Shown here: positions 1 to 64,000 of the stretch, one piece after another
Layout of the letters: each line of letters begins with the position of its first letter
How positions within the stretch are numbered: the stretch's first letter is position 1
NCBI GenBank assembly: GCA_963734095.1
Contig: CAVTGK010000040.1
Coordinates: 162,492 to 226,491 of the forward strand
Length of the DNA: 64,000 bases
Reading direction: 5' to 3'
Origin: an uncultured Acidobacteriota bacterium
GTDB taxonomy: Bacteria > Acidobacteriota > Vicinamibacteria > Vicinamibacterales > UBA2999
Notes under the pieces: model-generated
The model's database searches: none
What the model was told of the DNA's origin: nothing
Seen by the model: the letters and a program-made list of their open reading frames with translations, nothing else
Program-made: the position numbers and the translations under genes

Positions 1-70
1 GGAAGTGCCCGACGGTCATGGCACCGCAGAATAACAGGAGCCGCGAGACGAAGGCGCCGTACAAAACGAA

Positions 71-94
71 GGGGACCCAACGGTCCCCTTTTTT
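71..94 (+). terminator. Rho-independent terminator (GGGGACC / CAAC loop / GGTCCCC / T6)
   Basis: Read directly from the sequence. A possible + strand frame stops at 32-34 just upstream but is too short to call as a CDS. Confidence 0.6.
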
Positions 95-370
95 ACGAAT
101 CCGGCTTGGGATCCTCCATCCCGCACCGGCCACGAGCGCGGCCTAGTCAGCCTAGCTCGAACTCAAATCCAGCACCAAAGAGTGCTCCTGTGGGGTTTCC
201 CCCGCATGAGAGCAAGCGTTGTGCCCGACCAAATCGTCACTGGATGTGTTGGTGTAAGCCTATATATATCAACAATTTGTAAGCACAGCTGGGACGGCTC
301 GCGAAGATTGCTTTCGGATTTGATCCATTGTTTCGAAGCCGACGGTTTCAATCCGTTGGATTGGTAGACA

Positions 371-410
371 CTAGGGCAGAGGGCATAGGGCGCAGGGCGC
401 AGGGAGAGGA
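371..410. repeat. GGGCRNA word array (single arm) downstream of kynU
   Basis: ctagggcagagggcatagggcgcagggcgcagggagagg. Same word family as 20727, 31296, 33801, 37884 and 63201. No complementary arm nearby. Confidence 0.6.
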
Positions 411-415
411 GCGAG

Positions 416-1647
416 CTAGCGAAACACAGACGCGAGGATGCCGCCGCCTTCGAGCAATTGCTGATCAGAAATGTAGGGCGCGGGACCGAGGCGCAGGATG
501 TCGCCCCTCGAGTCGGCATACAAGCCACGCGCGCGAAGACGCAGCACGAGGGCGCTGGCTTGCGGTGCGCGGATGGCGAGGAATCCTGCGCGGCGATCCG
601 ATTGAACCGGAATGAGCGCAGCGACCGCGGGATTGACGTCGAGCGCTTCGAAGCGCTTGATGAGCATCGCGACCTGGTGCTGGTTGACCGCGCGGAGTCG
701 CTCAGGCGTCATCCCCATGCGCTGATGAAACGCGAAGACGGCCGCCGCCCGATAGTGTGACGTCGGATCGTACGTCGCTCCGGCAAAGCGGGCCGCGCCC
801 TTGCCATAGCGAACCTCCCCCGCGTGTGCGGTATCGGCCAGTTCGGCGAACTCGCTGAACCAGCCGGTCAGGACCGGGCGCAGCTCCAATCCTGGAGGCA
901 CACGAAGAAAGCAGTTGCCCTCGCCGAGCTGACAGTACTTGTAGCCGCCGCCAACCACGAACGCCTCGGACAACCCCATCGCTTCGAGGTTGAAGGGGAC
1001 GACGTTCAAGTGATGGTAGGCGTCAACCAGCAGCACCGCGCCATGATGGGTGCAAGCATCGGCCACGAGCTTGAGGTCAGGGACGATCTCGGCTGACTCG
1101 AAGAGAACCGACGAGACCATGACGCAGGCCGTCGACGCGTCCACGGTCGCCGCCAGCCGTTCCGAGAGCGTTTCCGCCGGTTGCGCGGCAACCTTGATGA
1201 CGGGGACGCCTTCTTCCGCCAGGCGATCGAGCTGCCGGCGAATCGTGTGAAACTCGCCGTCGGTCGTGATCAGGCGGGTGAGTCGGGTGGGGCTCGTAGG
1301 GTGGCGGTCGCCGGTGGGCTGGGATAGCAAGTCGCAGTCCCGAACATCGGCAGAACGGCCGACAGCAATCGAACGACGAGTTCGTGCGTGTTCGCGCCCA
1401 ACGCGATGTCGCCGGACGGATCGTTCAGCAGCCGGCGCCATCCCGTACGGACCTCGTTGGCAACCGTCGCGGCCCGTTCCCACTTCTCGTCGACGAGCGC
1501 CGCCGCATCCAGCCATGCCTTCTGTTGCGCATCAAAGGCTACGTCGGGCCAGGCCTGATGCGAATGGCCGGTGAGGAGCAGTCGATTGGCGACGCGAAAC
1601 CGGGAATAGTGGCTCGCCAGGCCTACAGATGCGAACGGATTTCCCAT
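416..1647 (-). pseudogene. kynU: Kynureninase (class V aminotransferase fold), one frame disruption near 1290-1340
   Basis: N-terminal part is ORF 1270..1647 (..HSHQAWPD..GANTHELVVRLLS..). The rest is ORF 416..1516 (..LITTDGEFHT..GGGYKYCQLGEG..). The span is 1232 nt, not a multiple of 3. It overlaps kynA by 25 nt. Confidence 0.8.
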
Positions 1648-2411
1648 AAGTCCGGAAAGAGCGGTGAGCCGACCGTCGTACGCAGATAGGCGGCGCCGGA
1701 TGACCCGCCGGTTCCAAGCTTGACGCCAATCGTGCGCTCAACCATTTTCACGTGGCGATAGCGCCACTCTTGAACACCCTCGTCCAGATCAACCAGCCGC
1801 TCGCAGATCTCCGAGTTCTTCGGGTCGTTGCGATAGACCCGAATCAGGATCTGCTGCAGTTCTGCCGATGGCTCGATCTCCTGGGTCACGTCACGGGTCA
1901 GCAACCCGGCCGGCACCGGGTACTGCTCACGCGAGAGATAGGCGAGAAACGCATCCCACAACGTCGACTCGCGAAATCGTCGTTCAAGTGCCGCGCGCGC
2001 TCGGCTGCCGGCCGGAAAGCGCGCAATCGCTTGCGGCGCCTTGCGGCCAAGCGCAAACTCGAGCTGACGAAACTGGTCCGATTGAAACCCGCTGGCCGCC
2101 TCGAGCCGCTCGCGAAACGACAGAAACTCGAGCGGCGTCATGGTTTCGAGGATATCGAGCTGCGCGACCAGCACCTTGAGGATGGTCAGGACGCGTTTGA
2201 GCGTATGTTGCGCCCGATGAGAATCCCCCGCTTCGAGAAGATGATTGACACGATCGATCTCGTGGAGAATCTCCTTGAACCACAGCTCGTACACCTGGTG
2301 AATGACGATGAAGAGCAGCTCGTCGTGTTCGGGTCCGTCGGAGCGGGGCTGCTGGAGCTCGAGCAACTCGTCGACGTGGAGATAGCTGCTGTAGGTGACC
2401 GCCGGATCCAT
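1623..2411 (-). CDS. kynA: Tryptophan 2,3-dioxygenase
   Basis: 262 aa. YSSYLHVDELLELQQP..HDELLFIVIHQVYELWFK.. is the typical bacterial TDO N-terminus. Adjacent to kynureninase. Confidence 0.9.
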   Translation of the reverse strand: MDPAVTYSSYLHVDELLELQQPRSDGPEHDELLFIVIHQVYELWFKEILHEIDRVNHLLEAGDSHRAQHTLKRVLTILKVLVAQLDILETMTPLEFLSFRERLEAASGFQSDQFRQLEFALGRKAPQAIARFPAGSRARAALERRFRESTLWDAFLAYLSREQYPVPAGLLTRDVTQEIEPSAELQQILIRVYRNDPKNSEICERLVDLDEGVQEWRYRHVKMVERTIGVKLGTGGSSGAAYLRTTVGSPLFPDLWEIRSHL

Positions 2412-2514
2412 TGCTTCAGATTACAGTATGGACTGTGTTCAGCAGTGGGACTGTTCACAGCAGTCGGACTCGGCGCTTCGCGCCTCGTAGGGGCCTCGCC
2501 GTTCGGCTCGGCTG

Positions 2515-3762
2515 ATGCGCGAAGGACTGATGCAACAAACGGATTCGAAACAGTCCGAGAAAGACTACCTGCGTCGCTCCGCCGGCGGTGAATGGGAGGC
2601 GCTCAAGCCGTTCCCGCCGCCGGGCCAGCTCGCCAGCGAGGCGCACGCCCAGTACCTGCTCGACTTTGCCGTGATGTTGCGCGTTCTGACGCCGACGGCC
2701 TCGGATCTCGTGCTCGATCTGGGTGCGGGTTCGTGCTGGGTGTCCGATTGGTTGCGGCGCTGCGGCGTCCGGACGGTTGCCCTCGATATTTCCTGGGACA
2801 TGCTGCGGTTGGGCGCTTCGCGCCTCGACGGTGCACGCGGCCTGGTCACCGGCGACATGGAAGACCTGCCGTTCGCCGACCGCACGTTCTCAAAGGCGTG
2901 CTGTCTGAATGCCTTCCACCACATTCCCGACACAGCGCGCGCACTACGCGAGATCAAACGAGTCCTGACGCCCGACGGCGTGGTGCTGTTCTCGGAGCCT
3001 GGAGTCGGCCATGCCAACCACCCGACGTCTCTGGCGGCAACCCGCAACTACGGGGTGCTCGAAAACGAGATCCTGATCGACGAGTTCATGGATGCTTGCC
3101 TGGCCGCTGGCTTCGTCGATGTGCGACTCCATCCCATCGCACACATCATTCCGCTGTTCGAGATGCAGCAGCAACAGTGGCGGGATTGGCGCCGCTTCAC
3201 GGCGAGCCAGCGTCCGTTCCGGGCGCTCGACAAGATGTGGCGAGCGGCGCTGGAAGTGGTCGGGCTCGGCAAGAAGCAGCTGCTCTTCGAAGAAGCATTC
3301 GCCATTCGGCTGCTGCGCGAGATGCAGCCAGTCATCGAGCAGCATCCGGTGGTGACGGCGCACAGGACGTCTTTCGTCAAGCCCACCCTCCGCGCCGACG
3401 GCGCGCGGATAGAACTGCTGGACCCGCCATCGTCTGTCGCGGCAGGCCGTGAGGTCGTGCTGCGCGTCCGCCTGGCCAACGTCGGCAACACGCGGTGGGA
3501 GACGTCACCAGGGGGAGGACAGGTGCGACTGGGCGTGCAACTGCTGACGCCCGACGGCACGGTGGTCACTCGCGACTACTCACGCCACGACTTGCCGGCG
3601 CCAATCGATCCTGGCGGCCGCTGTGAGCTGAGGCTGCAGATTGCGCCGCCACCCGACATGGCAGGGTATCAGCTGAAGATCGATCTCGTGCGGGAAGGTG
3701 TGTCGTGGTTCGAGCTGGCGGGGTCGGAACCGGCGGTGTATCAGGTGCGACAGGTGCGATAG
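2515..3762 (+). CDS. Class I SAM-dependent methyltransferase with C-terminal Ig-like/NBR1-like domain
   Basis: VLDLGAGSCW (motif I) and DLPFADRTFSKACCLNAFHH (Methyltransf_11-like). The last codons (YQVRQVR*) are encoded by the first GGTGCGA words of the downstream repeat. Confidence 0.8.
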   Translation: MREGLMQQTDSKQSEKDYLRRSAGGEWEALKPFPPPGQLASEAHAQYLLDFAVMLRVLTPTASDLVLDLGAGSCWVSDWLRRCGVRTVALDISWDMLRLGASRLDGARGLVTGDMEDLPFADRTFSKACCLNAFHHIPDTARALREIKRVLTPDGVVLFSEPGVGHANHPTSLAATRNYGVLENEILIDEFMDACLAAGFVDVRLHPIAHIIPLFEMQQQQWRDWRRFTASQRPFRALDKMWRAALEVVGLGKKQLLFEEAFAIRLLREMQPVIEQHPVVTAHRTSFVKPTLRADGARIELLDPPSSVAAGREVVLRVRLANVGNTRWETSPGGGQVRLGVQLLTPDGTVVTRDYSRHDLPAPIDPGGRCELRLQIAPPPDMAGYQLKIDLVREGVSWFELAGSEPAVYQVRQVR

Positions 3763-3825
3763 GTGCTGGGGTGCGACGGGTGCGGTGCGGTGCACGGGTG
3801 CACGGGTGCACAGGTGCGGGTGCAC
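3742..3825. repeat. Degenerate tandem GGTGCR / GGGTGCAC words
   Basis: caggtgcgacaggtgcgataggtgctggggtgcgacgggtgcggtgcggtgcacgggtgcacgggtgcacaggtgcgggtgcac. Confidence 0.7.
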
Positions 3826-3830
3826 CGTGC

Positions 3831-3902
3831 AATCACTCAATCACCCAATGCAATCACCCAATCACCCAATCACCCAATCACCCAATCACCCAATCACCCA
3901 AT
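3831..3902. repeat. Tandem 8-bp repeat AATCACCC (6 perfect copies at 3852-3899 plus degenerate copies)
   Basis: Read directly. Only partly complementary (GGGTG core) to the 3742-3825 array. The + strand ORFs 3698..3987 (HPITQSPN...) are just translations of this repeat. Confidence 0.9.
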
Positions 3903-3940
3903 AAAAAAGACGGGAGGGGCCGGCGCAGCCCACTCCCGCC
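3903..3940 (-). terminator. Rho-independent terminator of TonB-dependent receptor copy 1
   Basis: The minus strand reads ggcgggagtgggctgcgccggcccctcccgtctttttt. A small hairpin GACTCC-N5-GGAGTC (3945-3962) lies just upstream. Confidence 0.75.
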
Positions 3941-3976
3941 AACAGACTCCCCCACAGGAGTCCAGCTTGCGCGAAC

Positions 3977-6906
3977 CTAGAAAATAAACCGGAAGCCGAC
4001 GCGCGCGGTAAACGGCGCCAGAATCAACGTCGGCTTCAGGTAGCTCAAACCCGTCGCGCGGCCGATCGTTTCGGACGCGTGGCTGTTGGTGATGTTGAAG
4101 AGATCCAGGTACGCACGGATGCGAGTCCGACTGTTCAGCGTGATTGTCTTCTCCGTGCGCACGTCGAATACCCAGATGTTGTCTTCTCGATTGGCGTCAG
4201 CCGGCTCGGCATAGGCGGTCTGGCGATCGCCCGTGCCGCTGGTCGCAATCAGGTCGGGGCGCGAAACGGGATTGGCGGCGGCCGTCGTCGAAATGACCAC
4301 CGTGCGGGCAAAGTTGACACCCGACTGATGGCGCAGGACAGGAGAGAGCCGGATTCCCCACGGGGCCTCGTAGCTGCCTATTGCCTTGAGCCCCCACGTC
4401 GAGCGGTCCTGCACGCCAGGCATGTTCGGGTTGTTTGGGAACAGATCGTTCGGGAAGTTGGTGAGCATCGTGTAGCCGCCACCAACTTGCGCCGACCACT
4501 TGTTGGCGAAGCGCTTCGTGGTCGAGACCTCGATGGTCTTGTAGCGGCCATACCGCGGCACGTTCATGACAACCTGGTCGGCCGGGAAGAGGGTGTTGGC
4601 ATTTGCCGCCGGCAAACCCAACATCCTGATGATTTTATCGTCGGCGGTCCCAGCCCTGCCGTCGACACCAATATCGGTGAAGTCGAACGGCACCGTGAAC
4701 ACTTCCGGCCCGCGACCTGGCTGAAAGGTGTCGATCAGGTCGTCTTCGGTCTTGTAGACGAACCCGGCTCTCGCGCCCATAGAGTCATTCAGCTGGCGCT
4801 CGAACCAGACCGCTGCTTCGTGCGAGTACGGCGCCTTGATGTTCGGATCGACACGGATCGCGCCTTCGAGCGCGGCCGTGACAAACGTGGTCTCTTCGCC
4901 TGGCTGCCAGCGCTTGTCGCCCGCGATGCACCCGGCGCACGCTAGTTGGTCATTCCAGTTCCACGTGGAGGACTTACTGGCGATATTCGCGTTGCCGCTG
5001 GCTGGCACGCTGACGCCCGGGTTGTGCCAGTAGAGGCCGTAGTTGGCCTTCACGACCGTCCTCCCGTCGCCGCTCAGATCGTAGATGAAACCCACGCGCG
5101 GCGCGACCTGGTTCCACGTGAAGAGGTCCGTCTGCGGGAAGGTCTTGGCGTCCACCGATGCGCGGCCAACGGTCGCGCCGAGCTGCTGCTGCTCCGGCAA
5201 CCAGCCCTTGTAGTAGTCATAGCGGACGCCGCCATTGATCGTGACACGCCCGACCTGCCACGTGTCGTTGATGAAGAAGCCGATCTGATCGAGCGCCGCG
5301 CGGGACGTGAGGGCGCCGTTGTCGTTGTCCTTCAGGCTGCCGACGCTCGTTGCCGTGGGCAGACCGAAGATCACCTGCGTCGAGTTGCCGTTGTTGTAGA
5401 CCTGTTCGATATTGCTTGTGCCGCCGCGGCGCGAGAGGAAGCCTTCCCACGACTGCTCCTTCAGCAGCTCGCCGCCCATCTTGAACGTGTGGCTGCCCTT
5501 GGCGGTATCGAGAAAGTAGGTCGCGGCGCCCGTCCACTGCTTGCGGTCGCGATCGAGCTGCTGGCGCCTGATGCGCACCTTCAGAGATCAGCTGGCCCGT
5601 GTCGTGCCAGAAGAAGTTGTCAGGGCTGTTGGTGATGAGCGGGAAGTAGTACCCGAAGTCACCGTAGCGTGCTTCGAGATAAAGCTTGTCGGTGAGCGTC
5701 CCGTTCCATTCGGCCTTGTAGACCCAGCTGCCCGAGTCCTGCGCGAACGTCTGCTCGGGAGACAGGTAGCTGTAGGTCGCGAACGGCAGCCGATTCGGCT
5801 GTTCCTTCTGACCCCACTGGTAGTAGCCGATGATCTTGTGGTTCTGGTTCAGCTGATAGGTCCCCTTCACGACCGGGTTCCACAGCTTGGTGTCGAACGT
5901 CTTATCGAATTGGAAGTTCGGCTGCGCGACTGCATTGAATTGCTGCCGGAAAGTGCCGAAGTACCAGAGCTTGTCCCGCTTGATCGGTCCGCCGGCGTTG
6001 ATGTCGTGGTCGTAATAGCGCTCGATCTCGTTGCTGTGCGCCCGGATGGCATTGCTGCCATTGGTGCCGTTGAAGGCGGTCGGCGACGTGTAGTCGCTCG
6101 GGCAAGTTCGAGCCCTGCAGGGAGCTGTTGTACCAGTCGAGATGGTACTCGCCGAAGAACTGATTGGCGCCCGAGCGCGCGATGAACTGCGACTGCACGC
6201 CGGGGTTCGGCATCTCGGCCGACTGGCCCGATGTGCCGATAAACGCCTCCTCGAGCGACGCGTAATCGAAATAGAAACCGGCACCGCCTGTGCCTTCTGT
6301 CGTGTTGATACCTTCGATGAGCACACGTACCTGGCCGTTGAAGCCATAGGCGGTATAGCCGCTTTGCGTGCCGGCTCGGTTGCCGCCCACATCGACGCGA
6401 GCCATTGCCACCGATGGCGTGATCGCCAACAGGGCCCACATGTCGCGAGCGTTGGGAATCGACTGCAGTTGTTCGAGCTTGAAGTTCTGCTGAATACGAG
6501 TCGCGGACGTGTCGATGACGGGGGATTCACCCGTGACCGTGACCGTCTCTTGAAGTGTGGCGAGCACGAGCTCGATGTTGATGGTGGCCGTGAAGCCGAG
6601 TGTTATCAGAATGCCTTCCCGCTTCACACCGCTGAACCCGGCCAAGTCGTACGTCACGGTATAGGTGCCGGGCGGCACTGCCGGGAATCGATAGTTGCCG
6701 GTCTCGGAGCTGACCGTCGTCTGCGCTCCGAGCATCGACGGGCTGGTCGCAGTCACGGTCACGCCAGGGAGCACCGCGCCCTGCGCATCGGTGACGCGAC
6801 CTTGAATCGTGCCGGTGCTACTGGCACCACCGCCCTGCGCATAGGCAGGCGCGGCGACCGCGAGAGTCAGCGCGGCGATCAGCAATCCGCCAAGACAACG
6901 CTTCAT
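3977..6906 (-). pseudogene. TonB-dependent receptor with N-terminal CarboxypepD_reg domain, copy 1; two frame disruptions (about 6100 and about 5580)
   Basis: Three ORF pieces join colinearly into one receptor: 5902..6906 (signal peptide, GTIQGRVTDAQGAVLPGVTVTA), 5217..6530 and 3977..5578 (ends ..ARVGFRFIF*). The span is 2930 nt, not a multiple of 3. Confidence 0.85.
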
Positions 6907-7127
6907 TCGTCATCCTCCATGTCCTGTGGGGACGACCCGGGGGGGCCTTGTCCCAGACATACCGCCTCGTGCAACACAAACGAACGAGCCCGTTCGCGGA
7001 GTGAAACGAACGTCGAACGGACCAAGCGACGACGACTAACGCAGAGCGGGGACCGATGGCAGTCAGTCATACCGCCAGCAACGGTCACAGCCCAGTTCCG
7101 AGGGTGAAATTACCTGGATCGCGGCTG

Positions 7128-7157
7128 AATCTACAGGAAAGAGGGACGGGGACGCAA
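7128..7157 (-). promoter_or_regulatory. Putative sigma70-type promoter TTGCGT-N18-TAGATT for receptor copy 1
   Basis: Hexamers and spacing are conserved at the equivalent position upstream of copy 2 (10581-10610). It lies about 215 nt upstream of the start codon. Confidence 0.4.
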
Positions 7158-7284
7158 CAACGAAACAAGCCCGCATTCTGAACGGTTATTCAAGGGCGCC
7201 TGGCTCGCGTCGTTCAATCGTGGATCCCCCGGCAGAATGGGCACGTCGAATTGCGAAAGCGACCAGCCGTGTGCAATTGAAGGC

Positions 7285-7322
7285 AAAAAAAGGCGGGACG
7301 CGCAGGCGCAGCGCGTTCCGCC
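7285..7322 (-). terminator. Rho-independent terminator of TonB-dependent receptor copy 2
   Basis: The minus strand reads ggcggaacgcgctgcgcctgcgcgtcccgccttttttt. Paralogous to 3903-3940. Confidence 0.75.
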
Positions 7323-7356
7323 AACTGACTCCCCCACAGGAGCCAACTCGTCGTTA

Positions 7357-7436
7357 GGGCGGGTGAGTCCGGTAAGGCGAGTGGGGGCTGGTTACTTCAC
7401 CACCCGCCCAACCCGACCGACCAGCCCGACCCGACC
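7357..7436. repeat. Word hairpin (GGGCGGGTG / GGTCGGGT family)
   Basis: gggcgggtgag...ttcaccacccgcccaacccgaccgaccagcccgacccgacc. Word family shared with 27614-27776. Confidence 0.6.
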
Positions 7437-7445
7437 GTGTAGGCG

Positions 7446-10351
7446 CTACCAGAGGAACCGGAACCCGAGCCTGGTGGTGAACGGTGCCAGGATGTTCGCG
7501 GGCCGCAGGAACGTCGTCCCGTCGTGTCGCGTGATCGTCTCCGACGCGTGACTGTTGGTGATGTTGAAGAAGTCGATGAACCCGCGAATCGCGCATGCGG
7601 CTCGTCAAGTTCAGCGTCTTCTCAGCGCGAACGTCGAAGACCCAGATGTTGTCCTCCGGCGGGCGCTGGCGCCTCGGCGTAGTACGTCGTTGCTGGAAGC
7701 GTCAGAGCCAAATGGCGTCGGCCGCGTTGCCCGGCACCGCTGATCTGACGCGCGAACTGGACGCCCGATTGATGACGCAGGAACGGGCGATAATCTAATG
7801 CCCCACGGGCCATGTCGTAGGTGCCGGTTGCCTTGAAGCCCCAACCGGTCGCGGTCATAGACGCCGGCCTGATTCGGGTTCTGCGGGTATCCTTCTGGGG
7901 GAAGTGCGTGGTCCACGTATAACCGAAGCCGATCTGACCGGACCAGCGGTTCCCGTAGCGCTTGGTCACCGACGCCTCGACGGTCTTGAAGCGTCCGTAC
8001 GCGTCATCCGGAGGTTCATCACGACCGAGTTGGTGGCGGGAACGAGTGCCGGCCTGCGCGATGTTGGGCATGCCGAGCAACGTCACCGTGCTGGTCGTCG
8101 CCCGTGCCTGTACGATGCCATCGGCACCGACATCGGTGAAGGGGAACGGCACGGAGTACGCGCTCAGCGGGCGACCGGGCTGATACGTGACACGGTGCGA
8201 CGAGAGCAGGTCGTCTTCGGTCTTGTAGATGAAGCCCAGTTCGCACCCGATCGGTGCCGCAATCTGGCGCTCGAGGAACAGACTCGACCTCGTGCGAGTA
8301 ACGGCTGCGTTGATATTGGGATCGAGGCTGACAGCGACCCCTCAAGACGAGGCGACGTCGGCGTGCGCGCCTTCCTCACCAGGTTGCCACTGCCTGTCGC
8401 CGTTGGCGTCGTTCCAGGAGTAGGTACCGCCTTGCCGTGCGTGTTCGAATTGGCGTAGGCTGGAGACGGCGACGCCAGGGTTGTGCCAGAAGAAGCCGTA
8501 GTTCGCCTTTGATCACGGTCTTGCCATCGCCGGTGAGATCGTAGACGACACCGAGGCGCGGGGCGAAGACGTTCCACGTGAAGAAGCTTTGTCTCAGCGA
8601 AAGTATCCGCGGGCACGAGACACCGGCCCGACCGTAGCCGCCGAGCTGTTCCTGCTCTGGCAGCCAGCCGTGGTAGCGATCGTAGCGAACGCCGCCGCTC
8701 ATGCGTGAACCGACCGACAGCCCACGTGTCGTTGACGAACAAGTCCATCGTGGTTGAGCGCTGCGCGTGAGGTCAGATTGCCCTCGTCGTTGTCTTTCAT
8801 GCCGCCCACGTTGCTTCGCTGTCGGGAGACCAAACACCACCGTGCTTGGCGAAGCCGTTCGCGTATTGGTGCTCGATGTTGCCGCCGAAGCGCTGCGTGA
8901 GAAGCCTTCCCACGACTGCTCACGTGAGCATTTCGCCCCGAACTTGAGCGTGTGGCTCCCCTTCGTCGGTGTCGAGGAACATCGTGGCGGCGCTGGTCAA
9001 CTGCTTGCGGTCGCGGTCGAGTTGCCATCGGCTGCTGCGCCCCGGTGAGGATCTGTAGGTCCGGTATCGCGCAGAACCAATACTGCGTGTCGGTATTGCG
9101 ATCAGCGGGAAGTAGTAGCCAAAATCGCCGTAGCGCGCCTCGAGATAGAGCTTGTCGCTGAGCGTGCCGTTCCACTCGGCCTTGTACACCCAACTACTCG
9201 ACTTCTGAGCGAGAGTCGGCCCAGCGTCAGGTAGCTGTACGTGGCAAAGGGCAGCCGGTTGGGTTGCTCCTTCGTGCCCCCATTGGTAGTAACCAATGAT
9301 CTTGTGGTTCTGGTTCAACTGGTAAGTGCCCTTGACGACGGGATTCCAGAGCTTGGTGTCGAACGTCTGTTCGAAATCGAACTGCGGCTGCGCCACGGCA
9401 TTGAACTGCGTGCCGGATAGGTTCCGAACCACCACAGCTTGTCGGCCTTGATCGGACCACCGGCGTTGATCGCCGTGTCGTAGTAGCGATCGATCTCATT
9501 GCTGGCCCTTACGGTATGCGCCCGTCGTTGATGCACATCGTCGCGGAATGTTCGAAGCCTGCAGGGCGTTGTTGTACCAGTCAAGGTAGTACTCGCCGTT
9601 GAACTGATTACCGCCTGACTTGGTGATGAACTGGCTCTGCACACCAGGATTCGGCATCTCGGCCGACTGGCCGAGCGTGCCGAGAAACACTTCTTCGACC
9701 GAGGAGTAGTCGAAATAGAAGCCGGCGGCGCCGGTGCCTTCAGTCGTGTTGATGCCTTCGATGAGCACACGCACCTGGCCGGTAAAGCCATACGCCGTGT
9801 AGGGGGTCTGCGTCCCAGCGCGGTTGCCGCCGACATCGATACGCCTCATCGCCACGCCGGGGGACACCGCGAGGAGCGACCACATGTCGCGGCCGTTCGG
9901 GATCGACTGCAGCTGGTCGAGCTTGAAGTTTGCTGAACGACGCGGTCGCCGATGTGTCGATGACTGGCGATTCGCCGGTCACCGTGACGGTTTCCTGCAA
10001 CGTCGCGAGCGCGAGCTCGACGTTGATGTTCGCGGTGAAGCCGAGAGAAATGATGATGCCCTCACGCCTCACCGCGTTGAATCCGGTCAGCTCATACGTG
10101 AGCGTGTAGGTGCCGGGAGGGACTGCCGGGAACCGGTAGTTTCCGGTCTCGGAAGTGACCGTGGTCTGCGCGCCGAGCATCGCCGGACTCGTCGCGGTGA
10201 TGGTCACGCCGGGCAGCACCGCGCCCTGCGCATCGATGACCCGACCCTGAATCGTGCCGGTGCTGCTGGCACCACCGCCCTGCGCGTACGCAGGCGCGGC
10301 TATCGCGAGACTGAGCACGGCGATCAGCAAACTGCCTAAGCAACGCTTCAT
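7446..10351 (-). pseudogene. TonB-dependent receptor, copy 2 (tandem paralog); at least 8 frame disruptions
   Basis: N-terminus (9740..10351) is about 85% identical to copy 1. The remaining homology is scattered over ORFs 9496..9885, 9315..9836, 8920..9435, 9102..9296, 8699..9193, 8376..8840, 8164..8748 and 7622..8152. The C-terminal ..RLGFRFLW* stop is at 7446. Confidence 0.85.
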
Positions 10352-10580
10352 GCCTCAACCTCCATGTCCTGTGGGGACGACCCGGGGGGTCCAATCCCAG
10401 AACAACCGCCACATGCAACACAAAACGAGAGTCGTTCGGAGCAGCAGGCAAAGCGACATGCGCCGAACGGGAGCGCCGCCGACGACGAAGAACGCACGAG
10501 CGGGGACGACGACAGTCAGTCATACCGTCGGCAACGGTCACAACCCACTTCCGAGGGTGAACTTGCCTGAATCGGTGGCG

Positions 10581-10610
10581 AATCTACAGGAAACAGGGAC
10601 GGAGACGCAA
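10581..10610 (-). promoter_or_regulatory. Putative promoter TTGCGT-N18-TAGATT for receptor copy 2
   Basis: Same hexamers and spacing as 7128-7157. Confidence 0.4.
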
Positions 10611-10699
10611 CAACGGAACGGGACGTAATTTAACCGAACGTTCAAACTGGCGAAAAGGTCGGGAACGGCCACGGCCGAGGGTTTTACGGCCCACGGTCC

Positions 10700-10806
10700 T
10701 CGGCCGGTGGCCGGCGGCCGGGTAGTTTCCAGTTGCCAGTTACCAGTTCAAAGGGACTGGCCAACTGACAACTGACCGGAGGCCGGAGCCCTGCTGCCGG
10801 CCACCG
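10700..10806. repeat. Word hairpin (CCAGTT / AACTGG words, outer GGCCGG stem) downstream of eamA
   Basis: cggccggtggccggcggccgggtagtttccagttgccagttaccagttc-aaaggg-actggccaactgacaactgaccgg...gccggccaccg. Confidence 0.8.
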
Positions 10807-10820
10807 ACTCGTCCCTGTGT

Positions 10821-11726
10821 TCACACCGCGGGGTTCAGTCTCGTCACCGCGATTCCGCTCAGGATCAGCGCCGCGCCGAGGAGCTGTTGGCCGGTAATCC
10901 GCTCGCCAAGCCAGACGGCCGCCACGACCATGGCAACGATGGGTGTGAGATTGCTGTAGACCGCAGTCCGCGCGCTGCCGATCTCCTGTACCGCGGTGTA
11001 CCAAATCATGTACGCGAGAGCGAGCGCCAGCAGCGAGGACGCCGCCATCAACAGCCAACTCAGTGCTGAGATACGAGCCCAGTCGGTGGTGATGAGCGAA
11101 GGGAACGCCCCGATGCCGTAGAGGACGGCGCCGATCATCATCGCCCAACCCGTGACGACGAGCGGCGAGTGTCGCTTGAGCATCGGCTGTGCAGCCACCG
11201 AGTAGAGCGACCAGCACAGCATTCCGCAGAACACCAGAAGATCACCCACAAAGGTTGCGGCCGACAGCTCCGCCCGGTGACCGACGAGCGCGTAGATTCC
11301 AGCGAGTGACAACGCAGCGCCGCCCCACCGGGCCGCCGTGAGACGTTCATGCCCGGCAACGGACGACATGATCGCCACCGCCACTGGCGTGCATCCGAAC
11401 ATCAGTGCACTGTTCGCGACGCTCGTTCGCGCGAGGCCAGCGAGGAAAAACAATTGATAGAGAACCGTGCCGACGAGCGCGAGCATGACCAGAGTTGCCC
11501 ACTCGCGACGAGTCAGGCGCGGTTGGGGAGGTCGTTCGCCGGCGGCGGACTGGCGCTGGTGTCGTAGCATCGCGACCAGAAACACCGCGCCTGCCAGCAC
11601 GAGCCGCATGGCGTTGAACGAGACCTCGGGGAAGTCCCGAAGCGCGTATTTGATGGCGGAGAAGTTGGCGCCCCAGATGCCGACCATCAGGAGCAGCAGG
11701 AGGTCGAGACGGGAAAAGCGGCCCAT
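10821..11726 (-). CDS. EamA/DMT-family transporter
   Basis: 301 aa with 10 predicted TM segments. The N-terminus ..LLLMVGIWGANFSAIKYAL.. is typical of the EamA family. Confidence 0.8.
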   Translation of the reverse strand: MGRFSRLDLLLLLMVGIWGANFSAIKYALRDFPEVSFNAMRLVLAGAVFLVAMLRHQRQSAAGERPPQPRLTRREWATLVMLALVGTVLYQLFFLAGLARTSVANSALMFGCTPVAVAIMSSVAGHERLTAARWGGAALSLAGIYALVGHRAELSAATFVGDLLVFCGMLCWSLYSVAAQPMLKRHSPLVVTGWAMMIGAVLYGIGAFPSLITTDWARISALSWLLMAASSLLALALAYMIWYTAVQEIGSARTAVYSNLTPIVAMVVAAVWLGERITGQQLLGAALILSGIAVTRLNPAV

Positions 11727-11781
11727 CGCGTGGGTCGAGATGGTCTGATGGCGCGGGTCTGGCTCGGTAGGTTTGATAACA

Positions 11782-11871
11782 GTGACCAGTTCGACCGCAA
11801 CCTCGACTCTTTGAACTGGTCACTGGCAACTGGAAACTAGCCGGCCGCTGGCTACCGGCCACTGGCCACCG
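11782..11871. repeat. Word hairpin (CCAGTT family) upstream of eamA
   Basis: gtgaccagttc-N20-gaactggtcac, then actggcaactggaaactagccggccgc... Positions 11813-11848 are the reverse complement of 10714-10749 with 2 mismatches in 36. Confidence 0.8.
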
Positions 11872-11878
11872 GCGTGAG

Positions 11879-12223
11879 CTAGCCGCCGAAGGGCTTGATG
11901 AAGAAGAGAATCAGCGTCACGAGCAGCACATAGATGACGAGGGATTCGATCAGCACCAGACCCAGAATCAGAACGCCGCGGATGTCGCCGACTGCCCCGG
12001 GATTGCGCGCAATCGCCTCGGCGGCCGAGCCGATGGCGCGGCCCTGCCCGATGGCTCCGCCGGCCGCGGCGATGGCCAGGGCGAACCCAGCGGTGATGAT
12101 TGACCACTGTACCAGACCGCTGTTCGCGGCATCAGCGGCCGCCTCCTGGGCAAACACGGGCGAGGCCACGCCCAGGACCAGGAACGCCAACATCACAGAC
12201 AGCAGGGAGCGTCGAGTGCTCAC
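11879..12223 (-). CDS. atpE: F-type ATP synthase subunit c with signal-peptide-like N-terminal extension
   Basis: Hairpin of two TM helices with loop ARNPGA and carboxylate helix ILGLVLIESLVIY. N-terminus is MSTRRSLLSVMLAFLVLGVASPVFAQE. Confidence 0.85.
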   Translation of the reverse strand: MSTRRSLLSVMLAFLVLGVASPVFAQEAAADAANSGLVQWSIITAGFALAIAAAGGAIGQGRAIGSAAEAIARNPGAVGDIRGVLILGLVLIESLVIYVLLVTLILFFIKPFGG

Positions 12224-12249
12224 AAAACCTCCTCAGGCGTAATGACTGA

Positions 12250-12648
12250 CTACTTCGGATTGGATCTGACAGCCTCCACGGCGGCGGCCACCCAGAGGGC
12301 CGACACTCCTACAACGATCCCCACCGGGTCGAGTTGCAAGCGGAGCATCATACCGTAGGCTGTCAGGGCCAATATAGCATGTCTTGTGAAAAACTTCACT
12401 AGCGCAAGGCGACGCGAATTCCGCCCGATTTCTCCACTTTTGGCCGCCGCAACCGCCTGCTCCACCACCCCCCGCAGCGCCCACAGCGCCAGCGCCGCCA
12501 GCACCCCGCCCCCGGCCACCCCAAGAGCAAAACGCGGGCGCGCCGGGCGCGCGGCATACGCCACGATCGCCAGGACCGCGACCACCACGGCAAGCGTACG
12601 AACAAACCGTCCGACGACATCAGATCCCGACATCTTCAAAGGAGACAA
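12250..12648 (-). CDS. ATP synthase protein I-like small membrane protein
   Basis: 132 aa with 4 hydrophobic segments. Sits between atpZ and atpE, where AtpI normally lies. Family assignment rests on position and topology only. Confidence 0.5.
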   Translation of the reverse strand: MSPLKMSGSDVVGRFVRTLAVVVAVLAIVAYAARPARPRFALGVAGGGVLAALALWALRGVVEQAVAAAKSGEIGRNSRRLALVKFFTRHAILALTAYGMMLRLQLDPVGIVVGVSALWVAAAVEAVRSNPK

Positions 12649-12666
12649 GCTGAACCGGCGCCGCGA

Positions 12667-12900
12667 TTACGACTTCGGCGTGCGGGAAGAGCCAGCGATC
12701 TGCATCACCCGGTAGACATTGAGGATTCCGGCCGCCAGGCCGACGAAGAAGCCGAGGAACGACAGCCACGGCGTCGATCCCAGCCAATTGTCCAGTAGGT
12801 AGCCGCCGCCGAAACCGATGACCAGCGCGAAGACGAACGACAACCCCAGCGTGCTGAGTTGTCCGATGAGCCGAATATTTTCGCCGGAGATCGGCGCCAC
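12667..12900 (-). CDS. AtpZ/AtpR-type putative F0F1-ATPase accessory protein
   Basis: 77 aa. ..LGLSFVFALVIGFGGGYLLDNWLGSTPW.. matches the ATPase_gene1 pattern. Confidence 0.7.
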   Translation of the reverse strand: MAPISGENIRLIGQLSTLGLSFVFALVIGFGGGYLLDNWLGSTPWLSFLGFFVGLAAGILNVYRVMQIAGSSRTPKS

Positions 12901-12959
12901 AGCGCGAGTCTAGCATTCGCTATACTGATCTTGCCGAAGCGCCTCGGCCCGTCTTGCCT

Positions 12960-13878
12960 ATGTCCGGAGCAGCTCTGGCCCACCTTCTCGTACGCGGCGT
13001 GGCGATTGCGATGCTGCCCGCCCTCTTCCTCGACGCGGACGTTGCGACCGCGCGTGTGGATGGTCAAGCTCGAGAGCGCGTGCTGTACGCCAGCGCGTTT
13101 GACGACAAGCATCAACCCGTCCCAAACCTGGGCCCGGATGCGTTCGTCGTGCGCGAAGACGGCACTCGACGAGAAGTGTTGAGGGTGACGCCAGCCACGA
13201 CACCCCAGTCAGTGGCGATCATCATCGACAACAGTCAGGCCGTGGCACCGGCCATCGCCGATCTCCGCAAAGCATTGACCACGTTTTTGACGACCATCGA
13301 CGGGATCGGTCCGGTTGCGATCTCGACGGTCGCAGACCGCCCGACGAGCGTCGAAGATTACACGACCAACCAGAAGTCACTCTCGGACGCGGCCAACCGG
13401 CTGTTCCATGTGCCAAGCAGCGGTGCCACGCTCCTGGACGGCATCGCGGAGGTCGCCAAAGGCGTCGGGCGACGCGAGTCGGATCGTGCGGCCATCCTCG
13501 TCGTCGCCACCGAGAACACCGAGTTCAGCACATCTGCAGTACCAGGACGTGTTGAAGGCCCTCTCGGACAGCGGCGCCACAATGCACGCTGTCGTGCTGG
13601 TCAACCCTGCTGGCTCGTTTCTGACCGATGAGGCACGCAATCGGGCGACCGTCCTTGATCGCGGCCCCCGCGAGTCGGGTGGCCTGCGCATGGACGTGCT
13701 CACCAGCATGTCGTTCGAGCCGCGGTTGAAAGACCTTGGCGGAATTCTCAAGAATCAGTACCGCGTCGTCTACGCTCGTCCGGAGTCGCTCATTCCACCC
13801 GAGAGAGTCGAAGTCTCGTCTGGAAAGCCGGGACTCGAGGTTCGGGGCACGCCTGCGCGGGGACAGGCCACACAATGA
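12960..13878 (+). pseudogene. VWA-domain protein (VWFA-related acidobacterial type), one frame disruption near 13530
   Basis: ORF 12954..13631 (..AIIIDNSQAV..ILVVATENTEFS) continues in ORF 13315..13878 (HLQYQDVLKALSDSGATMHAVVL..). One extra base at the junction. Confidence 0.75.
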
Positions 13879-14850
13879 AGCACTCCACAAAGCATTGGGC
13901 GAGGGCGCTGCTCCTCGCGACCGCAGGCCTGGGCATGGCATTCTCGGGTAGTTGGCTGGAAGTTGCCCGCGCACAGGGCTCTTCAACTAGTGCGCAGGAG
14001 AAGGCCACAAATCTTCAGGTCCGCGGTTGACGTCGTGTCGCTGAACGTGACGGTGGTTGACGGCCAGAATCGCTATGTCACGGATCTCACTGAGCAAGAG
14101 TTTTCGGTCTTCGAAGACGGTCTCAAGCAGGAGCTGACCTTCTTCAACCGAACGAGCCTGCCGATTGCGTTGTCCCTGCTCATCGACACGAGCGCGAGCA
14201 TGGAAAGCCGGCTGGCAATGGCGCAGGAGGCCGCCGTCGGGTTCGCTCGACGATTGCGACCGCAGGACCTGGCACAGGTCGTCGACTTCGACAGCCGCGT
14301 AGAGATCGCTCAGGGATTTACGAACAACGTGCCCGACTTGGAGAAAGCGATTCGTGGCACCACCGCAGGCGGGTCGACCTCGCTGCACAACGCGCTCTAC
14401 ATCTCGATGAAAGAACTGGCCAAGATCAAGGCGAAGAGCCTCGAAGACGTCAGGCGGCGTGCGATCGTGGTGCTGTCGGATGGCGAAGACACCTCGAGCC
14501 TGGTGAGCTGGGAAGAAGTGATGGATCTGGCGAAGCGATCCGAGACCGCCGTCTATACGATTGGCTTGCAGTCCAAGGACGGCGCGCAGTCGAAGGGCTT
14601 CCGTGAAGCGGAGTACGTTCTCCGCCAGTTCGCGCAGGAGACGGGAGGCCGCGCGTACTTTCCCGAGAAGCTCGACGATCTGAAGGACGTCTACCAACAG
14701 ATCGCCGACGAGCTCTCGAGCCAATACTCGATGGGTTATGCGTCGAAGAATTTTCGTCGCGACGGCGGCTGGCGACGGATTAGTGTTCAGGTCGCGCGGC
14801 CCAATATCGTCGCCCGCACGAAGCGCGGGTACTACGCGGCCGCCTACTAG
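13875..14850 (+). pseudogene. VWA-domain protein (second copy), frame disruption near 14000
   Basis: Signal-peptide frame starts at ATG 13875 (MKHSTKHWARALLLATAGLGMAFS..), ATGA-coupled to the previous gene. It stops after 44 codons. The body is ORF 13963..14850 (FRSAVDVVSLNVTVVD..LLIDTSASM..). Confidence 0.75.
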
Positions 14851-14852
14851 GC

Positions 14853-14970
14853 GGAGTTACAAGTTACAAGTTCACAAGTTACAAACCGCTGGGCCGATCC
14901 ACTCGCGCTCCAGGAGCAGCTCTGACCGAAAACTTGGCAACTCAACTTTGAACTTGTAACTTGTAACTTC
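14853..14970. repeat. Word hairpin H1 (GTTACAA words)
   Basis: ggagttacaagttacaagttcacaagttacaaacc-loop-aacttggcaactcaactttgaacttgtaacttgtaacttc. Ends 4 nt before the next start codon. Confidence 0.85.
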
Positions 14971-14974
14971 ACGA

Positions 14975-15808
14975 ATGTTCGTCTTCCCCCTTCTCCTCTA
15001 CGTCCTCTCCCTGGTCGCGTACGCGATTCACTTTGCGCGCCGCACGCCATCTGCTGGACGTGCCGCAACGGCGTTGCTGGTAGCGGGCGCCTTGGCGCAC
15101 ACGTTCGCCATCGGCATGCAGACGATGGAGGCCGGGCATGTGCCGTTTGCAGGGACGACGCAGGCGATTTCGACGTTTGTGTGGCTGCTCGCACTCGCGT
15201 ATCTGTACATCGAGGTGACGACCGACGAGCGTGGCCTGGGCGTCTTCATTCTCACCATCATTGTCGCGCTTCAGATTCTTCCCGCCGTTCGGGGAGCCCA
15301 AGTCGAGCCGCAATCTCCAGTGCTGGCCCACCCCCTGTTTTGGACCCACGTTGCAGCACTACTGGGCGCCTATGCGAGTTTCGGGCTGGCAGCCGTGATT
15401 GGTATCACCTACCTGCTGCAGTTCAAGGAAATAAAGGCCAAGCACCTGGTGTTCTTCTTTGAGCGGCTACCCTCGCTGCAAGCGCTCGACGTCATGAACT
15501 CGCGAACAGTCTTCATCGGCTGGCTGCTGCTGACGCTCGGCCTCGGTGCGGGTGCGCTGTGGGTTGCCGAAGCGGTGGCGTTGGCGCCGGCCGATCCGCG
15601 CGTGCAGGCAATGTCCCTTCGCGATCCCAAGATCTCGGTCGCGCTCATGACATGGGCGGTCTACACGTTTCAGCTCGTTGCTCGCCGGGTGATCGGCTGG
15701 CGCGGTCGGCCGGCGGCGTATCTCGCGGCGGCAGGGTTCGCGATCGTCCTGCTCAACTTCGTGCTGGTCAGTTACTTCCTGACCGAAAGCCACAATTTCG
15801 GGGCCTGA
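14975..15808 (+). CDS. HemX-like / CcsA-family cytochrome c assembly membrane protein
   Basis: 277 aa polytopic membrane protein immediately upstream of hemA, as in hemAXCDBL-type clusters. No clear WWD heme-handling motif is seen. Confidence 0.65.
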   Translation: MFVFPLLLYVLSLVAYAIHFARRTPSAGRAATALLVAGALAHTFAIGMQTMEAGHVPFAGTTQAISTFVWLLALAYLYIEVTTDERGLGVFILTIIVALQILPAVRGAQVEPQSPVLAHPLFWTHVAALLGAYASFGLAAVIGITYLLQFKEIKAKHLVFFFERLPSLQALDVMNSRTVFIGWLLLTLGLGAGALWVAEAVALAPADPRVQAMSLRDPKISVALMTWAVYTFQLVARRVIGWRGRPAAYLAAAGFAIVLLNFVLVSYFLTESHNFGA

Positions 15809-15809
15809 G

Positions 15810-17096
15810 GTGCATCTCCTTCTGGTCGGTGCCAGTCATCGCACGGCATCGGTTGACTTGCGCGAGCGGCTCGATTTCAGCAGCCGCGGTCTCGAAGACG
15901 CGGTACGCGCCGTCATCGGCCGGCAATCCGCCGCGGAAGCCGTGGTCGTTTCGACTTGCAATCGGGCCGAGCTCTACGTCGCGTGCCACGATCCAAAGTC
16001 GACCATCATCGACCTGCAAACGTTCTTTTCCGAGTTCCACCGCATACCGCTCGAGCAGATTCGGCCGCACCTGTATGCACTGCAGGATCACGATGCGGTG
16101 CGTCACCTGTTCCGCGTCGCCTCTGGTCTCGACTCGCTGGTCGTCGGCGAGCCTCAAATCCTGGGGCAAGTGAAGGACGCGTTTGCGACCGCCTCGCAGG
16201 TTCACAGTGCCGGGCCGCTTCTCAACCGACTGTTCCACTGGTCGTTCGGCGTCGGCAAGCGGGTCCGCTCGGAAACCGGGCTGGCCGAGGGCGCCGTCTC
16301 GGTGAGCTTCGCGGCAGTCAACCTGGCGCGAAAAATCTTCGGGAGTCTGGCGGGCCGCAAGGTGCTCGTGATTGGCGCCGGCGAGATGGGCCGGCTGACC
16401 GCGGTGCATCTCAAAGCGCAAGGCGTCGAATCGGTCACGATCACCAGCCGAACGCTCGCGCACGCGCAAGATCTCGCGGATGACATCGGGGCCGCAGTCA
16501 CGCCGTGGGATACGCTGCAGCCGTCGCTTCTCGACTCGGACATCGTCATCACGGTGACGGGCTCGCCGATACCGATTCTGTCGAAGTCGCAGGTCAAGGA
16601 AGCGATGCCGGCCAGCCGCTCGCGTCCGCTGTTTCTGATCGACATCGCCGTCCCTCGGGACGTCGACCCGCGCGCAGGCGAACTCGAGCAGGTGTTCCTC
16701 TATAACATCGACGACCTCCAGTCCATCGTCCGCGAGAACCTGGAGCGGCGCGGCGTTGAAGTCGGTCGCGCGGATCAAATCATCGACGAAGAGGTGCTCA
16801 AGTTCACGAACTGGCAACGATCACGCGATGCCGTACCGACGATCGTGGCGCTGCGTCAGCACTTCGAGGGGATTCGCAAGGCCGAACTGGAGCGGCTCGA
16901 GCCAAAGCTTGCGGCGTTGCCGCCGGAGGCGCGCGCGCGCGTCGACGAGATCACACGGTTGATGGTCGAGAAGCTCCTGCTCCAGCCGACCGAGCAGCTG
17001 AAGAACGCGGGTGATGCGCATCTCGTGTCACAGTATGCGGCGGCGCTCAGCCGACTGTTTGGGCTCGAGGACAAATCAGAGGACCGGTCGGAGTGA
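15810..17096 (+). CDS. hemA: Glutamyl-tRNA reductase
   Basis: 428 aa with GTG start. ..STCNRAELY..GEPQILGQVK..VIGAGEMG.. Confidence 0.9.
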   Translation: MHLLLVGASHRTASVDLRERLDFSSRGLEDAVRAVIGRQSAAEAVVVSTCNRAELYVACHDPKSTIIDLQTFFSEFHRIPLEQIRPHLYALQDHDAVRHLFRVASGLDSLVVGEPQILGQVKDAFATASQVHSAGPLLNRLFHWSFGVGKRVRSETGLAEGAVSVSFAAVNLARKIFGSLAGRKVLVIGAGEMGRLTAVHLKAQGVESVTITSRTLAHAQDLADDIGAAVTPWDTLQPSLLDSDIVITVTGSPIPILSKSQVKEAMPASRSRPLFLIDIAVPRDVDPRAGELEQVFLYNIDDLQSIVRENLERRGVEVGRADQIIDEEVLKFTNWQRSRDAVPTIVALRQHFEGIRKAELERLEPKLAALPPEARARVDEITRLMVEKLLLQPTEQLKNAGDAHLVSQYAAALSRLFGLEDKSEDRSE

Positions 17097-17102
17097 CGGG
17101 AC

Positions 17103-17170
17103 AGTTACAAGTTACAAGTTCAAAGTTGAGTTTGGGAGTTTGTAACTTGGAACTTGTAACTTGTAACTTC
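17103..17170. repeat. Word hairpin H2 (GTTACAA words), inverted copy of H1
   Basis: Positions 17103-17132 are the perfect reverse complement of 14939-14968 (30 nt). Ends 5 nt before the hemC ATG. Confidence 0.85.
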
Positions 17171-17175
17171 CGCCA

Positions 17176-18123
17176 ATGACCCTCATCCGAATCGGCACCC
17201 GCGGGAGTGCGCTCGCCCTCTGGCAAGCTCGCACGGTCGGGAAGCTCCTCGAAGAACAAGGCGCGCAGACCGAAATCGTCGCGATTCGAACCTCGGGGGA
17301 TGAGGGCTCGGGCCCACCTGACGCTCCCGGGACCAACATCAAGCGGATGTTCGTGAAGGAGATCGAGGAAGCGCTGATCGACGGCCGGGTCGACGTTGCC
17401 GTGCACAGCAGCAAGGATCTGCCCGCGATACTGCCGGAGGCGTTGACCATCGGCGCAGCGCTCGAACGCGAGGATCCGCGAGATGTGTTGCTCATGCGCG
17501 ACGGTTCGACGACGCGCGACTGGCCCACGGTCGTGCGCGCGCTCGGCAAGAGTCCGGCAATCGGTACGACGAGCGTGCGACGGATCGCGCAACTGCGCAC
17601 CATCGTTCCACACGCGACGTTCACGGCCCTGCGCGGCAACGTGGACACGCGCCTTCGGAAGCTCGATGCTGGTGAGTGCACCGCGATTGTTCTCGCAAGC
17701 GCCGGGGTCACTCGCCTTGGCCTCGCGGCGCGGATTTCTGCGTATCTGCCGATCGAGACCTGCGTGCCGGCGCCTGGTCAGGGGATTGTCGCTGTCCAGC
17801 TCCGCGTTGATGCTGACCGAGCGCTGCGATCGATCGTCTCCCGGATTTCTGACCCAGACGCCGAGGCGGCACTGACCGCTGAGCGTGCGGTCGTCCGCGC
17901 GTTGGGAGGCAATTGCCAGATGCCATTGGGGGCCATCGCCCGGATCGATGAGCAAGCGCTCGAGATGCTTGGGCTCGTCGCATCACTGGATGGTCGCACC
18001 GTCGTTCGCGCCTCGGTCCGTGGGAACCGCGGCGGCGCCGCAGCGGCGGGAGAAAAGCTCGCCGCCAGGCTGCTAGCCCAAGGTGCGGCGGCGATTCTCG
18101 AGGCCGCGCGAAACGAAAACTGA
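17176..18123 (+). CDS. hemC: Hydroxymethylbilane synthase (porphobilinogen deaminase)
   Basis: 315 aa. IRIGTRGSALALWQA..VHSSKDLP..RGNVDTRLRKL.. Confidence 0.9.
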   Translation: MTLIRIGTRGSALALWQARTVGKLLEEQGAQTEIVAIRTSGDEGSGPPDAPGTNIKRMFVKEIEEALIDGRVDVAVHSSKDLPAILPEALTIGAALEREDPRDVLLMRDGSTTRDWPTVVRALGKSPAIGTTSVRRIAQLRTIVPHATFTALRGNVDTRLRKLDAGECTAIVLASAGVTRLGLAARISAYLPIETCVPAPGQGIVAVQLRVDADRALRSIVSRISDPDAEAALTAERAVVRALGGNCQMPLGAIARIDEQALEMLGLVASLDGRTVVRASVRGNRGGAAAAGEKLAARLLAQGAAAILEAARNEN

Positions 18124-18227
18124 TTGGGAGAGGCCGCTGCGCGGACCGGCCGCCCTCCGGGCGGAGTGCCGAAGGCCGGCCCATCCGGGAAGCGGCCGAT
18201 CAGCGATCCCTCTAGTACAATCTGGCC

Positions 18228-19766
18228 GTGCTTCGCCGTATCGTCTACTTGATCGGTGCCGGACCCGGTGCGCCCGACCTCATCAGCGCACGCGGCTTGC
18301 GCTGTCTTCAGGCCGCCGACGTCGTCATTTACGACCACCTCGTTCATCCTCGTTTGCTGCACCACGCGCCGCGAGACACCGAACGCATCGATGTCGGCAG
18401 CGCGGCGCCCGAACGGATGGACCAGGAGGCGATTTGCTATCTCATCGCCGAGAAAGCGCGCGAAGGCAAGCTCGTCGCGCGCCTGAAGTGGGGCGACCCG
18501 TTCGTGTTCGATCAAGGCGGGATCGAAGCGCTGTTTCTGAACGAGCAGAACATTCCGTTCGAGGTCGTGCCAGGCGTGCCGTCGGCCATCGGCGCGGCGG
18601 CGTATGCGGGCATCCCGGTCACCTATCCGGGCGCTGGTGACACATTGACGTTCGTCCGTGGCTACGAAGACGACGGCCGCGGCACGCCGAGCGCCGATTG
18701 GGCCGCGCTTGCCAAGCTGGAAGGGACCATCGTGTGCTACGCGGGCCCGCGCCAATTGACGGCACTGGTCAACGCGCTACTCTCCAACGGCCGCCCCGCG
18801 GAGGAATCGGCGGCCATCATCTCGAATGGCACGCTCCTGTCACAGGCAACCGTCACGGGCACGCTGGGAGATCTCGCCGATGGGCTTCGCGAGAAGCAGC
18901 CGTCGGGGCCCGCGATGCTGGTCGTCGGCAAAGTGGTGGGGCTTCGGGATCACTTGCGCTGGTTCGATGCACGGCCGCTGTTTGGGCGACGCGTCCTCGT
19001 GACTCGCTCTCGCGAACAGTCGGCTGAAATGGTCGAACTGCTCGAAGCGCACGGGGCCGAAGCGATCGAGGCGCCACTCATCAACATTGTCCCGCCCGAC
19101 GATTACGGCCCGCTCGATCAGGCCTGCGAGAACGCTGGCGCGTTCGACTGGATCGTGTTCACCAGCGCCAACGGTGCGACCGCCTTCATGGATCGTTTGC
19201 TGGTCGGTCCGCGGGATGTCCGGGCCCTCGCCGACGCCAAGTTGTGTGCGGTTGGACCGGGGACCGCCGCGCGACTCACGCGGTTCGGGTTGAAGGTCGA
19301 TCTGGTCCCCGATGATCACCGCGCGGAGGCTGTCGTCGACGCTCTACGAGCAACCGGCTCACTCAAGGACGTTCGCGTGCTGTTTCCGAAGGCCGACATC
19401 GCTCGCGACACGCTGCCCGAAGATCTGCGCGCGGCCGGCGCCGAAGTGACCGAGGTGATTGCCTATCGCACGGTCACTGCCGAAAGCGACGCGCACCTCG
19501 GAATCTATCGTCAGCTGCTGGACCGTCACATCGATGCGGTCACGTTCTCCAGCGCCTCCGCCGTGCGAGCGTTCGTGTCCATTTACGGCGAGGATCAGGC
19601 GGTCGATCTTCTGAACCACACGACCGTCGCGACAATCGGGCCCGTGACCGCCGATGCAGCCCTGCGCTACGGCATCACCCCACAGATCACGCCCGCGACC
19701 TCGACGGTGTCGGCGCTGGTGGATGCCCTCGTCGCGCACTTCGCATCGGTCCCCCAAGCCACATGA
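18228..19766 (+). CDS. cobA: Fused uroporphyrinogen-III C-methyltransferase / uroporphyrinogen-III synthase
   Basis: 512 aa. N-terminal half [20 protein letters not shown].. (SUMT). C-terminal half [11 protein letters not shown].. (HemD). Confidence 0.85.
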
Positions 19767-20743
19767 AGCTCGAGCGACGGTTTCGACGCTTGCGCCGCAC
19801 GCCGGCGCTGCGTCGCCTGGTCCGCGAAACACGGTTGTCGGCGGATCAGTTCGTTTTGCCTCTTTTTGTCTGCGAAGGCGGCGGCGTTCGTCGTGAGGTG
19901 TCGTCGATGCCCGGCGTGTATCAATTGTCGGTGGACGAGGCCGTCACTGAGGCTGCTGCTGCGCGGAGTGACGGCGTCCCCGCGGTCTTGCTCTTCGGGC
20001 TGCCGAATGAGAAGGACGACGAGGGATCCGCGGCAGAGGATCCGGCCGGCCCCGTTCAACAAACCGTCCGGAGAATCCGCGATTCAGTCGCCGACATGGT
20101 CGTCATCACCGACGTCTGCCTTTGCGAGTACACGTCTCACGGGCATTGCGGAATCGTGGCTGATGGAGAGATCGTGAACGATGCCACGGTCGACCGACTC
20201 GTGCGCGCGGCGATCTCCCATGCCCGAGCCGGGGCCCATGTCGTCGCCCCGTCCGACATGATGGACGGACGTGTCGGGGCCATCCGGTCGGCGCTCGACG
20301 AGGCCGGATTCGACCAGGTCGCGATCATGAGCTACGCGGCAAAGTACTGCTCCGGGTTCTACGGACCGTTTCGTGAGGCGGCCGATTCGGCCCCGCAGTT
20401 CGGCGATCGCCGGAGCCACCAGATGGATACGGCCAACGTCGAAGAAGCGCTGCGGGAGGTGGCACAAGACATCGATGAGGGCGCTGATATCGTGATGGTC
20501 AAGCCGGCAATGCCGTACCTCGACGTGATTTGGCGCGTCCGCGAGCGATTCGGATATCCAACCGCAGCCTATCAGGTGAGCGGCGAGTACTCGATGATCA
20601 AAGCCGCCGCCCGCAACGGTTGGATCGATGAAGAGCGCGCGATGCTGGAGTCACTGACGGCCATTCATCGTGCGGGCGCGGAGATCATCATCACGTACTT
20701 TGCGCGCGAAGCGGCTCGGTGTGGTAAGAGGGCTAGGGCATAG
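19763..20743 (+). CDS. hemB: Porphobilinogen synthase (delta-aminolevulinate dehydratase)
   Basis: 326 aa. ..[27 protein letters not shown].. Confidence 0.9.
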
Positions 20744-20830
20744 GGCGTAGGGGCGTAGAGATGGGCCTAGGGGCTGTGCCCTGACGCCCTGGCCCTGCGC
20801 CCTGGCCCTGCGCCCTGCGCCCTGTGCCCT
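20727..20830. repeat. Word hairpin (GGGCRTA / GCCCTG words) filling the hemB-hemL gap
   Basis: agggctagggcatagggcgtaggggcgtagag...gccctgacgccctggccctgcgccctggccctgcgccctgcgccctgtgccct. Contains the hemB stop and abuts the hemL ATG. Confidence 0.85.
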
Positions 20831-22129
20831 ATGAAGAAACCCATCAAGTCAGCCAAGCTGTTTCAGCGAGCCAAGCAGGTCATTCCCGGCGGCGTCAACT
20901 CGCCAGTACGGGCGTTCAAAGCTGTCGGCGGTTCGCCGCATTTCATCGCGAAGGCTTCGGGCTCGCGAATCACAGACATCGACGGCAACTCGTTCATCGA
21001 CTATGTCGGGTCGTGGGGGCCGATGATCCACGGCCACGCGCCGCGTGGCCTCACCAGCCTACTGGCCCGAGTCGGCCGTTCGGGTACAAGCTTCGGCGCG
21101 CCGAGCCCGCTCGAAGTCGAGCTGGCGGAGCGGGTCCGCAAGCTCGTGCCCTCGATGGAACGCGTGCGCTTCGTCAGCTCGGGCACCGAGGCCACGATGA
21201 GCGCGGCCCGTGTCGCGCGCGCGGCGACGAATCGCGAGAAGATCATCAAGTTCGAGGGCTGCTACCACGGACACGCTGACGCGTTTCTCGTTCGGGCCGG
21301 TTCGGGCGCGCTGACGTTCGGCACACCAACAAGCCCTGGTGTTCCTGCGGGGGCTGTTGCGCCAACACTGCTCGCCAGCTTCAACGACCTCGCCTCGGTC
21401 GAGCAGCTGACCGAAGCAAATGCCGGAGAAATCGCCGCAATCATCGTCGAACCCGTAGCCGGCAACATGGGCACCGTGATCCCCCAACCGGGGTTTCTCG
21501 ACGGTCTCCGGTCGATTTGCGATCGAACGGGCGCGCTACTCATCTTTGACGAGGTGATGACCGGTTTCCGTCTCGCGCCCGGGGGCGCTCAGGCGTTGTT
21601 TGGCGTCCGCCCAGACCTCACGTGCCTCGGCAAGATCGTCGGTGGAGGGTTGCCGGTTGGCGCGTACGGTGGTCGCGCCGACCTCATGGATCTGGTGTCG
21701 CCGGCCGGCCCGGTCTATCAGGCCGGGACGCTCTCAGGGAACCCGCTGGCGATGGCAGCCGGACTATGGTCGCTGAAGCGCCTCACCGCCACGTTGTACC
21801 GGTCGCTCAGCGCGCGCACGTTCCGGCTGGCCTCGGGTCTGGCCGATGCGGCTCGCGATCGAGGAGTCCCGCTGCAGGTCAACGCCCTCGGATCGATGAT
21901 CACACCGTTCTTCACCAGCGAGCGAGTAACTGGATTCAGCACCGCGGTGACAGCTGACACTGCGGCCTTTGGCGTGTTCTTTCGAGCGATGTTGGAGAAC
22001 GGCGTGTATCTCCCACCATCGCAGTTCGAAGCCTGGTTCGTTTCCGCTGCCCACACGACGCGCGACATCGACGAGACGATCAGCGCAGCGCAGAGGGCAT
22101 TCACGAAAGTGCGAAAGGCGAAGTCGTAA
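20831..22129 (+). CDS. hemL: Glutamate-1-semialdehyde 2,1-aminomutase
   Basis: 432 aa. ..IPGGVNSPVRAF..GSWGPMI.GH..FDEVMTGFR.. Confidence 0.9.
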   Translation: MKKPIKSAKLFQRAKQVIPGGVNSPVRAFKAVGGSPHFIAKASGSRITDIDGNSFIDYVGSWGPMIHGHAPRGLTSLLARVGRSGTSFGAPSPLEVELAERVRKLVPSMERVRFVSSGTEATMSAARVARAATNREKIIKFEGCYHGHADAFLVRAGSGALTFGTPTSPGVPAGAVAPTLLASFNDLASVEQLTEANAGEIAAIIVEPVAGNMGTVIPQPGFLDGLRSICDRTGALLIFDEVMTGFRLAPGGAQALFGVRPDLTCLGKIVGGGLPVGAYGGRADLMDLVSPAGPVYQAGTLSGNPLAMAAGLWSLKRLTATLYRSLSARTFRLASGLADAARDRGVPLQVNALGSMITPFFTSERVTGFSTAVTADTAAFGVFFRAMLENGVYLPPSQFEAWFVSAAHTTRDIDETISAAQRAFTKVRKAKS

Positions 22130-22132
22130 CTA

Positions 22133-22298
22133 GGGTTCTTGAAGGAGGTTCTTGACGAAGGTTCTTCACGCAGGTTCGACGGAGGTTCTTCACCGGGGTT
22201 CTGCGAAGGTTCGTGACGGGGTTCTCGCGAGAACCTTCGTCAAGAACCATTGTGGAACCGTCGTGAAGAACCTCCGTCGAGAACCGTCGTTAAGAACC
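22133..22298. repeat. 166-bp palindrome built of 11-14-nt GGTTCTTSA words between convergent genes
   Basis: 8 left units containing GGTTCT/GGTTCG and 6 right units containing AGAACC/GGAACC. Symmetry centre is ctcgcgag at about 22228. Confidence 0.85.
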
Positions 22299-22305
22299 AA
22301 AACAC

Positions 22306-23181
22306 TCATCTCGTATTCCGAATCACCAGCTCCTGATCGAGCCGCATGCGGAGTACCGCCCCCGGCGGCAACTCGACGTTCTCGCCCTCAGTCGCAGCGA
22401 CGACGCCGCCACCACCAATGAGGATGCCGGCCAGCGCACCCTTCAGACCACCAAGAATGCCGCCGATGATCCCGCCCACGGCCGCTCCAGTCCCGATCTT
22501 GCCGGCATCTTCACGGTAGCCACCGGCTTCGAGCGCCTCGGTAACCGTGCCGCGAATCGGATAGTTGCGGCCGCCCACGGTGATTTGATCGAAGCTGAGC
22601 GCGAGCCGTCCCTTCCGATTCACGCGACCGGCATCGTCCACGGCCGTGACGACGCCACGAACCACCGAGCCGGCAGGGATGATCACGCGCCCATCCTCTC
22701 GAAGATCGACGATGGTCGTCGCTTCGAAGCGATCCTCTACCTGACTCGTGTCGGAGCTCAGCGCTGTCTGCAGCCGAACGTCGATCTCGGTCCCGGTCGG
22801 CACTGTTCCAGATGACGCCGGCGAGGATCCGTTCCCGACGCTGTAGCGTCCCGCTGACCCTTCGTTACCGGACACGCGGTTGCGAAGATCCTCGAGCCGG
22901 TCGCGCACATCGACATAGTGCGCGCGTGGCACCGAACGCTCACGACGGAAGCGAACCTTGAGATACGTGATTTCATCTTCGAGCTCGGTGAGCTCCGCCT
23001 CGTATGTGCGGGCAGCAGTCCGGTCACGCGATCTCAGATTCACAATGTCGTCGCCAATCTGATCCGCGGTCTGCTCGAGTCGCTGCACGTCGCTCGTGGT
23101 CATCTCTTGCGCCGCGGCGGACGTCGCGAGGAGCGCGACCGCGGCGCCCGCGACGAGCAGGGAACGAACACTGCGAGTCAT
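22306..23181 (-). CDS. Secreted hypothetical protein with C-terminal glycine-zipper segment
   Basis: 291 aa. Signal peptide (..LLATSAAAQE), a coiled-coil-like acidic region, then GAAVGGIIGGILGGLKGALAGILIGGGG. No family recognised. Confidence 0.55.
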   Translation of the reverse strand: MTRSVRSLLVAGAAVALLATSAAAQEMTTSDVQRLEQTADQIGDDIVNLRSRDRTAARTYEAELTELEDEITYLKVRFRRERSVPRAHYVDVRDRLEDLRNRVSGNEGSAGRYSVGNGSSPASSGTVPTGTEIDVRLQTALSSDTSQVEDRFEATTIVDLREDGRVIIPAGSVVRGVVTAVDDAGRVNRKGRLALSFDQITVGGRNYPIRGTVTEALEAGGYREDAGKIGTGAAVGGIIGGILGGLKGALAGILIGGGGVVAATEGENVELPPGAVLRMRLDQELVIRNTR

Positions 23182-23337
23182 GGGTTTCTCCTTCTCAAGC
23201 GGCCTCGACTGTCCGAGCGGGAGGCCATCCGGCTCTCACGAGATGAGGACGTTGGTCAGAATTCCGGGCAAACCTGGGGTGCCCAAGCAGGAGGGTGCAA
23301 GATGCGATCCGGGAGTTGGCGAAGCTCAGCCGAGCTT

Positions 23338-24657
23338 CTAGTTGCGCCAGGGCATCAGGCGCTCGATCCAGCTAATGCGAGTCAGATCGTTGTAGATGAC
23401 CGTCACCATGAGCGCCATCAGCGCGACGAAGCCGGCGAGAAACATTTTCTCTTTCGCCTGGATGCTGAAGTCGCGACGCGCGACGGTTTCGAGCGCCATG
23501 ATGAGAATGTGACCGCCGTCGAGCACCGGAACCGGCATCAGGTTCAGGAGCCCGAGGTTGAGGCTGATCGTCGCCATCAATGCGATGAGCGCCACCCAGC
23601 CAGCCTCGGCGGACTCGCCCGAGAGCTGCGCCATGCCGACCGGACCCATCAGCTGCCTGGGCGAGGTCTCGCCGACCAGCAAGCCCCACAGCGTCTTGAG
23701 GATGAGTCCTGAGAATTCGATGTTGCGCTGCACGCTCAACCCAAAGGCCTCGAGCACGCCCGGCCTGAACGTCCGTGTTTCGTTCGCCAGCCCAACGCCC
23801 ACTCGCCCGGCGTCGTTCTCGCGTCGTGGGGTCACGGTGACAACCTTCTCCTCGCCGCCGCGCCGCACCCGGAATTCAATCGGCTTCTCGGGGCTCGCGG
23901 AAACGATCTCCACGACGTCGCGGGTGAAGACCATTCGCTGATTGTTGATGGACAGGATGATGTCGCCTGCTCTCAGGCCCCCAGCCTGGGCCTCCTCGCC
24001 ATCGACGACATAGCTCACCGAGGGGTACACGTCGGGCAGCACGCCGATGTCGCCGACCGCGAACCGCCCCTCACTCGCGGCGCGCATCGTCACGACTTCC
24101 TGCCGTCCGTCGCGAACGACGGTCAGCCGCACATCACGGTTGGCGCGCATGCCGATGTTGAGCGAAAAGCGGTCCCAGTTCGGGACGTCCTCGTCATTCA
24201 CACGAACGATGAGATCACCTGGTCGAATGCCCGCACCCTCGGCTGGCGAATTCGCTTCGACCCGTCCCACCACAACGGGTTTGTCCTCGAAGGAAGGAAC
24301 CTCGGCCCCCTGTAGCAGAACGACCGCCAGCAGCACGACCGCCAAGGCCAGATTCATCAGTGGGCCCATGATCAGAATCTGGAACCGCTGCCATTTCGTC
24401 TTCGACAGGAACTCATCGTCTGCGCCCGTGACCTGATCGTCGGGATTCTCGCCCGCCATCTTCACGTAGCCACCGAGGGGGAACGCGCTGAGGCAATACT
24501 CCGTGTCGCCGCGCCGTACGCCGAGGAGCTTCGGCCCAAACCCCAGCGAGAACGTCAGGACGCGCACGCCGTGCCAGCGCGCCATCATGAAGTGGCCGAG
24601 TTCGTGGACGAAAACCAGAACGCCGAGAACAAAAGCAAAGGCCAGAATCGTAGTCAC
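23338..24657 (-). CDS. rseP: RIP (site-2) zinc metalloprotease RseP
   Basis: 439 aa. HELGH motif at the N-terminus, PDZ region, C-terminal NLLPVPVLDGG-like motif (NLMPVPVLDGG). Confidence 0.9.
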   Translation of the reverse strand: MTTILAFAFVLGVLVFVHELGHFMMARWHGVRVLTFSLGFGPKLLGVRRGDTEYCLSAFPLGGYVKMAGENPDDQVTGADDEFLSKTKWQRFQILIMGPLMNLALAVVLLAVVLLQGAEVPSFEDKPVVVGRVEANSPAEGAGIRPGDLIVRVNDEDVPNWDRFSLNIGMRANRDVRLTVVRDGRQEVVTMRAASEGRFAVGDIGVLPDVYPSVSYVVDGEEAQAGGLRAGDIILSINNQRMVFTRDVVEIVSASPEKPIEFRVRRGGEEKVVTVTPRRENDAGRVGVGLANETRTFRPGVLEAFGLSVQRNIEFSGLILKTLWGLLVGETSPRQLMGPVGMAQLSGESAEAGWVALIALMATISLNLGLLNLMPVPVLDGGHILIMALETVARRDFSIQAKEKMFLAGFVALMALMVTVIYNDLTRISWIERLMPWRN

Positions 24658-24736
24658 TAGGTCAATCCTCGAGACAACCGAACCGTCCCCTGGGGCGCGA
24701 TGACGCCATCAAGTCAGCGCCCCGGGCTCTTCGATT

Positions 24737-25948
24737 TTACCGTGCGGTCGCCGACGGCTCGCCGGCTCGTCCCTCACTCGACGCCACGAGCGTGCTCGCG
24801 TAATCGCGAGCCCACCGATCCACCTCCCGAATGGCGTCGAGCGTCTGGGCCGGGGCCGGATGGTGCGCATTCATCGTACTCTCGATGACGCGTGCAATGC
24901 CTGGGAAGCTCAACCGGCCCTGTAGAAAAGACGACACAGCGACCTCATTGGCCGCATTCAGCACGATTGGCAGGCTGCGTTCGGCTTCAAGCGCCCGATA
25001 GGCCAGCCGGAGGCAGGGGAAATCGTCCCAGGCCGGTTCGTGAAATTCGAGCGGTGCACACTTCGTCAGGTCGAGGACCGGCACTGGCGCGTCCCACCGC
25101 TGCGGATACGAAAACGCGTACTGAATTGGGAGCCGCATGTCCGTCGTGCCGATCTGGGCAATCACCGATCCGTCGGTCAGCTCGACCATCGAGTGAACGA
25201 TCGACTGCGGGTGAACGACGACACGAATTCTCGAGGCGGGCGCACCAAACAACCAGTGCGCTTCGATGACCTCGAGACCCTTGTTCATGAGCGTGGCGGA
25301 ATCGATCGTGATCTTTGGTCCCATCTGCCAGGTGGGATGCCTGAGCGCTTCGTCCGCTGTGACACGCTCGAGGCTCCCGGACGACCGGCCGCGAAACGGT
25401 CCGCCCGAAGCAGTGAGAATCAAGCGACGCAGCTCGCCGGACGCACGGCCGTGCAGACACTGATGAATCGCGTTGTGCTCGCTGTCGACGGGCAAGATGT
25501 CAATCCCGCGTGCGCGCGCGCGATCCATTACAAGGCCCCCGGCCATCACCAACACTTCCTTGTTCGCGAGCGCGATGGCTTTGCCGGCGTCGATTGCGCC
25601 CAACACCGCTTCGAGTGCCGCGGTGCCGGACGAGGCACAGAGGACCAGATCGACGGCGGGATGGGTGGCAACGGCGATCAGCCCTTCGCCGCCTGTCCCA
25701 TGACATTCGGGCAACGACTGGCCGAGGAGTGAGCGGAGTTCGTCGAACGCGCGTCCGGAGGCCATCGCGACGGCTCGCGGACGATAGCGCTGGACCTGGG
25801 CGGCGAGTCCGACCGCGTTCTCGCCCGCCGCCAGGCCGACCACTTCGACGCGCTCGGCATGAGCATCCGCGACTGCCAGCGCGCTCGTGCCGATGGATCC
25901 GGTCGATCCAAGAATTGCAATCCGTTTCTTCACGGATGATGTCGTCAA
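24737..25948 (-). CDS. dxr: 1-deoxy-D-xylulose-5-phosphate reductoisomerase
   Basis: 403 aa. ..IAILGSTGSIGTS..NKE..VDSEH.AI.Q.. Confidence 0.9.
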   Translation of the reverse strand: MTTSSVKKRIAILGSTGSIGTSALAVADAHAERVEVVGLAAGENAVGLAAQVQRYRPRAVAMASGRAFDELRSLLGQSLPECHGTGGEGLIAVATHPAVDLVLCASSGTAALEAVLGAIDAGKAIALANKEVLVMAGGLVMDRARARGIDILPVDSEHNAIHQCLHGRASGELRRLILTASGGPFRGRSSGSLERVTADEALRHPTWQMGPKITIDSATLMNKGLEVIEAHWLFGAPASRIRVVVHPQSIVHSMVELTDGSVIAQIGTTDMRLPIQYAFSYPQRWDAPVPVLDLTKCAPLEFHEPAWDDFPCLRLAYRALEAERSLPIVLNAANEVAVSSFLQGRLSFPGIARVIESTMNAHHPAPAQTLDAIREVDRWARDYASTLVASSEGRAGEPSATAR

Positions 25949-26769
25949 ATCGTGTAGACCCAGCGCACGTACAGGTAGAACACGGGCGTCGCAAAAAGCA
26001 GCGCGTCGATCCGATCCAGCACCCCTCCGTGTCCGGGAATCAGCGATGAGCTGTCCTTGAAGCCAGCCGCGCGCTTGAGCATGGATTCGAAGAGATCGCC
26101 GACAATCCCGGCCGCGACGAGCACGATTCCCAGTAACGCGATCATCAACGGTCGTGCGACGGGAATCAACTGAGGACCAGCATAGTAAAGAAACATGGGT
26201 GCGGCGACGAATCCGCCCGCTGCTCCCTCAATCGTCTTTTTCGGGCTCAGTCGAGGTGCGAGCGGGCGCCGCCCCATCAGCCGCCCGACATAGTACTGCG
26301 CGGTATCGCTCACCACGATCGTGGCGATCAGCAGCAATACCGCATTGCGCCCTCCATAGATGTGGATCCCGACCAGGGCGCCAAGCGGTAACCCGAGATA
26401 CAAGATCGACAAGGCTCCGGCCGCTGATCCCCGAACGGCAGTTTGAAAGAGATGGCCACCGTCGTCACTGCTCGTCGAACCTCGCGGCGTCCGGACCATC
26501 GCCGAGAGCGCAATCACCAGCACGCCAATGCCGACGACCGCTTCCCAGGCTACATGGGGGAAGGGCACCGTCACCAGCGTTGCGAGCGTGGCGATGACCG
26601 TTGACGCCTCGGGGAGGTCGGCTCCAACCGCGCGCATCAATCGCGCGTACTCGTGACACGCCAGTACGCTGACGACGATTGCCACAACCAGCAACGTCGT
26701 CGCGTTGCTGAACCAGACTAGAGCGAAAAACACAGCGCCAAGGACAACGCCGCTCAGGACACGAGTCAT
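25945..26769 (-). CDS. cdsA: Phosphatidate cytidylyltransferase
   Basis: 274 aa with the C-terminal signature SMLKRAAGFKDSSSLIPGHGGVLDRID. Confidence 0.9.
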   Translation of the reverse strand: MTRVLSGVVLGAVFFALVWFSNATTLLVVAIVVSVLACHEYARLMRAVGADLPEASTVIATLATLVTVPFPHVAWEAVVGIGVLVIALSAMVRTPRGSTSSDDGGHLFQTAVRGSAAGALSILYLGLPLGALVGIHIYGGRNAVLLLIATIVVSDTAQYYVGRLMGRRPLAPRLSPKKTIEGAAGGFVAAPMFLYYAGPQLIPVARPLMIALLGIVLVAAGIVGDLFESMLKRAAGFKDSSSLIPGHGGVLDRIDALLFATPVFYLYVRWVYTI

Positions 26770-26771
26770 TG

Positions 26772-26822
26772 GGTGATTGGGTGAGTGGGTGAGTGAATCA
26801 CCTAATCACCCATTCATCCAAT
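26772..26822. repeat. Word hairpin (GGGTGATT / AATCACCC) between uppS and cdsA
   Basis: ttgggtgattgggtgagtgggtgagtgaatcacctaatcaccc. Covers the uppS stop and ends 2 nt from the cdsA ATG. Confidence 0.75.
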
Positions 26823-27589
26823 TTCGTAGCGACCCCACCGAAGCGCCGGTCGCGCTTTTGGTAGGCAAGGACAGCCTCGAGCAGGTGTCGGCATCGGAAG
26901 TCGGGCCAGAAGGTGTCCGTCACCCAGATCTCGGCGTAGGCTATCTGCCACAGCAAGAAGTTGCTGACGCGCATCTCGCCGCTCGTACGAATCAGAAGAT
27001 CCGGATCGGGCTGGCCATTCGTGTAGAGCAATTCGGCGAACCGTCGCTCGTCCAGTGCGTCGGCGCTGAGTCCGGATTCGATCGCCCGCCGGGCTGCGTC
27101 CACGATTTCCGTGCGTCCGCCGTAGTTGAGCGCGATGTTGAAGAGCATGCCGGCATTGCGTGCCGTCTTCTCTTCGGCCGCGCGCAACTCCTGAAGAATA
27201 TCGGCGGCGAGCTCGTCGGACCGGCCGATGACATTGAAGCGGATGTCGTTCGTGAGCAGCGTGGACAGCTCCGAGCGGAGGTACCGCTTCAGGAGCATCA
27301 TCAACGTGCTGACCTCAGCGGCGGGACGCTTCCAGTTTTCGACGGAGAATGCGTACAGCGTCAGCACTTCGAGGCCAAGACGCGCCGACGTCTCGACCAC
27401 TGCCCGAACCGCCTCAATCCCGGCGCGATGCCCCTCGACCCGCGGCAGGTGCCGCTGTCCCGCCCATCGTCCGTTGCCATCCATGATGATGGCGACGTGG
27501 CGAGGGAGGCGGTCAGGGTCGATCTGCTGCGCGAGATCCGCCTCCGCGCTGCCAGGCGGAACCCATTCGATCAGGCGATCCAGACTCAT
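26798..27589 (-). CDS. uppS: Isoprenyl transferase (undecaprenyl-diphosphate synthase)
   Basis: 263 aa. ..HVAIIMDGNGRWA..FSVENWKRP.. Confidence 0.9.
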   Translation of the reverse strand: MSLDRLIEWVPPGSAEADLAQQIDPDRLPRHVAIIMDGNGRWAGQRHLPRVEGHRAGIEAVRAVVETSARLGLEVLTLYAFSVENWKRPAAEVSTLMMLLKRYLRSELSTLLTNDIRFNVIGRSDELAADILQELRAAEEKTARNAGMLFNIALNYGGRTEIVDAARRAIESGLSADALDERRFAELLYTNGQPDPDLLIRTSGEMRVSNFLLWQIAYAEIWVTDTFWPDFRCRHLLEAVLAYQKRDRRFGGVATKLDEWVIR

Positions 27590-27613
27590 GGACAGAAGCC
27601 AATGGTACTACGG

Positions 27614-27776
27614 GGTCTGGTGAGGCGGGTGGGTCGGGTCAGGTCGGGTCTGGAGGACCCGGTGAGGCTGGTCGCATCATGAAAAGGAAAGGCCGGAGGA
27701 TTCCTCCGGCCTTCAGACCGGCGAGCCTACCAGCCTGCCCACCAGCCTTACCCGCCCTACCAGACTTACTCGCCCG
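27614..27776. repeat. Compound word hairpin (GGTCGGGT / GGTGAGGC words) enclosing a perfect terminator hairpin
   Basis: Left arm ggtctggtgaggcgggtgggtcgggtcaggtcgggtctgg.. Right arm ..cctaccagcctgcccaccagccttacccgccctaccagac. Confidence 0.7.
27681..27711 (-). terminator. Rho-independent terminator (GGCCGGAGGA/TCCTCCGGCC followed by TTTCCTTTTC on the minus strand)
   Basis: Read directly. Lies downstream of the NHL-like gene. Confidence 0.7.
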
Positions 27777-29007
27777 TCTTCGTCGGCCACGGAACGCCCT
27801 GCTGCGCGCGGACCCATGCCCTTGAACACGAACTTCTGCAGGCGCTTGCCGGTGTAGGTCTCCGTCGTGTAGATGTTGCCCTTCGAGTCGACGGCAATGC
27901 TGTGCACGCCTCGGAACTGCCCGGGCTGGCGGCCGCCGGTGCCGAACTGCGAGACGATCTCGAGCGAGTTGCGATCGACGATGTAGACGTGCTCGTTGGC
28001 GCCGTCGGCCACGTAGAGGTAGCTGCTGCTTGCGGGTCGCGAGAAAACGCGACGTCCCACACCGAACCATCGGACAACGTCTCTGGGAACAGCTGCTTTT
28101 CCTTGACGAACTTTCCTTCCTTCGTGAAGACCTGGATGCGATCGTTCGGGCGGTCGCACACGTACACGAAGCCGTCGTTGGAGAGCTCGGCGCAGTGCAC
28201 CGGCGTGCGGAACTGCTGCGCGAGCGGCTCCTTCGGATCGTAGCGGCCGAGCGGCGCGTCGTCCGGCTTGTTGCCGTACGCGCCCCAGTAGCGCTTGATC
28301 TTGCCCGAGTCCATGTCGATCACGGCCACGCGCTTGTTGAAGTAGCCGTCCGACACGTACGCCTCGTTGGCCTTCGGGTCGATGAAGACCTTGGCGACGC
28401 GGCCGAAGTTGTCCATGTCGTTACTGTTGGCCACGGGCTTGCCGTCCACCATGCGCGCACCCTTCTTGCCGAACATCCCGACGAACTTGCCCTCGCGCGT
28501 GAACTTCAGGATGTGCGCGTCGGGACCGCCGTTGCCGCCAATCCACACGTTGCCCTTGTGGTCCACGACGATGCCGTGGTTCGAGTCCGGCCAGTCGGGA
28601 TGAAGCGTCGGCCCGCCCCAGCTGTGCACGACGTTGCCGGCCTGATCGAAGGCGACGACCGGCGGCGCCGGATCGCAGCATTCGCTCACCGAGTGGTGCC
28701 GGGCGCGTAGTAGACCTTCGGGTTGGCTGACGGAGTCGCGAACTCCGTGCCGTCGAGGTTGGCCGGGTCGTTCCCCCGGTGGATGATCCAGACTTGGTCC
28801 TTCTCGTCGATACCCAGGCCGATGGTCTGCGCCGAACACCCAGTTGTTCGGCATCGTCTTCGGCCAGAACGGGATCGACTTCGAAAATCGGCACCTGCGC
28901 CGCTCTTGGCCTGCGCCTGCGGCCGTCTGTTCGAGGGCGCGTTCGGTGACCACCAATCCAACGATGGCCACGACGAACGTCGCGCCAATCAGGAGATTCC
29001 GCTTCAC
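27766..29007 (-). pseudogene. NHL-repeat / PAL-like six-bladed beta-propeller protein; about 6 frame changes
   Basis: Homologous segments alternate between frames: VPIFEVDP / FWPKTMPNNWVFG / QTIGLGIDEKDQVWIIHRGNDPANLDGTEF.. / CCDPAPPVVAFDQAGN..VWDVAFSRDPQ / LYVADGANEHVYIVDRNSLEIV..KFVFKGMGP / ..QQGVPWPTKTGE*. Confidence 0.75.
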
Positions 29008-29031
29008 GGCTCCGTCCTTTCTCTTCAGTCA

Positions 29032-29115
29032 GAGTTCCACGGTTCCAGGTTCCAGGGTTCCGGGTTTTCGCCGCACGCCGCAGCCTTGCTGAACCTTGGA
29101 ACTTTGGAACCTTGG
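29032..29115. repeat. Word hairpin (GGTTCC / GGAACC words)
   Basis: gagttccacggttccaggttccagggttccgggtt-loop-gaaccttggaactttggaaccttgg. Confidence 0.85.
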
Positions 29116-29187
29116 CCGTTGACCTGACGGGCGCCAGTATATTCGCAAGGGCGCGAGGCGGGAAGATAAAATCCCGGAATCGAACAC

Positions 29188-30554
29188 ATGCCTTGCCGCG
29201 TAGTCATCGCCCTGGTCGTCCTCCTGACGGTTGCGGACCATCGGCCTCAATTCCCACGAGATCCCGAACGAAGTCACGGTTCAGACCTTCCTGAAGCCGG
29301 AGGGTCAGCGCCTGATGTTCCTGGTTCGCGCGCCGATGAAGGCCATGAGGGACATGGACGTTCCGCGGCGGGGCGGCGCGTATCCAGGCTACATCGACCT
29401 GTCGCGCATCGACCCCGTGCTGCGCGACGCCGCGACACAGTGGATTGCGCGACTTCGTCAAGCTCTACGAAGACGACCGTCAGCTTCCCTATCCGGAGGT
29501 CCTTGCGGCCCGCATCTCGTTGCCGTCCGATCGATCGTTCGAGTCGTACGACCAGGCGCTGGCGAACATCAATGGTCCGCCGCTGCCGGTCGAAACCGAC
29601 CTCGTCTGGGAAGAAGGCCTTCTGGATGTGGCCTTCGCGTTTCCTATTCAGTCCGACCAATCGCAGTTCTCCATCAGCTCGGGTCTCACGCGGCTCGGAG
29701 TCCGCGTGAACGTCGTGCTCCGGTTCCTGCCGCCCGGAGGGGCCGAGCGTGCGTTCGACGTCCACGGCGATCCCGGGATTGTCCGGCTGGATCCTCGATG
29801 GCACCAGGCGGCTTTGCGCTTCGTCGAGGACGGCTTCTTTCACATCCTCGACGGCATCGATCATCTCCTCTTCCTGCTCTGCCTGGTCATTCCGTTCCGT
29901 CGCTTCCGCTCGCTGCTCGTCGTCGTCACCTCGTTCACGATCGCGCATTCGGTCACGCTGATCGCGTCCGCGTACGACCTGGCGCCGACGTCGCTGTGGT
30001 TCCCGCCGCTGGTGGAAACCCTGATTGCGGTTTCGATCGTCTACATGGCGTTCGAGAACATCCTGTACGCCGTGCGCGAACGTCAGTCGGCCGATGTGGA
30101 CCAGCGCGCGCTCGAGCGTCGATGGGCGGTCGCGTTCGGCTTCGGGCTGATTCACGGCTTTGGGTTTTCGTTCGCGCTTCGAGAATCGTTGCAGTTCGCC
30201 GGCTCGCACCTGCTGACGTCGCTCGTCTCGTTCAACGTGGGAGTCGAGCTTGGGCAGTTGCTCGTGCTGGTGGTGCTGATCCCGACCCTCAACCTGGTGT
30301 TTCGCTACGTGCTGGCTGAGCGAATCGGAACGATTCTGCTGTCAGCACTGGTCGCGCATACCGGATGGCACTGGGCGACCGAGCGGGGCGCGCAGCTTTT
30401 GCAGTTTCCGGTGCCGGCTTTCAACGTCGCCGGGCTGACCACCGCGATTCGGCTTCTGCTGCTGATGGTCGTGGCGGCCTTCCTCGTCTGGATTCTGTTC
30501 GGCGTCGTTCGGCGGCCAGCGCCTCGACGTCAGCAAGGCGAAGCGCGTCAGTAG
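29188..30554 (+). pseudogene. HupE/UreJ-family membrane protein; two frame disruptions (about 29240 and about 29450)
   Basis: Signal peptide frame from 29188 (MPCRVVIALVVLLTVA). Then the frame of ORF 29231 (HEIPNEVTVQTFLKPEG..). Then ORF 29445..30554 (..FFHILDGIDHLLFLL..TIAHSVTL..GLIHGFGF..). Confidence 0.75.
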
Positions 30555-31288
30555 TCGACCCGCACGAGCGTCAAGCCATGCGCGGGCGCGGTCGCGGACG
30601 CCCGCGCCCGATCGCCGGAAGCCAGAATTTCCAGGAGCGCCGCCGAATCGACTCGACTTCTTCCGACATCGACCAGCGTCCCGACGATGTTTCTCACCAT
30701 GTGACGCAGGAACCCTGTGCCCGTAATCTCGTACTCGATCGTCGGCGTGGATGGCTTTTTCTCGACCTTCGACGCGATGACGTCGCGCACCGTGGTCTTG
30801 ACATCGCTTCCTGCAGCCTGGAAGGCCGCGAAGTCGTGATGGCCGATGAGCAGGTCGGCGGCCACCTGCATGGCGTTCACATCCAGCGGCTGAGGCACAT
30901 GCCACGCATAGCGGCGCTGCCGAGGAGGCATGACGAGATCGCACCACAGCGCATATCGGTAAGTCTTGAGCCGGGCATCGAACCGCGCGTTGAAGTCCGG
31001 ACGCATCTCGACGACGTCGCACACGCGAACATCGTGCGGCAGTGTCGCATTGAGCGCGCGTTGCACCTCCGAAGTGCCGATCGTCGTCGTGAGCGACACG
31101 CTCGCCACCTGACCATCGGCATGCACACCCGCGTCGGTGCGACCAGCGCCGGTGATGACGACCGGCTGCCCCTCAATCGGCGCCAGCGCGTCTTCGATGA
31201 CTGCCTGCACCGTGCGTTCCGAGGCTTGTCGCTGCCAGCCACAGAAGTCAGTGCCGTCGTAGGCGATGGTTAATTTGAGGGTACGCAT
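30548..31288 (-). CDS. truA: tRNA pseudouridine(38-40) synthase
   Basis: 246 aa. MRTLKLTIAYDGTDFCGWQRQ..GAGRTDAGVHA.. Confidence 0.9.
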   Translation of the reverse strand: MRTLKLTIAYDGTDFCGWQRQASERTVQAVIEDALAPIEGQPVVITGAGRTDAGVHADGQVASVSLTTTIGTSEVQRALNATLPHDVRVCDVVEMRPDFNARFDARLKTYRYALWCDLVMPPRQRRYAWHVPQPLDVNAMQVAADLLIGHHDFAAFQAAGSDVKTTVRDVIASKVEKKPSTPTIEYEITGTGFLRHMVRNIVGTLVDVGRSRVDSAALLEILASGDRARASATAPAHGLTLVRVDY

Positions 31289-31295
31289 CGGTGAT

Positions 31296-31388
31296 CAGGG
31301 CACAGGGCGCAGTGGCATAGGGCGGAGGGCGCGACAGGATTGAGGCCCAATCCCTCCTATGCCCTGCGCCCTGTGTCCTACGCCTGTC
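31296..31388. repeat. Word hairpin (GGGCRCA words) between pyrE and truA
   Basis: cagggcacagggcgcagtggcatagggcggagggcgcgac-aggattgaggcccaatccctcc-tatgccctgcgccctgtgtcctacgcctgtc. Confidence 0.85.
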
Positions 31389-31960
31389 ACCTCGATCGCG
31401 AGCCTGGCTTGACAATCGCGATCCCTTGTTTGCACATCGGGCATTCGGATTCCGAGTAGAGCGGAAGCTGCATCGGCAGCAGAGCGGCGAATGGCAGCTC
31501 GAGACCATGCGTGCCGCCGCTCCGATCGACGATGGCGCAGGCGCCGACGACCTGGGCACCGGCCCGCTCGGCGACTGCAATCGTCTCGCGCGTCGATCCG
31601 GCGGTCGTGACGACATCCTCGACCACCAGTACCCGGTCGTCAGGCGACAAGGTGAAGCCGCGGCGCAATGTCAGCGTGCCCTCGTGCCGCTCGGCAAAAA
31701 GCGACCTCACGTCGAGCGCTCGCGCAACTTCATGGCCGATCACGATGCCGCCGAGGGCAGGGGCCAGAGTGCACGTCGCACTCCACGGGCGGACAAGCTG
31801 CGCCAGCGCCTCTCCAAGCAGCTGACGCGTCGCGCGGGTGCTGGAGGACGAGGGCACACTGCAGGTAACCAGAACTATGAAGGCCCGAAGACAATCGAAA
31901 GTGGCCCTCGAGCAGGGCCCCCGACTGGCGAAACAGCGCCAAGACCTCGGATTCGTGCAT
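31387..31960 (-). pseudogene. pyrE: Orotate phosphoribosyltransferase with one frame disruption near 31835
   Basis: N-terminus in ORF 31730..31960 (MHESEVLALFRQSGALLEGHFRLSSGLHSSGYLQCALVLQHP). The rest is in ORF 31387..32127 (..VLVVEDVVTTAGS..). The span is 574 nt. Confidence 0.85.
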
Positions 31961-32146
31961 CGGGCGGTAGTATAGACATCGAAGCTCTGAACCCAGAGCG
32001 GGCGCCGCTTCGCTGCCACGATCTGTGGGTCGGTCGAACCCCCGGGGCGTCCAGAGCGTCTATTATCCAGATCTGGGACGTCGGCACCCTTCTTGCTGCC
32101 GTACCCAGTCCGGACCTTTTCCAGCACCTTTTTGGAGTACCAGGCA

Positions 32147-33811
32147 ATGCGTGACCAGACGTGTTATCGCTCGGGGCTTGTGATCACGGCCCTTTCAGTC
32201 GCCTCGACCCTGTTCGTTTTCGGGGCAGGCCCTGTCCGGGCACAGACAGCGCCAATAGCCGCTGTTTCTGCCATTACAGCGCCGGCACAGTTCCAGGGCC
32301 CAGTTCGCCGACTTTCGATCGACGAAGCTGTCGCGCTCGCGCTCGAACAGAATTTGGACCTGCAGGTCGATCGGATCGACCCGCAGATTGAGGACTACAG
32401 CATCTCTGTCGCGCGCAGCGGCTGGACACCGGTCTTTTTTTCGGGGTTGACGACGCGCAGCGCCACCAACCCACCGCAGGACATCTTCGGCGGGGACCAG
32501 ACGGCCATCACGAACGAGAACCTGAACTCGGTTTTGGGGCTCCAACAGCAGTTGCCCTGGTTCGGGGGCAGTTACAGCGCCAACTGGAACACCGGTCGCA
32601 TCACGACCAACAACATCTTCAGCAGCTTCAATCCACAGCTCAACTCATCGGTCGCGTTCAATTACACGCAGCCGCTGCTCCGCAACTTCACGATTGACGC
32701 CACGCGTCAGCAGGTGCTGGTGTCGAGCAAGAATCGCGAGATCTCGGACGTTCAACTCCGGGAGTCGATTGCCATCACCACGCGCAACGTGAAGAACGCG
32801 TACTGGGACCTGGTCTACGCCAACAACAACCTGGCCGTGCAGCGCCAATCGTTGGAGCTTGCGCAGCGGTCGTACCGGGACAATCGTGCGCGAGTCGAAA
32901 TTGGCACCATGGCGCCGCTCGACATCGTCCAGGCGGAAGCCGAGGTCGCACAGCGCGAGGAGGGAGTGATTCTGGCGGAAGCATCGATTTCGCGCGCAGA
33001 GGATCGCTTGCGGGCGCTGATCTCGAATCCAACCGATCAGCCCGAGTTCTGGAACACCCGTCTCGAGCCTTCGGATCCTCCGACGTATCAGCCGGTCAGC
33101 ATCAATGCGGAAGCCGCGGTTCGCAACGCGCTCGCGGCGCGCACGGACCTTGCGGCCACGCGGAAACAGATCGAAGCGAACGACGTTACCATCCGCTACT
33201 ACAAGAACCAGTCAATGCCCGACATCAATGCCGTGGTCAACTACAGCGCCATCGGGCTGGCTGGTACACAGTTCGACTTGAGCAACAACTTCCCACCGCA
33301 GGTCCTGGGTCAGACGAACCGGAGTTTTGGCACCGCACTTGGCGATGCCTTCGCGTCGGACTTCCCCACGTGGTCCGTGGGACTCCAGTTGAACTACCCG
33401 ATTGGAAGGTCGTTCGCCGAGAGCAACCAGGCACGCGCGAGGCTGCAGAACTCGCAGGTACAGAAGCAGCTTCAGAGCTCGGAGCTTCAGGTCACCACTC
33501 AGATTCGTGATCTCGCACGAAACGTTCAGACCAACGGCAAACGAATCGAGGCCACGCGCGCGTCGCGAGCCCTCGCGGAAAAGCGCCTTGAAGCGGAAGA
33601 GAAGAAGTTCCAAGCCGGCATGACCAGCAGCTTCCTCGTCATCCAGGCGCAGCGCGACTTGGCACAGGCGCGCAACAACGAGCTGGCCGCCACGATTGAC
33701 TATCTGAAGTCTGTGGTGGACTACGAGACATCCCAGGAGGCGCCGCTTTCCGGCGGCGCCACGTTCTCGCCACTGTCGATCCTGGCGAATACAGACAGCG
33801 GTAGGGCGTAG
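32147..33811 (+). CDS. TolC-family outer-membrane efflux protein
   Basis: Signal peptide ..FGAGPVRAQ, then two tandem OEP repeats with coiled-coil heptads. The start at ATG 32147 was chosen over the upstream TTG. Confidence 0.8.
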   Translation: MRDQTCYRSGLVITALSVASTLFVFGAGPVRAQTAPIAAVSAITAPAQFQGPVRRLSIDEAVALALEQNLDLQVDRIDPQIEDYSISVARSGWTPVFFSGLTTRSATNPPQDIFGGDQTAITNENLNSVLGLQQQLPWFGGSYSANWNTGRITTNNIFSSFNPQLNSSVAFNYTQPLLRNFTIDATRQQVLVSSKNREISDVQLRESIAITTRNVKNAYWDLVYANNNLAVQRQSLELAQRSYRDNRARVEIGTMAPLDIVQAEAEVAQREEGVILAEASISRAEDRLRALISNPTDQPEFWNTRLEPSDPPTYQPVSINAEAAVRNALAARTDLAATRKQIEANDVTIRYYKNQSMPDINAVVNYSAIGLAGTQFDLSNNFPPQVLGQTNRSFGTALGDAFASDFPTWSVGLQLNYPIGRSFAESNQARARLQNSQVQKQLQSSELQVTTQIRDLARNVQTNGKRIEATRASRALAEKRLEAEEKKFQAGMTSSFLVIQAQRDLAQARNNELAATIDYLKSVVDYETSQEAPLSGGATFSPLSILANTDSGRA

Positions 33812-33946
33812 ATCGCAGGGCACAGGGCAGGGGTACGGGCACAGGGCACAGGGAATAGGGCGTAGGGCATAGGGCGGGCTAGGGACAGGGACTGAGGGCC
33901 CTAATCCCTCCCCTATGCCCTGTGCCCTGCGCCCTCTGCCCTGTAC
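33801..33946. repeat. Word hairpin (GGGCRCA words), asymmetric (about 90-nt left arm, about 40-nt right arm)
   Basis: Shares the loop core tgagggccctaatccctcccctatgccctg with 31296-31388. Confidence 0.85.
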
Positions 33947-33961
33947 AGCTAAACTCCCCCC

Positions 33962-34759
33962 GTGCAGAAGCTGACCGTCACGGTCATCACGCGCAACGAA
34001 TCCCGGCACATCGCGGCCGCTCTCGAATCGGTCAACTGGGCGGACGAAATCATCGTGGTCGATTCGGAAAGCACCGACGACACGGTGGAGATTGCAGGCC
34101 GATACACGTCGCGCGTGGTTGTCCGGCCGTGGCCCGGCTACGTCGCGCAAAAGAACTTTGCCGCCGCGCAGGCCACCCACGACTGGATTCTGTCCCTCGA
34201 TGCAGATGAACGCGTGTCGGCCGGCCTCCGGGACGAAATTCGGCGGATGCTGGCCGAGCCAATGACGGCGGCGGGCTACCGCATCCCCCGCGTCACCTTT
34301 CATCTCGGGCGCTGGATTCGTTCGACCGACTGGTATCCCGACTACCAGCTCCGACTCTATGACCGCCGCCGCGCTCAATGGGCCGGACGCTATGTCCACG
34401 AATCAGTTCGCACCGACGGACACGTCGCAACCCTCCGAGGCGAGCTGCAGCATTACGCGTATCGCGACCTGGCGCATCATGTCGAAACGATGGATCGATA
34501 TACCGCGCTGGCCGCTCGTCAGATGTTCGAAGACGGCCGTCGCGCCAACTGGATCGACATTCTGGTGGTGCCCCGGCTGACGTTCTTTCGCAACTACATC
34601 CTGCGTGGTGGATTTCGCGACGGCATGGTTGGCCTCATCATCTCGGCAATGAACGCCTATTACGTCAGCGTCAAGTTTGCAAAGCTCTGGGAGCTGTGTT
34701 CGCCATCCACATCGACACCGCCCGCACATGGCGTGGCGGACAAAACCAGGTCCTCCTGA
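33962..34759 (+). CDS. Family 2 glycosyltransferase
   Basis: 265 aa with GTG start. ..VTVITRNESRHI..IIVVDSESTDDT..LSLDADER.. Confidence 0.8.
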   Translation: MQKLTVTVITRNESRHIAAALESVNWADEIIVVDSESTDDTVEIAGRYTSRVVVRPWPGYVAQKNFAAAQATHDWILSLDADERVSAGLRDEIRRMLAEPMTAAGYRIPRVTFHLGRWIRSTDWYPDYQLRLYDRRRAQWAGRYVHESVRTDGHVATLRGELQHYAYRDLAHHVETMDRYTALAARQMFEDGRRANWIDILVVPRLTFFRNYILRGGFRDGMVGLIISAMNAYYVSVKFAKLWELCSPSTSTPPAHGVADKTRSS

Positions 34760-35838
34760 CCGTCCTGGGGCTTCGCACCCTGGGACATCGGTCGGTGCTC
34801 GTCGCGCACGCCGACGGTGAGCTCTATCGGCGCGCATCCGAGGGACCCGATCTGATTCCGCTTGCCCCTCGCAACGAAGTCGACCTGTCGGCCGCGTGGA
34901 AGCTGTCGCGCATCATTCGTCAGTGGAGACCAGAGGTCGTGCATGCTCACGACCCGCATGCGGTGGCGATGGCAGGGCTGGCCCTGTCGTTCGGCGCTCC
35001 TGACCCGCGACCGCGGATCGTTGCCTCGCGGCGCGTCGACTTTCATCTGCAAGCCCACTCCTTTTCGCGTTGGAAGTATCGGCAGGTCGACCTCTTCATC
35101 GCCGCCTCCAAGGCGATCAAAGACATTCTCGTGGGCGATGGCATCGCCGCCTCGCAGATCGTCGTCGTGCACGACGGAATCGACGTCGGCAAGATTGGCC
35201 GCCTGCCAGGGGTCGACATTCACGGCGAGTTCTGGTTGCCGCGTGGTGCGCCAGTTGTCGTTAACGTCGGTGCGTTGGTCGACCACAAGGGGCAAAAATA
35301 CCTGGTCGCGGCGATGCCGCACGTGCTCAAAGCGGTTCCCGACGCGTTCCTGATCATCTTCGGCGAAGGTGAGTTGCGGGGCGCTTTGGAAAAGCAGATC
35401 AAACAGCTTGGTTTGGAGAAACAGGTTCGGCTTGCGGGCTTCCGTGAGGATGTCCTGCAAGTGGTCAAGTCCGCCGATCTCTTCGTCATGAGCTCGGTCA
35501 CCGAAGGGCTTGGATCCACTGTGCTCGACGCCATGGCCATGCGGCTGGCGGTCGTCGGCACTCGTGCAGGCGGCATTCCGGAAGCCGTCGTCCACAACGA
35601 GACGGGCGTGCTCGTGCCAGCCGCCGACCCGCAGGCGCTTGCCACGGCCATGATCGGCTTGTTGAAGAATCCGAAGCGGCGTCATGAAATGGGCGAGCGC
35701 GGACTCGCGAGAGTCACGGAACACTTCGGCGTCGCGCGGTTCCTCGAGGAGACATTGAGGGCCTATCGACTCGCCGTCGACAGGAAGGAGAGCACGGCGG
35801 CGTTGAACTCGTCGGCCCAGCCCAGTGGCAGAGCATGA
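34696..35838 (+). CDS. Family 4 (GT-B) glycosyltransferase
   Basis: Homology begins at VFAIHIDTARTWRGGQNQ. EX7E-type motif ..EGLGSTVLDAMAMRLAVVGTRAGGIPE. The GTG 34696 start is inferred. The ORF stays open upstream to 34378, overlapping the GT2 gene. Confidence 0.75.
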   Translation: MFAIHIDTARTWRGGQNQVLLTVLGLRTLGHRSVLVAHADGELYRRASEGPDLIPLAPRNEVDLSAAWKLSRIIRQWRPEVVHAHDPHAVAMAGLALSFGAPDPRPRIVASRRVDFHLQAHSFSRWKYRQVDLFIAASKAIKDILVGDGIAASQIVVVHDGIDVGKIGRLPGVDIHGEFWLPRGAPVVVNVGALVDHKGQKYLVAAMPHVLKAVPDAFLIIFGEGELRGALEKQIKQLGLEKQVRLAGFREDVLQVVKSADLFVMSSVTEGLGSTVLDAMAMRLAVVGTRAGGIPEAVVHNETGVLVPAADPQALATAMIGLLKNPKRRHEMGERGLARVTEHFGVARFLEETLRAYRLAVDRKESTAALNSSAQPSGRA

Positions 35839-36627
35839 TCTGCGCCCGGTATCACTTTCAGGACTGCTCCTTTCACCTCCTTCGTCACGAGCTGCGCTGA
35901 CTGCTTGATGCTGGGCATATCGCGGTCGCCGATAATGACCAGCGTCGGGACCCGAACATCGGCCAGCCGCGTGATTGCCGAGGGCTTCATCGGGACGTAG
36001 GGCGCAAATGGCATCCTGAACGGCGCGAGATTGCGGCGCGTGATGGCCTCGAGCTCTTTGATGACGGCTGGGCGAGTCCGGGCGACCGACCACATGGGAT
36101 GCGCCAGCCAGGCCTTGACGATCGCGTCGTCGCCATCCTTGACCGCTGCGAAGATCGCGCCTATCTGTTTGACCTCGTCCTGCGGGCGGCACGAACCCGC
36201 TGGGCGCCGCGGCAACCAGAGTGAGCGTGTTGACGCGCTCGGGATGTTGCAGCGCGAAGTCCAGGGCCACGCCACCTCCGAACGAGTGCCCCACCAGATG
36301 TGCCCGGTCAACCTTCAGGTGGTCGAGCAGACGCAACAAGTCGTCGGGAACGTTGTAAGCCTCCTCTGGAGCCGACGATTCTCCGAATGGACGAATGTCG
36401 TAGCGAACGACACGGAACTGTTTCGCGAAAGGGGCCATCTGCGCGTCCCAACTCCGGCGATCCATGAACCCCCCGTGTAGAAACACGACGGTCGGTCCGG
36501 AACCGGCAGTGTCGTACGCAATCTCACCGCCGGTGATCTTCAGCTTCGCGGATTGAAGCGCAGTGTCCGGCGCGGTTGGCTGTCCCAGCGAGAGCGCGAC
36601 AAGCGTAGCGACTGCTAGCTTCCCCAT
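35763..36627 (-). pseudogene. Alpha/beta-fold hydrolase with one frame disruption near 36180
   Basis: N-terminus in ORF 34660..36627 (..VVFLHGG..LVGHSFGGGVAL..). C-terminus in ORF 35763..36311 (..PTLVIIGDRDM..IPGADHALP..). The rest of the 655-aa ORF is antisense read-through of the GT4 gene. Confidence 0.8.
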
Positions 36628-37862
36628 GCCAGCCTCATCAGTCCTTGTGCGTCCCGAACGACAATGCCGCCGGGCACGAAGGCGGGGAGCGCCCAGGTCT
36701 CGCCGTCGGCGACCTCGATTCGGCGTTCCTCGCTGAACTTCACGGCATCACGTTTGGCTACGATCAGATCGCCAGCGTTGGTCAGGAAGATGACGTGCGA
36801 AGGGCCCAACAGAATCGAGGCGTGGTCGCCCTCGCGTCCGTCGGTGGCCCAACGAACCGCTCCGGTTGCGACGTCGAGCGCCACCAACTGCCCTTTCCGC
36901 TTGTTCGACATCCCGTACAACGTCCCGTCCGCCACGACCGGCGCGCTCATATACATCGTCACTTCGGCGTTCTTCCACACCGGCGTTGCCTGCCATGTGC
37001 CGCCGCTGGTGGCGAGCGCGAAGGCTTGCGTTCCCTGCCGCACGCCGCTCACAATCAAATGCGTCCCGGTCCACACCGGCGTGATGATGTTCTCGTGCCA
37101 CTCGTCGCGAAAATCGATGGACCACAGTGAGGCGCCGGTCACGGCGTCGATCCCGGCGATCGATCCGTTGGTGAGCGCGACGATCTGTCTCGTCCCGCCT
37201 ACCGTGATGGCGATCGGCGACGCATAGCCTGGGCCCAACCCCTTCCATGTCCAACGTTCGTTCCCATTGGTTGGGTCGACAGCCATGACGCGTCCACCAT
37301 GGACGTCGCTACCGACCTGAACGATCAGCGACCCGCCCTCGAGCATTGGCGACATGGCTGTCCCACAGAACAACTTCGAGGTGTCGACCGACGCCGAATA
37401 GTCTTTGCGCCACGCCACCGAACCATCAGCCGTGTTCCACGCCGACAGCACGCCGGTGACTCCGAGCGTGTAGACACGACTGCCAACGACGATCGGCGTC
37501 GAGTTCGGCCCTTTGGCCATCTTCACGGCGTACTGATTCTTCGCAAACGTTGCCGGGTATTTCTGCTGCCAGAGCACCTTGCCAGATTGAAGATCAATTG
37601 CGGTAACAATCTCCTCCGGGTCGCGTCGGCTGTGAACATAGACGCGGTCACCTGAGACCACCGGCGACGAATACCCCTCTCCGACTTCGACCCGCCAGAC
37701 GCGCTTCACCGATGCGGGCCAGGGTGACGGCAGGCTACCGGCTCCGACGGCGCCGTCACGAGTCGGTCCACGCCACTGGGTCCATTCCTGCGCCGACGCG
37801 GGCAGGGTGAGGGCTGCCGCGACAATGAGTGAATGCGTGATTGGGTGATTGAGTGATTGCAT
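36615..37862 (-). CDS. PQQ-like (BamB-type) beta-propeller repeat protein
   Basis: ..EWTQWRGPTRDG.. followed by repeated propeller blades. The start was chosen at MQSLNHPITHSLIVAAALTLPASA. The first codons are encoded by the GGGTGATT repeat. Confidence 0.75.
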   Translation of the reverse strand: MQSLNHPITHSLIVAAALTLPASAQEWTQWRGPTRDGAVGAGSLPSPWPASVKRVWRVEVGEGYSSPVVSGDRVYVHSRRDPEEIVTAIDLQSGKVLWQQKYPATFAKNQYAVKMAKGPNSTPIVVGSRVYTLGVTGVLSAWNTADGSVAWRKDYSASVDTSKLFCGTAMSPMLEGGSLIVQVGSDVHGGRVMAVDPTNGNERWTWKGLGPGYASPIAITVGGTRQIVALTNGSIAGIDAVTGASLWSIDFRDEWHENIITPVWTGTHLIVSGVRQGTQAFALATSGGTWQATPVWKNAEVTMYMSAPVVADGTLYGMSNKRKGQLVALDVATGAVRWATDGREGDHASILLGPSHVIFLTNAGDLIVAKRDAVKFSEERRIEVADGETWALPAFVPGGIVVRDAQGLMRLAWGS

Positions 37863-38745
37863 TGGCTGAATGGGTGATTGTGATAGGCACAGGGCGCAGG
37901 GCACAGGGCACAGGGTCGGGACGCAGGGTGCAGGGCGCAGCTCGCAGAGATCTAGTGCCCTGCTCCCTACCCTGAGCCCCGTGCCCTGTGCCCTCGCCCT
38001 GTCTTAGATTTCGCCGTCCCGGTCTGCACAGCCCGCGGAGCGGGCATTGACCGTCCCGCTGCTTCGTCCCAAAACCGCACGCTTTCATCATGCCGATGTG
38101 GCAGAGCGAAAAGTCGAAGCGCACGGGATCGACCGGGTCGAGCGCGCGGAGCGATCGGGTGATGTCGGCCGCCATTCGCCAACCCGGGCTGGTGTATCGG
38201 GTCAGCCGCAGGCATCGACCGACACGAATCACGTGGGTGTCGAGGGGCACGATCAGTTGGGACGGCCGCACGTGCGACCAGATACCCAGGTCGACCTCGT
38301 CACGCCGAACCATCCAGCGCAGGAAAAGATTCAACCGCTTGCACGCGCCGCCGCTCGAGGGACGCGCAAAGAAGTACGACACGCCGGGACGGGAGGGAAC
38401 GCGACCGTAGATCGCGTCGAGATTCAGGCCGCACGCGCGCGTGGAAAACGCGTCGAGAGCGGCTTCGACGGTCTCTGCGCCATCGTCCAGCCCGTCGGCG
38501 AAGAAGCCTTCGATCGAACCTCGCCGGTCGATCATCTGGCGGAGGACCCACACAAGGGCCGCGAGGTCCACGCCGCGGGTCCATCGGTGCTGCAAATGAT
38601 CGAGGGCGCGCCGATCACGGCCAGGGTCGAAAGCCCGGACATAGGCGGCCGGCGAAGGACCCATCACCTTCAGCAGGCCTTCAATTGAATTCAAAACGCT
38701 TTGCACACGGCCGAATGCCAGTGCCGCGGCGCAGAATCCCACCAC
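37756..38745 (-). CDS. TIGR02757 (DUF2400)-family protein; both ends uncertain
   Basis: ..VVGFCAAALAFGRVQ..LNLFLRWMVR..CPLRGLCRPG. Homology continues upstream of 38745 (..LDALYHQFNDAQSVTDPIQIVRRFS..) with no in-frame ATG or GTG. The last 86 codons only translate the repeat and overlap the next gene. Confidence 0.55.
   Translation of the reverse strand: MVGFCAAALAFGRVQSVLNSIEGLLKVMGPSPAAYVRAFDPGRDRRALDHLQHRWTRGVDLAALVWVLRQMIDRRGSIEGFFADGLDDGAETVEAALDAFSTRACGLNLDAIYGRVPSRPGVSYFFARPSSGGACKRLNLFLRWMVRRDEVDLGIWSHVRPSQLIVPLDTHVIRVGRCLRLTRYTSPGWRMAADITRSLRALDPVDPVRFDFSLCHIGMMKACGFGTKQRDGQCPLRGLCRPGRRNLRQGEGTGHGAQGREQGTRSLRAAPCTLRPDPVPCALRPVPITITHSANAITQSPNHAFTHCRGSPHPARVGAGMDPVAWTDS
37828..38003. 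repeat. GGGTGATT word array (37828-37885) fused to a GGGCRCA word hairpin (37884-38003)
   Basis: gagtgaatgcgtgattgggtgattgagtgattgc..., then ataggcacagggcgcagggcacagggcacagggtcggg...gtgccctgctccctaccctgagccccgtgccctgtgccctcgccctgtc. Confidence 0.85.
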
Positions 38746-38934
38746 TTCGCGATCCTCTGCGCGCGAGAATCGACGAACGATCTGGATCGGGTCGGTGACC
38801 GACTGTGCATCGTTGAACTGATGGTAGAGCGCGTCGAGCCGGCCATGCAGGTCCGAGTCCGCGCCGCTCGAGCGAGCTCGCAGATTTTGTGCACGGGTCG
38901 GGCCTCGTGTCCTAGTGCCGGTCCATGCCTCCTG

Positions 38935-39907
38935 CTATTTCACTGGAATGGCGCGATCGAGCACCGTCACGGCATCGAGTACGGTTTGCGCGACGCCGGC
39001 GAAAAATGTTGCGTCGATCTTGTCGGCCGTGTCGGTAGGCTTGTGGTAGTCCGGATGATCCTCGACCCCAAAGTACACGAACGGAATGCCCGCCGCGTGA
39101 AATGCACCATGATCAGATTGCGTGGTCCAGTCATCGACACCGCCGGCCTGCCCTTTCGGCTGGTCGTGACCGAACAACACCTTGACGGGCGCCCGAGCCG
39201 CGACCGGCTCGAGCAGCGGTTTCAACGCCGGGCGATGATATGTCCCAGCTACGTAGATCTCGTTGCGTCGCGCTCCGACTCACCATGTCGAGGTTGACGT
39301 TGAGCGCGATCCGCTCCTTCGCCACGGGAGGCGCCGCTACGAACGCCCGCGCACCCTGCAGCCCCATCTCCTCGGCGTCAAATGCGACGAACACCACATC
39401 GTGGGTCCACGGTGTTCGCTGGCAGTGACGCGCCAGCGCGAGCACCACCGCCACACCCGACGCGTTGTCATCGGCGCCGTGATAGATCGCGCCGTCACGC
39501 ACCCCGAGATGATCGTAGTGCGCGCTGACGACCATGACCGGCGCGACGGTCGGACCATCGACCGGACGCTGACCGGCACCGGACCCGCGACAGTTCCCGA
39601 CGATGTTCACGCCTTTCGTTTCGACCCCGTTGCGGTTGAAACTGAACGGCACCTCAAAGCTGCCATCGACTGGAGTCAATCGGGCGGTCGCGAACTGTTC
39701 GACTATCCAGGCCCGCGCCTTGGCGTTGCCGGGCGTAGCCGGTCCGACGCCCTTCGAGATCGGGCGCGGCCAGGACCTTCACCGCCTCCATCAAGTCCTG
39801 AGCATTCGGTTGACGGGCAGGCTGAGCCGTTAGAGCCGTGGTCGCCAGGAGGGTCACCAGGGCAATCGACATCAGATTGGCGACGAGTCGCGGAGGGCGG
39901 AACGTCA
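38935..39907 (-). pseudogene. M28-family aminopeptidase; two frame disruptions (about 39740 and about 39270)
   Basis: Start MTFRPPRLVANLMSIALVTLL.. lies in the frame of ORF 39654..40454. The core is in ORF 39131..39679 (..SAHYDHLG..GADDNASGVAVVLALA..FDAEEMGLQGA..). The tail is in ORF 38935..39225. Confidence 0.8.
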
Positions 39908-41264
39908 TGAGCTGAGGTCCACAGGCGAGCCGGTCCTGGCTTCTTCGAACGTCAGCGTCGCGACCTCCCGGTTCGCAAACACGACCCGTCCACCGACGAC
40001 GGTGGCGGCAACGCCGCCACGCAGCGTCCATCCGTGAAACGGCGTGTTTTTCGAGCGGCTGCGGAATCGTGCGCGATCGATCGTCACTTCGAGGTCGGGA
40101 GCCAGGATCGTGATATCGGCCGGTCCCCCCACGGCCAGTGTGCCGCCCGGGACACGGAGAATTCGCGCTGGATTCACTGCCATCAGTTCGATCAGCCGCG
40201 ACAGCCGGATCAGGCCGGAATGCACCAGTCGGTCGAGCGCAAGCGGGATCGCGGTCTCCAAGCCAACGATCCCGAACGGCGCGCGATCGTATTCGACCTG
40301 CTTCTCGTCGTAATGGTGCGGCGCGTGGTCGGTGGCGATCACGTCTACGCTGCCATCCGCGATGCCCGCGAGCATCGCGTCGCGGTCTCGCGCTTCGCGA
40401 AGCGGCGGGTTCATCTTGGTGTTCGTGTCGTAGGGCACCGGATCGGCGAGCCAATCATCGGTCAGCGTGAAGTGATGAGGCGCAACCTCGCAGGTGACCT
40501 TCACGCCGCGGTGTTTCCCCTGTCGCACGGCTTCGAGCGTGGTCCAGGCGCTCATATGTGCGATGTGCACGTGACCGCCGGTCATTTCGGCCAACAACAC
40601 GTCGCGGGCCGCCATGATCGACTCGGCGGCGCCCGGGATCCCTCGCAGGCCCAACTCCGCGGCCCGCGGACCCTCGTGGGCGCAGCCCTCACCCTTCAAC
40701 GAGAGATCCTCGCAGTGCTCGATCATCGGCATGTCGAACATGCTCGTGTACTCGAGCGCGCGGCGCGCCAACAACGCCGACGCCACCGGATGCCCATCGT
40801 CGGTCACGGCCACGCACCCGGCGGCTCGCAGTTCGGCGATGTCGGCCAGTTGCTCGCCCTGCTGCCCGCGCGACACCGCGCCGATCGGATAGACGCGCGC
40901 CAGACCGGCCTCCTTCGCCTTGCGCAGGATCAGTTCGGTGACGCCCGCGTTGTCGTTGACCGGATTGGTATTGGGCATGCAGGCCACAGCCGTGAATCCG
41001 CCCGCGACCGCGGCCGCGGTGCCGGTCGCAACCGTTTCCTTGTGCTCCTGTCCAGGCTCGCGCAGGTGGACGTGCATGTCGATCAGACCAGGACAAATCA
41101 CCAGCCCACGCGGAATCGACGACCACGTGCCCCGCGTCTGCCCACGAGGCCGGAAGGTCGCGGTCGACTCGCGCGATGCGATCGCCCTCGATGAGGATGT
41201 CGAAGTCGCCGTCGATTCCCGCCGCGGGATCGACGAGACGGCCTCCCTTAAGCAGCCGCTTCAT
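39905..41264 (-). pseudogene. pyrC: Dihydroorotase with one frame disruption near 41110
   Basis: N-terminus in ORF 40689..41264 ([37 protein letters not shown]). The rest is in ORF 39905..41101 (ICPGLIDMHVHLREPG..). One extra base at the junction. Confidence 0.85.
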
Positions 41265-42219
41265 GATCCACTCCTCCTGCGAGGAGGTAGAGCACGGCCA
41301 TGCGCACGGCTACCCCATTCGCCACCTGGTCGAGAATCACGGAGAACGGACCGTCGGCCACCTCCGACGCGATCTCAACCCCTCTGTTCATCGGTCCCGG
41401 GTGCATGATGATGACGTCCGGCTTGGCCCGGCTGACGCGCGCTTCGGTCATCCCGAACGTCGTGAAGTACTCGCGCAATGACGGGAAGAAGCCGCCCTCC
41501 ATGCGCTCCAACTGAATCCGCAGCATCATCACGACGTCGGCATCACGGACGGCTTCATCAACTGCAGTCGTGACGTGCACACCCAGGCGATCGAGCCCTG
41601 GCGGTATCAGCGTGGCTGGGCCACACACCCAGACCTCAGCACCGAGCTTCGTCAGCAGCAGGAGGTTGGACCGCAGCACCCGGCTGTGCAACAAGTCGCC
41701 GAAGATGGCGACCTTCAATCCCGACACGCGTCCCTTGCGTTCGCGAATCGTGTAAGCATCCAGCAGTGCCTGGGTGGGATGCTCGTGCATGCCATCGCCC
41801 GCATTGATGATGCCGGCGCGGCAGATGCGCGAGAGCAGGTGGCAGGCGCCCGACGAGCTGTGCCGCAACACAATCATGCTCGGCGCCATGGCCTCGATGT
41901 TCATCGCGGTATCGACCAGGGTTTCGCCCTTGACCACGCTCGACGTGCCGATGGCCACGTTGAGCGTGTCGGCGCTGAGCCGCTTCTCGGCGATCTCGAA
42001 GGAGGTGCGTGTCCGGGTGCTCGGCTCGAAAAACAAGTTGACGACCGTACGGCCCCGGAGCGTCGGCACCTTCTTGATAGCTCGCTGACCGACTTCCTTC
42101 ATCGCCTCGGCAGTGTCGAGAATCAGCACAATCTCCTCGGCGCTGAGGTCGGCGATGCTCAAGAGATCCTTGCGACGCAAGGCCGTCAGCGACTGTTTCG
42201 GGGTTTGAACGGCTTCCAT
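41248..42219 (-). CDS. pyrB: Aspartate carbamoyltransferase catalytic subunit
   Basis: 323 aa. ..[21 protein letters not shown].. Confidence 0.9.
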
Positions 42220-42222
42220 GGC

Positions 42223-42759
42223 TCACTCCGCGCGGTCGATGGTTACTTCGTCGGTCCCATCGAGCTCGAGCAGTCGGACGTGAATGCTCTCCTGCTGCGA
42301 CGTGGGGACGTTCTTGCCGACGTAATCGGCCTTGATGGGGAGCTCGCGGTGCCCGCGGTCGACGAGCGCGACCAGTTGAATCGTTTTGGGGCGACCGAAA
42401 TCAATCAGCGCATCCAGTGCGGCCCTGGTCGTGCGCCCCGTGTAGAGCACATCATCCACAAGAATGATGGTGCGGTCGTCGATCGAGAACGGAATCTCCG
42501 TACGGCGCACCAGCGGCTGTGGACCGACCTGATGCCGCATCAGGTCGTCGCGATACAGCGTGATATCCAGCGCTCCGGTTGAGACCTGATCGCCGGTGAT
42601 CTGCGCCAACGCGCGCGCAATGCGTTTGGCCAACGGGACGCCGCGACTGCGCACGCCGACCAGAGCGATATTCTCGACGCCGCGATTCCGTTCGACGATT
42701 TCGTGGGCGATGCGCGTGAGTGCGCGTGAGATGCGGTCCGCGTCCATGATTACCGGCAT
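42223..42759 (-). CDS. pyrR: Bifunctional pyrimidine operon regulator / uracil phosphoribosyltransferase
   Basis: 178 aa. ..[24 protein letters not shown].. Confidence 0.9.
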
Positions 42760-42852
42760 GGACGGACCTCGTGGCAGGTCGTCATGGTCCCCTCTTCGCG
42801 AACTCGCAGGTTCGCAGTTAAAGAGCTGTCTCAGTATAGCGCAGGACTGACG

Positions 42853-42936
42853 AAGGTGCCTACGGTGCCTCGGTGCCTGGGGTGCCTAAGGTGCTGGTGC
42901 AAGAAGTGCGTTCGGTGCCTAAGGTGTATGAAGTGC
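42853..42936. repeat. GGTGCCT word array: left arm of a split hairpin
   Basis: aaggtgcctacggtgcctcggtgcctggggtgcctaaggtgctggtgcaagaagtgcgttcggtgcctaaggtgtatgaagtgc. About 70% reverse-complementary to 44375-44467. Confidence 0.8.
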
Positions 42937-43330
42937 AAACAAAACCCTGAGCCGGCTTGGGCGCTTCAGTTTTAACGAACGTCGCACCACCTGGACAGGC
43001 GCGATCCGAGCATGCCCACGGCCAGATAGCCAACGGTGGGCCATTTCCGCGAGGAATCCGAACGTTGAGGCCGATTCGATTCCTGCGTGGCTGACCATTC
43101 GACCAAAAGAGCCGGTCGCGCGACCGACTGGATCCAAAACCATCGTTACTGGACGTACTCAGTAATCGAATCGGTGACCTGACGCGAAAACGTCGCCGGC
43201 ACGGTCGAGAGCTGCTCGATACGCCGCTGATCGCCGGCAAACGTTTGCGCCGAGGCGTCTGTTTTCCCTCTTCGTGATGGCCGCGACGCGAGGAAGTACA
43301 CGCCCGGGAATATCGGCGTAGAATTGCGCC

Positions 43331-44251
43331 ATGCACGGGGGCCCGGCAGGCATCCACTCTCGGGTAACGAGGCGGCTCGCTGTGCGGATTCTGCTGACCG
43401 TGCTGATTGTAAGCGGAACAGCCCATCCTCGACCCGTCTGGCCCTTCGCATGGGCGGCGCAGGATCGTGCGGATGCTACCAACGGTGTCGTCGAGGTTGA
43501 GGGCGGTCGCATCTACTACGAGGTGACTGGGCAAGGACCAGCGCTGGTTCTCATCCACGACGGCATCCTCCACCGCGAAACGTGGGATGAGCAGTTCGCC
43601 GAATTCGGCCGTTCGTTCCGGACCGTCCGCTGGGATCGTCGCGGCTACGGAAAGTCGCCCGCTCCTCAGGCGCCGTTCTCACATATCGATGACCTGCTCC
43701 TGGTCATGAAAGCGCTGAAGATCGAGCGCGCCGCTCTGATCGGCTGCTCGGCTGGAGGCATGCTGGCGCTACATTTCGCGCTCGATCATCCCGCGATGGT
43801 GAGCGCGTTGGTGCTCGTCGGCCCGATTGTCAGTGGCCTGCCATTCTCCGATCACTTCGTGACTCGTGGCGGGCGGAAGATTCCTCCCCCCGGCAGTCCT
43901 GCCGAAGATAGGATCGATTACTGGACGTCGAAGGATCCCTGGATTACCGCTCCGACCAGCGATGGCGCGAAGCGTAAGATGCGCTCACTCATGGAGGCGA
44001 ATCCGGCGAACGGCGCGGGCGGGCAACACGCACGCTGGTCCGAGCCAGTCCTGGGCCGGTTATCGCAGATCAAGGTTCCGACCCTCTTGATCGCCGGCGA
44101 GTCGGACATTCCCGACGTGCATAGCAGTATGGGTGCGATTCAGGCTGGCGTCCCGGCCGTCACGCGCGTCGTGTTGGCGCATGCGGGCCATTTGCCGCAT
44201 CTTGAAGTGCCACAAGCCTTCAACGCAGAAGTGTTGAAGTTCCTTCGGTAA
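43331..44251 (+). CDS. Alpha/beta-fold hydrolase
   Basis: 306 aa. ..LVLIHDG..LIGCSAGGMLAL..LLIAGESD..AHAGHLPHLE.. Confidence 0.8.
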   Translation: MHGGPAGIHSRVTRRLAVRILLTVLIVSGTAHPRPVWPFAWAAQDRADATNGVVEVEGGRIYYEVTGQGPALVLIHDGILHRETWDEQFAEFGRSFRTVRWDRRGYGKSPAPQAPFSHIDDLLLVMKALKIERAALIGCSAGGMLALHFALDHPAMVSALVLVGPIVSGLPFSDHFVTRGGRKIPPPGSPAEDRIDYWTSKDPWITAPTSDGAKRKMRSLMEANPANGAGGQHARWSEPVLGRLSQIKVPTLLIAGESDIPDVHSSMGAIQAGVPAVTRVVLAHAGHLPHLEVPQAFNAEVLKFLR

Positions 44252-44374
44252 GGTTCGACGATGGCGGCAGCCTACAAGGACTGATTCGTCGGTAGATTGC
44301 ATTCACCAACGCGGGCGTGTCGGCGCAAAGTTAGGGTCATCAAACTTTTCGAAAGATTTGCGCGCGTTTCGGAG

Positions 44375-44467
44375 GCACTGTTACACGCACTTAGGCACTT
44401 CTGGCACCTTTCGCACTTTAGGCACCAGCACGCCAGGCACCTTCGGCACCCAGGCACGCCAGGCACT
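44375..44467. repeat. AGGCACC word array: right arm of the split hairpin
   Basis: gcactgttacacgcacttaggcacttctggcacctttcgcactttaggcaccagcacgccaggcaccttcggcacccaggcacgccaggcac. Confidence 0.8.
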
Positions 44468-44478
44468 CTTACCCCTTT

Positions 44479-46239
44479 TCACCTCCCGTAACTTGGAATG
44501 AACGTGATCGGTTGATCGGCGGTGAACTCGGGCTTGAAGAGATCGGTTCGTGCGAAGCCTTCCATGTCTCGCCCGACCGGCAGGCCCAGGTAGTACAAAA
44601 CGGTTGGCGTCAGATCGAGGACGGATGCTCGCGGCGGGCGGCTGGGCGCCACGGCGACGCCATAGGCCAGCAGAAAGCCGTCCGGCGACCGCTCGTGGCT
44701 GCCGCTGAGCCGGTCGTTTCCCACCAGACGTTCGAGCATGCGTTTGCCTGGCGTCAAGGGCTCCATGCCGAATCCGGACACCACGAGTAGCAAGTCGTTC
44801 GTGCCCATGGACTGCAGAACCTGGCCCACGACGGCATCAATGAAGCCGTAGTAGTCGCCGAGCACACGACCGTAGCGGCGTTGCTCGTCGGCCGACACAT
44901 CGCCAAACTCCGAGGGGTTGGCATACCGCAGGAAGTAGTGCCCTACCGCATCGAGCCCTGGCAGCCTGACGGCAATGACCTGCGGCGTCATCGAGACGTC
45001 GAGCGCCGACAGGATCTGGACGTGCATGCGATCGGCGGCGATCGGCGCCGGATCGGGTCGCGCGTCGGCGTCCCCTTGCGGCGCCTCGGCCACCTTGGAC
45101 ACGACAGCGATCGGATCGACGGTGGGTGGCTTCTGCAAAGCAGCGCGGATCGAGGCGTACAGTGACGGCGGTGCGATCGCGGACGCGTGACCGTGATCCA
45201 CGTCCACATCCGCCATTCGATGAAACTCGTCGCTGACGATGAAGCCGTTCACAGTGGTCGCCGGATGCGTGAGCGGCCAGCCGATGAATCCGACCGAGAC
45301 GCCAGCGTCGCTGAGAATCGTCCACAGCGGCCGCGACTGCAGTGCGCCGGCATCATGGGCCTGCTCATCGAGAAAACCAAACCGCACGAGCGCGTAGGCG
45401 AAGCAGTAGTCGGGCAGCATCTCGAGTGCCGGGCCGGCCTCTCGGGCGCGGTACAAGGTGGAGGCACGAATGCCGTTGGCGAACGGCACACGGCCCGTGA
45501 TCGCCGCGCTCCACACCGGCTCTGCTTGCGTTGGACGCAGCGTGGCAAGGTGCAGGACGGCGCCGGCATCGAAGATTCGCCCCAAATTCGGCAAGCGTCC
45601 TTCCGCTACCGCTGGAGAGATCACGTCGAGACTGCCACCATCGACCGCGACGATCAGCACTCGTGCGTCGGTTCGCGCTGGTCCGAGGCCGACGACGGCC
45701 GCACTGGGACGCGACGCCAGCGTGCTGGCGCGACCGGGTCCCCGCGCCGCCAGCGGCGCCGCCACCGAGATTGCCATCATCGCCGTCAACAGCACGGCAC
45801 TGACGCGCCCTCCTCGCCGCCCGAGATGGGCGAGCGCGATCAGCAAAAACACGACCGTCGACGCCGACAGCGTGACGGCGCCCGCCGTCATCCGCGTCAC
45901 GGTTTGCGGGTCCAGCACCATCGTGAAAACGCGCAGATTGAGCCACATGATGGTCGCACACACACCCGCGGCGATCGTGCAGAGCCACGAGAGCAGACGG
46001 ACGCTCAACCACCCCGGTGACAACACCTCGCTCGCCAGCATCTGGCGACCGACGATCAGTGCGAAGAAGAACGCCGTCACGGAGATGCCACACGCCACGA
46101 CCAGGACGAGCGCCAGCGGCACGACAGCGCCGACGGTGAGCGGGAACGACGGATTGAGATGCAGGATCAGGATCGTCAGGTAGAGGGATGCCAGCGCACC
46201 GGCGATCGCCGCATTCGACAGCATTCGCAGAAAGCGCAC
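44479..46239 (-). CDS. Membrane-anchored alkaline-phosphatase-superfamily protein (type I phosphodiesterase/nucleotide pyrophosphatase-like)
   Basis: 586 aa. About 5 N-terminal TM helices, then ..VLIVAVDGGS..PTQAEPVW..LPGLDAVGH..VVSGFGM.. Confidence 0.7.
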   Translation of the reverse strand: MRFLRMLSNAAIAGALASLYLTILILHLNPSFPLTVGAVVPLALVLVVACGISVTAFFFALIVGRQMLASEVLSPGWLSVRLLSWLCTIAAGVCATIMWLNLRVFTMVLDPQTVTRMTAGAVTLSASTVVFLLIALAHLGRRGGRVSAVLLTAMMAISVAAPLAARGPGRASTLASRPSAAVVGLGPARTDARVLIVAVDGGSLDVISPAVAEGRLPNLGRIFDAGAVLHLATLRPTQAEPVWSAAITGRVPFANGIRASTLYRAREAGPALEMLPDYCFAYALVRFGFLDEQAHDAGALQSRPLWTILSDAGVSVGFIGWPLTHPATTVNGFIVSDEFHRMADVDVDHGHASAIAPPSLYASIRAALQKPPTVDPIAVVSKVAEAPQGDADARPDPAPIAADRMHVQILSALDVSMTPQVIAVRLPGLDAVGHYFLRYANPSEFGDVSADEQRRYGRVLGDYYGFIDAVVGQVLQSMGTNDLLLVVSGFGMEPLTPGKRMLERLVGNDRLSGSHERSPDGFLLAYGVAVAPSRPPRASVLDLTPTVLYYLGLPVGRDMEGFARTDLFKPEFTADQPITFIPSYGR

Positions 46240-46249
46240 TCTTGGATTC

Positions 46250-46376
46250 TAGTTCGGAGTTCGGAGTACGGGAGTTCGGCGTTGGTTCGACGTTCGGAGT
46301 TCGGAGTTCGGGTTCGGGGTACGGGGTTCTGAGTTCTGTTCTGAGTTCTGTTGCTGAGTGCGGAGTTCTTGGCGCG
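46250..46376. repeat. GTTCGGA / GTTCTGA word array: left arm around the four-helix-bundle gene
   Basis: gttcggagttcggagtacgggagttcggcgttggttcgacgttcggagttcggagttcgggttcggggtacggggttctgagttctgttctgagttctgttgctgagtgcggagttc. Confidence 0.8.
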
Positions 46377-46396
46377 GGAGTTGCCTTCATGTCCGC

Positions 46397-46765
46397 ATGC
46401 CCTGGCGACAATTCACGGAAATCGAGGCTTGGAAGCTCTGTATGAGATTGAGCCAGGAATTCGAGGCAATTCTTGACAGGCCGCCGGCCTCCCAAGATCG
46501 CAAGTTCTGCGAGGAGGCTCGTGATGCCGCCCTCTCGTCGCCGCGAAACATCGCTGAGGGCTTTGGCCGGTTCGGCAATCGAGAGTTCGCCAACTTCGTC
46601 AGCATCGCCCGAGCGAGCCTGATGGAGACACAGACGAATCTGCTCTTCGCGCGCGATGCCAGATTCCTATCAGCGCCGGAATTCAAAAGCCTGTGGGACC
46701 TTTCGGAGGAAGCTCTCTCAACAACCACCGGATTGCTCAAACATCTTCGCAGACGTCGGCCCTGA
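46397..46765 (+). CDS. Four-helix-bundle protein (23S rRNA intervening-sequence protein family)
   Basis: MPWRQFTEIEAWKLCMRL..RNIAEGFGRF..REFANFVSIARASLMETQT.L..A is the characteristic pattern of this family. The start at 46397 was chosen inside ORF 46358..46765. Confidence 0.8.
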   Translation: MPWRQFTEIEAWKLCMRLSQEFEAILDRPPASQDRKFCEEARDAALSSPRNIAEGFGRFGNREFANFVSIARASLMETQTNLLFARDARFLSAPEFKSLWDLSEEALSTTTGLLKHLRRRRP

Positions 46766-46782
46766 CGACGGAATAGGCGGCC

Positions 46783-46941
46783 AGAACTCAGCACGCCGCA
46801 GGCCGTATGCCGCAGGCCGAACGCCGCACGCGGCACGCCGAACGCCGAACGCCGAACAGAACTCAGAACCTCCGAACTCGGAACAAGAGCTCAGAACTCT
46901 GAACACTGCACCAACTCCGAACCCCGCACCCCGAACTCCGC
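46783..46941. repeat. TCAGAAC / TCCGAAC / GCCGAAC word array: right arm around the four-helix-bundle gene
   Basis: cagaactcagcacgccgcaggccg...gccgaacgccgaacgccgaacagaactcagaacctccgaactcggaac...ccgaaccccgcaccccgaactccgcag. Reverse-complement words of 46250-46376. Confidence 0.8.
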
Positions 46942-46961
46942 AGTTGGCTATACTCAACAAA

Positions 46962-47795
46962 ATGCCCGTTGACATCAACGCGGCTGTGATCAGCAACGTC
47001 AGGCTGTCGGAGGACTACAACGTTCTAGCGCTGGCGGCGCCCGCGATTGGCGAGCAGACGCAGCCCGGCCAGTTCGTCATGGTCAAGGCCGCATTGCCTG
47101 CCGATTCGCTGCTGCGGCGACCATTCTCGGTCTTTGAGGTCGTGCGGGACAACGGCCGCGTGGCCGCGATCAGCATCTTCAATAAACGCGCCGGTCAGAA
47201 CACGCGGGCGTTGTATGAGCTCGAACCCGGCGAGCGTGTCGCTTGCCTTGGCCCGCTTGGAAAGTCGTTCTCACTAGCGCCGTACGACGCGTGGATGGTG
47301 GCTGGTGGCGTCGGGTTGGCGCCGTTTGCGACACTCGCCGAACGCCTGACGCAGTCCCGCATCAAGACGACGCTTTTCTATGGCGCGCGTCGAGCCGGCG
47401 AGTTGTTCTATCTGGACTTCTTCGAACGACTGGGAGTCACGCTCGTGCTGTCGACCGAGGACGGAAGTCGCGGCGTGCGGGGCCGAATCACTTCGCCGCT
47501 CGAATCCGCGTTGGCGTCACTGCCCGGGCGCGATCAGGTCATGATCTACGGCTGCGGACCTGAGCCAATGCTCGAGGCAGTCACCAGGCTGGCCGTAAAG
47601 TATCGACAGCCCTGTGAGGTTTCCGTCGAACGCGTCATGGGATGCGGCCTGGGCGGCTGCTATAGCTGTGTTGTTCCAGTCCGCAATGGGGATGGCGGAC
47701 CGCACTTCGTACGCTCATGCCTGGCCGGACCAGTATTTGATGGATCCCAAATCGTGTGGGACTTCTTCCCGGGTGGCACCGATGCACCCGCCTGA
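46962..47795 (+). CDS. pyrK: Dihydroorotate dehydrogenase (class 1B) electron-transfer subunit
   Basis: FAD/NAD-binding fold with a C-terminal 2Fe-2S motif, MGCGLGGCYSCV...C. The ATG at 46962 lies 7 nt after a TATACT hexamer. The upstream part of ORF 46656.. only translates the repeat. Confidence 0.85.
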   Translation: MPVDINAAVISNVRLSEDYNVLALAAPAIGEQTQPGQFVMVKAALPADSLLRRPFSVFEVVRDNGRVAAISIFNKRAGQNTRALYELEPGERVACLGPLGKSFSLAPYDAWMVAGGVGLAPFATLAERLTQSRIKTTLFYGARRAGELFYLDFFERLGVTLVLSTEDGSRGVRGRITSPLESALASLPGRDQVMIYGCGPEPMLEAVTRLAVKYRQPCEVSVERVMGCGLGGCYSCVVPVRNGDGGPHFVRSCLAGPVFDGSQIVWDFFPGGTDAPA

Positions 47796-48723
47796 TTTGC
47801 GGGTACGCGTCGGGCCGATCGAGTTGCCCAATCCGATCATCGCCGCGAGCGGCTGCTTCGGCTACGGACTCGAGTACGAAGACATCGTCGATCTGTCGCT
47901 GCTCGGCGGTGTGGCCGTCAAGGGACTGTTCTTGCGGGAGCGTCAGGGCCACCCGCCACAGCGTATTGCAGAGACGCCCTCAGGCATGCTCAACGCCATC
48001 GGCCTGCAAGGGATCGGCGTGCACCGATTCGTGCGAGAGAAGTTGCCCTTGCTGCGCGAGCGTGGCGCACGAACGATTGTGAACATCTGCGGGACGACAC
48101 TCGACGAGTACGCGGAGGTTGCGCGCGTGCTGTCGGACGCGGAGGGCGTCGCCGCCATCGAGTTGAACATCTCGTGTCCCAACATCAAAGAAGGCGGCAT
48201 TCAGTTTGGCTGCAGCCTGGCGGGAACCGCAGAAGTCACCAGCGCGGTTCGCAAGGTGACGCGGCTCCCATTGATCCCCAAGCTGACGCCCAACGTCACC
48301 GACGTCGCCTCGTTCGCGCGGGCGGCGGAGGAGGCCGGCGCCGACGCCGTATCGCTGGTGAACACCTTCCTTGCGATGGCGATCGATGTCGAAACGAGAC
48401 GGCCGAAGCTGTCGAACATTCTCGGTGGCTTGAGCGGTCCGGCGATTCGACCCATCGCCGTGCGGATGGTGTGGGAGTGCTACCAGGCCGTGAAAATTCC
48501 CATCATCGGGATGGGCGGTATCACCGATGCGTCGGACGCGGTCGAGTTCATGCTGGCCGGATCGACCGCAGTGCAGATCGGAACCGCTAATTTCTCCGAT
48601 CCGTTCGTCTGGACGAAGGTCATCGACGGCCTCCGCAGCTATCTGCAGCGACACGGCGTTCAGCAGGTCACCGGGCTGGTCGGTGCGATTGATACCTCTC
48701 CGCGGCGAGAGGTGCACGCGTGA
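47782..48723 (+). CDS. pyrD: Dihydroorotate dehydrogenase catalytic subunit (class 1B)
   Basis: ..[25 protein letters not shown]... Overlaps the pyrK end by 14 nt. Confidence 0.9.
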
Positions 48724-49454
48724 ACCGGATCCTGGTCGCGTTGGACGTCGACTCAGCCGCACGGGCCGAGGCGCTCGCCATGCAGCTCCAGGGTCATGTC
48801 GGCGGGTTCAAGATCGGCAAGCAGCTCTTCGCTGCCGAAGGTCCCGCGATCGTGCGATCTCTGGCCGATCGTGGTGAGCGGGTCTTTCTCGATCTCAAGT
48901 TTCACGACATCCCGAATACGGTGGCGGGTGCCGTCGCATCGGCGGTCTCCACCGGTGCGTGGATGGTCAACGTGCACGCGGCGGGAGGCCGAACGATGAT
49001 GCGAGCGGCGGTCGACGCCGCAGGCGACGCAGCGGTAAGGGCTTCTCGCCACCGCCCGCTGGTCGTTGGCGTGACCGTGCTGACCAGCCTTGACGCCGCT
49101 GGACTGGCCGAAGTGGGCGTGCCCGGGACCGTTGTCGACCAGGTCGTCCGTCTCGCATGCCTCGCCAAGGAGTCGGGGCTCGACGGTGTCGTCGCGTCAC
49201 CACAGGAGATTGCGGCAATTCGTGCGGCGTGCGGACCGGACTTTCTGATCGTGACCCCGGGAATCCGGTCAACCACTCGCAAGACTGGTGCCGACGACCA
49301 AGTGAGAACCATGAGCGCTGTCGACGCCGTGGAGGCAGGCGCCTCGTACCTCGTCGTAGGACGTCCGATCACCGCGGCAAACGATCCAGTCGAGGCCGCC
49401 GATCAAATGAACGCCGAGGTTGTTCGGACCGGTGCGGCTGCGCCCGCACCGTGA
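48720..49454 (+). CDS. pyrF: Orotidine-5'-phosphate decarboxylase
   Basis: 244 aa. ..[26 protein letters not shown].. Confidence 0.9.
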
Positions 49455-49702
49455 GACGCCTGACGCTCTACTCGAAGCCTGGGTGTCATCTGTGCGAGGA
49501 CGTCCGGTCGCTCCTCGACGAGATTAAGACGTCCCATTCGTTCGCAATCGAAGAAGTCGACATCACCAGCGATGACACGCTCTTCGCTCGATACCGATTC
49601 GAGATTCCAGTGGTGCTGATCGATGGTGAAGAAGTCGGACGCGGACGAATCACCGAGCGGGATTTGCGCGACGTGCTGGAGCGAAAGTCTCTTCTGAGCT
49701 AG
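49451..49702 (+). CDS. Glutaredoxin-like small protein (DUF836 type)
   Basis: 83 aa from a GTG that overlaps the pyrF stop (GTGA). [25 protein letters not shown].. Confidence 0.65.
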
Positions 49703-49719
49703 TCGGCTCCCGAATCCAC

Positions 49720-49863
49720 CACGAAGATCACGAACGGGATCTTCCGGCTAAAGCCGGAAGCCACGCGGAATTCATTCTCCTGTGGAGAGTTCATCCTCCT
49801 GTGGGAGTTCATCCTCCTGTGGCTTCCGCCTTCAGGCGGAAGATCCCGTTCGTGATCTTCGTG
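49720..49863. repeat. Composite palindrome: perfect 27-bp inverted repeat enclosing two 8-bp hairpins and three tandem 18-19-nt units
   Basis: cacgaagatcacgaacgggatcttccg (49720-49746) is the exact reverse complement of 49837-49863. Inner tandem is ttcatYctcctgtggRag x3 (49771-49823). Confidence 0.9.
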
Positions 49864-49878
49864 TCGGCTGAACTTCCT

Positions 49879-50457
49879 CTACTTCGCGGTAATCATGAAA
49901 TGACCGCGACGATTCTGTTGCCAGCAGCCTTCGGATTGCTCAGAGCAGAATGGCGATTCCTTCCCTCTCGTGACCACGGCAATCCGATCCGCGGGGACGC
50001 CAAGGCTGATGAGGTAGGCCTTGACAGCGTTTGCGCGGCGATCGCCCAGCGCGAGGTTGTACTCGCCCGATCCGCGTTCGTCGCAGTGGCCCTGGATCGT
50101 GAACCGGACCGACGACCATCGCTTCAGCCACTCGGCGTTCTTTTGAAGCAGCGGCCGGGCGTCGTTGCGCACGCTGGACTCGTCAAGATCGAAGAACACG
50201 TCACCGAGGTGCCCCTCTTTGTTGAGCTGATCGATGGTCTTCTTCGCGAAGATCTCATCGTCTGACAAAGTGGTTGGCGCTGGTGCGGCGGGAGGCGGCG
50301 GTGCCGGGGGGGGCGGCGTCGGGGGGGGCGCAGGCGCGGTCGGCGGAGGAGGCGCTGGCGGTTCTGGCGCAGGCTTCTTACCGCAACCCGCTGCACCGAT
50401 GGCGAAGACGACACAGAGCGTGACTGGCCCTGCCAGGCGTTGAAACACGGTCATCAA
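49879..50457 (-). CDS. pal: Peptidoglycan-associated lipoprotein (OmpA-family C-terminal domain)
   Basis: Lipobox ..AIGAAGC, a Pro/Ala-rich linker, then ..FDLDESSVR..QGHCDERGSGEYNLALGDRRA.. Confidence 0.85.
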   Translation of the reverse strand: MMTVFQRLAGPVTLCVVFAIGAAGCGKKPAPEPPAPPPPTAPAPPPTPPPPAPPPPAAPAPTTLSDDEIFAKKTIDQLNKEGHLGDVFFDLDESSVRNDARPLLQKNAEWLKRWSSVRFTIQGHCDERGSGEYNLALGDRRANAVKAYLISLGVPADRIAVVTRGKESPFCSEQSEGCWQQNRRGHFMITAK

Positions 50458-50579
50458 GGTTCTCCAGTGAAAGGTGGCACTTCGTACAATCGGCAGTTTC
50501 CGTGCATCACGTTAGGACGCGATGGGATCCGAGCCCCTTTTCTTGCGTGCACGCAGATTACAGAATGAGTACGGTCGGG

Positions 50580-52907
50580 TCAAGGCTGAGCTGCCACGTT
50601 CACGCCGAAAACGCGCAAGCCGAGGCGCCGTTGATCCGCCACACCGCTTCGTTCGGCGGGGACAAAGGTCTTATCGGTCTCGATGACAACTCGTCCGCGT
50701 GACGACTGTAATGCGTCAAGCGGGACCGTCACGCTCCACTGCTCTGATCGGTCGAAGCGCGTTTCGCCGAGGACGCGGTCTGACGCCTTCATGCGCACGA
50801 TCGGAGGCAGGTCGAAATAGCGCGTCGGACGTTCCACCCGCAGAGTAATGCTCACGGGCGTGCTGGCATCGATGATCCGAAGCGTCGAGCGGTCGGACGT
50901 CCAGCGCCAGACGCCCAGCGTCGCATTGAATTCGGCCTCCTGCCAGCCCTCGTCATAAGCCCACATCATCGAGCCGCGCGATTGCAGGTCGAACTGTTCG
51001 ATCGCCGTCGGGATCACAGTGGCGACCGAGCGGGACTCGATCGTCAAGCGGGCAAGCGGGCCGTCACCCACCAGGCCACCGGCGGGGACTTCGAATTCGT
51101 GGACGAAGAACCCCGGCGTCGCATCCCACCGCGCTATGGTTCGGCCATCGAGTGCGATCGCGAACGAGGCCGGTGGATCGAGCGGCGACCCCAGGTGACG
51201 GCCCCCGACAACCATGCGAACCGGCTCGGGACGCCGACGCACCCACGCGGTAATCGGACCGAGCGATGGTCCACGACCCATGAGCCGGGCAATGCCAGCC
51301 GTTTCGGGCGTCAGTGCCCATCCCTCTTCGGCGAACCAGCCCGGCGGAGGCATGCGATACCACGAGACGGCAGCCGGCCTCATCCCGCCGAGTTCTGACA
51401 ACGAATGAAATGGCCAGGTAAAGTCCATGCGGCTCGTTCGGCTCCGAGGATCGATCAGCGCCAGGTCGCTACGGCGCGGGTCGGCGAGAAACCAGAGCGG
51501 CTGAGAGTGTCCTTCGCGCCAGTAGCGATTCAGCTCGAGCCACTCGCGCCGGGGAGGCGACGCCAGACGCGGCTCGATGGAAACATCCTCCGCTTCCAAG
51601 GGCCTTTGAAAGGTTTGATGGAAGGCCAGACCGCCGGGCTTTTCCCCCCGTGCCTCATCTCGCATGGCTGCGACCACGCGCGCCGTCGGGCTGGGCTCGC
51701 TGCCGTAAGCCGCCAGAATGGGAGCCGCGGACGCGACCGACCAGAGCGCCAGGCCACCGGCGACCGGAAGCGCGGCTTGTCGAAGCGTCGCCTCCAAGCC
51801 ACACACGGCGAGATACACCGTCGGCGGGACCAAGGGAAGCGCGTAGCGGACAAACGTCGTGTCCTGGAACGCGAGATGGAACGCCAAATAGGGGACCGAG
51901 ACGAGCGCAATTGCCGTCAGTCCTCGGCGATCGCGGAGGACGAGCGCGATGGACCCCATCGCGGCCAACGCGACAACGATGCCTCCAAGGATGACCGAAT
52001 CCCAGGGATACAGAAACGTTCGCAGCAGCGCGAAGGCGGCGAGGCGTGGCGAGGGATTGGAGTAGAACATCTCGACGCCCGCGAAATCCTCGCCTGCCTG
52101 CGACCCAAGGGCAGCCAGGTAGCCATCGAGGCCGCCGCTCGCAGCGACGAGCGGAATCGCCCAGGCCAGTGCGCCAACGCTGAGCGCGACGCTGGTGCCG
52201 ACCAGTGCTCCCGCCACGCCTCTTCCGATGCGATCGATGAGAACACCAGCCAGGAGAGGCAGCGTCAGCAGGGCGTTCTGCGATCGGAACCCGATCGCGA
52301 TTCCGGCAAGGAGAGCCCCGAGCACAATCATCCGACCCGAAGCCGCCAGACGATCCGGGGAGAGCCGATGTCCACTTGACGCGCCCGCCCGCTGACGCCA
52401 CCACGCGAGGCCAAGCGCGGCTTGCGCTGCCAACGCCGCCGCCAGCCCGGGAACATCGCTCATCGGACGAACGCCGAGGTACCACATCAGCGGGCACGCG
52501 AGTGTGAGGGCGGTGGCGGCAAGGGCACGGGCGTCAAACGAGCGAAAGGGCGCAGTGATCAGATCATCGGATTCGGCGGATGCGCCCGACGACCAGCACG
52601 ACATCACTCGATAAAGCAGGAACACGCATGCGATGGCGCCGAGCAGCGACAGCAGCGACAGCGTGCGCGCCTCGATCGCCGATTGCGCAGGACCCGTGCC
52701 AAGCATTTTCAGGACGGTCGCGCCGACCTTCGCAAGCCCGATGTAGACGGGATACCCCGGCGGATGCGGTCGATGTTGTGCGACATCGAAGTCGCGAATC
52801 CCGAGCGCGAAGTTGACTGAGTCGATGTCTTCGAGCGCTGTGGCCAGATACGGAAGGTGCGCCAGGGTGTACGCGATCGCCAACACCCCGAGGGCGGAGC
52901 GAATCAC
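50580..52907 (-). CDS. DUF2723 / GT-C-fold membrane glycosyltransferase-like protein
   Basis: 775 aa. N-terminal ..EDIDSVNFALGIRDFDVAQHRPHPPGYPVY.., about 10 TM helices and a large C-terminal soluble domain. Confidence 0.65.
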   Translation of the reverse strand: MIRSALGVLAIAYTLAHLPYLATALEDIDSVNFALGIRDFDVAQHRPHPPGYPVYIGLAKVGATVLKMLGTGPAQSAIEARTLSLLSLLGAIACVFLLYRVMSCWSSGASAESDDLITAPFRSFDARALAATALTLACPLMWYLGVRPMSDVPGLAAALAAQAALGLAWWRQRAGASSGHRLSPDRLAASGRMIVLGALLAGIAIGFRSQNALLTLPLLAGVLIDRIGRGVAGALVGTSVALSVGALAWAIPLVAASGGLDGYLAALGSQAGEDFAGVEMFYSNPSPRLAAFALLRTFLYPWDSVILGGIVVALAAMGSIALVLRDRRGLTAIALVSVPYLAFHLAFQDTTFVRYALPLVPPTVYLAVCGLEATLRQAALPVAGGLALWSVASAAPILAAYGSEPSPTARVVAAMRDEARGEKPGGLAFHQTFQRPLEAEDVSIEPRLASPPRREWLELNRYWREGHSQPLWFLADPRRSDLALIDPRSRTSRMDFTWPFHSLSELGGMRPAAVSWYRMPPPGWFAEEGWALTPETAGIARLMGRGPSLGPITAWVRRRPEPVRMVVGGRHLGSPLDPPASFAIALDGRTIARWDATPGFFVHEFEVPAGGLVGDGPLARLTIESRSVATVIPTAIEQFDLQSRGSMMWAYDEGWQEAEFNATLGVWRWTSDRSTLRIIDASTPVSITLRVERPTRYFDLPPIVRMKASDRVLGETRFDRSEQWSVTVPLDALQSSRGRVVIETDKTFVPAERSGVADQRRLGLRVFGVNVAAQP

Positions 52908-52962
52908 TAGTGAAGTTGCGGCTCGAACCGCCGAGAAAAACAGGCCACCATGTTGCGGGACA

Positions 52963-53823
52963 CTAGACCGGTCGGAGCCGCAGCGCGTCGTTCAGGCTGC
53001 CCTGACGATATCCCTGAAGGTCGATCGTGACGTGCTGGTAGCCGAGGGCGCGCAACTCGCGGACCAGCACGGTGCTGACGTCAGGATCGAGGGCACGCGC
53101 CATCTCGTCCTTCCCAATCTCGAGGCGGGCGATCGTCTCATGATGCCTCACCCGGAAGACGCGAAACCCAAGCTCTCGCAGAACATCCTCCGCCTGCTCG
53201 ATCGTTCTGAGCTTCTCCTCGGTGACGGCGTTGCCGTAGGGTATGCGGGATGACAGGCATGCCGAAGCCGGCGTATCCCATGTGGGCAATCCCGCGCGAC
53301 GCGACAGCTCTCGGATCTCGTCCTTTGCGAGGCTGGCTTCATCGAGCGGGCTGCGAACACCAAACTCGCGCGCAGCCTGCCGGCCTGGGCGGTAGTCACC
53401 GCGATCGTCAGCATTGCTGCCATCGACGATGGCCGCGAATCCGCGCAGTTCCTGCAGCTTTCTGAGTTCAGAGTACAGCTCGTGCTTGCAGTAATAGCAG
53501 CGATTCGCTGAATTGACACGATACTCCGGTCGTTCGAGCTCGCTGGTCTGGATGATCTCGTGGGCAATCCCGAACTCGCCTGCGACCCGAAGCGCCAGCT
53601 GTCGATGTGCCTCGGGATAGCTGGCGCTGTCAGCCGTCACCGCGAGGGCCTTGGCACCCAGAACGGCGGTGGCCGTGTATGCCAGGTAGGCACTGTCGGC
53701 GCCACCGCTGAATGCCACGATCACAGAATCGAGGTCCGCAAGGACGGCGTGGACTGCGTCCTCTTTCGCGCGGAGTGCCGGAGAGAGCGGGGCCAGGTCC
53801 CTACTCGTCGAGGTCTTCTTCAT
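52963..53823 (-). CDS. larE: PP-loop ATP pyrophosphatase of the LarE / TIGR00268 family
   Basis: ..VIVAFSGGADSAYL.. (SGGxDS PP-loop) and ..SACLSSRIPYG... The start was chosen at ATG 53823, overlapping the upstream zinc-ribbon gene by 23 nt. The longer ORF to 53979 only translates the acidic-tail region out of frame. Confidence 0.7.
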   Translation of the reverse strand: MKKTSTSRDLAPLSPALRAKEDAVHAVLADLDSVIVAFSGGADSAYLAYTATAVLGAKALAVTADSASYPEAHRQLALRVAGEFGIAHEIIQTSELERPEYRVNSANRCYYCKHELYSELRKLQELRGFAAIVDGSNADDRGDYRPGRQAAREFGVRSPLDEASLAKDEIRELSRRAGLPTWDTPASACLSSRIPYGNAVTEEKLRTIEQAEDVLRELGFRVFRVRHHETIARLEIGKDEMARALDPDVSTVLVRELRALGYQHVTIDLQGYRQGSLNDALRLRPV

Positions 53824-54037
53824 TCTCGCCGTCGTCGTCGAATTCGTCCTCGTCGTCGTCCTCTTCGTCTTCATCCTCGTCCTCGTCCTCGTCATCGGCA
53901 AGTTCGAGTTCGAGAGGCGCATCACTGAAGACCCTGAGTAGCGCACCACATTCCGAGCAGGCCAACTCGTCGCCGACATCGACGTCCAGTTCGTCGATGT
54001 CGATTACGGAGTCACACTCGGGACAATTGGCAGCCAT
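53801..54037 (-). CDS. LysW-like zinc-ribbon protein with long poly-acidic tail
   Basis: 78 aa. MAANCPECDSVIDI..GDELACSECGALLRV..PLELELADDEDEDEDEDEEDDDEDEFDDDGENEEDLDE*. AGGAG lies 8 nt upstream of the ATG. Confidence 0.65.
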   Translation of the reverse strand: MAANCPECDSVIDIDELDVDVGDELACSECGALLRVFSDAPLELELADDEDEDEDEDEEDDDEDEFDDDGENEEDLDE

Positions 54038-54078
54038 TCCACGCTCCTGATCACGAAAAAACGGTAAAGATCCTCGGA

Positions 54079-54108
54079 ATTATAGCGAGAACCTGATAGA
54101 GTCTGCAA
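54079..54108 (-). promoter_or_regulatory. Sigma70-like promoter TTGCAG-N18-TATAAT for the zinc-ribbon/larE-like pair
   Basis: The minus strand reads gTTGCAGactctatcaggttctcgcTATAATtcc, about 40 nt upstream of the ATG at 54037. Confidence 0.5.
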
Positions 54109-54137
54109 CGAACGCAGGCGCAACTTTTCAACCCACA

Positions 54138-54854
54138 ATGCCCGCTGCGGCCACTGCCAAGACTGTCCTCGTTGCCGACGACACCGCCTTCGTGCGGGAC
54201 CGCTTCAAAGCGGCGATCGAAGGCGCGGGCCATCGTGCGCTCACGGCGAAGAGCGCGGGCGAACTCCTGTCCCGCCTCCGGGTTGAGTTGTCACAACTCG
54301 ACTTGATTGTGCTCGACCTGCGACTGCCGCATGCGTCCGGCGTCGACATCGTGCGAAACATACGACGTCTGGATGACGGGCGACTGCCCATCCTCGTTTT
54401 CAGCGGGACAGTGACCGATGCGGATGAGGTTCGTGAGCTTGCCCGCCTCGGCGTTGCGGGTTACCTCAACGAGTACAGCGCCGTGCAGCACATCCTGCCG
54501 TCGCTCGCACCGCACTTGTTTCCCGACAGCTTCAATCGACGGGCGAGCCCGCGGGTCGTCATCGGCATTCCGATTGCCTATCGCGTGGGTAACACGATTG
54601 CGGCCGCCCTGACGCTGAACATGAGTCGCGGAGGCATCGCCATTCGTACCACGAGCCCGCTCGACACCGACGCCAAGGCTCGCCTGCGCTTCAGGCTGCC
54701 GGCTTCGAAGAAGGACATCGACGCGGACGCCCGCGTCTGCTGGTGCGACACTCGCGTTGGCATGGGGCTGCAGTTCGAACGCGTCCATCCGGCAGATCAG
54801 AAGGCCATCGACGACTACGTCGATGCCAACTTCTTCAATCCGCGCAAGGTCTAG
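54138..54854 (+). CDS. Response-regulator receiver domain fused to a PilZ domain
   Basis: 238 aa. ..VLVADD..LIVLDLRLP.. (REC), then ..RRASPRV..LNMSRGGIAI.. (PilZ RxxxR / D.S.GG pattern). Confidence 0.8.
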   Translation: MPAAATAKTVLVADDTAFVRDRFKAAIEGAGHRALTAKSAGELLSRLRVELSQLDLIVLDLRLPHASGVDIVRNIRRLDDGRLPILVFSGTVTDADEVRELARLGVAGYLNEYSAVQHILPSLAPHLFPDSFNRRASPRVVIGIPIAYRVGNTIAAALTLNMSRGGIAIRTTSPLDTDAKARLRFRLPASKKDIDADARVCWCDTRVGMGLQFERVHPADQKAIDDYVDANFFNPRKV

Positions 54855-54991
54855 CCACCGGTCGTACGGAAGCCACAGATAATTTAGCCACGAGAGGCAC
54901 GAAGGACACGTGTCGGTTGGATCTCTGCGTGACTCTGACCTCGTGGCTACGTAATGCCTTTCGATCCTGTTGACCGCAGACTTGCTGGCAC

Positions 54992-57139
54992 CTAACCTTG
55001 TCGTAGCAGCCGCATCGCATTGGCGACCACGAGGAGTGACGCGCCAGTATCCGCGACGACCGCCATCCATAGCGTGGCGACGCCGGCGACGGCGGCCGCG
55101 AGAAACGCGGCCTTGAGTACCAGCGACGTCACGATGTTCACGCGGATGTTACGTACTGTGGCTCGGGCGAGCCTGATCGCGTAGGCGACTCGTGGCAGGT
55201 CGTCGGTCATCAGGGCGACATCGGCGGTTTCAAGGGCCGCATCGCTGCCGATCACGCCCATTGCAATGCCGACGTCCGCGACGGCAAGCGCAGGCGCATC
55301 GTTGACGCCGTCACCCACCATCGCAATCGACCCATGCGCGTGCCGAAGCTCCTGGACGGCGGCAACCTTCTCGTGAGGCAGCAGACCGGCCCGAACAATG
55401 TCGATGCCAAGGCGGGAGCCCACCGCGCGTGCCGTCCTCTCCTGGTCGCCCGTCAGCATGACGACCGGTCGAATTCCCTGCTGGTGCAGCAGGTGAATCG
55501 TATCGGCGGCGACTTCTCGCTCTTCGTCGGCAACGCCAATCACTCCCAAAGTCACTCCGTCGCGCGCGATCAGAATCGGCGCTGCGCCCGACGCTACAAC
55601 CTCTTCAGCCGCCGCGACGGTCGCGGCCGGCACCGTGAGTCCGCGCTCCTGAAACAGGCGAGCGTTACCGCAAACGACGAGCGCGCCGCCGATGCGGCCC
55701 TCAGCGCCGAGCCCGGGCAACGCGCGAACATCTGGCACAGCGGGCGGCGATAACCGCCGTGCGCGCGCCTCCGCGACGATAGCGGCCGCCACCGGATGCT
55801 CGGACCGTGCCTCGATCGCAGCCGCCGTCGTCAACAGGTCGGCTTCGGAGACGGGTCCCGTTGGCACGACGGCAGTGACGCGCAGTGTGGCGCGAGTCAG
55901 CGTGCCGGTCTTGTCGAACGCGATCGTGCGAATCGCCGCAAGTCGCTCCAAGTGAACGCCGCCCTTCACCAGCACTCCTCGCCTGGCCGCGCCCGCCAAT
56001 GCCGAAACGATTGAAACGGGCGTTGAGATCACGAGGGCGCATGGGCACGACACCACGAGCAGGACCAGCGCACGATAGAGCCAGGTATCGAAAGCGCCTC
56101 CGAGAAGCGGCGGGACGGTCGCGACCAACACCGCCAGCGCAATCACACCGGGTGTGTACCAGCGCGCGAACCGATCGACGAACTGTTGGGAGGGGGCTCG
56201 CTGCGCCTGGGCAGACTCGACGAGATGGATGATTCGCGCCAGCGTCGTGTCGGCGCCTTTGCGCGAGACACTGACCTCGAGCGCACCATGGCCATTGATC
56301 GTGCCGGCAAACACCTCATCACCCGCGCTCTTGTCCACGGGCAGGGACTCACCCGTTATCGGCGCCTGGTTGACGTCGGAGCGCCCCTCGACCACGAGGC
56401 CGTCGAGAGGGATCTTCTCACCCGGCCGAATCAGGATTACTGTGCCGATCGTCACGCGATCAATCGGCACGAGCTCTTCGTGATCGCCATGAGCGATGCG
56501 GGCCTCCGAGGGAGACAGGTCCATCAGCGCACGAATGGCTTCGCGCGCGCGATCCATGCTGCGCGACTCCAGCCACTGGGCGATGCCAAACAAGAACACC
56601 ACCGTCCCGGCTTCTGCCCATTCGCCCAGAAAGGCGGCTCCCACGACCGCCACCAGCATGAGCACGTTGATGTCGAGCTCACGCATGCGGAGCGAAGCCA
56701 AAGCGCGCTGGGCTGGATAGGCGCCGCCCGTAACGGCCGCCAACAGGAACGTGGAGATCCGCCAGATTGCGGGGACGTCAAACCAAGTCAGCACGAAACC
56801 GGTCACCAGGGCGATTCCCGACGCGAGCACGAGAAGGCCGCGACTGCGAGCGGACGGGGGCGCGACCGGCTGTTCGTGCTCCAGCCACGCCCGCATGCCC
56901 GTTTCGGCAACTGCTTCGACAATGGCGTTGGTTGAAACGACAGCCGCGTCGTACTTCACGTGGAGGCGCTGACCGACGATGTCGGCCGCAACGTCTTCAA
57001 CTCCGGAAATCGGCCCCAAGCGTCGCTGGAGAATCTTCGCCTCTTCGCCGCAGCACATGCCATCGATGCGAAACACGGACTCCGCATGAACCTCACAGCG
57101 CGTGCAAACCGTTGGAACCGTCACCGCTGGCGCGGTCAT
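54992..57139 (-). CDS. Heavy-metal (Zn/Cd/Co-type) P1B-type ATPase
   Basis: HMA domain (FRIDGMCCGEEAKIL), CPC in ..VVSCPCALVISTP.., DKTGTLT, and GDGVNDAPAL. The start ATG 57139 is ATGA-coupled to the arsR stop. The upstream part of the ORF is not coding. Confidence 0.85.
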   Translation of the reverse strand: MTAPAVTVPTVCTRCEVHAESVFRIDGMCCGEEAKILQRRLGPISGVEDVAADIVGQRLHVKYDAAVVSTNAIVEAVAETGMRAWLEHEQPVAPPSARSRGLLVLASGIALVTGFVLTWFDVPAIWRISTFLLAAVTGGAYPAQRALASLRMRELDINVLMLVAVVGAAFLGEWAEAGTVVFLFGIAQWLESRSMDRAREAIRALMDLSPSEARIAHGDHEELVPIDRVTIGTVILIRPGEKIPLDGLVVEGRSDVNQAPITGESLPVDKSAGDEVFAGTINGHGALEVSVSRKGADTTLARIIHLVESAQAQRAPSQQFVDRFARWYTPGVIALAVLVATVPPLLGGAFDTWLYRALVLLVVSCPCALVISTPVSIVSALAGAARRGVLVKGGVHLERLAAIRTIAFDKTGTLTRATLRVTAVVPTGPVSEADLLTTAAAIEARSEHPVAAAIVAEARARRLSPPAVPDVRALPGLGAEGRIGGALVVCGNARLFQERGLTVPAATVAAAEEVVASGAAPILIARDGVTLGVIGVADEEREVAADTIHLLHQQGIRPVVMLTGDQERTARAVGSRLGIDIVRAGLLPHEKVAAVQELRHAHGSIAMVGDGVNDAPALAVADVGIAMGVIGSDAALETADVALMTDDLPRVAYAIRLARATVRNIRVNIVTSLVLKAAFLAAAVAGVATLWMAVVADTGASLLVVANAMRLLRQG

Positions 57140-57549
57140 CGCGCGCGCCTTTGTGCTTTGAGCCCGCCGCTGGCTTCCTGGACATGCCGCAACCCCTGTC
57201 GGAACAGCGTGATGATGTGGCGGTCGTCGAGCGCATAGAACACCATGCGTCCGTCGCGGCGCGGCCGCACCAGCCGCAGATGGCGCAGCAGCCGGAGTTG
57301 ATGGGAGACGGCTGATTCCGACATCGACACGAGCGCAGCAAGGTCGCAGACGCATAGTTCGCCGTGCGACAACGCGTCGAGAATGCGGACGCGCGTCGGG
57401 TCGCCGAGCACCCGGAACGTCTCGGCGAGGTCGATCACGTCGTCGCCTCCAATGAGCGACTGGCGCAGTTCAGCGACCCGCGCCGGGTGCAGATGAACGA
57501 TGTCGCAGACTTCAGGTGCAGTCCCGCGAATATCTGAACGGCTGCTCAT
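57136..57549 (-). CDS. ArsR/SmtB-family metalloregulator
   Basis: 137 aa. ..FRVLGDPTRVRILDAL..ELCVCDLA..SAVSHQLRLL... The start codon sits inside the inverted repeat GCTGCT-N14-AGCAGC (57541-57566). Confidence 0.85.
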   Translation of the reverse strand: MSSRSDIRGTAPEVCDIVHLHPARVAELRQSLIGGDDVIDLAETFRVLGDPTRVRILDALSHGELCVCDLAALVSMSESAVSHQLRLLRHLRLVRPRRDGRMVFYALDDRHIITLFRQGLRHVQEASGGLKAQRRAR

Positions 57550-57568
57550 ATGTTCAGTATAGCAGCCT

Positions 57569-57662
57569 CCGGTCCACGTCCACGGTCCACGGTGCCAGGC
57601 GCGGTCCAGGCCCACGGCCCGGCCCCGGCCATGGACGGCTACCGGACCGGACCGGTCCGACG
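57569..57662. repeat. Word hairpin (GGTCCAC / GGACCGG words)
   Basis: ccggtccacgtccacggtccacggtgccaggcgcggtccaggcccacggcc-cggccccggcc-atggacggctaccggaccggaccggtccgacg. Confidence 0.75.
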
Positions 57663-58130
57663 TTAGAGCGCCGCGAGCGCCGCGCGAACCTTGCCGTAAT
57701 CCGGCTCGTTCCTGGCGTCTTCCAGGACCTCTTGGTGGCGCACGATGCCCGCCGGATCGATGACGAACACCGCTCGCTTGGCGATCTCTTTGAGGCCAAT
57801 CATGTCGGGATTGACCACCCCGTACTGGCGGATCACCTCTTTGTTGTAATCGCTGAGGAGCGGGAAGCCAAAGCGCTGTTGGTCCGTCCACGCCTTGAGC
57901 GTGAAGAACGTATCCGTGCTGACGCCCATGACCTGCGCCTTCACCGCCGACAAGTCGGCCATGGAGTCACGAAAGGTGCACAGCTCCTGCTGGCAGACCG
58001 AGCTGAAGGCGGCGGGGAAAAACGCGAGCACGACCGGACCGTTCGCAAGCGCCGTGCTGAGCGTCACGGGTTGTCTGTCCTGGTTCATCAACGTGAAGTC
58101 GGGGGCCTTGGATCCGGGATTGAGTGGCAT
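57663..58130 (-). CDS. Peroxiredoxin (AhpC/TSA family)
   Basis: 155 aa. ..APDFTL..VVLAFFPAAFSSVCQQELC.. Confidence 0.85.
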   Translation of the reverse strand: MPLNPGSKAPDFTLMNQDRQPVTLSTALANGPVVLAFFPAAFSSVCQQELCTFRDSMADLSAVKAQVMGVSTDTFFTLKAWTDQQRFGFPLLSDYNKEVIRQYGVVNPDMIGLKEIAKRAVFVIDPAGIVRHQEVLEDARNEPDYGKVRAALAAL

Positions 58131-58488
58131 CCGCTTATCCTAACCGCGGTCTGGCCGACCAATTCCGGGCTTCTCGCCGTCCTAACTTGCAGGTGGCTCG
58201 GCGCGGTCAGCTGCCAAGGGAATCACCGTCACCAGCGGCGGGTTGCGACCGCAAACGGTCTGCACGCGACTTGCCCGGATGCGACGGTTGGAATAGGATC
58301 GAAGGCTTGTGTCAGAGAAGTGACGCCAACGTCTAGACTTCGTCCCGCGCTCGTCGAAGGGCGGAGCGGGGCAAGCCAATGCTGCCCTAGCAACGCGGAG
58401 CCGGTGCGTCCAGTCTAGGCAAATTCGCGCGAAGCTAGTTTACCGGGCTCCGCCTGGTCGAAAAACAGATCAACAACAAAGGTTCAGC

Positions 58489-59484
58489 ATGATCGAGGTT
58501 CAAAACCTCACAAAGCGATACGGTCCTGTCACCGCCGTGAGCGACGTGTCGTTTCGAGTCGAGGCCGGCGAGATTCTCGGCTTTCTCGGGCCGAACGGTG
58601 CGGGTAAGACGACGACGATGCGCGTCATCACCGGCTACATGCCAGCCACGGACGGCAAGGTCATCGTCGCCGGCTACGATGTGTTCGAGAAGCCGCTCGA
58701 CGCCAAGCGCCGCACTGGCTATCTGCCCGAGACGCCTCCTCTCTATCCGGACATGACCGTCCGGGACTACCTCACCTTCGTCGCCAAGATCAAAGGAGTC
58801 CCGTCGCGCGAAGTCAGGTCACGCGTGGACGAGGCGATGGCCAAAACGCGAGTGGCCGACATGTCGAGCCGGCACTGCGGGAAGCTCTCGAAGGGATACC
58901 GGCAACGCGTCGGCCTTGCACAGGCCCTGCTGCACAACCCCGAAGTGCTGGTGCTGGACGAGCCGACCGCGGGCCTCGATCCCAAGCAGAGAATCGAGAC
59001 ACGACAGCTGATTCGCGACCTCGGTGGCTCACACACGATCGTTCTCAGCACCCACATCCTTCCCGAAGTTTCAGAGACTTGCCAGCGGGTCGTCATCATC
59101 AACAAAGGGCGCGTCGTCGCCGTCGACACACCTGAGAACCTGAACGCCCAGTTGCGCGGGTCGGAAACGATGTACCTGCAAGTGGCGGGACCGTCGGACG
59201 CTGTCCAGAGCGCGCTCCTGGGAGTTGTTGGCGTCAGCCGTGTGAGTGCGACGACCGGCCGCGAGGGCGTGACCGAGGTCGAAGTGGACAGCGAGCGCGG
59301 CCGCGACGTTCGTCGCGAACTGTCCGCGGCCGTGGTCCGCGGTGGGTGGGGCCTGCTGGAGCTGCGACCGATGCGAATGAGCCTCGAGGACATCTACCTG
59401 AGCCTGATGACCGAAGACGATGCGACACGACCGCAGGAGGCGGGCGCAGCCGAGCCGAAGGATCAGGAGGTCGCCAGTGCGTAA
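58489..59484 (+). CDS. ABC transporter ATP-binding protein (ABC-2 / GldA-like subfamily)
   Basis: GPNGAGKTT (Walker A), LSKGYRQRV (signature), LVLDEPTAGLD (Walker B). Confidence 0.9.
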   Translation: MIEVQNLTKRYGPVTAVSDVSFRVEAGEILGFLGPNGAGKTTTMRVITGYMPATDGKVIVAGYDVFEKPLDAKRRTGYLPETPPLYPDMTVRDYLTFVAKIKGVPSREVRSRVDEAMAKTRVADMSSRHCGKLSKGYRQRVGLAQALLHNPEVLVLDEPTAGLDPKQRIETRQLIRDLGGSHTIVLSTHILPEVSETCQRVVIINKGRVVAVDTPENLNAQLRGSETMYLQVAGPSDAVQSALLGVVGVSRVSATTGREGVTEVEVDSERGRDVRRELSAAVVRGGWGLLELRPMRMSLEDIYLSLMTEDDATRPQEAGAAEPKDQEVASA

Positions 59485-60241
59485 CGTGTTGACCATTGCC
59501 GGCAAAGAGCTGCGCGCCTATTTCGCGTCGCCGATCGCGTATGTCGTGATCGGGTTTTTTGCACTGATCTACGGCTACTTCTTCTATGTCCTGCTCGCGT
59601 TCTTCAACCGCCAGAGCATGCAAATGAGCATGGGCATGGGTGGAACGATGAACATCAACCAGATGCTCATCGCGCCAGTGTTGCAGAACGTGACCGTCGT
59701 GCTGCTGTTTCTGTTGCCGATGATTACGATGAGGACCTACTCCGAGGAGAAGCGAACGGGGACGATGGAGCTGCTCCTGACCTCGCCGCTCACGGACATG
59801 CAGATCATCTTCGGAAAGTTTCTGGGCGCGATGGGCCTGTATGCGGCGATGGTCGCGGTGACCCTGATCCACACCAGCCTGCTGTTTCTATACGGCGACC
59901 CGGAGTGGAAACCGGTGCTGACGGCTTATCTCGGCATCCTGCTCATGGGCGGGTGCTTCATCTCGGTGGGCCTGTTGATCTCGAGCATGACCCGCAACCA
60001 GATTGTGGCGGGAACCATCACGTTCGCCGTGTTCCTGGTGCTGTGGGTCATCAACTGGATCGGCTCCTTCGTGGGACCGACCGCGCAGGCAGTGCTCTCG
60101 CACCTGTCGTTGACGGATCACTTCGATGACTTCACGAAGGGCGTCCTCGACACCAAACACATCATCTACTACCTGAGCTTCATCGGCTTCGGACTTTTCC
60201 TGACCGCGAAGGCGGTCGACAGCGAACGGTGGCGAGGCTAA
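59477..60241 (+). CDS. ABC-2 type transporter permease (GldF-like)
   Basis: GTG 59477 is preceded by aggagg (59465-59470). ..IAGKELRAYFASPIAYVVIGFF.., 6 TM helices. Confidence 0.8.
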   Translation: MRNVLTIAGKELRAYFASPIAYVVIGFFALIYGYFFYVLLAFFNRQSMQMSMGMGGTMNINQMLIAPVLQNVTVVLLFLLPMITMRTYSEEKRTGTMELLLTSPLTDMQIIFGKFLGAMGLYAAMVAVTLIHTSLLFLYGDPEWKPVLTAYLGILLMGGCFISVGLLISSMTRNQIVAGTITFAVFLVLWVINWIGSFVGPTAQAVLSHLSLTDHFDDFTKGVLDTKHIIYYLSFIGFGLFLTAKAVDSERWRG

Positions 60242-61821
60242 TGCTGAAGACAATCGTCGGCGTCATCGGGTGGCTCGGCACGGCGCTGGTTTTTGGCGCC
60301 GTCGCTATCCGCTTCCTTCGTCCCGAGTGGATGCAATACGGCGCCTACCTGACTTGGGCGGGTCTGGTCTGCATCTTGATCTACATGATTGGCCAGTGGC
60401 GCGACGTGCTGTCGTTCTATGGCCGCCGCCAGACTCGCTACGGCACCATCTCCATCATCAGCATCCTGGTCGGGCTCGGCATCGTCATCGCGATCAACTA
60501 CCTCTCGAGCCGGCAAAACAAGCGCTGGGACCTGACGGAGAACCAAGCCTTCAGCCTCTCGGATCAGACGAAGAGAGTCCTGTCCGAGCTCGACGCGCCC
60601 GTTCAGTTCACGGTCTATGACCAGGAGACCAACTTCGAACGGTTCCGCGACCGCCTCGACACCTACGACTACGAGTCCGATCGAGTCAACGTCGAGTACG
60701 TCGACATGGACCGGCAACCCGCACGAGCCAAACAAGCAGAGGTTCAGTCGTACGGGACGATCGTGATTTCGTACAAGGATCGGGTGCAGCGCGTCTCCAA
60801 CAGCGAAGAGCAAGAAGTCACGAATGCGTTGATCAAGGTCGTGACTGGCGCCGAGAAGAAGGTGTATTTCACCCAGGGACACGGCGAACGCGACACGACG
60901 GCTTCCGATCGCGGCGGTTACACGAACATCGCCGCAGCGCTTGGGCGCGACAACTTCTCGGTCGCGCCCGTAGTCATCGCGCAGCAGAAAGACGTTCCGG
61001 CCGATGCCACCGTCGTCATCATTGCGGGGCCCAAGACCGATTTTCTCGCGCCAGAAGTGGACGCGTTGCGGCGCTTCGTCGCCAAGGGCGGCAAGGTGAT
61101 GGCGATGCTGGATCCGCCGGACCCAGGGTCGGCCGATCTGGCCAACATCAGAGCCTTCCTGAAAGAGTGGGCGATCGACATTGGTGACGATGTGGTCGTT
61201 GATGCCAGCGGGATGGGCCAGTTGTTCGGCGGTGATGCCTCGGTGCCGGTCGCGGCGTCGTACCCCACGCACCAAATTACCGAAGGGTTCCGCGTGATGA
61301 CGGCGTTTCCGCTCGCACGGTCGGTGCGTCCGGTCGAAGGCGGCGCCGGCGGGCGCACCGCACAGCCACTCGTGGAGACGAGCGCGCAAAGCTGGGCCGA
61401 GACCGACCTCAAGAGCCTGGCATCGGGCAAAGTCGAATTCAACGGCGACCAGGGCGATCGGCAGGGTCCGGTCGCGCTTGGCGCAGCGGTATCGGCTCCC
61501 GCGACCGAAACGCCGACGCCGGCAAGCGGAAATGCAACTCCCGATGCGCCCAAGCCCGAAAGCCGGATCGTCACAACCGGCGACTCCGATTTCGTCGCCA
61601 ACAACGCCATCGGCATTCAGGGCAACCAGGATTTCTTTCTCAACTCGGTCAACTGGCTGGCGCAGCAGGAGAACCTCATTGCCATCCGCCCGCGTGACGC
61701 CCAGGATCGGCGTATTACGCTCACCGCTGATCAGCAGCAGCGGATCATGCTGCTGTCACTGCTCGTTATTCCAGGCTTGGTATTCGCAGCCGGCGGGTAC
61801 ACCTGGTGGCGAAGGCGCTAA
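60241..61821 (+). CDS. GldG-family ABC-transporter auxiliary component
   Basis: N- and C-terminal TM anchors with a large periplasmic ABC_transp_aux-like domain (..RWDLTENQAFSLSDQT..). The start could instead be GTG 60229. Confidence 0.75.
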   Translation: MLKTIVGVIGWLGTALVFGAVAIRFLRPEWMQYGAYLTWAGLVCILIYMIGQWRDVLSFYGRRQTRYGTISIISILVGLGIVIAINYLSSRQNKRWDLTENQAFSLSDQTKRVLSELDAPVQFTVYDQETNFERFRDRLDTYDYESDRVNVEYVDMDRQPARAKQAEVQSYGTIVISYKDRVQRVSNSEEQEVTNALIKVVTGAEKKVYFTQGHGERDTTASDRGGYTNIAAALGRDNFSVAPVVIAQQKDVPADATVVIIAGPKTDFLAPEVDALRRFVAKGGKVMAMLDPPDPGSADLANIRAFLKEWAIDIGDDVVVDASGMGQLFGGDASVPVAASYPTHQITEGFRVMTAFPLARSVRPVEGGAGGRTAQPLVETSAQSWAETDLKSLASGKVEFNGDQGDRQGPVALGAAVSAPATETPTPASGNATPDAPKPESRIVTTGDSDFVANNAIGIQGNQDFFLNSVNWLAQQENLIAIRPRDAQDRRITLTADQQQRIMLLSLLVIPGLVFAAGGYTWWRRR

Positions 61822-61824
61822 CTC

Positions 61825-63231
61825 ATGGGCAGGCTGACCTCGATGATCGCGCTGGTCCTCGTCCTGGCCGGGCTCGGCGCGTACATCTATTTCGTCGACT
61901 CGAAACGGCCAGCAACGAGCGTCGCAGAGAAGGCCAAGGTTTTCACGGTCGAGGCGGACAAGGTCGAGGAAGTCACCATCACCTCGGACAGCGAAACCAG
62001 CACCCTTCGGAAGGTGGACGGCACTTGGCGGATGACCGCGCCCGTTCAGGCGGACGTGGACCAGAGCGAGATCTCCAGCGTGACGAATGCGCTCTCGACG
62101 GTGGAGGTCAATCGTGTCGTCGAAGAGAACGCGAGCAGCCTGGCCGACTACGGGCTTGCCACGCCGCGGATCACGGTGGCGTACAAGGCTGCCGGCGGCA
62201 GCGAAGGCCAGCTCCTGATCGGAGACAAGTCGCCGACGCAGAGCGATGTCTACGCGATGAAGCCGGGCGAGAAGCGGGTGTTCCTGGTCGCTGGCTTCAA
62301 CGAATCGACGTTCGCCAAAAAACCGTTCGACCTGCGAGACAAACGGATCCTCGACTTCGAACGCGACAAAATCGATTCGGTGGAAGTCGTACGCGACGCC
62401 AACACCGTCCTGCTGGCGCGTAGCGGCAGCGAGTGGGTCGTCAAGCAACCGATTCAGGCGCGCGGTGACTACAGCGCGATCGAAGCCCTGATCACAAAAC
62501 TCGCCAGCGGCAGGATGACCCGCCTGGTGGAAGGCGCGGGGTCGACACCGAAGGACGCTGCAGGTCTCGCCAAATACGGGCTCGCCAAGCCGGTCGCGCG
62601 TATCTCGCTCGGAACCGGCAGCGCGCGAGCGACGCTGGCGCTCGGCAAAGAGGAAGAAGGCGCCGTGTACGCTCAGGATCAGGGACGCGGCTTGATCTTC
62701 ACCGTTGACCCAACGTTCATGTCGGATCTCAAGAGCGCGGCCGGCGACTATCGCGACAAGGAAATGTTCGAGACGCGCGGGTTCAACGCTGCCCAGGTGC
62801 GAGTCGTGCGCGGCGCCGAAACGCTCGAGTTCCGAAAGAGCGCCGGCACTGGCGAGAACGCCGGGGAGACGTGGCAGCGCGTGGTGGACGGCAAGCCCGC
62901 CGACGTCGACATGGCCAAGATGGAAGACTTCTTGTCGAGACTGACGGCGTTGCGAGCGCAGTCGTTCGTGGCCGTCTCGCCGAGTACAGGCCTCGCGACG
63001 CCCAGTCTGGTGGTGTCGAGCAGTTACGACAACGGAAAGTTCGAGCGGGTCCGGATCGCGAAGAACGCCGAAGTGTTTGGCGCACGCGACGGCGAACCGG
63101 GGGTGGCCAAGCTGGACACCGCTGCGTACGACGAAGCCATCAAGGCGCTCGAGGCGGTACTCGCGCCACCGGCTCCACCGGCACCGGCACCATCGCCAAG
63201 CCCTAAGGGCCCCGACAGTCCTAAGCCCTAG
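61825..63231 (+). CDS. DUF4340-domain protein (usual partner of GldG-like proteins)
   Basis: 468 aa. N-terminal TM anchor, repeated beta-rich modules and a Pro/Ala-rich tail. Position after the GldG-like gene is typical. Confidence 0.65.
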   Translation: MGRLTSMIALVLVLAGLGAYIYFVDSKRPATSVAEKAKVFTVEADKVEEVTITSDSETSTLRKVDGTWRMTAPVQADVDQSEISSVTNALSTVEVNRVVEENASSLADYGLATPRITVAYKAAGGSEGQLLIGDKSPTQSDVYAMKPGEKRVFLVAGFNESTFAKKPFDLRDKRILDFERDKIDSVEVVRDANTVLLARSGSEWVVKQPIQARGDYSAIEALITKLASGRMTRLVEGAGSTPKDAAGLAKYGLAKPVARISLGTGSARATLALGKEEEGAVYAQDQGRGLIFTVDPTFMSDLKSAAGDYRDKEMFETRGFNAAQVRVVRGAETLEFRKSAGTGENAGETWQRVVDGKPADVDMAKMEDFLSRLTALRAQSFVAVSPSTGLATPSLVVSSSYDNGKFERVRIAKNAEVFGARDGEPGVAKLDTAAYDEAIKALEAVLAPPAPPAPAPSPSPKGPDSPKP

Positions 63232-63285
63232 GCCCTTGGCCTTGGGCCCTAGATCCCTGTGCCCCGTGCCCTGCGCCCTGCGCCC
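63201..63285. repeat. GCCC-type word array with a small palindrome (cctaggccc-ttggcctt-gggccctag)
   Basis: Covers the DUF4340 stop and the proposed GTG start and signal peptide of the next gene. Confidence 0.7.
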
Positions 63286-64000
63286 TTCCTCAGCATCGCG
63301 CTTTCGATCAGTCTGACCGGCTGCGCTTCATCGACCGGATCACTGGCCCCATCACGCGCGAGCCGTCAGATCGACGCTCGTTCACAGCTATCGCAGGATC
63401 TCGGCCGGATCTTTGGCGCCGAAGCGTTCGATCACGCGCATTGGTCGGTCGCGCTCGCGTCGGCCACGTCTGGCGAGACGTTGTATAGCCTTGACGCACG
63501 TCGTTTGATGATTCCCGCGTCCAACCAGAAGGTTCTGACGGCCGCGGCCGCAGCCGAGCGACTGGGGTGGAACTATCGGTTCACCACGCGGGTGCTCGCC
63601 ATGGGTTCGGTCATCGAGGGCACGCTCGACGGCAATCTCATCATCATCGGCAACGGTGATCCGACGATCAACCCTCGTCATCCGGATCGGTGGCGGGCCT
63701 TTGATGACTGGGCGGCCGCCATCAGGGCGAAGGGCATTCTGCATGTCGCAGGAGACGTGATCGGGGACGACAACGCGTTCGCCGAACCTGGCTGGGGCAT
63801 GGGATGGTCGTGGGATGACCTGCCGTTGGGTTACGGGGCCGCCGTCGGTGCATTGCAGTACAACGAAAACCAGGTCGAGGTGGTGGTTGGTCCCGCCATG
63901 ACGGCTGGCGCCCGCGCCATCCTCACGACGTCGCCGTTTGGCAGCGGCATTTTCGTCGAGAACAGCGTCACAACGGCCCCGGCCGGATCCGAAACGAAGA
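63259..64000 (+). CDS. dacB: D-alanyl-D-alanine carboxypeptidase/endopeptidase (PBP4, peptidase S13), 5' partial
   Basis: The frame runs off the window end. It carries a lipoprotein-like signal MPRALRPAPFLSIALSISLTGC from GTG 63259 and ..LMIPASNQKVLT.. (SxxK). The track omits it because it has no stop in the window. Confidence 0.75.
   Translation, partial: MPRALRPAPFLSIALSISLTGCASSTGSLAPSRASRQIDARSQLSQDLGRIFGAEAFDHAHWSVALASATSGETLYSLDARRLMIPASNQKVLTAAAAAERLGWNYRFTTRVLAMGSVIEGTLDGNLIIIGNGDPTINPRHPDRWRAFDDWAAAIRAKGILHVAGDVIGDDNAFAEPGWGMGWSWDDLPLGYGAAVGALQYNENQVEVVVGPAMTAGARAILTTSPFGSGIFVENSVTTAPAGSETK

Follow-up and report, generated by a model that had tools for sequence, protein, structure and literature searches.

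The window, the whole 64,000-nt stretch of DNA analysed here, is a piece of housekeeping chromosome from a Vicinamibacterales MAG (Acidobacteriota), with hem, pyr, uppS-cdsA-dxr-rseP and atp genes. It contains no rRNA, and a search of it for transposase, RAYT and reverse transcriptase genes found none. Its short-period tandem arrays (113 TRF rows, 37 after merging) have a period of 7 more often than any other (18 of the 37) and use about a dozen words. A sequence-only reading had placed long hairpins with arms built from tandem words in nearly every intergenic gap; arrays occur in 20 of the 36 gaps of at least 40 nt and are missing from the other 16, so that description goes too far. When gap sequence alone was folded, ten of these 36 gaps reached z <= -3.5.

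Hairpins with periodic arms

We folded 17 of the sites given in that reading, together with an unlisted one at 49720, using RNAfold and 100 dinucleotide shuffles for each site on both strands. Thirteen sites (10700, 11782, 14853, 17103, 20727, 22133, 26772, 27614, 29032, 31296, 33801, 37884 and 49720) are strongly self-complementary, with z from -3.1 to -13.4 across both strands (-2.3 to +1.4 in 20 coding controls), confirming that these are real hairpins with periodic arms. Arm pairs returned by an inverted-repeat finder include 22134/22230, 33820/33911, 17103/17144, 14855/14949 and 37886/37970. The hairpin claim fails for five sites (371, 3742/3831, 7357, 57569 and 63201), which are locally one-sided or only weakly paired, and for two listed pairs that enclose genes. 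The hairpins are listed first and the weakly paired arrays after them, all without an assigned strand and with z for both strands.

10695-10812: compound hairpin, ORF-less, outer GGCCGGY and inner CCAGTTN; co-directional (-,-) gap; z -4.9/-6.2
11775-11880: CCAGTT-family hairpin, ORF-less; asymmetric, with a short left arm and a right arm that runs on into a GGCCRGY array; z -4.2/-3.4
14851-14974: GTTACAA hairpin, ORF-less, filling the gap that separates a VWA-domain gene from a cytochrome c assembly-family gene (PF01578); arms 20 nt, 100% complementary; z -7.8/-5.2
17097-17175: GTTACAA hairpin, ORF-less, in the hemA-hemC gap of the hem operon; arms 25 nt, 96% complementary; z -5.8/-7.0
20722-20835: GGGCRYA hairpin, ORF-less, in the hemB-hemL gap; left arm extends into the hemB 3' end, right arm directly adjoins the hemL ATG; z -4.3/-3.6
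22128-22302: hairpin built from 13-nt units, each GGTTCT and about 7 variable nt, ORF-less; convergent gap; arms 69 nt; z -13.4/-8.6
26765-26825: short hairpin, GGGTGAKT/AATCACC, in the cdsA-uppS gap; right arm enters the uppS 3' end; z -5.8/-5.5
27608-27780: hairpin, ORF-less, GGTCGGGT/GGTSNGG; z -5.9/-6.3
29028-29120: GGTTCCN hairpin, ORF-less; divergent gap; TRF arrays 29034-29066 and 29091-29115; z -5.0/-3.1
31289-31386: GGGCRCA hairpin, ORF-less; z -7.6/-6.8
33800-33968: GGGCRNA hairpin, ORF-less; left arm reaches into the 3' end of a TolC-like gene; arms 55 nt; z -4.1/-5.8
37826-38010: one-sided GGGTGATT array (37826-37880), then a GGGCRCA hairpin (37886-38002); divergent gap; z -8.3/-9.1 (37880-38010)
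49715-49868: the previously unlisted hairpin; convergent gap; arms 45 nt (CACGAAG/CACGAAC), 93% complementary; 3 copies of an 18-mer in the loop; z -12.7/-12.7
373-409: one-sided GGGCRNA array just 3' of a minus-strand gene; TRF; z -0.4/-0.2
3742-3902: adjacent GGTGCR then CAATCACC arrays, partly pairing, next to the canonical terminator of a minus-strand gene at 3903-3940; z -1.2/-3.1
7357-7437: weak, mostly one-sided array, GGTNGGG/ACCCG; z -0.7/-2.0
57569-57660: short GGTCCAC and ACCGG arrays, hairpin non-significant; z -0.1/-2.3
63220-63286: one-sided C-rich arrays, CCTAGGC and CCCTGCG, beginning just within the 3' end of a plus-strand gene that ends at 63231; TRF; z -2.1/-1.6

Although the words had been described as locus-specific, the same ordered strings are found again at several loci. 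The string TTTCCAGTTGCCAGTKACCAGTTCAAAG, in the left arm of the 10695-10812 hairpin (at 10724), recurs in reverse complement at 11782, and it is also present in the 14851-equivalent gap of the relative L003; GTTACAA, GGGCRCA, GGGTGATT and GGTGCCT are each found at several sites and in several genomes. The presence of the same elements in independent assemblies (L001-L004 and L102-L105) excludes an assembly artefact; elements of this kind also occur in MEGAHIT-style (k141) contigs (L008, L011 and L012).

The gene-bearing element and turnover among relatives

One element carries a PF05635 gene, which the sequence-only reading missed, as it did the precedent in Xanthomonas already in print (PMC4692102). 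This element and the split pair upstream of it are made up as follows.

46245-46396, no strand: 5' arm of the ORF-bearing element, GAGTTCG, GAGTTCT and GAGTGCG heptamer arrays; TRF 46251-46369
46397-46765, plus strand: PF05635 gene ('23S rRNA intervening sequence protein', four-helix bundle) in the element loop; Pfam E 9e-20
46766-46945, no strand: 3' arm of the ORF-bearing element, made of reverse-complement heptamers and additional GCACGCC units
42855-42894, no strand: 5' arm of the split pair, GGTGCCT words; pairs with 44387-44471, score 45 vs shuffle maximum 22
44387-44471, no strand: 3' arm of the split pair, AGGCACC words; TRF; pairs with 42855-42894

The two arms of the ORF-bearing element lie about 0.4 kb apart and are complementary, with an alignment score of 87 where shuffles reach at most 27, and its gene has the top inverted-repeat flank score among the 59 genes of the window. 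The closest PDB entry to the product is 2GSC (XCC0516; E 6e-9). The word GAGTTCG is absent from the window's other hairpins, and the link between gene and hairpins in this genome therefore rests on architecture, position and a replacement seen in L102. This relative, whose flanks are about 97% identical, has an ORF-less GGTGCCT hairpin in place of the entire 46245-46945 element, with exactly matching boundaries. The ORF-bearing element occupies the site in the window and in L103, L104 and L105, where the ORF is intact; units have been gained or lost in its arms between relatives, the 3' arm differing in unit number in L104 and L105. About 470 kb of Vicinamibacterales sequence yielded one PF05635 gene, as against dozens of hairpins. 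The split pair, with arms 1.5 kb apart, encloses an alpha/beta-hydrolase gene (43331-44251) and is kept in L102-L105; in L115 and L116 a PF05635 gene occupies the 42855-42894 gap instead.

Unit slippage, previously proposed as the source of the arrays, acts on these elements: genomes that are 95-97% identical differ in the number of units in both arms, and in the 14851 gap, where this number varies in L001 and L002, GTTACAA copies number 3/4/4 on the left and 2/4/3 on the right. The arms also stay complementary as the word changes, in agreement with the sequence-only reading, since the same gap holds GTTACAA words in the window and CCAGTT words in L003, with an apical motif, AGTTCAAAG...CTTTGAACT, common to both hairpins. 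The two arms show a pattern of mirrored change, which may reflect templated arm-to-arm copying or selection.

Other gaps have turned over as a whole. The 11775-11880 gap holds a GGTCGGGT-type hairpin in L002 and L003. The 17097-17175 hairpin is identical in L001; L002 and L003 have GGTGCC hairpins of about 200-230 nt in its place, while orthologous gaps in L018 and L004, this one included, have no hairpin. At 20722-20835 (the 20744 gap) L001 has a second hairpin, with CACGAAG words, nested in the loop, and L003 is without a periodic hairpin. The 26765-26825 hairpin is kept in L001 and L002, and that at 22128-22302 in L001-L003. Arrays are patchy in their abundance among Vicinamibacterales, with individual loci ranging between 0 and 7.5 per 10 kb. 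Three observations (ordered variants repeated exactly at different loci, the exchange of whole elements and a nested insertion) speak against an independent, locus-specific origin of the words and indicate copying between sites; the pattern is one of elements copied into further intergenic gaps, taking the place of a resident element or entering the loop of an existing hairpin. We found no target-site duplication or clean empty site, and it is from these patterns that we infer that the elements are mobile.

PF05635 genes elsewhere and the closest known systems

Of 55 metagenomic PF05635 genes, 37 (67%; GC 0.28-0.69) reached an inverted-repeat flank score of 30 or more, as did 3 of 156 displaced controls (2%); in about a third of the 55 such flanks were undetectable. 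The arms are periodic in 35 of the 37 flanked genes, mostly with a period of 7 to 10 (7 or 14 in 22), and the 5' arm has more G than C in 33 and more C than G in 2, a bias less marked among ORF-less hairpins of Vicinamibacterales (16 vs 5, some of them orthologous). Array density is 3.15 per kb up to 300 nt from PF05635 genes and 0.38 per kb beyond. None of 40 metagenomic PF05635 loci lies in rRNA. In L086 and L096, ORF-less hairpins share their word with the arms of an adjoining PF05635 element. Flanking by inverted repeats spans four phyla: Xanthomonas has accB, four GGGAATC-type units, the XCC0516 homologue, four reverse-complement units and accC in that order, and in Nostoc punctiforme, Calothrix brevissima and Riemerella the gene likewise sits between inverted arrays. 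We know of no catalytic activity for PF05635 proteins.

The nearest published precedent is in Xanthomonas campestris and X. axonopodis, with 70-75 ORF-less inverted GGGAATC array pairs per genome (Rehm et al. 2015, PMC4692102). Like the window elements, these are intergenic tandem heptamers, a G-rich array coming first and its other-strand complement after it, with the same polarity and stem-loop potential, and their copy number differs between species (PMC4692102). Xanthomonas uses essentially one word genome-wide, whereas the window uses about a dozen. The repeats were read as G-quadruplex formers and the PF05635 gene is unmentioned in that paper (PMC4692102). The present analysis shows that in Xanthomonas this gene is flanked by GGGAATC, the word of the genome's inverted pairs. 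We found no paper linking ORF-less heptamer hairpins to PF05635-carrying copies.

In the Coxiella IVS a PF05635 ORF lies in the loop of a terminal-inverted-repeat stem, with variable tandem heptamers 5' of the ORF, and the element is cut by RNase III (PMC4990558). The 23S rRNA IVSs with an S23p/PF05635 ORF (Leptospira, Coxiella) resemble the window element in this layout and in sitting at the tip of a pre-existing helix, and an ORF-less version is found in the window as well; unlike them, the present elements lie outside rRNA, in the window as in the 40 metagenomic loci, and have arms that are much longer arrays. REP/REPIN repeats with their RAYT genes are similar in layout, with many ORF-less intergenic palindromic doublets and rarer copies flanking a gene in inverted orientation (in Xanthomonas this gene has a conserved site, accB-accC), and in lying within operons. 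They differ in having a conserved REP consensus, which is missing here, where the arms are internally periodic, and RAYT is a Y1 (IS200/IS605-like) transposase whereas the gene here encodes a four-helix bundle of 110-160 aa.

Tandem heptamers of cyanobacteria, reportedly described as STRR repeats by Mazel and colleagues in 1990, and those of Beggiatoa are also intergenic, with several words per genome; unlike the window hairpins, they have been described mainly as direct arrays. The Guaymas 'Maribeggiatoa' genome has 170 TAACTGA sets, only one of them inverted (PMC4679880). On Nostoc and Calothrix plasmids, PF05635 genes do lie between inverted heptamer arrays. Eukaryotic foldback (FB) elements have long terminal inverted repeats of short tandem sub-repeats around a variable centre, sometimes with genes, and many of their copies are non-coding. 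The present family shares this arm design and the abundance of copies without coding sequence, with no homology implied; FB arms are much longer and the autonomous copies encode a transposase.

Origin and role of the hairpins

The hairpins are probably ORF-less members of a palindromic (foldback) repeat family in which full-length members carry the PF05635 gene in the loop. The full-copy family is a widespread bacterial palindromic repeat, and the window hairpins look like gene-less copies of it. A member would have arms of tandem units of about 7 nt, with the G/T-rich version of the word in the 5' arm, and a full-length member, such as the one at 46245-46945, would add an Avd-like four-helix bundle gene. 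The elements would be transcribed within operon mRNAs and fold into stems of roughly 20-70 bp. By analogy with rRNA IVSs of similar architecture, which RNase III cuts and excises (PMC4990558), these stems are most likely RNase III processing sites tolerated by the host; such sites were among the roles suggested in the sequence-only reading, and the homology to rRNA IVSs agrees with that suggestion.

It is rather unlikely that the elements are instead a mutational by-product, with slippage expanding words beside small palindromes and intrastrand template switching (quasi-palindrome correction) copying arm changes, so that they would be neutral, immobile filler in which PF05635 genes merely land or survive. 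Such an origin would fit the numerous one-sided arrays, the varying copy number, the lack of a sense versus antisense folding bias, the very fast turnover and the gaps in relatives where the orthologous position has no element. It does not account for the recurrence of identical ordered strings of variants at separate loci and, in another genome, at a different gap, the swapping of entire elements at identical boundaries, the consistently G/T-rich 5' arm, the 67% versus 2% flanking in four phyla, or the ORF-less copies that adjoin ORF-bearing ones and share their word.

We consider it quite unlikely that the hairpins are selected functional RNAs (bidirectional terminators, 3'-end stabilisers, or intercistronic processing or translation-control sites) in which sequence drifts and the stem is kept. 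Elements start only a few nt from stop codons and finish at start codons. Five array-bearing sites lie in convergent gaps, including the strong folders at 22133 and 49720 (z <= -8.6 on both strands), and the 22128-22302 hairpin, whose GGTTCT core is invariant and which has 50 consensus pairs, is conserved as far as relatives about 80% identical. However, compensatory change affects only 2 of these 50 pairs, and the sense strand has no folding advantage: in co-directional gaps it is the better folder 4 times and the antisense strand 5 times, which goes against the selection on RNA structure that had been suggested. L018, L004 and L003 have orthologous gaps that function with no hairpin. The terminator role also suggested earlier finds no support as a main function: a search for a U-tract 3' of each of the 13 hairpins found none, four sites are in divergent promoter gaps and several are in operon interiors (hemA-hemC, hemB-hemL, cdsA-uppS); canonical stem-plus-U-tract terminators stand apart from the hairpins at 68-91 (plus strand) and 3940-3903 (minus strand). 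The elements are unlikely to be dedicated terminators and are not classical ones.

A role as G-quadruplex or i-motif repeats acting on DNA or RNA, as proposed for Xanthomonas GGGAATC and Nostoc GGGGAYT repeats, is highly improbable: the GGGCRCA and GGGTGATT arrays do match a G3-N4/5 pattern with at least 4 tracts, and such heptamers form G4 in vitro (PMC4692102), but most words (GTTACAA, CCAGTT, GGTTCTT, GGTTCC, GGTGCCT, GTTCGGA, CACGAAG) and many PF05635 arm words, including AGTGACTG, GGAGTCT and CGTTCTA, contain no G-run, and in the hairpin form the G-rich arm pairs with its own complement.

Hairpins with periodic arms in the window

The hairpins exist. We folded 17 of the sites picked out by the sequence-only reading plus one extra site (49720), on both strands and with 100 dinucleotide shuffles each, and 13 of these 18 sites were strongly self-complementary, with z-scores of -3.1 to -13.4 versus -2.3 to +1.4 in 20 coding controls. 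The other five (371, 3742/3831, 7357, 57569 and 63201), also described as hairpins at the outset, are not local hairpins. The arms of two split pairs, 42853/44375 and 46250/46783, are complementary as claimed, but each pair has a gene in between. The 13 hairpins (z <= -3.1) fit the pattern of a convergent pair, a G-rich array with its reverse complement close behind, and G:C pairs with the G in the 5' arm exceed C:G pairs by 387 to 259. The tandem units are intergenic, about 7 nt long and present in at least 2-4 copies; TRF gave 113 rows of short-period arrays in the window, 37 after merging, and period 7 accounts for 18 of these 37 and for 59 of the 167 arrays overall. Arrays occur in 20 of the 36 gaps of at least 40 nt and are missing from 16, well short of the "nearly every" gap first reported. 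The same elements were recovered from independent assemblies, some of them short-read, which rules out an assembly artefact. Per-site z-scores were used in place of a sliding 160-nt MFE scan of the window, which was uninformative because GC-rich coding sequence reaches equally low energies, and a generic local-alignment inverted-repeat scan, which missed imperfect hairpins with indels, was kept for controls and polarity only. One hairpin had been overlooked:

49715-49868: hairpin with arms of 45 nt, 93% complementary, and a loop of three tandem copies of the 18-mer GGAGTTCATCCTCCTGTG

CACGAAG words like those of this hairpin were also seen in a hairpin nested within another element in L001, a locus from a relative.

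A hemA-based search using one genome per species assigned the window to Vicinamibacterales (Acidobacteriota), with HemA identity to the window of 98% for relatives L001 and L002, 90% for L003, and 77%, 69% and about 60% for further MAGs. Pfam scans identified housekeeping chromosome throughout:

Cytochrome c assembly-family gene, hemA, hemC, cobA/hemD, hemB, hemL: gene run
uppS-cdsA-dxr-rseP: gene cluster
pyrR-pyrB-pyrC and pyrK-pyrD: gene clusters
ATP synthase genes, TonB-type outer-membrane proteins, P-type ATPase: further genes

The same scans detected no transposase, integrase or reverse transcriptase in the window, a tRNA scan of the window detected no tRNA, and neither rRNA nor any other Rfam family was found there at the gathering threshold. 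Two genes for TonB-type outer-membrane proteins (CarboxypepD_reg and OMP beta-barrel), at 3977-6906 and 7611-10351 on the minus strand, are each broken across several frames and are either pseudogenes or indel errors of long-read assembly; the latter would call for caution on small indels elsewhere in the window. At 61-300 an intrinsic terminator (68-91) precedes about 200 nt with strong folding (z -4.2), possibly a small RNA of no known class or a leader; a search of 1-450 gave no Rfam match even at E<=1. Coding regions contain triplet-based repeats at 53825-53897 and 50282-50360, one of them (TCGTCC)n, which on the minus strand would encode a stretch of acidic residues, the other GC-rich and of the GCG type; neither is connected with the intergenic heptamer arrays.

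Array units enter annotated 3' or 5' gene ends at 20727-20743 (hemB), 33801-33811 (TolC-like), 26798-26825 (uppS) and 37826-37862 (BamB-like), where the elements appear to change protein termini. Upstream of several start codons the arrays leave no space for a Shine-Dalgarno sequence.

A terminator role, among the functions originally suggested, did not hold up. No U-tract follows any of the 13 hairpins on either strand, the 12 nt past each containing at most 5 T on either strand and never as a run, and genuine stem-plus-T6 terminators are found elsewhere in the window, so classical terminators are rejected:

68-91, plus strand: canonical intrinsic terminator, stem plus T6
3940-3903, minus strand: canonical intrinsic terminator, stem plus T6

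About 20 array-bearing sites were classified by gap orientation: 11 are co-directional (several within operons), 5 convergent and 4 divergent. Folding showed no sense-versus-antisense bias that would signal RNA-level selection, the sense strand being better in 4 co-directional gaps and the antisense strand in 5, and compensatory change in the conserved element at 22133 was seen in 2 of 50 pairs among the few sequences compared. Complementarity of the arms is presumably maintained by templated copying, by selection, or by both. A candidate reason for having the G/T-rich arm first is that a C-rich arm leaving the polymerase first would recruit Rho.

Turnover of words and elements among relatives

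The words had been described as locus-specific; they are not, identical ordered strings and words being present at several loci. The left arm at 10724 consists of the ordered string TTTCCAGTTGCCAGTKACCAGTTCAAAG, and the right arm at 11782 of its reverse complement; in relative L003 this string makes up the hairpin at the orthologue of the 14851 gap. The window's own hairpin at 14851 is built of GTTACAA instead, with the apical motif AGTTCAAAG...CTTTGAACT common to the window and L003, and a GTTACAA hairpin is present a second time in the window at 17103. GGGCRCA is used at 6 window sites, GGGTGATT at 3, and GGTGCCT at 42855/44387, with two more GGTGCCT sites in the genome of L002. Altogether about a dozen words occur in 64 kb with no dominant word, and some arms are compound, combining an outer and an inner word (10700, 37826-38002 and 46245-46945).

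Turnover was compared among genomes 95-97% identical in flanking genes. Unit copy number changes in both arms between relatives, in agreement with the slippage proposed from the sequence alone. The hemA/hemC gap holds a 67-nt GTTACAA hairpin in the window and L001, a GGTGCCT hairpin of about 200 nt in L002 and about 230 nt in L003, and there is no gap whatever between these genes in relatives L018 and L004. At the 20744 gap, L001 has a second hairpin nested within the loop of the GGGCRYA hairpin, and L003 differs from the window in whether the 20744 and 23182 gaps hold periodic hairpins. The elements change, then, by slippage and by copying or replacement. Searched for target-site duplications or empty sites, the orthologous gaps gave replaced segments only, with no clean junction. 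Vicinamibacterales loci differ in array density, from 0 to 7.5 per 10 kb, and relatives represented by L005, L013 and L014 are poor in hairpins. The hairpins are therefore dispensable for their host operons. On the whole, what the sequence-only reading observed largely stands, and its interpretation stands in part.

PF05635 genes between periodic arms

The ORF at 46397-46765, between arms 46250/46783, is a PF05635 gene (Pfam E 9e-20), a family annotated as '23S rRNA intervening sequence protein', 'S23 ribosomal protein' or 'four helix bundle protein'. The solved structure nearest to the window protein is 2GSC, X. campestris XCC0516. The flanks of the ORF (arms 46245-46396 and 46766-46945) pair over 95 nt with a score of 87, where shuffles reach 27 at most, and none of the other genes among the 59 of the window scores as high for inverted-repeat flanks. 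A profile search of six-frame translations of the window and loci L001-L021 for more PF05635 genes or remnants in hairpin loops returned this gene only.

The gap upstream of pyrK carries the ORF-bearing element in the window and in relatives L103, L104 and L105. In relative L102 the very same flanking bases (...AAAGCGCAC / element / GCTATACTCA...) border an ORF-less GGTGCCT hairpin of about 240 nt instead. We saw no target-site duplication where the elements are swapped (...GCGCAC / element / GCTATACTCA...), and no clean empty site among the gaps compared. The ORF differs from that of L104 by 12 synonymous and 9 non-synonymous codons, too few differences for dN/dS. The more distant relatives L115 and L116 have a PF05635 gene, 60-71% identical, in the neighbouring gap between GAGTGCG/GNGTGCT arrays; the window counterpart of that gap has GGTGCCT arms (42855-44471) around an alpha/beta-hydrolase gene, and in L105 (3976-6012) the loop of the GGTGCCT arms also contains a DNA-alkylation-repair gene and about 1 kb of other DNA. 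The loops appear to be hot spots of gene gain and loss. At the gap of the window's PF05635 element, L115 (5380-6210) carries an insertion of the IS256 family (Transposase_mut), preceded by a GGAGTGC array that is long and one-sided. In a relative encoding the protein P0020 the PF05635 gene lies beside pyrK on the strand opposite to the window arrangement, which could mean that the loop has flipped between its inverted arms or that the gene was inserted independently.

A protein search returned more than 7,700 PF05635 relatives. We took 80 metagenomic PF05635 loci (28-51% identity, GC 0.28-0.69), 55 of which had both flanks usable. The upstream flank was complementary to the downstream flank (score >=30) in 37 of the 55 (67%) versus 3 of 156 displaced controls, and the arms were periodic in 35 of the 37, with period 7 or 14 in 22, 8 in 5 and 9-10 in 5. 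Array density is about 8-fold higher up to 300 nt from PF05635 genes than beyond, and 73 of the 136 near arrays have period 7. The arm words vary by locus (GGGATCGTTC, ACGGGTGCTA, AGTGACTG, GGAGTCT, GGTTCCA, GAGTTCG and others), and the 5' arm has more G than C in 33 loci and more C than G in 2. GTTC, GAGT and GGTT are enriched in 5' arms, with their reverse complements nearly absent; the enrichment is only moderate, and one conserved core motif for all words is rejected. All of 40 PF05635 loci checked lie outside rRNA, and their arms match no Rfam family; the single match in these 40 is Acido-Lenti-1 RNA (RF01687, 42.5 bits) in the metagenomic locus L055 (1658-1705), about 0.8 kb from the PF05635 element.

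Hairpins and PF05635 arms share one architecture, that of periodic arms with period 7 commonest and a G-rich 5' arm, and the ORF-less and ORF-bearing versions swap with one another and have words in common. In the metagenomic locus L086, whose PF05635 arms are (AGTGACTG)n...AGCAA, two ORF-less hairpins, one on each side at 1.6 kb, share the arm word or a one-base variant, and ORF-less hairpins in metagenomic locus L096 likewise share their word with the PF05635 arms. We infer that the ORF-less hairpins derive from PF05635 elements or act as their partners, a relation like that of REPINs and RAYTs.

A plasmid protein search for PF05635 returned mostly Nostoc, Calothrix, Anabaena and Riemerella, and inverted heptamer arrays surround the PF05635 gene in three of the four cases examined:

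Nostoc punctiforme pNPUN02: inverted CAGGAGT arrays
Calothrix brevissima: inverted GGGTGTA arrays
Riemerella: inverted GGTTYAA arrays

On the gamma plasmid of Nostoc PCC 7120, the arrays to either side of the PF05635 gene are not complementary.

Relation to known repeats

In X. campestris and other Xanthomonas (loci L110-L114, 1424-1873) the XCC0516 homologue lies between accB and accC, the gene pair of the conserved biotin-carboxylase operon. Its upstream flank reads GGGAATC GGGAGTG GAGAATC GGGAATC, and downstream the mirrored reverse complement reaches the accC ATG. The site is occupied for two different proteins, P0080 (X. campestris) and P0070 (multispecies), the latter one protein sequence found on 383 contigs. 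Because elements of this kind are embedded in essential operons (hem, acc, pyr) and adjoin start codons, they probably influence how mRNAs are processed and translated in their host lineages. In Xanthomonas, Rehm et al. (2015, PMC4692102) catalogued about 185 arrays of the GGGAATC heptamer, 70-75 of them convergent inverted pairs with stem-loop potential, and read them as G-quadruplex formers, leaving the S23p gene unmentioned. The window elements resemble these heptamer pairs in their intergenic tandem units of about 7 nt and their convergent pairs of G-rich array and complement; Xanthomonas uses one dominant word genome-wide, whereas the window uses about a dozen. The window element is a multi-word variant of the repeat type already reported in Xanthomonas. 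The G-quadruplex pattern (at least 4 G3+ tracts, loops of 1-7 nt) is found in the GGGCRCA and GGGTGATT arrays only, and most words do not fit it.

In the Coxiella IVS in 23S rRNA, terminal inverted repeats form a stem whose loop holds an S23p ORF; tandem heptamers in variable number lie upstream of the ORF, and RNase III cuts the stem (PMC4990558). The window element is alike in its stem and in the PF05635 (S23p) ORF in the loop, but IVSs are inserted in 23S rRNA helix 9, 25 or 45, whereas the window elements lie outside rRNA. By this likeness, transcripts containing the hairpins would be cut by RNase III as rRNA IVSs are.

MITE-like terminal arms are present, but MITEs have a related autonomous IS with a transposase, and the window has none, its ORF-bearing copies encoding PF05635 only. 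REP/REPIN elements are imperfect palindromes of 20-40 nt with a genome-wide consensus, whereas the window arms are periodic arrays of 20-70 nt with different words and no shared consensus; Pfam found no Y1 transposase (RAYT) among about 50 window ORFs, the flanked gene being PF05635, and on both grounds REP/RAYT is rejected. CRISPR arrays, with repeats of 24-48 nt and unique spacers, are rejected since the units here are contiguous 5-14-mers with no spacers. Integron attC sites, which have R''/L''-L'/R' core sites (RYYYAAC...GTTRRRY) by cassettes downstream of intI, are rejected, there being no integrase in the window, GTTACAA-type words that misfit GTTRRRY, and housekeeping operons as neighbours.

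We know of no function for PF05635 outside Avd, the accessory protein of diversity-generating retroelements, and of no mechanism for bacterial tandem heptamer repeats, of which there are several reports. We tentatively suggest, as a possibility we do not yet favour, that foldback elements with heptamer arrays have PF05635 proteins as their dedicated partner throughout bacteria, in the RAYT/REPIN manner of ORF-bearing copies and many ORF-less hairpins. Each subunit of the ring-shaped PF05635 pentamer would bind about one unit of the periodic arm, G/U-rich or G/T-rich, and the protein would promote maintenance, copying or processing of the element. If such a partnership is real, rRNA IVSs, the Xanthomonas GGGAATC 'G4' repeats and the multi-word Acidobacteriota hairpins form one system, possibly with cyanobacterial heptamer repeats included too.

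The link between PF05635 and arrays is both physical and statistical; it covers Acidobacteriota, Pseudomonadota, Cyanobacteriota and Bacteroidota and appears to be new across these four phyla; our literature search found no paper connecting the two, and a description may exist elsewhere. It gives a testable context to a large protein family and to bacterial heptamer repeats that lack a mechanism, and Xanthomonas offers a tractable model, with structure 2GSC solved and about 185 repeat sites catalogued. A large-scale CRISPR screen names "23S rRNA IVP" as CRISPR-associated (PMC10910872), a listing that the flanking arrays may explain.

Follow-up and report, generated by a model that had tools for sequence, protein, structure and literature searches.

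Inverted copying between neighbouring hairpins as a probable origin of a long inverted repeat around eamA in an uncultured Vicinamibacterales bacterium

Introduction

The REP, BIME and REPIN sequences of Proteobacteria (PMC3116915, PMC3337134, PMC3733652) are extragenic hairpins that lie past gene ends, including inside operons, and occur as families per genome and in both orientations. The REP unit is a 20-40-nt imperfect palindrome whose 5' end carries a conserved GTAG or CGTC tetranucleotide (PMC3733652), and a REPIN consists of two such units in inverted arrangement. Here we describe 80-150-nt hairpins with arms of tandem 7-nt words, placed immediately past stop codons in a 64-kb stretch of DNA (hereafter the window; G+C 62-66%) from an uncultured Vicinamibacterales bacterium of the Acidobacteriota, a lineage to which the names of its EamA and TolC homologues also point. 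These hairpins share the traits of position, family and orientation with the REP, BIME and REPIN sequences, and a length of about 100 nt with REPINs in particular. By contrast, their arms are tandem arrays (CCAGTTN, GGCCGGN) without self-complementarity, and only the whole element is palindromic. Nor is the conserved REP head present: the arm junction reads GTAG in hairpin S1, CTAG in hairpin S2, ATAG in S6 of one relative (L002) and TTAG in another (L004). Also unlike in REP and REPIN sequences, the word tends to be locus-specific, the copies seen are few and local, and resident hairpins are overwritten.

Quasipalindrome correction occurs in bacteria. Template-switch mutations that create and maintain hairpins have been described (PMC8794818, PMC5453318), and template switching is documented as a source both of hairpins and of multi-base compensatory changes (PMC8794818). 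The hairpins of the window resemble such mutations in that the resident tract is replaced by one that matches the reverse complement of sequence nearby (S2 against the reverse complement of S1, S7 against that of S6), and in that one event would yield multi-base compensatory changes and perfect Watson-Crick stems. The described switches, however, involve a few to tens of bases and one hairpin, whereas here whole hairpins of 80-150 nt appear to be copied over 1-2.5 kb, in one case in direct orientation.

Heptamer repeats in intergenic sequence are known as the STRR of cyanobacteria. The TAACTGA repeats of Beggiatoaceae, Cyanobacteria and Bacteroidetes consist of one heptamer used genome-wide, in direct repeats that mostly lie just 5' of start codons (PMC4679880). 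Like both of these, the arms described here are period-7 tandem arrays found in intergenic sequence only, and the arm in L002 contains TAACTGATAACTGA; unlike both, they draw on many words, each array is paired with its own complement, and the elements lie 3' of genes. ERIC/IRU, YPAL, RPE and MITE sequences, which are imperfect palindromes, measure about 100-170 nt and lie in intergenic regions that are transcribed; strains differ in their presence or absence at orthologous sites. ERIC-type palindromes have a genome-wide consensus and lack heptamer periodicity, and their insertion adds sequence, often at TA. The present elements are likewise long imperfect intergenic palindromes that are present in some strains and absent from others, but they have heptamer periodicity and replace another hairpin rather than add sequence. 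Finally, a stable GC-rich stem-loop a few nucleotides past the stop codon (5 nt for S2, 15 nt for S1) recalls an intrinsic terminator. The stems here are 30-50 bp long, as against 5-15 bp in terminators; moreover, no U-tract follows them, which speaks against a terminator role, and some of the hairpins lie within one apparent operon (hemA|hemC). For every known family that we compared, at least one defining feature fails, and we found no description of word or heptamer hairpins in Vicinamibacterales or Acidobacteriota in the literature.

We favour, with moderate confidence, an explanation in which S1 and S2 are two separate hairpins of this family, S2 and S7 are inverted copies of neighbouring hairpins, the elements have a REP-like role at 3' ends, and the copies originated by template switching.

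Results

Two hairpins on either side of eamA

The features around eamA are, in coordinates of the window:

12667-12900, minus strand: atpZ-like gene
12250-12648, minus strand: atpI
11879-12223, minus strand: atpE, ATP synthase c subunit (Pfam ATP-synt_C, E 1e-13), with S2 adjoining its 3' end
11780-11873, minus strand: hairpin S2, read as a reverse-complement copy of S1, 5 nt past the atpE stop codon (repeats; alignment to the reverse complement of S1)
11780-11792: short local partner of S2
11793-11812: loop of S2 (20 nt)
11809-11860: long arm of S2, followed by GGCCA-type heptamers to 11873
11727-11775, minus strand: remnant, the 3' arm of an older atpE-terminal hairpin, with ACC/GCC-rich words complementary to GGTCTGGT / GGTAGGG
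10821-11726, minus strand: eamA, EamA/DMT-family transporter, 301 aa (Pfam EamA, E 7.7e-48; synteny)
10702-10806, minus strand: hairpin S1, a complete word hairpin of about 105 nt, 15 nt past the eamA stop codon (inverted repeats; RNA fold)
10702-10753, read on the plus strand: preserved arm of S1, with three GGCCGGN units, then TAGTTTC CAGTTGC CAGTTAC CAGTTCA AAG
10754-10806: degenerate partner arm of S1

A sequence-only reading had described this stretch as an eamA gene bracketed by a 36-nt near-perfect inverted repeat from the CCAGTT word family. A pattern match on the minus strand confirmed that 11813-11848 is the reverse complement of 10714-10749 at all but 2 of 36 positions; in 100 dinucleotide-preserving shuffles the same pattern found 0 matches. 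A repeat search extended the pair to 52 nt with 92% complementarity (10702-10753 / 11809-11860), the arms being spaced 1055 nt (~1.06 kb) apart; it ranks third-longest among the inverted repeats of the 64-kb window. With up to one mismatch allowed, CCAGTTNCCAGTT occurs five times, all within the two arms (0.12 expected). The arms pair with each other at 34 of 36 positions; the left arm matches its own local partner at about 25 of 36, and the right arm forms a perfect local stem of 13 bp (11780-11792 / 11813-11825), past which the pairing is weak. The reading was therefore right that cross pairing exceeds the pairing of either arm with its local partner. Its assignment of the arms to the CCAGTT family stands, as do its gene identities (eamA, atpE and a decayed receptor, here a frameshift-broken CarboxypepD_reg / OMP beta-barrel receptor gene on the minus strand) and its observation of the same architecture at 14853-17170, where the arms 14930-14968 / 17103-17141 span 39 nt and are 90% complementary.

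Chance or low-complexity convergence is ruled out as a source of the repeat, since the match takes in the non-repetitive junction and the loop-proximal bases and none of the shuffles reproduces it. An assembly artefact also appears unlikely, because a related MAG (L032) shares both the upstream arm and the downstream element, one JGI contig (L051) the former and another JGI contig (L004) the latter.

Because both arms possess local partners, S1 and S2 are two hairpins rather than one split hairpin. Both are composed of period-7 words, GGCCGGN and then CCAGTTN. Their predicted RNA folds reach -76.4 kcal/mol (z = -5.6) for S1 and -45.6 kcal/mol (z = -3.1) for S2. A compensatory T>G / A>C change distinguishes the 13-bp stem of S2 in the window from that in L032, the two genomes being 1.4% apart. 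The tails of S1 and S2 read UUAUCAAACC and GAGGACCGUG, with no U-rich tract 3' of the stem, and a scan for promoter and terminator consensus sequences gave no site at S1 or S2. Rfam searches of the whole window (gathering score) and of 10300-12300 (E<=1) returned nothing credible, the best match being Ms_IGR-5 with 20.8 bits against a gathering score of 45. The arm had 0 matches in viral contigs.

Gene order in relatives

The relatives' loci were retrieved via EamA homologues, and the related sequence examined amounts to about 0.5 Mb. In every one of the 11 relatives' loci that extend to atpE, the gene immediately downstream of it is eamA (loci listed for this adjacency: L001-L004, L032, L033, L035-L037, L040, L043, L052), with EamA identities down to 48% (L037, L040 and L043 form this end of the set), and no relative without eamA at the position was found among the loci covering the site. 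The adjacency, kept down to 48% EamA identity, therefore shows eamA to be the ancestral neighbour of atpE; by the same synteny, eamA itself never moved. It is present without the bracketing repeat in 10 relatives' loci (L001-L004, L033, L034, L052-L055), and the repeat therefore belongs to the two spacers and not to the intervening gene.

These comparisons overturn what the sequence-only reading had made of the gene. It had taken eamA to interrupt an atp operon, but the atpE-eamA adjacency is conserved in relatives; and it had suggested that the arms might be fused into one hairpin where eamA is absent, but no relative lacks the gene and each arm has its own local partner. The synteny check that it had suggested turned up, in the ten loci just named, the very arrangement that it had listed as contrary to its proposal, namely eamA without the bracket. 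This removes a false lead: eamA is no mobile cassette and leaves the atp context intact. A metagenome scan with EamA returned only short contigs of at most 70% identity.

S2 as an inverted copy of S1

A CCAGTT element occupies the atpE|eamA spacer only in the window, in L032 (MFD00962.bin.1.9, 98.6% nucleotide identity to the window) and in L051 (the JGI contig, EamA 98%). The spacer of L033 (97-98% nucleotide identity), L001, L004, L002/L003/L034 and L052-L055 holds a different hairpin, built from GGTCTGGT / GGTAGGG words. S1 is present in L032 and L004; L002 keeps a remnant of one of its arms, and L033, L001 and L051 lack it. Since L051 carries S2 without S1 and L004 carries S1 without S2, the bracket is not a unit; the full bracket is found in the window and L032 alone. 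In a BLAST comparison with L033, the window loses homology precisely at three stretches, 11778-11877, 10626-10796 and 17070-17175, each of them a hairpin spacer. The remnant at 11727-11775 still aligns with spacer sequence of L033, L004 and L002; L032 and L051 have lost it.

The alignments of S2 favour the inverted orientation throughout. A local alignment of S2 scores 84 against the reverse complement of S1 and 25 in direct orientation. Copies from the window and L032 score 84-91 against the reverse complement of S1 and 17-33 in direct orientation, and the fuller S2 copy of L051 scores 111.5 and 68, respectively; the overall spread of S2 scores is 84-111 against the reverse complement of S1 versus 25-79 in direct orientation. 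When S2 is compared with the long-loop S1 of L004, the alignment continues through the loop into the second arm, and the outer GGCCA / CTGGCTACCGG heptamers of S2 match this S1 as well. S2 thus reads as a complete S1-type hairpin that was copied in inverted orientation and then trimmed in different ways by the individual lineages. Taken with the strain distribution, the alignments show S2 to be a recent reverse-complement copy of S1 that dates from an ancestor common to the window, L032 and L051. The spacer comparison likewise shows the overwriting of the 5' arm and loop of an older, unrelated word hairpin, still carried by the other relatives. Because the copy is inverted, the good arms of S1 and S2 are mutually complementary across eamA, and the bracket is a by-product. 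The S2 loop of L051 resembles S6 and S7 (see below) more than S1, and the donor history is therefore mosaic.

Second and third cases of neighbour copying

Two further hairpins lie a few kilobases away:

14851-14974, plus strand: hairpin S6, an older word hairpin between a VWA gene and ccsA, read as the donor of S7; AGTTACA / TGTAACT words, GTTCAAAG / CTTTGAAC core
17097-17175, plus strand: hairpin S7 in hemA|hemC, read as a reverse-complement copy of S6 without the 45-nt loop (alignment; homology break with L033 at 17070-17175)

S6, which is old, is present in the window, L032, L033 and L001, and S7 of the S6-copy type only in the window and L032. The hemA|hemC spacer of L033 and L002 contains a 171-207-nt GGTGCC / GCACCT word hairpin, in whose place the window has S7. 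When S7 is aligned to the reverse complement of S6, at a distance of 2.2 kb, the match consists of two blocks of about 30 nt that differ by nothing but single-base gaps, and the central 45 nt are missing. Among the 253 pairs formed by 23 word elements of the window, the best two are S1/S2 and S6/S7, in both cases neighbours and in both cases inverted. These alignments show S7, too, to be a recent inverted neighbour copy, one that has overwritten an older hairpin.

A second region, window 22-44 kb, was compared with L056, L057 and L058. Here the hairpin in the truA|PRT spacer is of GCCCTG type in the window and L056 and of CAATCACC / GGGTGATTG type in L057 and L058. At a distance of 2.5 kb, the OEP|GT2 hairpin matches the loop of the window's truA|PRT hairpin (GCGACAGGRACTGAGGGCCCYAATCCCTCC) in direct orientation, and the truA|PRT hairpin is probably its copy. 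As judged from these strain comparisons, replacement of hairpins by neighbour copies is shown to be recurrent in the lineage. No direct repeats of the kind expected from a target-site duplication flank S2 or S7; about 55-200 nt of resident sequence was replaced in each case.

A family of word hairpins

TRF found 17 period-7 and 8 period-8 arrays in the window, and long hairpins form in most of its tandem and convergent spacers, every one of these hairpins using a word of its own; these words include CCAGTT, AACTTGT, GCCCTGY, CAATCACC, GGTGCC, GGTTCCA and GGTTCTTCACG. Divergent spacers are without long word hairpins in three cases of five. S1, S2, S6, S7 and all other members of their family have the GTTCAAAG / CTTTGAAC core beside the loop in common. 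Which of the adjacent spacers a member occupies differs between genomes: atpE|atpI in L035 (EamA 64%), VWA|ccsA and a third site in L002. The orthologous S6 of L002 carries CCAGTT words in the form of TAGTTTCCAGTTGTCAGTTACCAGTTCAAAG, which is identical to the S1 arm of the window at 30 of 31 positions, and a further copy lies 13.6 kb from this S6. All family members seen fall within about 25 kb of one another, and neither the other 47 kb of the window nor the unrelated loci yielded one. In numbers, the 64 kb hold two CCAGTT and two AACTTGT-variant copies, all within 6.5 kb, and the 20.9 kb of L002 hold three sites.

Both arms of a hairpin gain and lose words in parallel between strains, as seen in NHL|hupE and in S6. 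Folding energies of 12 hairpins showed no bias between sense and antisense, and G-U pairs are few. The lack of strand bias, the few G-U pairs, the compensatory pair in S2 and the parallel word changes together suggest that the symmetry of the arms is maintained at the DNA level. A Pfam scan of 58 ORFs of the window found no transposase or recombinase.

Discussion

Comparison of strains within about 2% divergence indicates that whole 3'-end hairpins are replaced by copies of their neighbours at distances of 1-2.5 kb. Such replacement gives direct evidence of how long perfect stem-loops arise and persist without stepwise compensatory mutation, and it carries the idea of template switching from tens of bases to the kilobase scale. 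The hairpin spacers are the main homology breakpoints between near-identical Acidobacteriota MAGs. Where copies are cross-complementary, kilobase-scale inverted repeats result, which can mislead annotation, assembly and searches for mobile elements. In kind, hairpin turnover is a variant of known processes.

Their position makes it likely that the elements are REP-like 3'-end hairpins, which would act in transcript-end formation, in protection against 3' exonucleases, or in both. Because an unrelated hairpin can replace the resident one, it appears that the structure of these elements matters and their sequence does not.

Replication-linked template switching (or break repair) between neighbouring hairpins is the likely copy mechanism. 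Replication would stall or break at a hairpin, and the nascent strand could then switch template at heptamer microhomology to a neighbouring hairpin 1-2 kb away, about the length of one Okazaki fragment, copy this hairpin and switch back. GGCCGGT / GGCCGGTAG, common to the old and the new S2, is the proposed microhomology. An inverted copy would follow from a switch to the lagging-strand template behind the fork, with the donor 1-2 kb behind, and arm-to-arm templating combined with slippage would keep the arms Watson-Crick perfect and allow them to gain and lose words together. It counts against this mechanism that the template switches in the literature cover tens of bases and not 1-2 kb (PMC8794818). 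The mosaic donor history seen in L051 counts against it as well. Moreover, a single cross-fork geometry cannot cover all cases, because the truA|PRT copy is in direct orientation. This direct case and the arm that is conserved across distant genomes keep an element mobilised in trans in play as a serious rival.

According to that rival, the word hairpins are non-autonomous mobile palindromes (REPIN-, ERIC- or MITE-like) that are moved in trans by a transposase encoded elsewhere and prefer existing hairpins and short hops, S2 and S7 being insertions. We regard it as rather unlikely. It would account for the 31-nt arm being identical at 30 positions between non-orthologous sites of genomes that are only about 80% identical in their genes; this conserved arm, like the pair of near-identical copies that L002 carries 13.6 kb apart, is consistent with a recognised 'master sequence' of the sort seen in mobilised repeats. 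It would also suit the copying of whole elements, loop and both arms, and the inserted-looking segments that inverted word arrays bracket (42848-44471; 46358-46765). Yet the arms are not themselves palindromic REP units, and with GTAG, CTAG, ATAG and TTAG at their junctions the copies lack the conserved GTAG/CGTC head. The copies also replace resident sequence instead of adding to it, with no visible target-site duplication, and members are seen within about 25 kb only, with none in the remaining 47 kb of the window or in unrelated loci; the 58 scanned ORFs of the window include no transposase, and viral contigs gave no match.

Looking beyond the locus, we suggest tentatively, and with more doubt than conviction, that this clade of Vicinamibacterales (Acidobacteriota) carries an undescribed type of intergenic palindrome: word hairpins that would be renewed arm to arm, be copied in either orientation into neighbouring gaps and overwrite the residents there, their inverted arrays sometimes bracketing inserted genes. 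The process could be a replication-linked 'hairpin conversion' or the work of a novel type of non-autonomous element that depends on some protein partner.

The arms could also act together in RNA. In an atpE-eamA co-transcript they would form a stem of about 52 bp enclosing eamA, similar to those in rRNA processing, and offer RNase III a site at which the eamA mRNA is excised or silenced. We folded the full eamA transcript (1191 nt), as the sequence-only reading had advised, and the predicted MFE and centroid structures both pair the arms around the whole ORF, in keeping with a cross pairing that beats either local one. Even so, this stem is an improbable purpose of the repeat: the local hairpins would form earlier during transcription, and the bracket occurs only in the window and L032, with S2 alone in L051, S1 alone in L004 and neither in other relatives. 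Because of this restriction to two genomes, the pairing of the arms in the transcript fold is best taken as incidental.

An invertible segment, with the repeats as recombination sites that flip eamA in a phase-variation switch, is very improbable. Repeats of 52 bp at 1.06 kb could support RecA-mediated inversion, but eamA has the same orientation in all relatives, including L032 with both arms, no recombinase is encoded nearby, and inversion would not switch a promoter but cut off the entire gene from its upstream region. That eamA is a cassette inserted into the atpE terminator hairpin or the atp operon, splitting the two arms, is hardly credible and is refuted by synteny: for all the arm-gene-arm layout and the genuine split word hairpins with a gene in the 'loop' elsewhere in the window, the adjacency to atpE is ancestral (48% identity), relatives carry eamA with a different, complete upstream hairpin, and each arm has its own local partner. 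The attC sites of integrons are delimited by GTTRRRY / RYYYAAC boxes; we dropped the analogy, the arm ends being unlike these boxes and the flanked genes being housekeeping genes in conserved synteny.

Two other parts of the window are themselves bracketed by inverted word arrays. One is an abhydrolase segment (42848-44471) that is absent from L057 and L058 and whose closest homologues lie in other contexts; the other is a 23S_rRNA_IVP gene (46358-46765).

Genes between inverted word arrays

The 23S_rRNA_IVP/four-helix-bundle family gene is a genuine gene within a split word hairpin, a word hairpin being an intergenic hairpin with arms of tandem 7-nt words, because neither of the arrays that flank it has a local partner. 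These heptamer arrays are instead mutually inverted across 46248-46940.

46248-46370, word array AGTTCGG/GTTCTGA, on one side of the gene
46358-46765, + strand, 23S_rRNA_IVP/four-helix-bundle family gene, 135 aa, Pfam E 1.3e-19
46780-46940, word array CCGAACT/CAGAACT, on the other side

Inverted word arrays (GGTGCCT/AGGCACC, 71 nt, 73% complementarity) also bracket a 1.6-kb segment with a hydrolase gene.

42848-44471, bracketed segment
43331-44251, + strand, alpha/beta-hydrolase gene

We found this segment in the window and in one relative's locus, L056, and it is missing from the pyrR-phosphodiesterase spacer in two others, L057 and L058. The nearest homologues of the hydrolase (72-78% identity) sit in unrelated contexts. 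The segment looks like an inserted arm-gene-arm unit.

Turnover of word hairpins

Two word hairpins 2.5 kb apart have a loop sequence in common.

31289-31386, hairpin in the truA-PRT spacer
33812-33961, hairpin in the OEP-GT2 spacer

The loop of the truA-PRT hairpin, composed of GCCCTG words, recurs in the OEP-GT2 hairpin in direct orientation. In L057 and L058, the truA-PRT spacer holds a CAATCACC-word hairpin, in whose place the window's GCCCTG-word hairpin stands. This arrangement is probably the third case of neighbour-copy replacement, in which a resident hairpin is overwritten by a copy of the hairpin in a neighbouring spacer.

In the uppS-NHL spacer (27590-27765), arms of GGTCTGGT/GGGTCGGGT words enclose an inner GC stem-loop (GGCCGGAGG...CCTCCGGCC). 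All three loci L056, L057 and L058 keep this inner stem-loop, but their word arms differ. The pattern suggests a core terminator around which words accumulate. Two convergent genes, hemL and a 291-aa gene that matches no Pfam family, are separated by a giant hairpin (22130-22305) that folds at -99 kcal/mol and is built from GGTTCTTCACG-type units, with periods of 13/24 nt; L058 carries an unrelated 92-nt spacer at this site.

In the more distant locus L002, one arm of S6, the word hairpin of the VWA-ccsA spacer (locus 6805-6893, window orientation), contains TAACTGATAACTGA. The heptamer TAACTGA has been reported to form abundant intergenic direct repeats in Beggiatoaceae, Cyanobacteria and Bacteroidetes (PMC4679880). 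Drift of the words could have produced this likeness by chance.

The atp cluster and the receptor genes

The window's atp cluster (11879-12900) reads atpZ-atpI-atpE; it lacks atpB, and the gap from atpI to atpE is only 26 nt. In L040, a distant relative, an ATP-synt_A gene (8611-9426; Pfam E 2.7e-52) occupies the corresponding position, so atpB was lost or relocated in the window's clade.

Two CarboxypepD_reg/OMP_b-brl_4 receptor genes (3977-10351) are broken across several reading frames. Aligning the relative L032 to this region opens 184 gaps, and L001 has many split genes along its whole locus. Either long-read indel errors or real decay could have split the receptor genes. The leader upstream of the receptor gene (10352-10620), which includes the block GTCCCTGTTTCCTGTAGATTCGCCACCGATTCAGGCAAGTTCACCC and has no Rfam match, is kept as far as L002 (~80% identity). 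It is a possible promoter or 5'-UTR element.

Follow-up and report, generated by a model that had tools for sequence, protein, structure and literature searches.

The two hairpins H1 and H2 that flank the hemX-like and hemA genes are probably opposite-orientation copies of a dispersed non-coding repeat of approximately 70-120 nt. Both copies appear, from comparison with relatives, to have been placed recently, with H1 as a recent inverted copy, and they do not seem to constitute a hem-specific device. The pair is of little importance for heme-gene regulation and arose recently, as an accident of repeat turnover. Around hemX-hemA, the perfect 30-bp inverted repeat would be the signature of two repeat copies with a recent common ancestry and thus would call for no hem-specific mechanism.

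H1 and H2 are inverted copies of one hairpin

The sequence-only reading had described a hemX-like/hemA gene pair bounded by inverted copies of one hairpin in the window (the whole stretch of DNA analysed, 64 kb), and this description is borne out. Both gene calls are correct: the hemX-like gene is of the PF01578 cytochrome-c-assembly type, and hemA encodes glutamyl-tRNA reductase. The genes that follow hemA are hemC, cobA/hemD, hemB and hemL. The features are as follows.

13963-14850, plus strand: von Willebrand factor A (VWA) domain gene, upstream of H1
14853-14970, no strand: H1, AGTTACA-word heptad hairpin that fills the VWA-hemX gap, in reverse orientation relative to the family
14855-14886, plus strand: H1 left arm, (AGTTACA)2-AGTTCAC-AAGTTACAAAC, period 7, 4.1 copies
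14887-14938, no strand: H1 centre, 52 nt, G+C-rich, with a small internal stem, not in H2
14939-14968, plus strand: H1 right arm, 30 nt, exactly reverse-complementary to 17103-17132 (script and repeat scan)
14975-15808, plus strand: hemX-like gene, PF01578 cytochrome c assembly family
15810-17096, plus strand: hemA, glutamyl-tRNA reductase
17103-17170, no strand: H2, AGTTACA-word heptad hairpin that fills the hemA-hemC gap, in the forward orientation of the family
17103-17132, plus strand: H2 left arm, (AGTTACA)2-AGTTCAAAGTTGAGTT, equal to the left arm of the family consensus
17138-17174, plus strand: H2 right arm, GTTTGTAACTTGGAACTTGTAACTTGTAACT, with the terminal TCCGCC clamp
17176-18123, plus strand: hemC, porphobilinogen deaminase, with an ATGA overlap with hemA in relatives at 80% HemA identity or less

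The match between 14939-14968 and the reverse complement of 17103-17132 is exact (30/30) and ends at both edges, and it extends to 39 nt at 90% in the repeat scan. The H1 left arm matches the H2 right arm in inverted orientation at 78% over 32 nt with one indel, as found by the same scan. Reverse-complemented H1 agrees with H2 at 67 of the 68 H2 positions, versus 61 in the direct orientation, and the relation is read as inverted because of this better score.

Each element is also a local hairpin in the inverted-repeat scan and in RNA folding. H1 has perfect 20-nt arms separated by a spacer of 74 nt (-50.2 kcal/mol, z -6.2), and H2 has 25-nt arms at 96% with a loop of 16 nt (-34.9 kcal/mol, z -5.3). 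H1 starts 3 nt past the VWA stop codon (TAG, 14848-14850), and H2 starts 6 nt past the hemA stop codon (TGA, 17094-17096). Both elements, as well as the (TGTAACT)n units near their ends, stop 5 nt before the next ATG (hemX at 14975 and hemC at 17176). Window copies of the shared word are confined to H1 and H2: GTTACAAGTT has 8 matches, all within the two hairpins (expected 0.00), and the 15-mer at up to two mismatches has 8 matches against 0.01 expected. For the 52-nt centre of H1, no donor was found in the upstream gap of the close relative L151 or among the other family members.

The repeat is dispersed in related genomes

At least four Acidobacteriota (Vicinamibacterales-like) MAGs carry the AGTTACA hairpin at unrelated loci. 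A reference-genome scan with the 18-mer located at least six loci in MFD04850.bin.1.250, at least four in MFD00962.bin.1.9 and at least two in MFD02840.bin.1.220, in addition to others. The family alignment yields a polar consensus in which idiosyncratic details are retained, comprising a GG(C)GGA clamp, (AGTTACA)n-AGTTCAAAGTTGAGTT, a variable loop, and GTTTGTAACTTG[G/T]AACTTGTAACTTGTAACT-(T)CCGCC; H1 fits it only when reverse-complemented, and H2 fits it forward. The 27 stem pairs of the family are nearly invariant, with no covariation in the alignment, and all of the copies checked are intergenic.

The 30-mer of the H2 left arm is also present at L002, an unrelated locus in another MAG, and the H2 right arm, including its TTGGAAC variant unit, is also found in L029, L059 and L151. 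(TGTAACT)n similarly lies just before start codons at L002, L029, L096, L103, L059 and L067. GTTACAA arrays also occur in Bacteroidales, Chloroflexota, Gammaproteobacteria and cyanobacteria among the matches listed. The repeat litters the intergenic gaps of a soil Acidobacteriota lineage.

The flanks of 12 complete copies contain no target-site duplication of the MITE type, and viral contigs contain no copy of the 26-mer. Among the genes called in the hem neighbourhoods, which cover 8-21 kb of the genomes concerned, none is a RAYT (IS200/IS605-like Y1 transposase), and no mobilising enzyme or mechanism for the repeat was identified. Rfam 15 gives no match at the gathering threshold in the whole window, and no literature on heptad hairpins of Acidobacteria was found.

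The hem junctions turn over in close relatives

The junctions were compared in syntenic relatives at 99, 94, 90, 88, 80, 78 and 77% HemA identity. H2 is found only at 98.6% nucleotide identity or above, and H1 is present in two genomes only, that of the window and L098. L151 (98.6% nucleotide identity, 99% HemA identity) carries H2, and its VWA-hemX gap keeps a CAGTTNN hairpin; the boundaries of this swap lie exactly at the stop and start codons, with flanks that are 98-99% identical. L153 (94%) and L152 (90%) have unrelated words in the two gaps, CAGTTNN upstream and a GGTGCNN hairpin between hemA and hemC. At 88% HemA identity the hemA-hemC gap holds no hairpin, and at 80% or less the two genes overlap. 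For the suggested long-range pairing of the two hairpins this is evidence against, as the relatives carry either unrelated words in the two gaps, a pattern that the sequence-only reading had itself named as contrary evidence, or no hemA-hemC gap.

This series shows a succession at the hemA-hemC junction, in which an ancestral overlap was opened by the GGTGC-word hairpin, which was later replaced by H2. H1 arrived after H2 and displaced the older CAGTTNN hairpin of the VWA-hemX gap. Slippage is visible in the H1 of L098, with an indel of 14 nt, and in the H2 of L151, with one of 7 nt. In the comparison with L151, substitution amounts to 2.3% for coding and 8.8% for intergenic sequence; the hairpins are where the large indels lie.

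Heptad-array hairpins are common in the window

Approximately 20 intergenic sites in the 64 kb contain hairpins or arrays of tandem 7-8-nt words, as detected by TRF and an inverted-repeat scan; a period of 7 dominates, and at least eight different words are represented. The AGTTACA family would be one of many families of such "heptad-array hairpins", namely imperfect palindromes with arms of tandem 7-8-nt words, that appear to colonise the intergenic gaps of Vicinamibacterales-like Acidobacteriota. Further examples are listed below.

10701-10806, no strand: CCAGTTN-word hairpin downstream of the EamA gene, with 11809-11873 as its inverted partner
11809-11873, no strand: CCAGTTN-word array/hairpin upstream of the EamA gene
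20729-20830, no strand: AGGGCNN-word hairpin in the hemB-hemL gap; in L151, a second hairpin is nested within its loop
22124-22298, no strand: GGTTCTT-word hairpin with a 13-nt period after hemL, 108 nt shorter in L151 (99% relative)

Arrays also fill convergent gaps (3742-3902, 44387-44471 and 22124-22298). Taken across the relatives, the comparisons show that these hairpins lengthen or shorten by slippage of whole units, that an entire cassette can be exchanged with its boundaries exactly at a stop codon and the start codon that follows, that hairpins can nest within one another's loops, and that they lie in either orientation.

Same-word inverted arrays bracket one or more genes in four cases in the 64 kb: the EamA gene, hemX-hemA, a hydrolase gene, and the gene for a PF05635 IVS protein, which is enclosed by complementary array flanks. 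The flanks of the EamA gene also share a word in a 77% relative, but a different one, and the sharing is lost at 90%. The hydrolase gene is accessory and missing from close MAGs, and one 97% contig reveals that the bracket spans a divergent gene pair. Same-word copies tend to be neighbours, although the excess is only suggestive (4 neighbouring sites observed versus 2.0 expected, p ~0.10), and the exact-12-mer version of the test has very sparse data. Judged by eye, all 5' arms in the window seemed to be G/T-rich, but this rule broke down in the wider set. The window contains no tRNA or tmRNA gene as an insertion target.

New copies probably arise through template switching or gene conversion, with exchange between nearby quasi-palindromes that have the AGTT core and the inner motif AGTTCAAAG in common. 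On the hem transcript, each copy would most likely fold co-transcriptionally into its own local stem-loop, which may act at most as an intercistronic element of the REP/BIME kind, as a 3'-exonuclease barrier or a weak terminator, and the translation of hemA and hemC would be uncoupled. Scans for intrinsic terminators and promoters reveal no terminator-like or promoter site at H1 or H2 and no T-run. A Rho-independent terminator was rejected, as the stems are rich in A+U and the sequences after them, CACGAAUG and CCGCCAAUG, contain no U run. For 24 junction hairpins of the hem cluster, no mRNA-strand bias is observed (the sense strand folds better in 14 and the antisense strand in 10, p = 0.34), and there is no bias in G.U pairs.

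Other readings of the arrays and of their pairing

The arrays may instead serve as binding platforms, a reading that we consider unlikely. The periodic AACU/AGTT core, on the sense strand shortly before the start codons, would recruit a sequence-periodic factor that binds RNA or DNA, or else the ribosome through protein S1, to control the translation of hemX and hemC, and the opposite arm would mask it. The distance from the end of the 3' arm (UGUAACU)n to the start codon is 5-6 nt at these genes and 0-25 nt at other family sites, and no Shine-Dalgarno sequence lies between the array and the start codon at the hem genes. The AGTT core is kept in the VWA-hemX gap throughout the 77-100% clade, whereas the other positions vary; this persistence could reflect a sequence-specific function beyond descent alone. 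The same idea was proposed for the TAACTGA arrays that lie just before start codons in Beggiatoaceae (PMC4679880), and L151 has the exact TAACTGA heptamer in its upstream hairpin, on the right arm. However, the eight or more unrelated words in one window would demand many factors, the arrays in the convergent gaps serve no start codon, short gaps push any filler close to a start codon, and the family is present in both orientations.

The sequence-only reading had suggested 5'/3' pairing of the transcript or an alternative long-range fold. Its thermodynamic part stands, in that the long-range fold is favoured here (-99 versus -69 kcal/mol), whereas its conservation is absent in the relatives. 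The H1:H2 duplex of approximately 65 bp would close off hemX-hemA and provide an RNase III substrate or an alternative fold, so that the segment acquires its own stability or stoichiometry. We regard this as quite improbable. The computed cross pairs between the H1 left and H2 right arms (-48.9 kcal/mol) and between the H1 right and H2 left arms (-50.3 kcal/mol) exceed the local arm duplexes (-35.9 and -33.4 kcal/mol), and the minimum-free-energy fold of the 2346-nt transcript uses long-range H1:H2 pairs. Strong duplex potential is likewise seen for the window's three other inverted array pairs that bracket genes, and one of these pairs surrounds the 23S-rRNA-IVS-protein gene; a flanking stem is the classic arrangement for 23S-rRNA-IVS elements. 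However, for an inverted copy of any imperfect palindrome, cross-pairing is stronger than self-pairing, and hence the energies are expected without selection. The pairing is not conserved, as the upstream word differs in L151 and the words of the two gaps are unrelated in the relatives at 94% and 90%. Local hairpins form first in transcription, the divergent pair spanned by the hydrolase bracket cannot share one transcript, and the sense strand has no G.U bias.

Since the words in the gaps of the relatives are different or unrelated, the H1:H2 pairing appears to be a very recent by-product of dispersed-repeat copies that landed in opposite orientation. The predicted gain of approximately 30 kcal/mol over the local arms leaves room for a real effect on the transcript of this strain. 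The general form of the idea, in which same-word inverted arrays form long-range duplexes that out-compete local hairpins and bracket transcript segments for processing or stabilisation, is similarly doubtful. If true, bracketing would be a fast-evolving, repeat-driven re-cutting of operons, and the cores might be read by a factor that recognises the 7-nt period.

Independent evolution in place, in which both gaps drifted to one word by slippage with no copying between the sites, is very improbable. The arrays do change by unit slippage, and AACTTGT units are present in the upstream gap of L160 (a 77% relative) and in other phyla. However, the arms of H1 and H2 have non-repetitive idiosyncrasies in common, namely CAAAGTTGAGTT, GTTTGTAACTTG-G/TG-AACTTG and the CCGCC clamp, which are the same at unrelated loci in other genomes and which largely refute this reading; furthermore, the upstream gap was replaced wholesale within 1.4% nucleotide divergence.

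An invertible segment, as the sequence-only reading had also suggested, is scarcely credible: the inverted repeat is perfect over 30 bp, approximately the minimal length for homologous recombination, and its copies lie 2.1 kb apart, but all nine syntenic genomes, including the window and L098, which both carry the repeat, show a single orientation, the genes called up to 10 kb away on either side in the relatives include no recombinase, and inversion would set two essential heme genes antisense to the cluster.

Implications

Relatives that range from near-identical to 77% form a natural time series, in which hairpins are born in a new gap, expand by units, are swapped as cassettes and nest. 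A lineage with many word families side by side would be a good place to study the over-representation of heptamer repeats in bacteria and REP-like spread without an obvious transposase.

Comparison with known repeat systems

REP elements, the repetitive extragenic palindromes of Enterobacteria and Pseudomonas, are dispersed and intergenic and occur in both orientations and inside operons; as transcribed stem-loops they can have a stabilising effect on upstream mRNA, and their turnover is faster than that of genes. H1 and H2 resemble REP/BIME elements and REPINs as imperfect palindromes confined to the gaps between stop and start codons. The AGTTACA family is likewise multicopy at unrelated loci (at least six in one MAG and at least four in another), with a common consensus and copies in both orientations (H1 reverse, H2 forward). 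Unlike the REP/BIME elements, which are short (20-40 nt), G+C-rich and non-tandem in their arms, the AGTTACA elements are 66-118 nt long and A+T-rich, with tandem-heptad arms. Additionally, the arms here gain or lose whole units by slippage, many unrelated words exist side by side, and overall length is greater (66-210 nt).

The inverted repeats (30/30) around hemX-hemA resemble those of an inverton, from which the segment differs by its single orientation in the nine syntenic genomes and by the absence of any called recombinase gene in the 10 kb to each side. As in 23S rRNA IVS cassettes and the processing stems of rRNA operons, hemX-hemA is enclosed by long complementary flanks that may form a stem of the RNase III type. 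Unlike in those systems, each flank is a complete hairpin, and the complementarity of the flanks is not kept in L151, L153 and L152.

TAACTGA arrays have been described in Beggiatoaceae, Cyanobacteria and Bacteroidetes, with 169 direct sets versus 1 inverted set and no predicted secondary structure (MacGregor 2015, PMC4679880). The present arrays are similar to these and to the cyanobacterial STRR heptamers in that an intergenic tandem heptamer with an AACT core ends a few nucleotides before a start codon without a Shine-Dalgarno sequence. Unlike the TAACTGA arrays, which are direct and have one orientation relative to the gene, each array here is paired with its reverse complement and folds strongly.

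The (GGGAATC)n/(GGGANTN)n arrays of Xanthomonas are intergenic heptamers with a conserved core, variable positions and a highly variable number of units (Rehm et al. 2015, PMC4692102). Approximately 70 of the 186 arrays lie in close convergent pairs on opposite strands and are able to form stem-loops or cruciforms (PMC4692102). The arrays described here are likewise intergenic tandem heptamers, in which the AGTT core is kept and the triplets vary, and they also form convergent pairs in which the two arrays lie near each other on opposite strands. The only word in Xanthomonas is G-rich and forms quadruplexes, whereas at least eight words occur here, and AGTTACA is A+T-rich with one G per unit and forms no quadruplex; the AGGGCNN arrays of the window agree with the G-quadruplex criterion of the Xanthomonas type by motif only. 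Unlike the Xanthomonas arrays, the hairpins of this lineage also point to a dispersed master sequence and to the replacement of cassettes.

H1 and H2 are inverted copies of one hairpin

A hairpin occupies each of the gaps bounding the hemX-hemA pair:

14853-14970: hairpin H1, in the gap between the VWA-domain gene stop (TAG, 14848-14850) and the hemX-like ATG
14975: ATG of the hemX-like gene (PF01578), directly after the H1 gap
17103-17170: hairpin H2, in the gap between the hemA stop (17094-17096) and the hemC ATG (17176)

The exact 30-bp inverted repeat that a sequence-only reading had placed around this pair is borne out, with 14939-14968 being the reverse complement of 17103-17132 (30/30), and a repeat search lengthens the match to 39 nt at 90%. 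The reading of H2 as the reverse complement of H1 also holds. With the 52-nt H1 centre gapped out, reverse-complemented H1 equals H2 at 67 of 68 bases, compared with 61 in the direct orientation, and the best reading of H2 is therefore H1 inverted and with a short loop. RNA folding yields local folds of -50.2 kcal/mol (z -6.2) for H1 and -34.9 kcal/mol (z -5.3) for H2, and a terminator scan detects no U-run signature at either. The eight matches of GTTACAAGTT in the 64 kb all lie within H1 or H2 (expected 0).

A class of heptad-array hairpins

TRF and inverted-repeat scans reveal about 20 intergenic sites in the window with a tandem 7-8-nt word, mostly followed by its reverse-complement array, and the dominant period is 7. 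The commonest word is AGGGCNN (about seven sites); CAATCACC occurs at three, and further words are GGTGCNN, GGTTCTT, GTTCCAG, CCAGTTN, AGTTCGG and AGGCACN. Four gaps of the hem cluster carry such elements (H1, H2, 20729-20830 and 22124-22298). The arrays occupy co-directional, convergent and divergent gaps and frequently reach, or enter, adjoining stop and start codons; no Rfam family matches the hairpins.

The AGGGCNN arrays at 372-409, 20729-20830, 31296-31379, 33803-33965, 37886-38002 and 63220-63286 fit a G-quadruplex motif on one strand (GGG runs, 4-nt spacers). The array at 20729-20752 covers the last codons of hemB including the stop codon, the one at 33803-33811 does the same to a gene that ends at 33811, and two cases of arrays extending into the following start codon are seen; array growth seems to be limited only by coding constraint. 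A convergent gap (49720-49863) holds a 45-nt inverted repeat (93%) of the CACGAAG/CTTCGTG type, the loop of which contains three copies of an 18-nt tandem repeat (GGAGTTCATCCTCCTGTG).

Junctions in related genomes

A syntenic ladder was assembled from HemA homologues (L151, 99% identity; L153, 94%; L152, 90%; L154-156, 88%; L157, 80%; L158/159, 78%; L160, 77%), one of which is labelled Vicinamibacterales. Over 8 kb, the orthologous locus L098 (MFD00962.bin.1.9) matches the window collinearly at 96.2% identity; its H2 is identical to that of the window, and a 14-nt indel of two units sets its H1 apart.

Hairpins at the two junctions (genome, HemA identity; VWA/hemX gap; hemA/hemC gap)
Window and L098, 99-100%; AGTTACA hairpin (H1); AGTTACA hairpin (H2)
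L151, 99%; CAGTTNN hairpin; AGTTACA hairpin, one heptad longer
L153, 94%; CAGTTNN hairpin; GGTGCNN hairpin, 178-nt gap
L152, 90%; CAGTTNN hairpin; GGTGCNN hairpin, 210-nt gap
L154, 88%; AGTGCAA/AGTTCAA hairpin; 25-nt gap without hairpin
L157, 80%; (AGTTCAA)4 hairpin; overlap (ATGA)
L158, 78%; CAGTTNN hairpin; overlap (ATGA)
L160, 77%; single AACTTGT arm; overlap (ATGA)

Comparing the same junctions in relatives, as the earlier reading had proposed, reveals that the two gaps carry different words in L151, L153 and L152. The VWA/hemX gap holds a hairpin in every genome compared (in L160 a single arm); an AGTT-core heptad recurs throughout, as does the inner motif AGTTCAAAG...CTTTGAACT. Among 37 remoter metagenomic relatives (HemA 53-76%), hemC lies within about 20 nt of hemA in nearly all; in the closest (L114, 76%), a CCAGTTN hairpin separates hemX from hemA, and hemA is followed by a different array. 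Coding sequence on both sides of the VWA/hemX gap agrees at 98-99% between the window and L151, as far as the VWA stop on one side and from the hemX ATG on the other, and only the hairpin of about 120 nt in between is swapped. The junction series and this precise replacement show that H2 is recent and H1 more recent still, with word sharing between the two confined to two near-identical genomes.

Substitutions between the window and L151 amount to 8.8% in intergenic and 2.3% in coding sequence, and the large indels (7, 14, 32, 52 and 108 nt) fall in hairpins. In the hemB/hemL gap of L151 (14936-15109 of that locus), a CTTCGTG-word hairpin is nested in the loop of an AGGGCNN hairpin that is also present in the window, which indicates that hairpin loops serve as insertion sites for other word families. 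The hairpin after hemL measures 170 nt in the window and 69 nt in L151. Neighbouring sites share a word somewhat more often than by chance, not significantly (p about 0.10).

The motif CCCTCTAGTACAATC (18200-18227), about 7-12 nt before the GTG start of the cobA/hemD fusion gene, is kept down to the 78% relatives (same gap, L151-L158) while the remaining gap turns over. It looks like a candidate -10 box (TACAAT) of a leaderless or short-leader transcript; if so, the hem cluster would be divided into separate units.

The AGTTACA hairpin is a dispersed family

Scanning one genome per species with AGTTACAAGTTACAAGTT found the query at no fewer than six loci in the Acidobacteriota MAG MFD04850.bin.1.250, at least four in MFD00962.bin.1.9 and at least two in MFD02840.bin.1.220, plus others, all with G+C of about 0.63; many of the matches listed form hairpins, at unrelated loci. 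An alignment of ten complete members gives one polar consensus, in which a GG(C)GGA clamp and (AGTTACA)n-AGTTCAAAGTTGAGTT precede a loop (5-75 nt) and GTTTGTAACTTG[G/T]AACTTGTAACTTGTAACT-(T)CCGCC follows it. Copies across loci and genomes have idiosyncrasies in common (the variant unit TTGGAAC and CAAAGTTGAGTT), which argues for copying from a master sequence and against independent slippage. The 27 stem pairs are near-invariant and covariation is absent, as expected of a repeat family and not of a conserved structured RNA. H1 matches the consensus solely as its reverse complement; H1 and H2 are thus copies in opposite orientation. Every checked copy sits in a co-directional gap, with the 3' arm 0-25 nt before the next start codon.

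Among the matches listed (L001-L113), tandem GTTACAA heptamers are spread over many unrelated phyla and groups (Bacteroidales, Chloroflexota, Gammaproteobacteria including Thiobacillus, cable bacteria, cyanobacteria, Patescibacteria), and as hairpins also in Thiobacillus (L004) and a MAG labelled Streptomycetaceae (L053).

Other array-flanked genes and the pairing of H1 with H2

Three other genes in the window are bracketed by arrays:

10821-11726, minus strand: EamA transporter gene, flanked by inverted CCAGTTN+CCGGCCN hairpins (10701-10806 and 11809-11873)
43331-44251: alpha/beta-hydrolase gene, with arrays GGTGCCT (42855-42935) and AGGCACN (44387-44471)
46358-46765: PF05635 23S rRNA intervening-sequence (IVS) protein (four-helix-bundle) gene, inside inverted arrays spanning 46251-46940 (46251-46369, AGTTCGG/GTTCTGA; 46791-46940, CAGAACT/CCGAACT)

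The long-range RNA pairing earlier suggested for hemX-hemA is thermodynamically preferred in this genome: the H1:H2 cross pairs reach -48.9 and -50.3 kcal/mol and are the ones used in the minimum free energy structure of the 2346-nt transcript; the local arms reach -35.9 and -33.4 kcal/mol. Any inverted copy of an imperfect palindrome would show this preference automatically. A selected function of the cross-pairing might be favoured by the strong duplex potential of the three other bracketing pairs, one of which encloses the IVS-protein gene (predicted duplex -160 kcal/mol, local folding -77), but further results speak against it: the H1:H2 pairing is not conserved in relatives, 24 junction hairpins lack a sense-strand bias both in folding and in G.U pairs, and the hydrolase pair, judged from a 97% relative, spans divergent genes and therefore cannot lie on one transcript. 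Recombinational inversion of the segment is unsupported, with hemX-hemA in one orientation in all nine syntenic genomes, including both with the inverted repeat, and no recombinase among the genes called near the hem locus. Comparison with relatives thus lends no support to the functional roles first suggested for the segment.

The EamA gene has the same word on both flanks in the window and L151 (CCAGTTN) and in the 77% relative L160 (GAACGAA), and unrelated words in the 90, 80 and 78% relatives; two differences between the window and L098 in its distant arms are both A-to-G on the sense strand of the gene and keep G.U pairs. The hydrolase gene is accessory, being missing from near-identical MAGs; an intact divergent AraC/GyrI-like regulator lies upstream of it in L161 (97% contig) and is reduced to fragments in the window (about 43022-43288). 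The classic location of 23S rRNA IVS-protein genes is inside a stem. The gene here, between a phosphodiesterase gene and pyrK/pyrD-like genes, looks together with its predicted duplex like an IVS-type cassette outside rRNA. Additionally, 4083-7140 and 7552-10593 form a tandem duplication of about 3.4 kb (copies about 77-79% identical) that carries paralogous large outer-membrane genes (CarboxypepD_reg / OMP beta-barrel).

Interpretation and comparison with known repeats

Most likely, H1 and H2 are copies of a REP-like heptad-array repeat that lie in opposite orientation. The hairpins are dispersed, change by slippage, are replaced as cassettes and nest in one another; the pair is of recent origin, and its partnership is not conserved. 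The probable route of spread is template switching, or gene conversion, between quasi-palindromes with a common AGTT core. On the mRNA, each copy probably folds locally, and the resulting stem-loop would at most stabilise or weakly terminate the transcript and uncouple formerly overlapping genes. The main interest is the hairpin class and its unusually well-resolved turnover, not the hem pair itself.

The literature searched contains no description of the AGTTACA family, and REP/BIME/REPIN elements are among its closest precedents. In Xanthomonas, about 70 of 186 (GGGANTN)n heptamer arrays are convergent inverted pairs (PMC4692102). TAACTGA arrays end directly before start codons without a Shine-Dalgarno sequence in Beggiatoaceae, Cyanobacteria and Bacteroidetes (PMC4679880), a reported phyletic spread that resembles that of the tandem GTTACAA heptamers. 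The AGTTACA family mixes features of all three, the REP/BIME/REPIN elements, the Xanthomonas (GGGANTN)n arrays and the TAACTGA arrays.

Follow-up and report, generated by a model that had tools for sequence, protein, structure and literature searches.

Between pyrR and a gene for an AlkP-superfamily membrane protein (type I phosphodiesterase / nucleotide pyrophosphatase) of an uncultured Acidobacteriota bacterium, two arrays of a short tandem word face each other at a distance. One is built of GGTGCCT-type units and the other of the complementary AGGCACC, and the DNA enclosed by them carries a hydrolase gene. The locus raises the question of whether the two arrays are the halves of a single hairpin that has taken up DNA in its loop, the ends of a mobile cassette, or repeats that never belonged together. 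The DNA analysed, referred to below as the window, comprised 64,000 nt (GCA_963734095.1, contig CAVTGK010000040.1, positions 162,492-226,491, forward strand; GTDB lineage Vicinamibacteria; Vicinamibacterales; UBA2999), and all coordinates are window positions. The host is a soil acidobacterium represented by a MAG of the Vicinamibacteria-related Acidobacteriota. The features of the locus are listed in Table 1.

Table 1. Positions of the features at and near the AlkP-gene/pyrR locus in the window
Feature	Position	Strand	Remarks
pyrR	42223..42759	-	Downstream flanking gene; PF00156
Conserved leader of pyrR	42790-42827	-	Motif CTCTTTAAC...GAAGAGG
-10 element of pyrR, TATACT	42833-42838	-	Consensus match only
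pyrR-proximal arm	42853..42936		GGTGCCT-type units on +, AGGCACC on the pyrR/AlkP-gene strand; unit lengths 9,8,9,9,6,9,9,...
Inserted segment at the hairpin apex, about 1.43 kb	42937..44369		Ends uncertain by about 20 nt; absent in L013 and more distant relatives
Structured att-like hairpin	43035..43097	+	3' end resembles a tRNA 3' end (..GATTCGATTCCTGCGTGGCTGACCA); predicted fold
Variable non-coding stretch	43098..43330		Between att-like hairpin and hydrolase start; strain indels
Terminator-like stem and T-run	43110-43129	-	Consensus match only
Alpha/beta hydrolase gene (cargo), 306 aa	43331..44251	+	Antisense to both flanking genes; PF00561, E 2.8e-24; PF12697, E 5e-20
Variable spacer	44252..44374		From hydrolase stop to AlkP-gene-side arm; strain comparison
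AlkP-gene-side arm	44375..44467		AGGCACC units on +; GGUGCCU in the 3' UTR of the AlkP-family gene; starts 11 nt past the stop codon
AlkP-superfamily membrane protein gene	44479..46239	-	Upstream flank; PF01663, E 2.8e-15
Second split hairpin	46251-46940		PF05635 (23S_rRNA_IVP-family) gene exactly in the loop of a long imperfect stem

The best pairing of the two arms in a repeat search was between positions 42856-42926 and 44396-44466. It covered 71 nt without gaps, was 73% complementary and joined sequences 1469 nt apart, while a gapped local alignment of the arms spanned about 81 nt. These values agree with the original prediction, which had described the arrays as reverse complements matching at about 70% of positions over about 80 nt. 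It had also stated that neither arm has a partner close by; a scan of the whole window likewise found no local partner for either array, and the two arrays were reciprocal best reverse-complement partners. Over the whole window, the word GGTGCCT shows no excess (8 matches, 7.4 expected). Five of the eight matches lie at 42855-42920 on the plus strand and two at 44420-44441 on the minus strand, and the remaining one is isolated elsewhere. When the arms were joined in silico by a GAAA loop, they folded into one continuous hairpin of -117.5 kcal/mol, compared with -76.7 +/- 5.6 kcal/mol for dinucleotide shuffles of the joined arms (z about -7 to -8). No repeat is common to the sequences just outside the arms, which are AAAGGGGTAAGA and TTCGTCAGTCC on the pyrR/AlkP-gene strand.

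The further claim that the matching blocks follow each other in the same order in both arms held only in part. The GTGC(CT) word cores pair at 28 of 28 positions, and the series of unit lengths 9,8,9,9,6,9,9 is identical between the arms, but the spacers are unpaired and the remaining unit positions match at only 15 of 31. In unit-order shuffles, a gapped Smith-Waterman score at least as high as that observed (50; mean of the shuffles 46.9) was obtained in 32% of cases. As this is not significant, the ungapped register test and the folding test were used instead. The observed ungapped score of 33 was reached by only 1.2% of the shuffles (20.8 +/- 3.9). The arms are therefore truly collinear beyond the word that they share, but only to a modest degree.

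The enclosed gene had been taken for an alpha/beta hydrolase gene, which was confirmed by its Pfam matches. Only families of the alpha/beta-hydrolase type were found by Pfam in the inserted segment, and transposases were absent. Three small ORFs at 42937-43330 (57, 74 and 101 aa) gave no Pfam match, and the strains differ there by indels, one of them of a single nucleotide; the ORFs were therefore rejected as genes, and the earlier statement that this stretch contains no confident ORF stands. Comparison of the non-hydrolase parts of the insert with all loci examined by tblastx and blastn found nothing similar beyond the species. In GC content (0.59-0.64) the insert resembles its flanks closely, so that its composition does not mark it as foreign. 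The hydrolase segment was found to be bounded neither by an integrase nor by direct repeats or a target-site duplication. The nearest hydrolases from other species are 72-78% identical and occur in unrelated neighbourhoods. Their neighbours there are CBM9/DUF5916, FAD-monooxygenase or beta-lactamase genes, and the intergenic gaps measure 16-74 nt, which leaves no room for arms. Similarity to these relatives begins at about window position 43457, so that the N-terminal 40 or so residues of the hydrolase are not shared.

Related loci were looked up with PyrR as the query; the AlkP-family protein had no exact-sequence record, its start codon probably being called differently. The loci represented conspecific strains (L001, L003, L004, L007, L008 and L012), a sister-species MAG (L013) and more distant relatives (L014 as outgroup, L015, L016 and about 40 metagenome loci). 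A search of related genomes for an empty site, at which both arms form a simple hairpin, had been proposed as a check, and such a site was found in L013. This genome is closely related to the window in the proteins of the locus (86% identity for the AlkP-family protein, 98% for PyrR and 96% for PyrB). It has no hydrolase gene between the AlkP-family gene and pyrR, and the distance from the AlkP-family stop codon to the pyrR start is 314 nt. The interval consists of an uninterrupted (GGTGCCT)n...(AGGCACC)n hairpin of -140.9 kcal/mol (z -6.9), which begins 8 nt past the AlkP-family stop codon. The hairpin is not followed by a T-run and hence does not qualify as a canonical intrinsic terminator. 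Unit for unit, its right arm can be aligned with the pyrR-proximal arm of the window (about 70% identity), and the homology to the apex of the L013 hairpin ends at window positions 42936 and 44370 on its two sides. The empty site with the GGTGCCT word was present in this one genome only; the metagenome scan by PyrR yielded only relatives beyond L013 (76-89% identity), and no second empty site with the same word was among them.

The AlkP-family gene directly adjoins pyrR in about 45 related loci. The gap between the two genes was 115-546 nt in these more distant relatives, and all of them lacked the hydrolase at this position. The gene order in the relatives found by the metagenome scan established that the adjacency of the AlkP-family gene and pyrR is ancestral. 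The leader motif CTCTTTAAC...GAAGAGG of pyrR was kept in all related loci inspected, and an Rfam search of the leader gave no match. Hairpins of the same build made of other words fill the site in other lineages without cargo. The outgroup L014 contains no GGTGCCT arrays between the two genes; the loop motif GCCTCCG is common to the window, L013 and L014, which suggests that the hairpin grew in place.

The same architecture was present in the same orientation in five to six independent conspecific assemblies on contigs of 171-916 kb and is thus not an assembly artefact; inversion of the enclosed segment was seen in none of them. The AlkP-gene-side arm was kept in all conspecific strains with point changes only, and the hydrolases of these strains were 97-99% identical. 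The DNA between the arms is a mosaic of further insertions and deletions. Four conspecific assemblies had intervals of 1712, 1789, 1973 and 3025 nt between the AlkP-family gene and pyrR. In the non-coding stretch ahead of the hydrolase gene the strains differed by two indels, of 1 nt and of 6 nt, and some of them had an additional segment of about 57-77 nt. In the spacer behind the gene, L001 and L012 had 134 nt more than the window, L003 had a replacement, and L004 had a deletion of 84 nt.

One of the insertions adjoins the att-like hairpin, which occurs as a single copy in the window. In L004 an extra island of 1.38 kb follows directly after this hairpin and carries a DNA_alkylation gene and a truncated Phage_integrase gene. 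The latter (PF00589, E 1.2e-12) is a C-terminal fragment covering profile positions 76-167 of 172 and was present in L004 only; a recombinase gene was absent in and beside the inserted segment of the window. A 13-nt direct repeat, GAATGGTGAGCCA, borders the island on both sides; its counterpart in the window, positions 43089-43101, is located at the 3' end of the att-like hairpin. This is also the point at which L007 and L008 diverge. The att-like hairpin behaves as a hot spot at which more DNA enters; neither a tRNA nor a tmRNA is recognised in it. ARAGORN detected neither in the window or in ten loci, and Rfam at E<=1 gave no match in the unassigned stretch of about 390 bp. Its tRNA-like features are confined to the T-loop-like TTCGATTCC and the CCA at the end; the implied T-stem has only 3 of its 5 positions paired, and the fold was no better than that of shuffles over the whole 174 nt tested (z -1.07). 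Viral contigs scanned for the att-like 3' end TTCGATTCCTGCGTGGCTCACCA gave no match.

Of the two origins offered by the original prediction, a hairpin with DNA inserted into its loop is supported by the simple hairpin of L013. We consider it likely that the arrays are the two halves of one ancestral intergenic hairpin, split by the insertion of about 1.43 kb at its apex. The ancestral state would have been an imperfect palindrome of tandem GGTGCCT-type units followed by their complement, located between the AlkP-family stop codon and the pyrR promoter. In the lineage of the window species, about 1.43 kb would then have entered the apex and pushed the arms 1.45 kb apart. The opposite polarity, with insertion before the species split and loss of the cargo in L013, requires an equal number of events.

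The route of entry can be stated only more tentatively. The original insertion may have been delivered by a site-specific (tyrosine-recombinase) integrative element that decayed later, and the hydrolase gene, the att-like hairpin and the non-coding debris would be its remnants. Since neither an integrase nor repeats bound the hydrolase segment, and since the att-like hairpin is no recognised tRNA or tmRNA, this route is deduced from the neighbouring, later insertion in one strain, and we regard it as possible rather than probable. The arms may have survived because each still does a local job, as folding energies and one consensus promoter match suggest. The AlkP-gene-side arm, as sense-strand RNA, partially folds on itself via G-U pairs (-44.3 kcal/mol, z -2.4) and could provide a 3'-end structure for the AlkP-family gene. 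The pyrR-proximal arm may contribute to the upstream or -35 region of the putative pyrR promoter; its outermost unit contains a -35-like TAGGCA (42857-42862, minus strand) 18 nt from the TATACT -10 element, as a consensus match only.

The same hairpin could also have been split in another way. Long palindromes break at the tip in E. coli, and breakage of the tip, for instance by an SbcCD-type nuclease at a replication-associated hairpin or cruciform, could have been followed by repair that captured an ectopic hydrolase fragment; the integrase-linked island of L004 would then be a later, unrelated event. The position of the insertion at the hairpin apex fits such a repair, as do a hydrolase segment free of bounding repeats and integrase, the clustering of several independent indels in the loop among conspecific strains, and the second split hairpin at 46251-46940, whose cargo likewise lies exactly in the loop. 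However, nothing in the host genome points directly to breakage or to the nuclease, some ten similar local hairpins of the window are unbroken, and among about 45 lineages with a hairpin or array at the AlkP-gene/pyrR site only the window species has cargo there. Entry by breakage and repair is regarded as rather unlikely.

The second origin offered by the original prediction was a cassette bounded by long degenerate terminal inverted repeats. If such a cassette was mobile, its arms would have come in along with the hydrolase, and the hairpin of L013 would be a MITE-like leftover after deletion of the cargo. Event counting alone cannot separate this origin from the insertion into a hairpin, because only L013 shares the word. 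The lack of GGTGCCT arrays at the site in the outgroup L014 is compatible with the arrival of a cassette, and so is the wholesale exchange of hairpins between strains, L001 and L012 having a local GTGCCT hairpin in place of the GAGTTC arms and 23S_rRNA_IVP-family gene of the window. On the other hand, the window contains no transposase, target-site duplication or second copy, the cargoes of its two split hairpins are unrelated, and hairpins of the same build stand cargo-free not only at this site in other lineages but also at many sites in the host genome. The shared GCCTCCG motif also speaks for growth in place. As the arms remain at the cargo-free site of L013 and the closest hydrolase relatives elsewhere have no arms, the cassette found no support. 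We do not take the arms for the ends of such a mobile unit, and an origin of this kind is very unlikely.

It is still less probable that the arrays arose independently and never formed one hairpin, the word having spread between neighbouring intergenic regions. Words do recur at short distances in the window (AGTTACA hairpins at 14855 and 17103; CAGGGCA hairpins at 31296, 33816 and 37886), and two like hairpins flank an EamA gene at 10700 and 11800; the gapped alignment of the arms, being no better than unit-order shuffles, would also agree with separate arrays. Nevertheless, the sites with recurring words are complete local hairpins, whereas here each site has a single polarity. The register of unit lengths is collinear to an extent reached by few shuffles, and the orthologous site of L013 has both polarities side by side. 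An invertible segment, flipped between the flanking genes by recombination at the arms, can scarcely be entertained: inverted repeats do flank a gene antisense to its neighbours and one strain (L004) has a tyrosine recombinase fragment, but all five to six conspecific assemblies have one orientation, in the window the segment neither contains nor adjoins a recombinase gene, complementarity between the arms reaches only 73% and the spacers are unpaired, and L013 has the arms without a segment between them.

The preferred explanation, an insertion into the apex of a hairpin, can be compared with several known systems. REP/BIME sequences are enterobacterial extragenic palindromes with stems of 20-40 nt and a family sequence found genome-wide, and their loops are targeted by IS1397 and ISKpn1. 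The hairpin described here is also intergenic, located downstream of a gene and a stable stem-loop (-140.9 kcal/mol in L013, -117.5 kcal/mol for the rejoined arms of the window), and uptake of foreign DNA in the loop of such a repeat hairpin leads in both cases to distant inverted repeats. It differs in that its arms are arrays of 80-100 nt made of a 7-9 nt word, the word is site-specific, and the insert is no IS and has no transposase. Genomic islands of tyrosine recombinases integrate at the 3' ends of tRNA and tmRNA genes. The remnant in L004, with its truncated Phage_integrase and 13-nt direct repeat after an element ending in TTCGATTCC...CCA, is similar to these islands, but no tRNA or tmRNA was detected by ARAGORN or Rfam, and the hydrolase segment has neither integrase nor flanking repeats. 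MITEs and other non-autonomous transposons bounded by terminal inverted repeats share the long inverted repeats around a transposase-free segment. Unlike theirs, the arms are built of tandem words and stay at the empty site of L013, and there is neither a target-site duplication nor a family of copies. The intervening sequences of 23S rRNA consist of a long stem enclosing a 23S_rRNA_IVP-family (PF05635) gene. Both enclose a gene within the loop of a long hairpin, and the second split hairpin of the window even carries a PF05635 gene; however, neither split hairpin is located in rRNA, and the cargo at the main locus is a hydrolase. The locus is a neat example of a gene being inserted rather than an element of a new kind.

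Word hairpins, in which an array of a tandem word is followed by its own reverse complement, are common in the host genome, and the word varies by site and by lineage. The window contains about ten local word hairpins without cargo and two with cargo in the loop, one with the hydrolase gene and one with the 23S_rRNA_IVP-family gene. No further gene of the latter family was found in the window and the compared loci beyond this one locus, at which L001 and L012 have their local GTGCCT hairpin. A third split hairpin, around the EamA gene (10700-10776 / 11800-11873), was considered and rejected, as both sides form full local hairpins by themselves, made of the same words. In three other species EamA stands in its ancestral position next to atpE and is not enclosed by arms. 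Short tandem intergenic heptamer repeats are known from cyanobacteria as STRR. In Beggiatoaceae, TAACTGA repeats are reported to form abundant intergenic tandem arrays of a 7-nt word (PMC4679880). Word hairpins resemble STRR and the TAACTGA repeats in being abundant intergenic tandem 7-nt words. They differ from both in that there a few words used genome-wide form mainly direct arrays, whereas here each array is typically joined to its own reverse complement and the words vary by site and lineage.

A literature search found no description of such word hairpins in Acidobacteriota. They might be an undescribed, lineage-wide class of intergenic palindromes with fast turnover in Vicinamibacteria-related Acidobacteriota, with the apex as a preferred landing pad for gene capture, an idea that we put forward with little confidence. 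The words of 7-9 nt are site-specific, and hairpins were apparently replaced wholesale between strains of about 97% identity. Word hairpins hold conserved intergenic positions and yet switch their word between lineages and even between strains. At the present locus, puzzling distant inverted repeats become a dated event, for which an occupied site, the empty site of a sister species and strain variants as intermediates are available. This set is a clean natural series on the entry of DNA into long palindromes. If the tips of the hairpins attract insertions, they would be a new factor in the gain of genes by abundant and poorly studied soil bacteria.

The alpha/beta hydrolase gene lies between an AlkP-superfamily membrane protein gene and pyrR and is enclosed by two tandem arrays. 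The AGGCACC array starts 11 nt past the AlkP-family stop codon, and the GGTGCCT array ends some 15 nt short of the TATACT box preceding a conserved pyrR leader. This leader, AGCTCTTTAACTGCGAACCTGCGAGTTCGCGAAGAGG with TATACT before it (42790-42838, minus strand), was conserved in all related loci inspected, down to a PyrR identity of 76%. It matched no Rfam family at E<=1 and is probably a PyrR-binding attenuator.

Features of the window (positions in the window) and fetched loci with word arrays or hairpins (positions in the locus)
Feature	Position	Strand	Remarks
EamA transporter gene	10821-11726	-	flanked by hairpins 10700-10790 and 11790-11873
Local word hairpins, examples	14855-14969; 17103-17169; 20729-20830; 22134-22299
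Local word hairpins, further examples	29034-29115; 31296-31379; 33816-33944; 37886-38002
pyrB	41248-42219	-
pyrR	42223-42759	-	PF00156
pyrR-proximal array	42853-42936		GGTGCCT-type units
Alpha/beta hydrolase gene	43331-44251	+	PF00561, E 2.8e-24
Array beside AlkP-family gene	44375-44467		AGGCACC-type units
AlkP-superfamily membrane protein gene	44479-46239	-	PF01663 (type I phosphodiesterase / nucleotide pyrophosphatase)
23S_rRNA_IVP-family gene	46358-46765	+	PF05635, E 1.3e-19; in loop of GAGTTC/GAACTC split hairpin
AlkP-family/pyrR and atpE/EamA positions, other loci	L065 648-983; L095 308-647; L059 297-598
Same positions, further loci	L047 315-537; L061 261-545; L111 874-1205

Conspecific contigs (L001-L010) were obtained by exact PyrR protein match and showed 96-99% nucleotide identity to the window. 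Scanning genomes with the AlkP-family protein yielded loci L011-L016, the more distant MAGs being labelled Acidobacteriota, Vicinamibacterales or Vicinamibacteria. Every conspecific strain had the two arms and the hydrolase gene, in unchanged orientation. The closest match to positions 40001-48000 (L002/L011) was contig_29368 of MAG MFD00962.bin.1.9, with 99.2% identity over 8 kb and 97.2% at 42937-43330; none of the fetched contigs was identical to the window over the region compared.

An empty site, which the original prediction had proposed to look for, was found in the sister-species MAG L013 (identities of 86% for the AlkP-family protein, 98% for PyrR and 96% for PyrB). Only 314 nt separate the AlkP-family stop codon from the pyrR start codon, the hydrolase is absent, and the arms are adjacent in the layout (GGTGCCT)n, short loop, (AGGCACC)n, which folded as one hairpin (-140.9 kcal/mol, z -6.9). 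Its right arm aligned unit by unit with the pyrR-proximal arm of the window, and homology to its apex broke off at window positions 42936 and 44370. The comparison shows that the two arms once made up one ancestral hairpin, whose apex took in about 1.43 kb. The AlkP-family gene and pyrR were likewise neighbours (115-546 nt apart), with no hydrolase between them, in L014, L015 and L016 and in about 40 metagenome loci; many of these intervals held arrays or hairpins of other words. Given the hydrolase-free arrangement in L013 and the more distant relatives, insertion in the window's lineage is the simplest reading of these sequences.

A repeat search of the window confirmed that the arrays are reverse complements, with 73% complementarity over 71 ungapped nt. 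The heptamer GGTGCCT was not enriched overall (8 matches vs 7.4 expected); seven of the eight copies fall in the two arrays, with opposite polarity. When all tandem arrays of the window were aligned as reverse complements against the full 64 kb, the two arrays were each other's best match, and neither had a local partner, as predicted. The GTGC(CT) cores pair at 28 of 28 positions and the series of unit lengths is the same in both arms (9,8,9,9,6,9,9), while unit positions outside the cores match at 15 of 31 only. The ungapped score of 33 was reached by 1.2% of unit-order shuffles (20.8 +/- 3.9); the gapped score was not lowered by shuffling, 32% of shuffles equalling or exceeding it. The shared word and register of the proposed same order of blocks thus stood, and order beyond these received only modest support. 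Joined in silico by a tetraloop, the arms folded into one long hairpin, its helices of 6-7 bp alternating with small internal loops (-117.5 kcal/mol vs -76.7 +/- 5.6 for shuffles).

The reading of the original prediction that DNA was inserted into the loop of a hairpin is supported by the intact, hydrolase-free hairpin of L013, and we consider it likely. The 1.43 kb would have been brought in by an integrative element, now decayed. Alternatively, the DNA may have been taken up during repair of a break at the tip of the palindrome; the hydrolase segment itself contains no integrase and no bounding repeats, and hence does not separate the two routes. Both L013 and the register test contradict a reading as independent arrays that never formed one hairpin. 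Inversion of the enclosed segment, also envisaged, did not agree with its single orientation in five to six assemblies, the lack of a recombinase in the window segment, or the L013 arms, which enclose no segment. The alternative of a cassette bounded by terminal inverted repeats is not supported, as the arms stay at the empty site and no target-site duplication, transposase or further copy was found in the window.

The arms of the split hairpin probably persist because each keeps a local role. As GGUGCC RNA on the sense strand of the AlkP-family gene, the adjacent arm was predicted to fold on itself via G-U pairs (-44.3 kcal/mol, z -2.4). The pyrR-proximal arm showed no self-folding, and its outermost unit supplies a -35-like hexamer, by consensus match only, 18 nt from the TATACT box.

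The nearest relatives of the inserted hydrolase outside the species (72-78% identity) had unrelated neighbours and intergenic gaps too short for arms. The remaining inter-arm DNA showed no similarity outside the species and no match in Pfam, Rfam or ARAGORN. It is a mosaic among strains, with an AlkP-family-gene-to-pyrR interval of 1712, 1789, 1973 or 3025 nt in four assemblies and indels 3' of the hydrolase stop, just 5' of its start and beside the pyrR-proximal arm. The end of a stem-loop at 43035-43097 (plus strand), GATTCGATTCCTGCGTGGCTGACCA, looks like the T-loop, acceptor stem and CCA of a tRNA; the structured element, noted to 43101, has the tRNA-like ending TTCGATTCC...CCA, and ARAGORN and Rfam made no call on it. 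In strain L004 a 1.38-kb segment (6278-7654), flanked by a 13-nt direct repeat, is inserted immediately after the stem-loop. On this island remnant lie a DNA_alkylation gene and a truncated tyrosine integrase, reduced to the C-terminal half of Phage_integrase (E 1.2e-12). Conspecific contigs L007 (1-181) and L008 (1-125) diverge at the same point. This insertion and these divergences indicate that the hairpin loop holds a putative att-like hot spot. A 134-nt insertion 3' of the hydrolase in L001/L012 (L001 6179-6314) begins with CGAGTTGGAACC, as does the L004 island at its left end (6278-6320); the two may share a piece of some other repeated or mobile sequence.

The proposed search for other split arms yielded a second pair in the window, 46251-46369 and 46791-46940, with GAGTTC and GAACTC words and no local partners, enclosing the 23S_rRNA_IVP-family gene. 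This split hairpin and its gene are kept in L013 (7300-8000); L001/L012 have, in place of all 707 bp of the unit, a 235-nt local hairpin (L001 4030-4265) with the word of the hydrolase-flanking arms, GTGCCT/AGGCAC. A third candidate, at the EamA gene, was rejected: two complete local hairpins of the same words (CGGCCGG and CCAGTT) mimic a split hairpin through a 30-nt match with one mismatch. The EamA gene is the ancestral occupant of this position, being present there in three other species without enclosing arms.

We regard the hydrolase-split hairpin as an extragenic palindrome into which a gene was inserted. The loops of REP/BIME extragenic palindromes take insertions of IS1397-type elements; the split hairpin works like these, and like integrase islands at tRNA 3' ends, yet is a member of neither. 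MITEs and the stem-enclosed ORFs of rRNA intervening sequences are among its closest analogues, again without including it.

Tandem Repeats Finder, together with the partner scan, detected about ten local word hairpins in the window. In each, a word of 7-13 nt is arrayed in tandem, with its reverse complement close behind. The words vary by site and some recur nearby. The arrays (CAATCACC)n at 3828-3902, adjoining a GGTGCGA array, and (GGTGATTG)n at 37826-37880, adjoining a CAGGGCA hairpin, are mutual reverse complements (local score 75) 34 kb apart, which may reflect word reuse or a large rearrangement. Across the order, the AlkP-family/pyrR and atpE/EamA intergenic positions hold word arrays or word hairpins, with words differing by lineage (CCGTTCGGA, ACGGAG, GATCGCC, GAACGA and GAAGAAC). 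The same positions with a different word in each lineage imply that position is conserved and sequence turnover rapid. Word hairpins appear to be undescribed in the literature searched, and they pose a more interesting question than the split hairpin itself.
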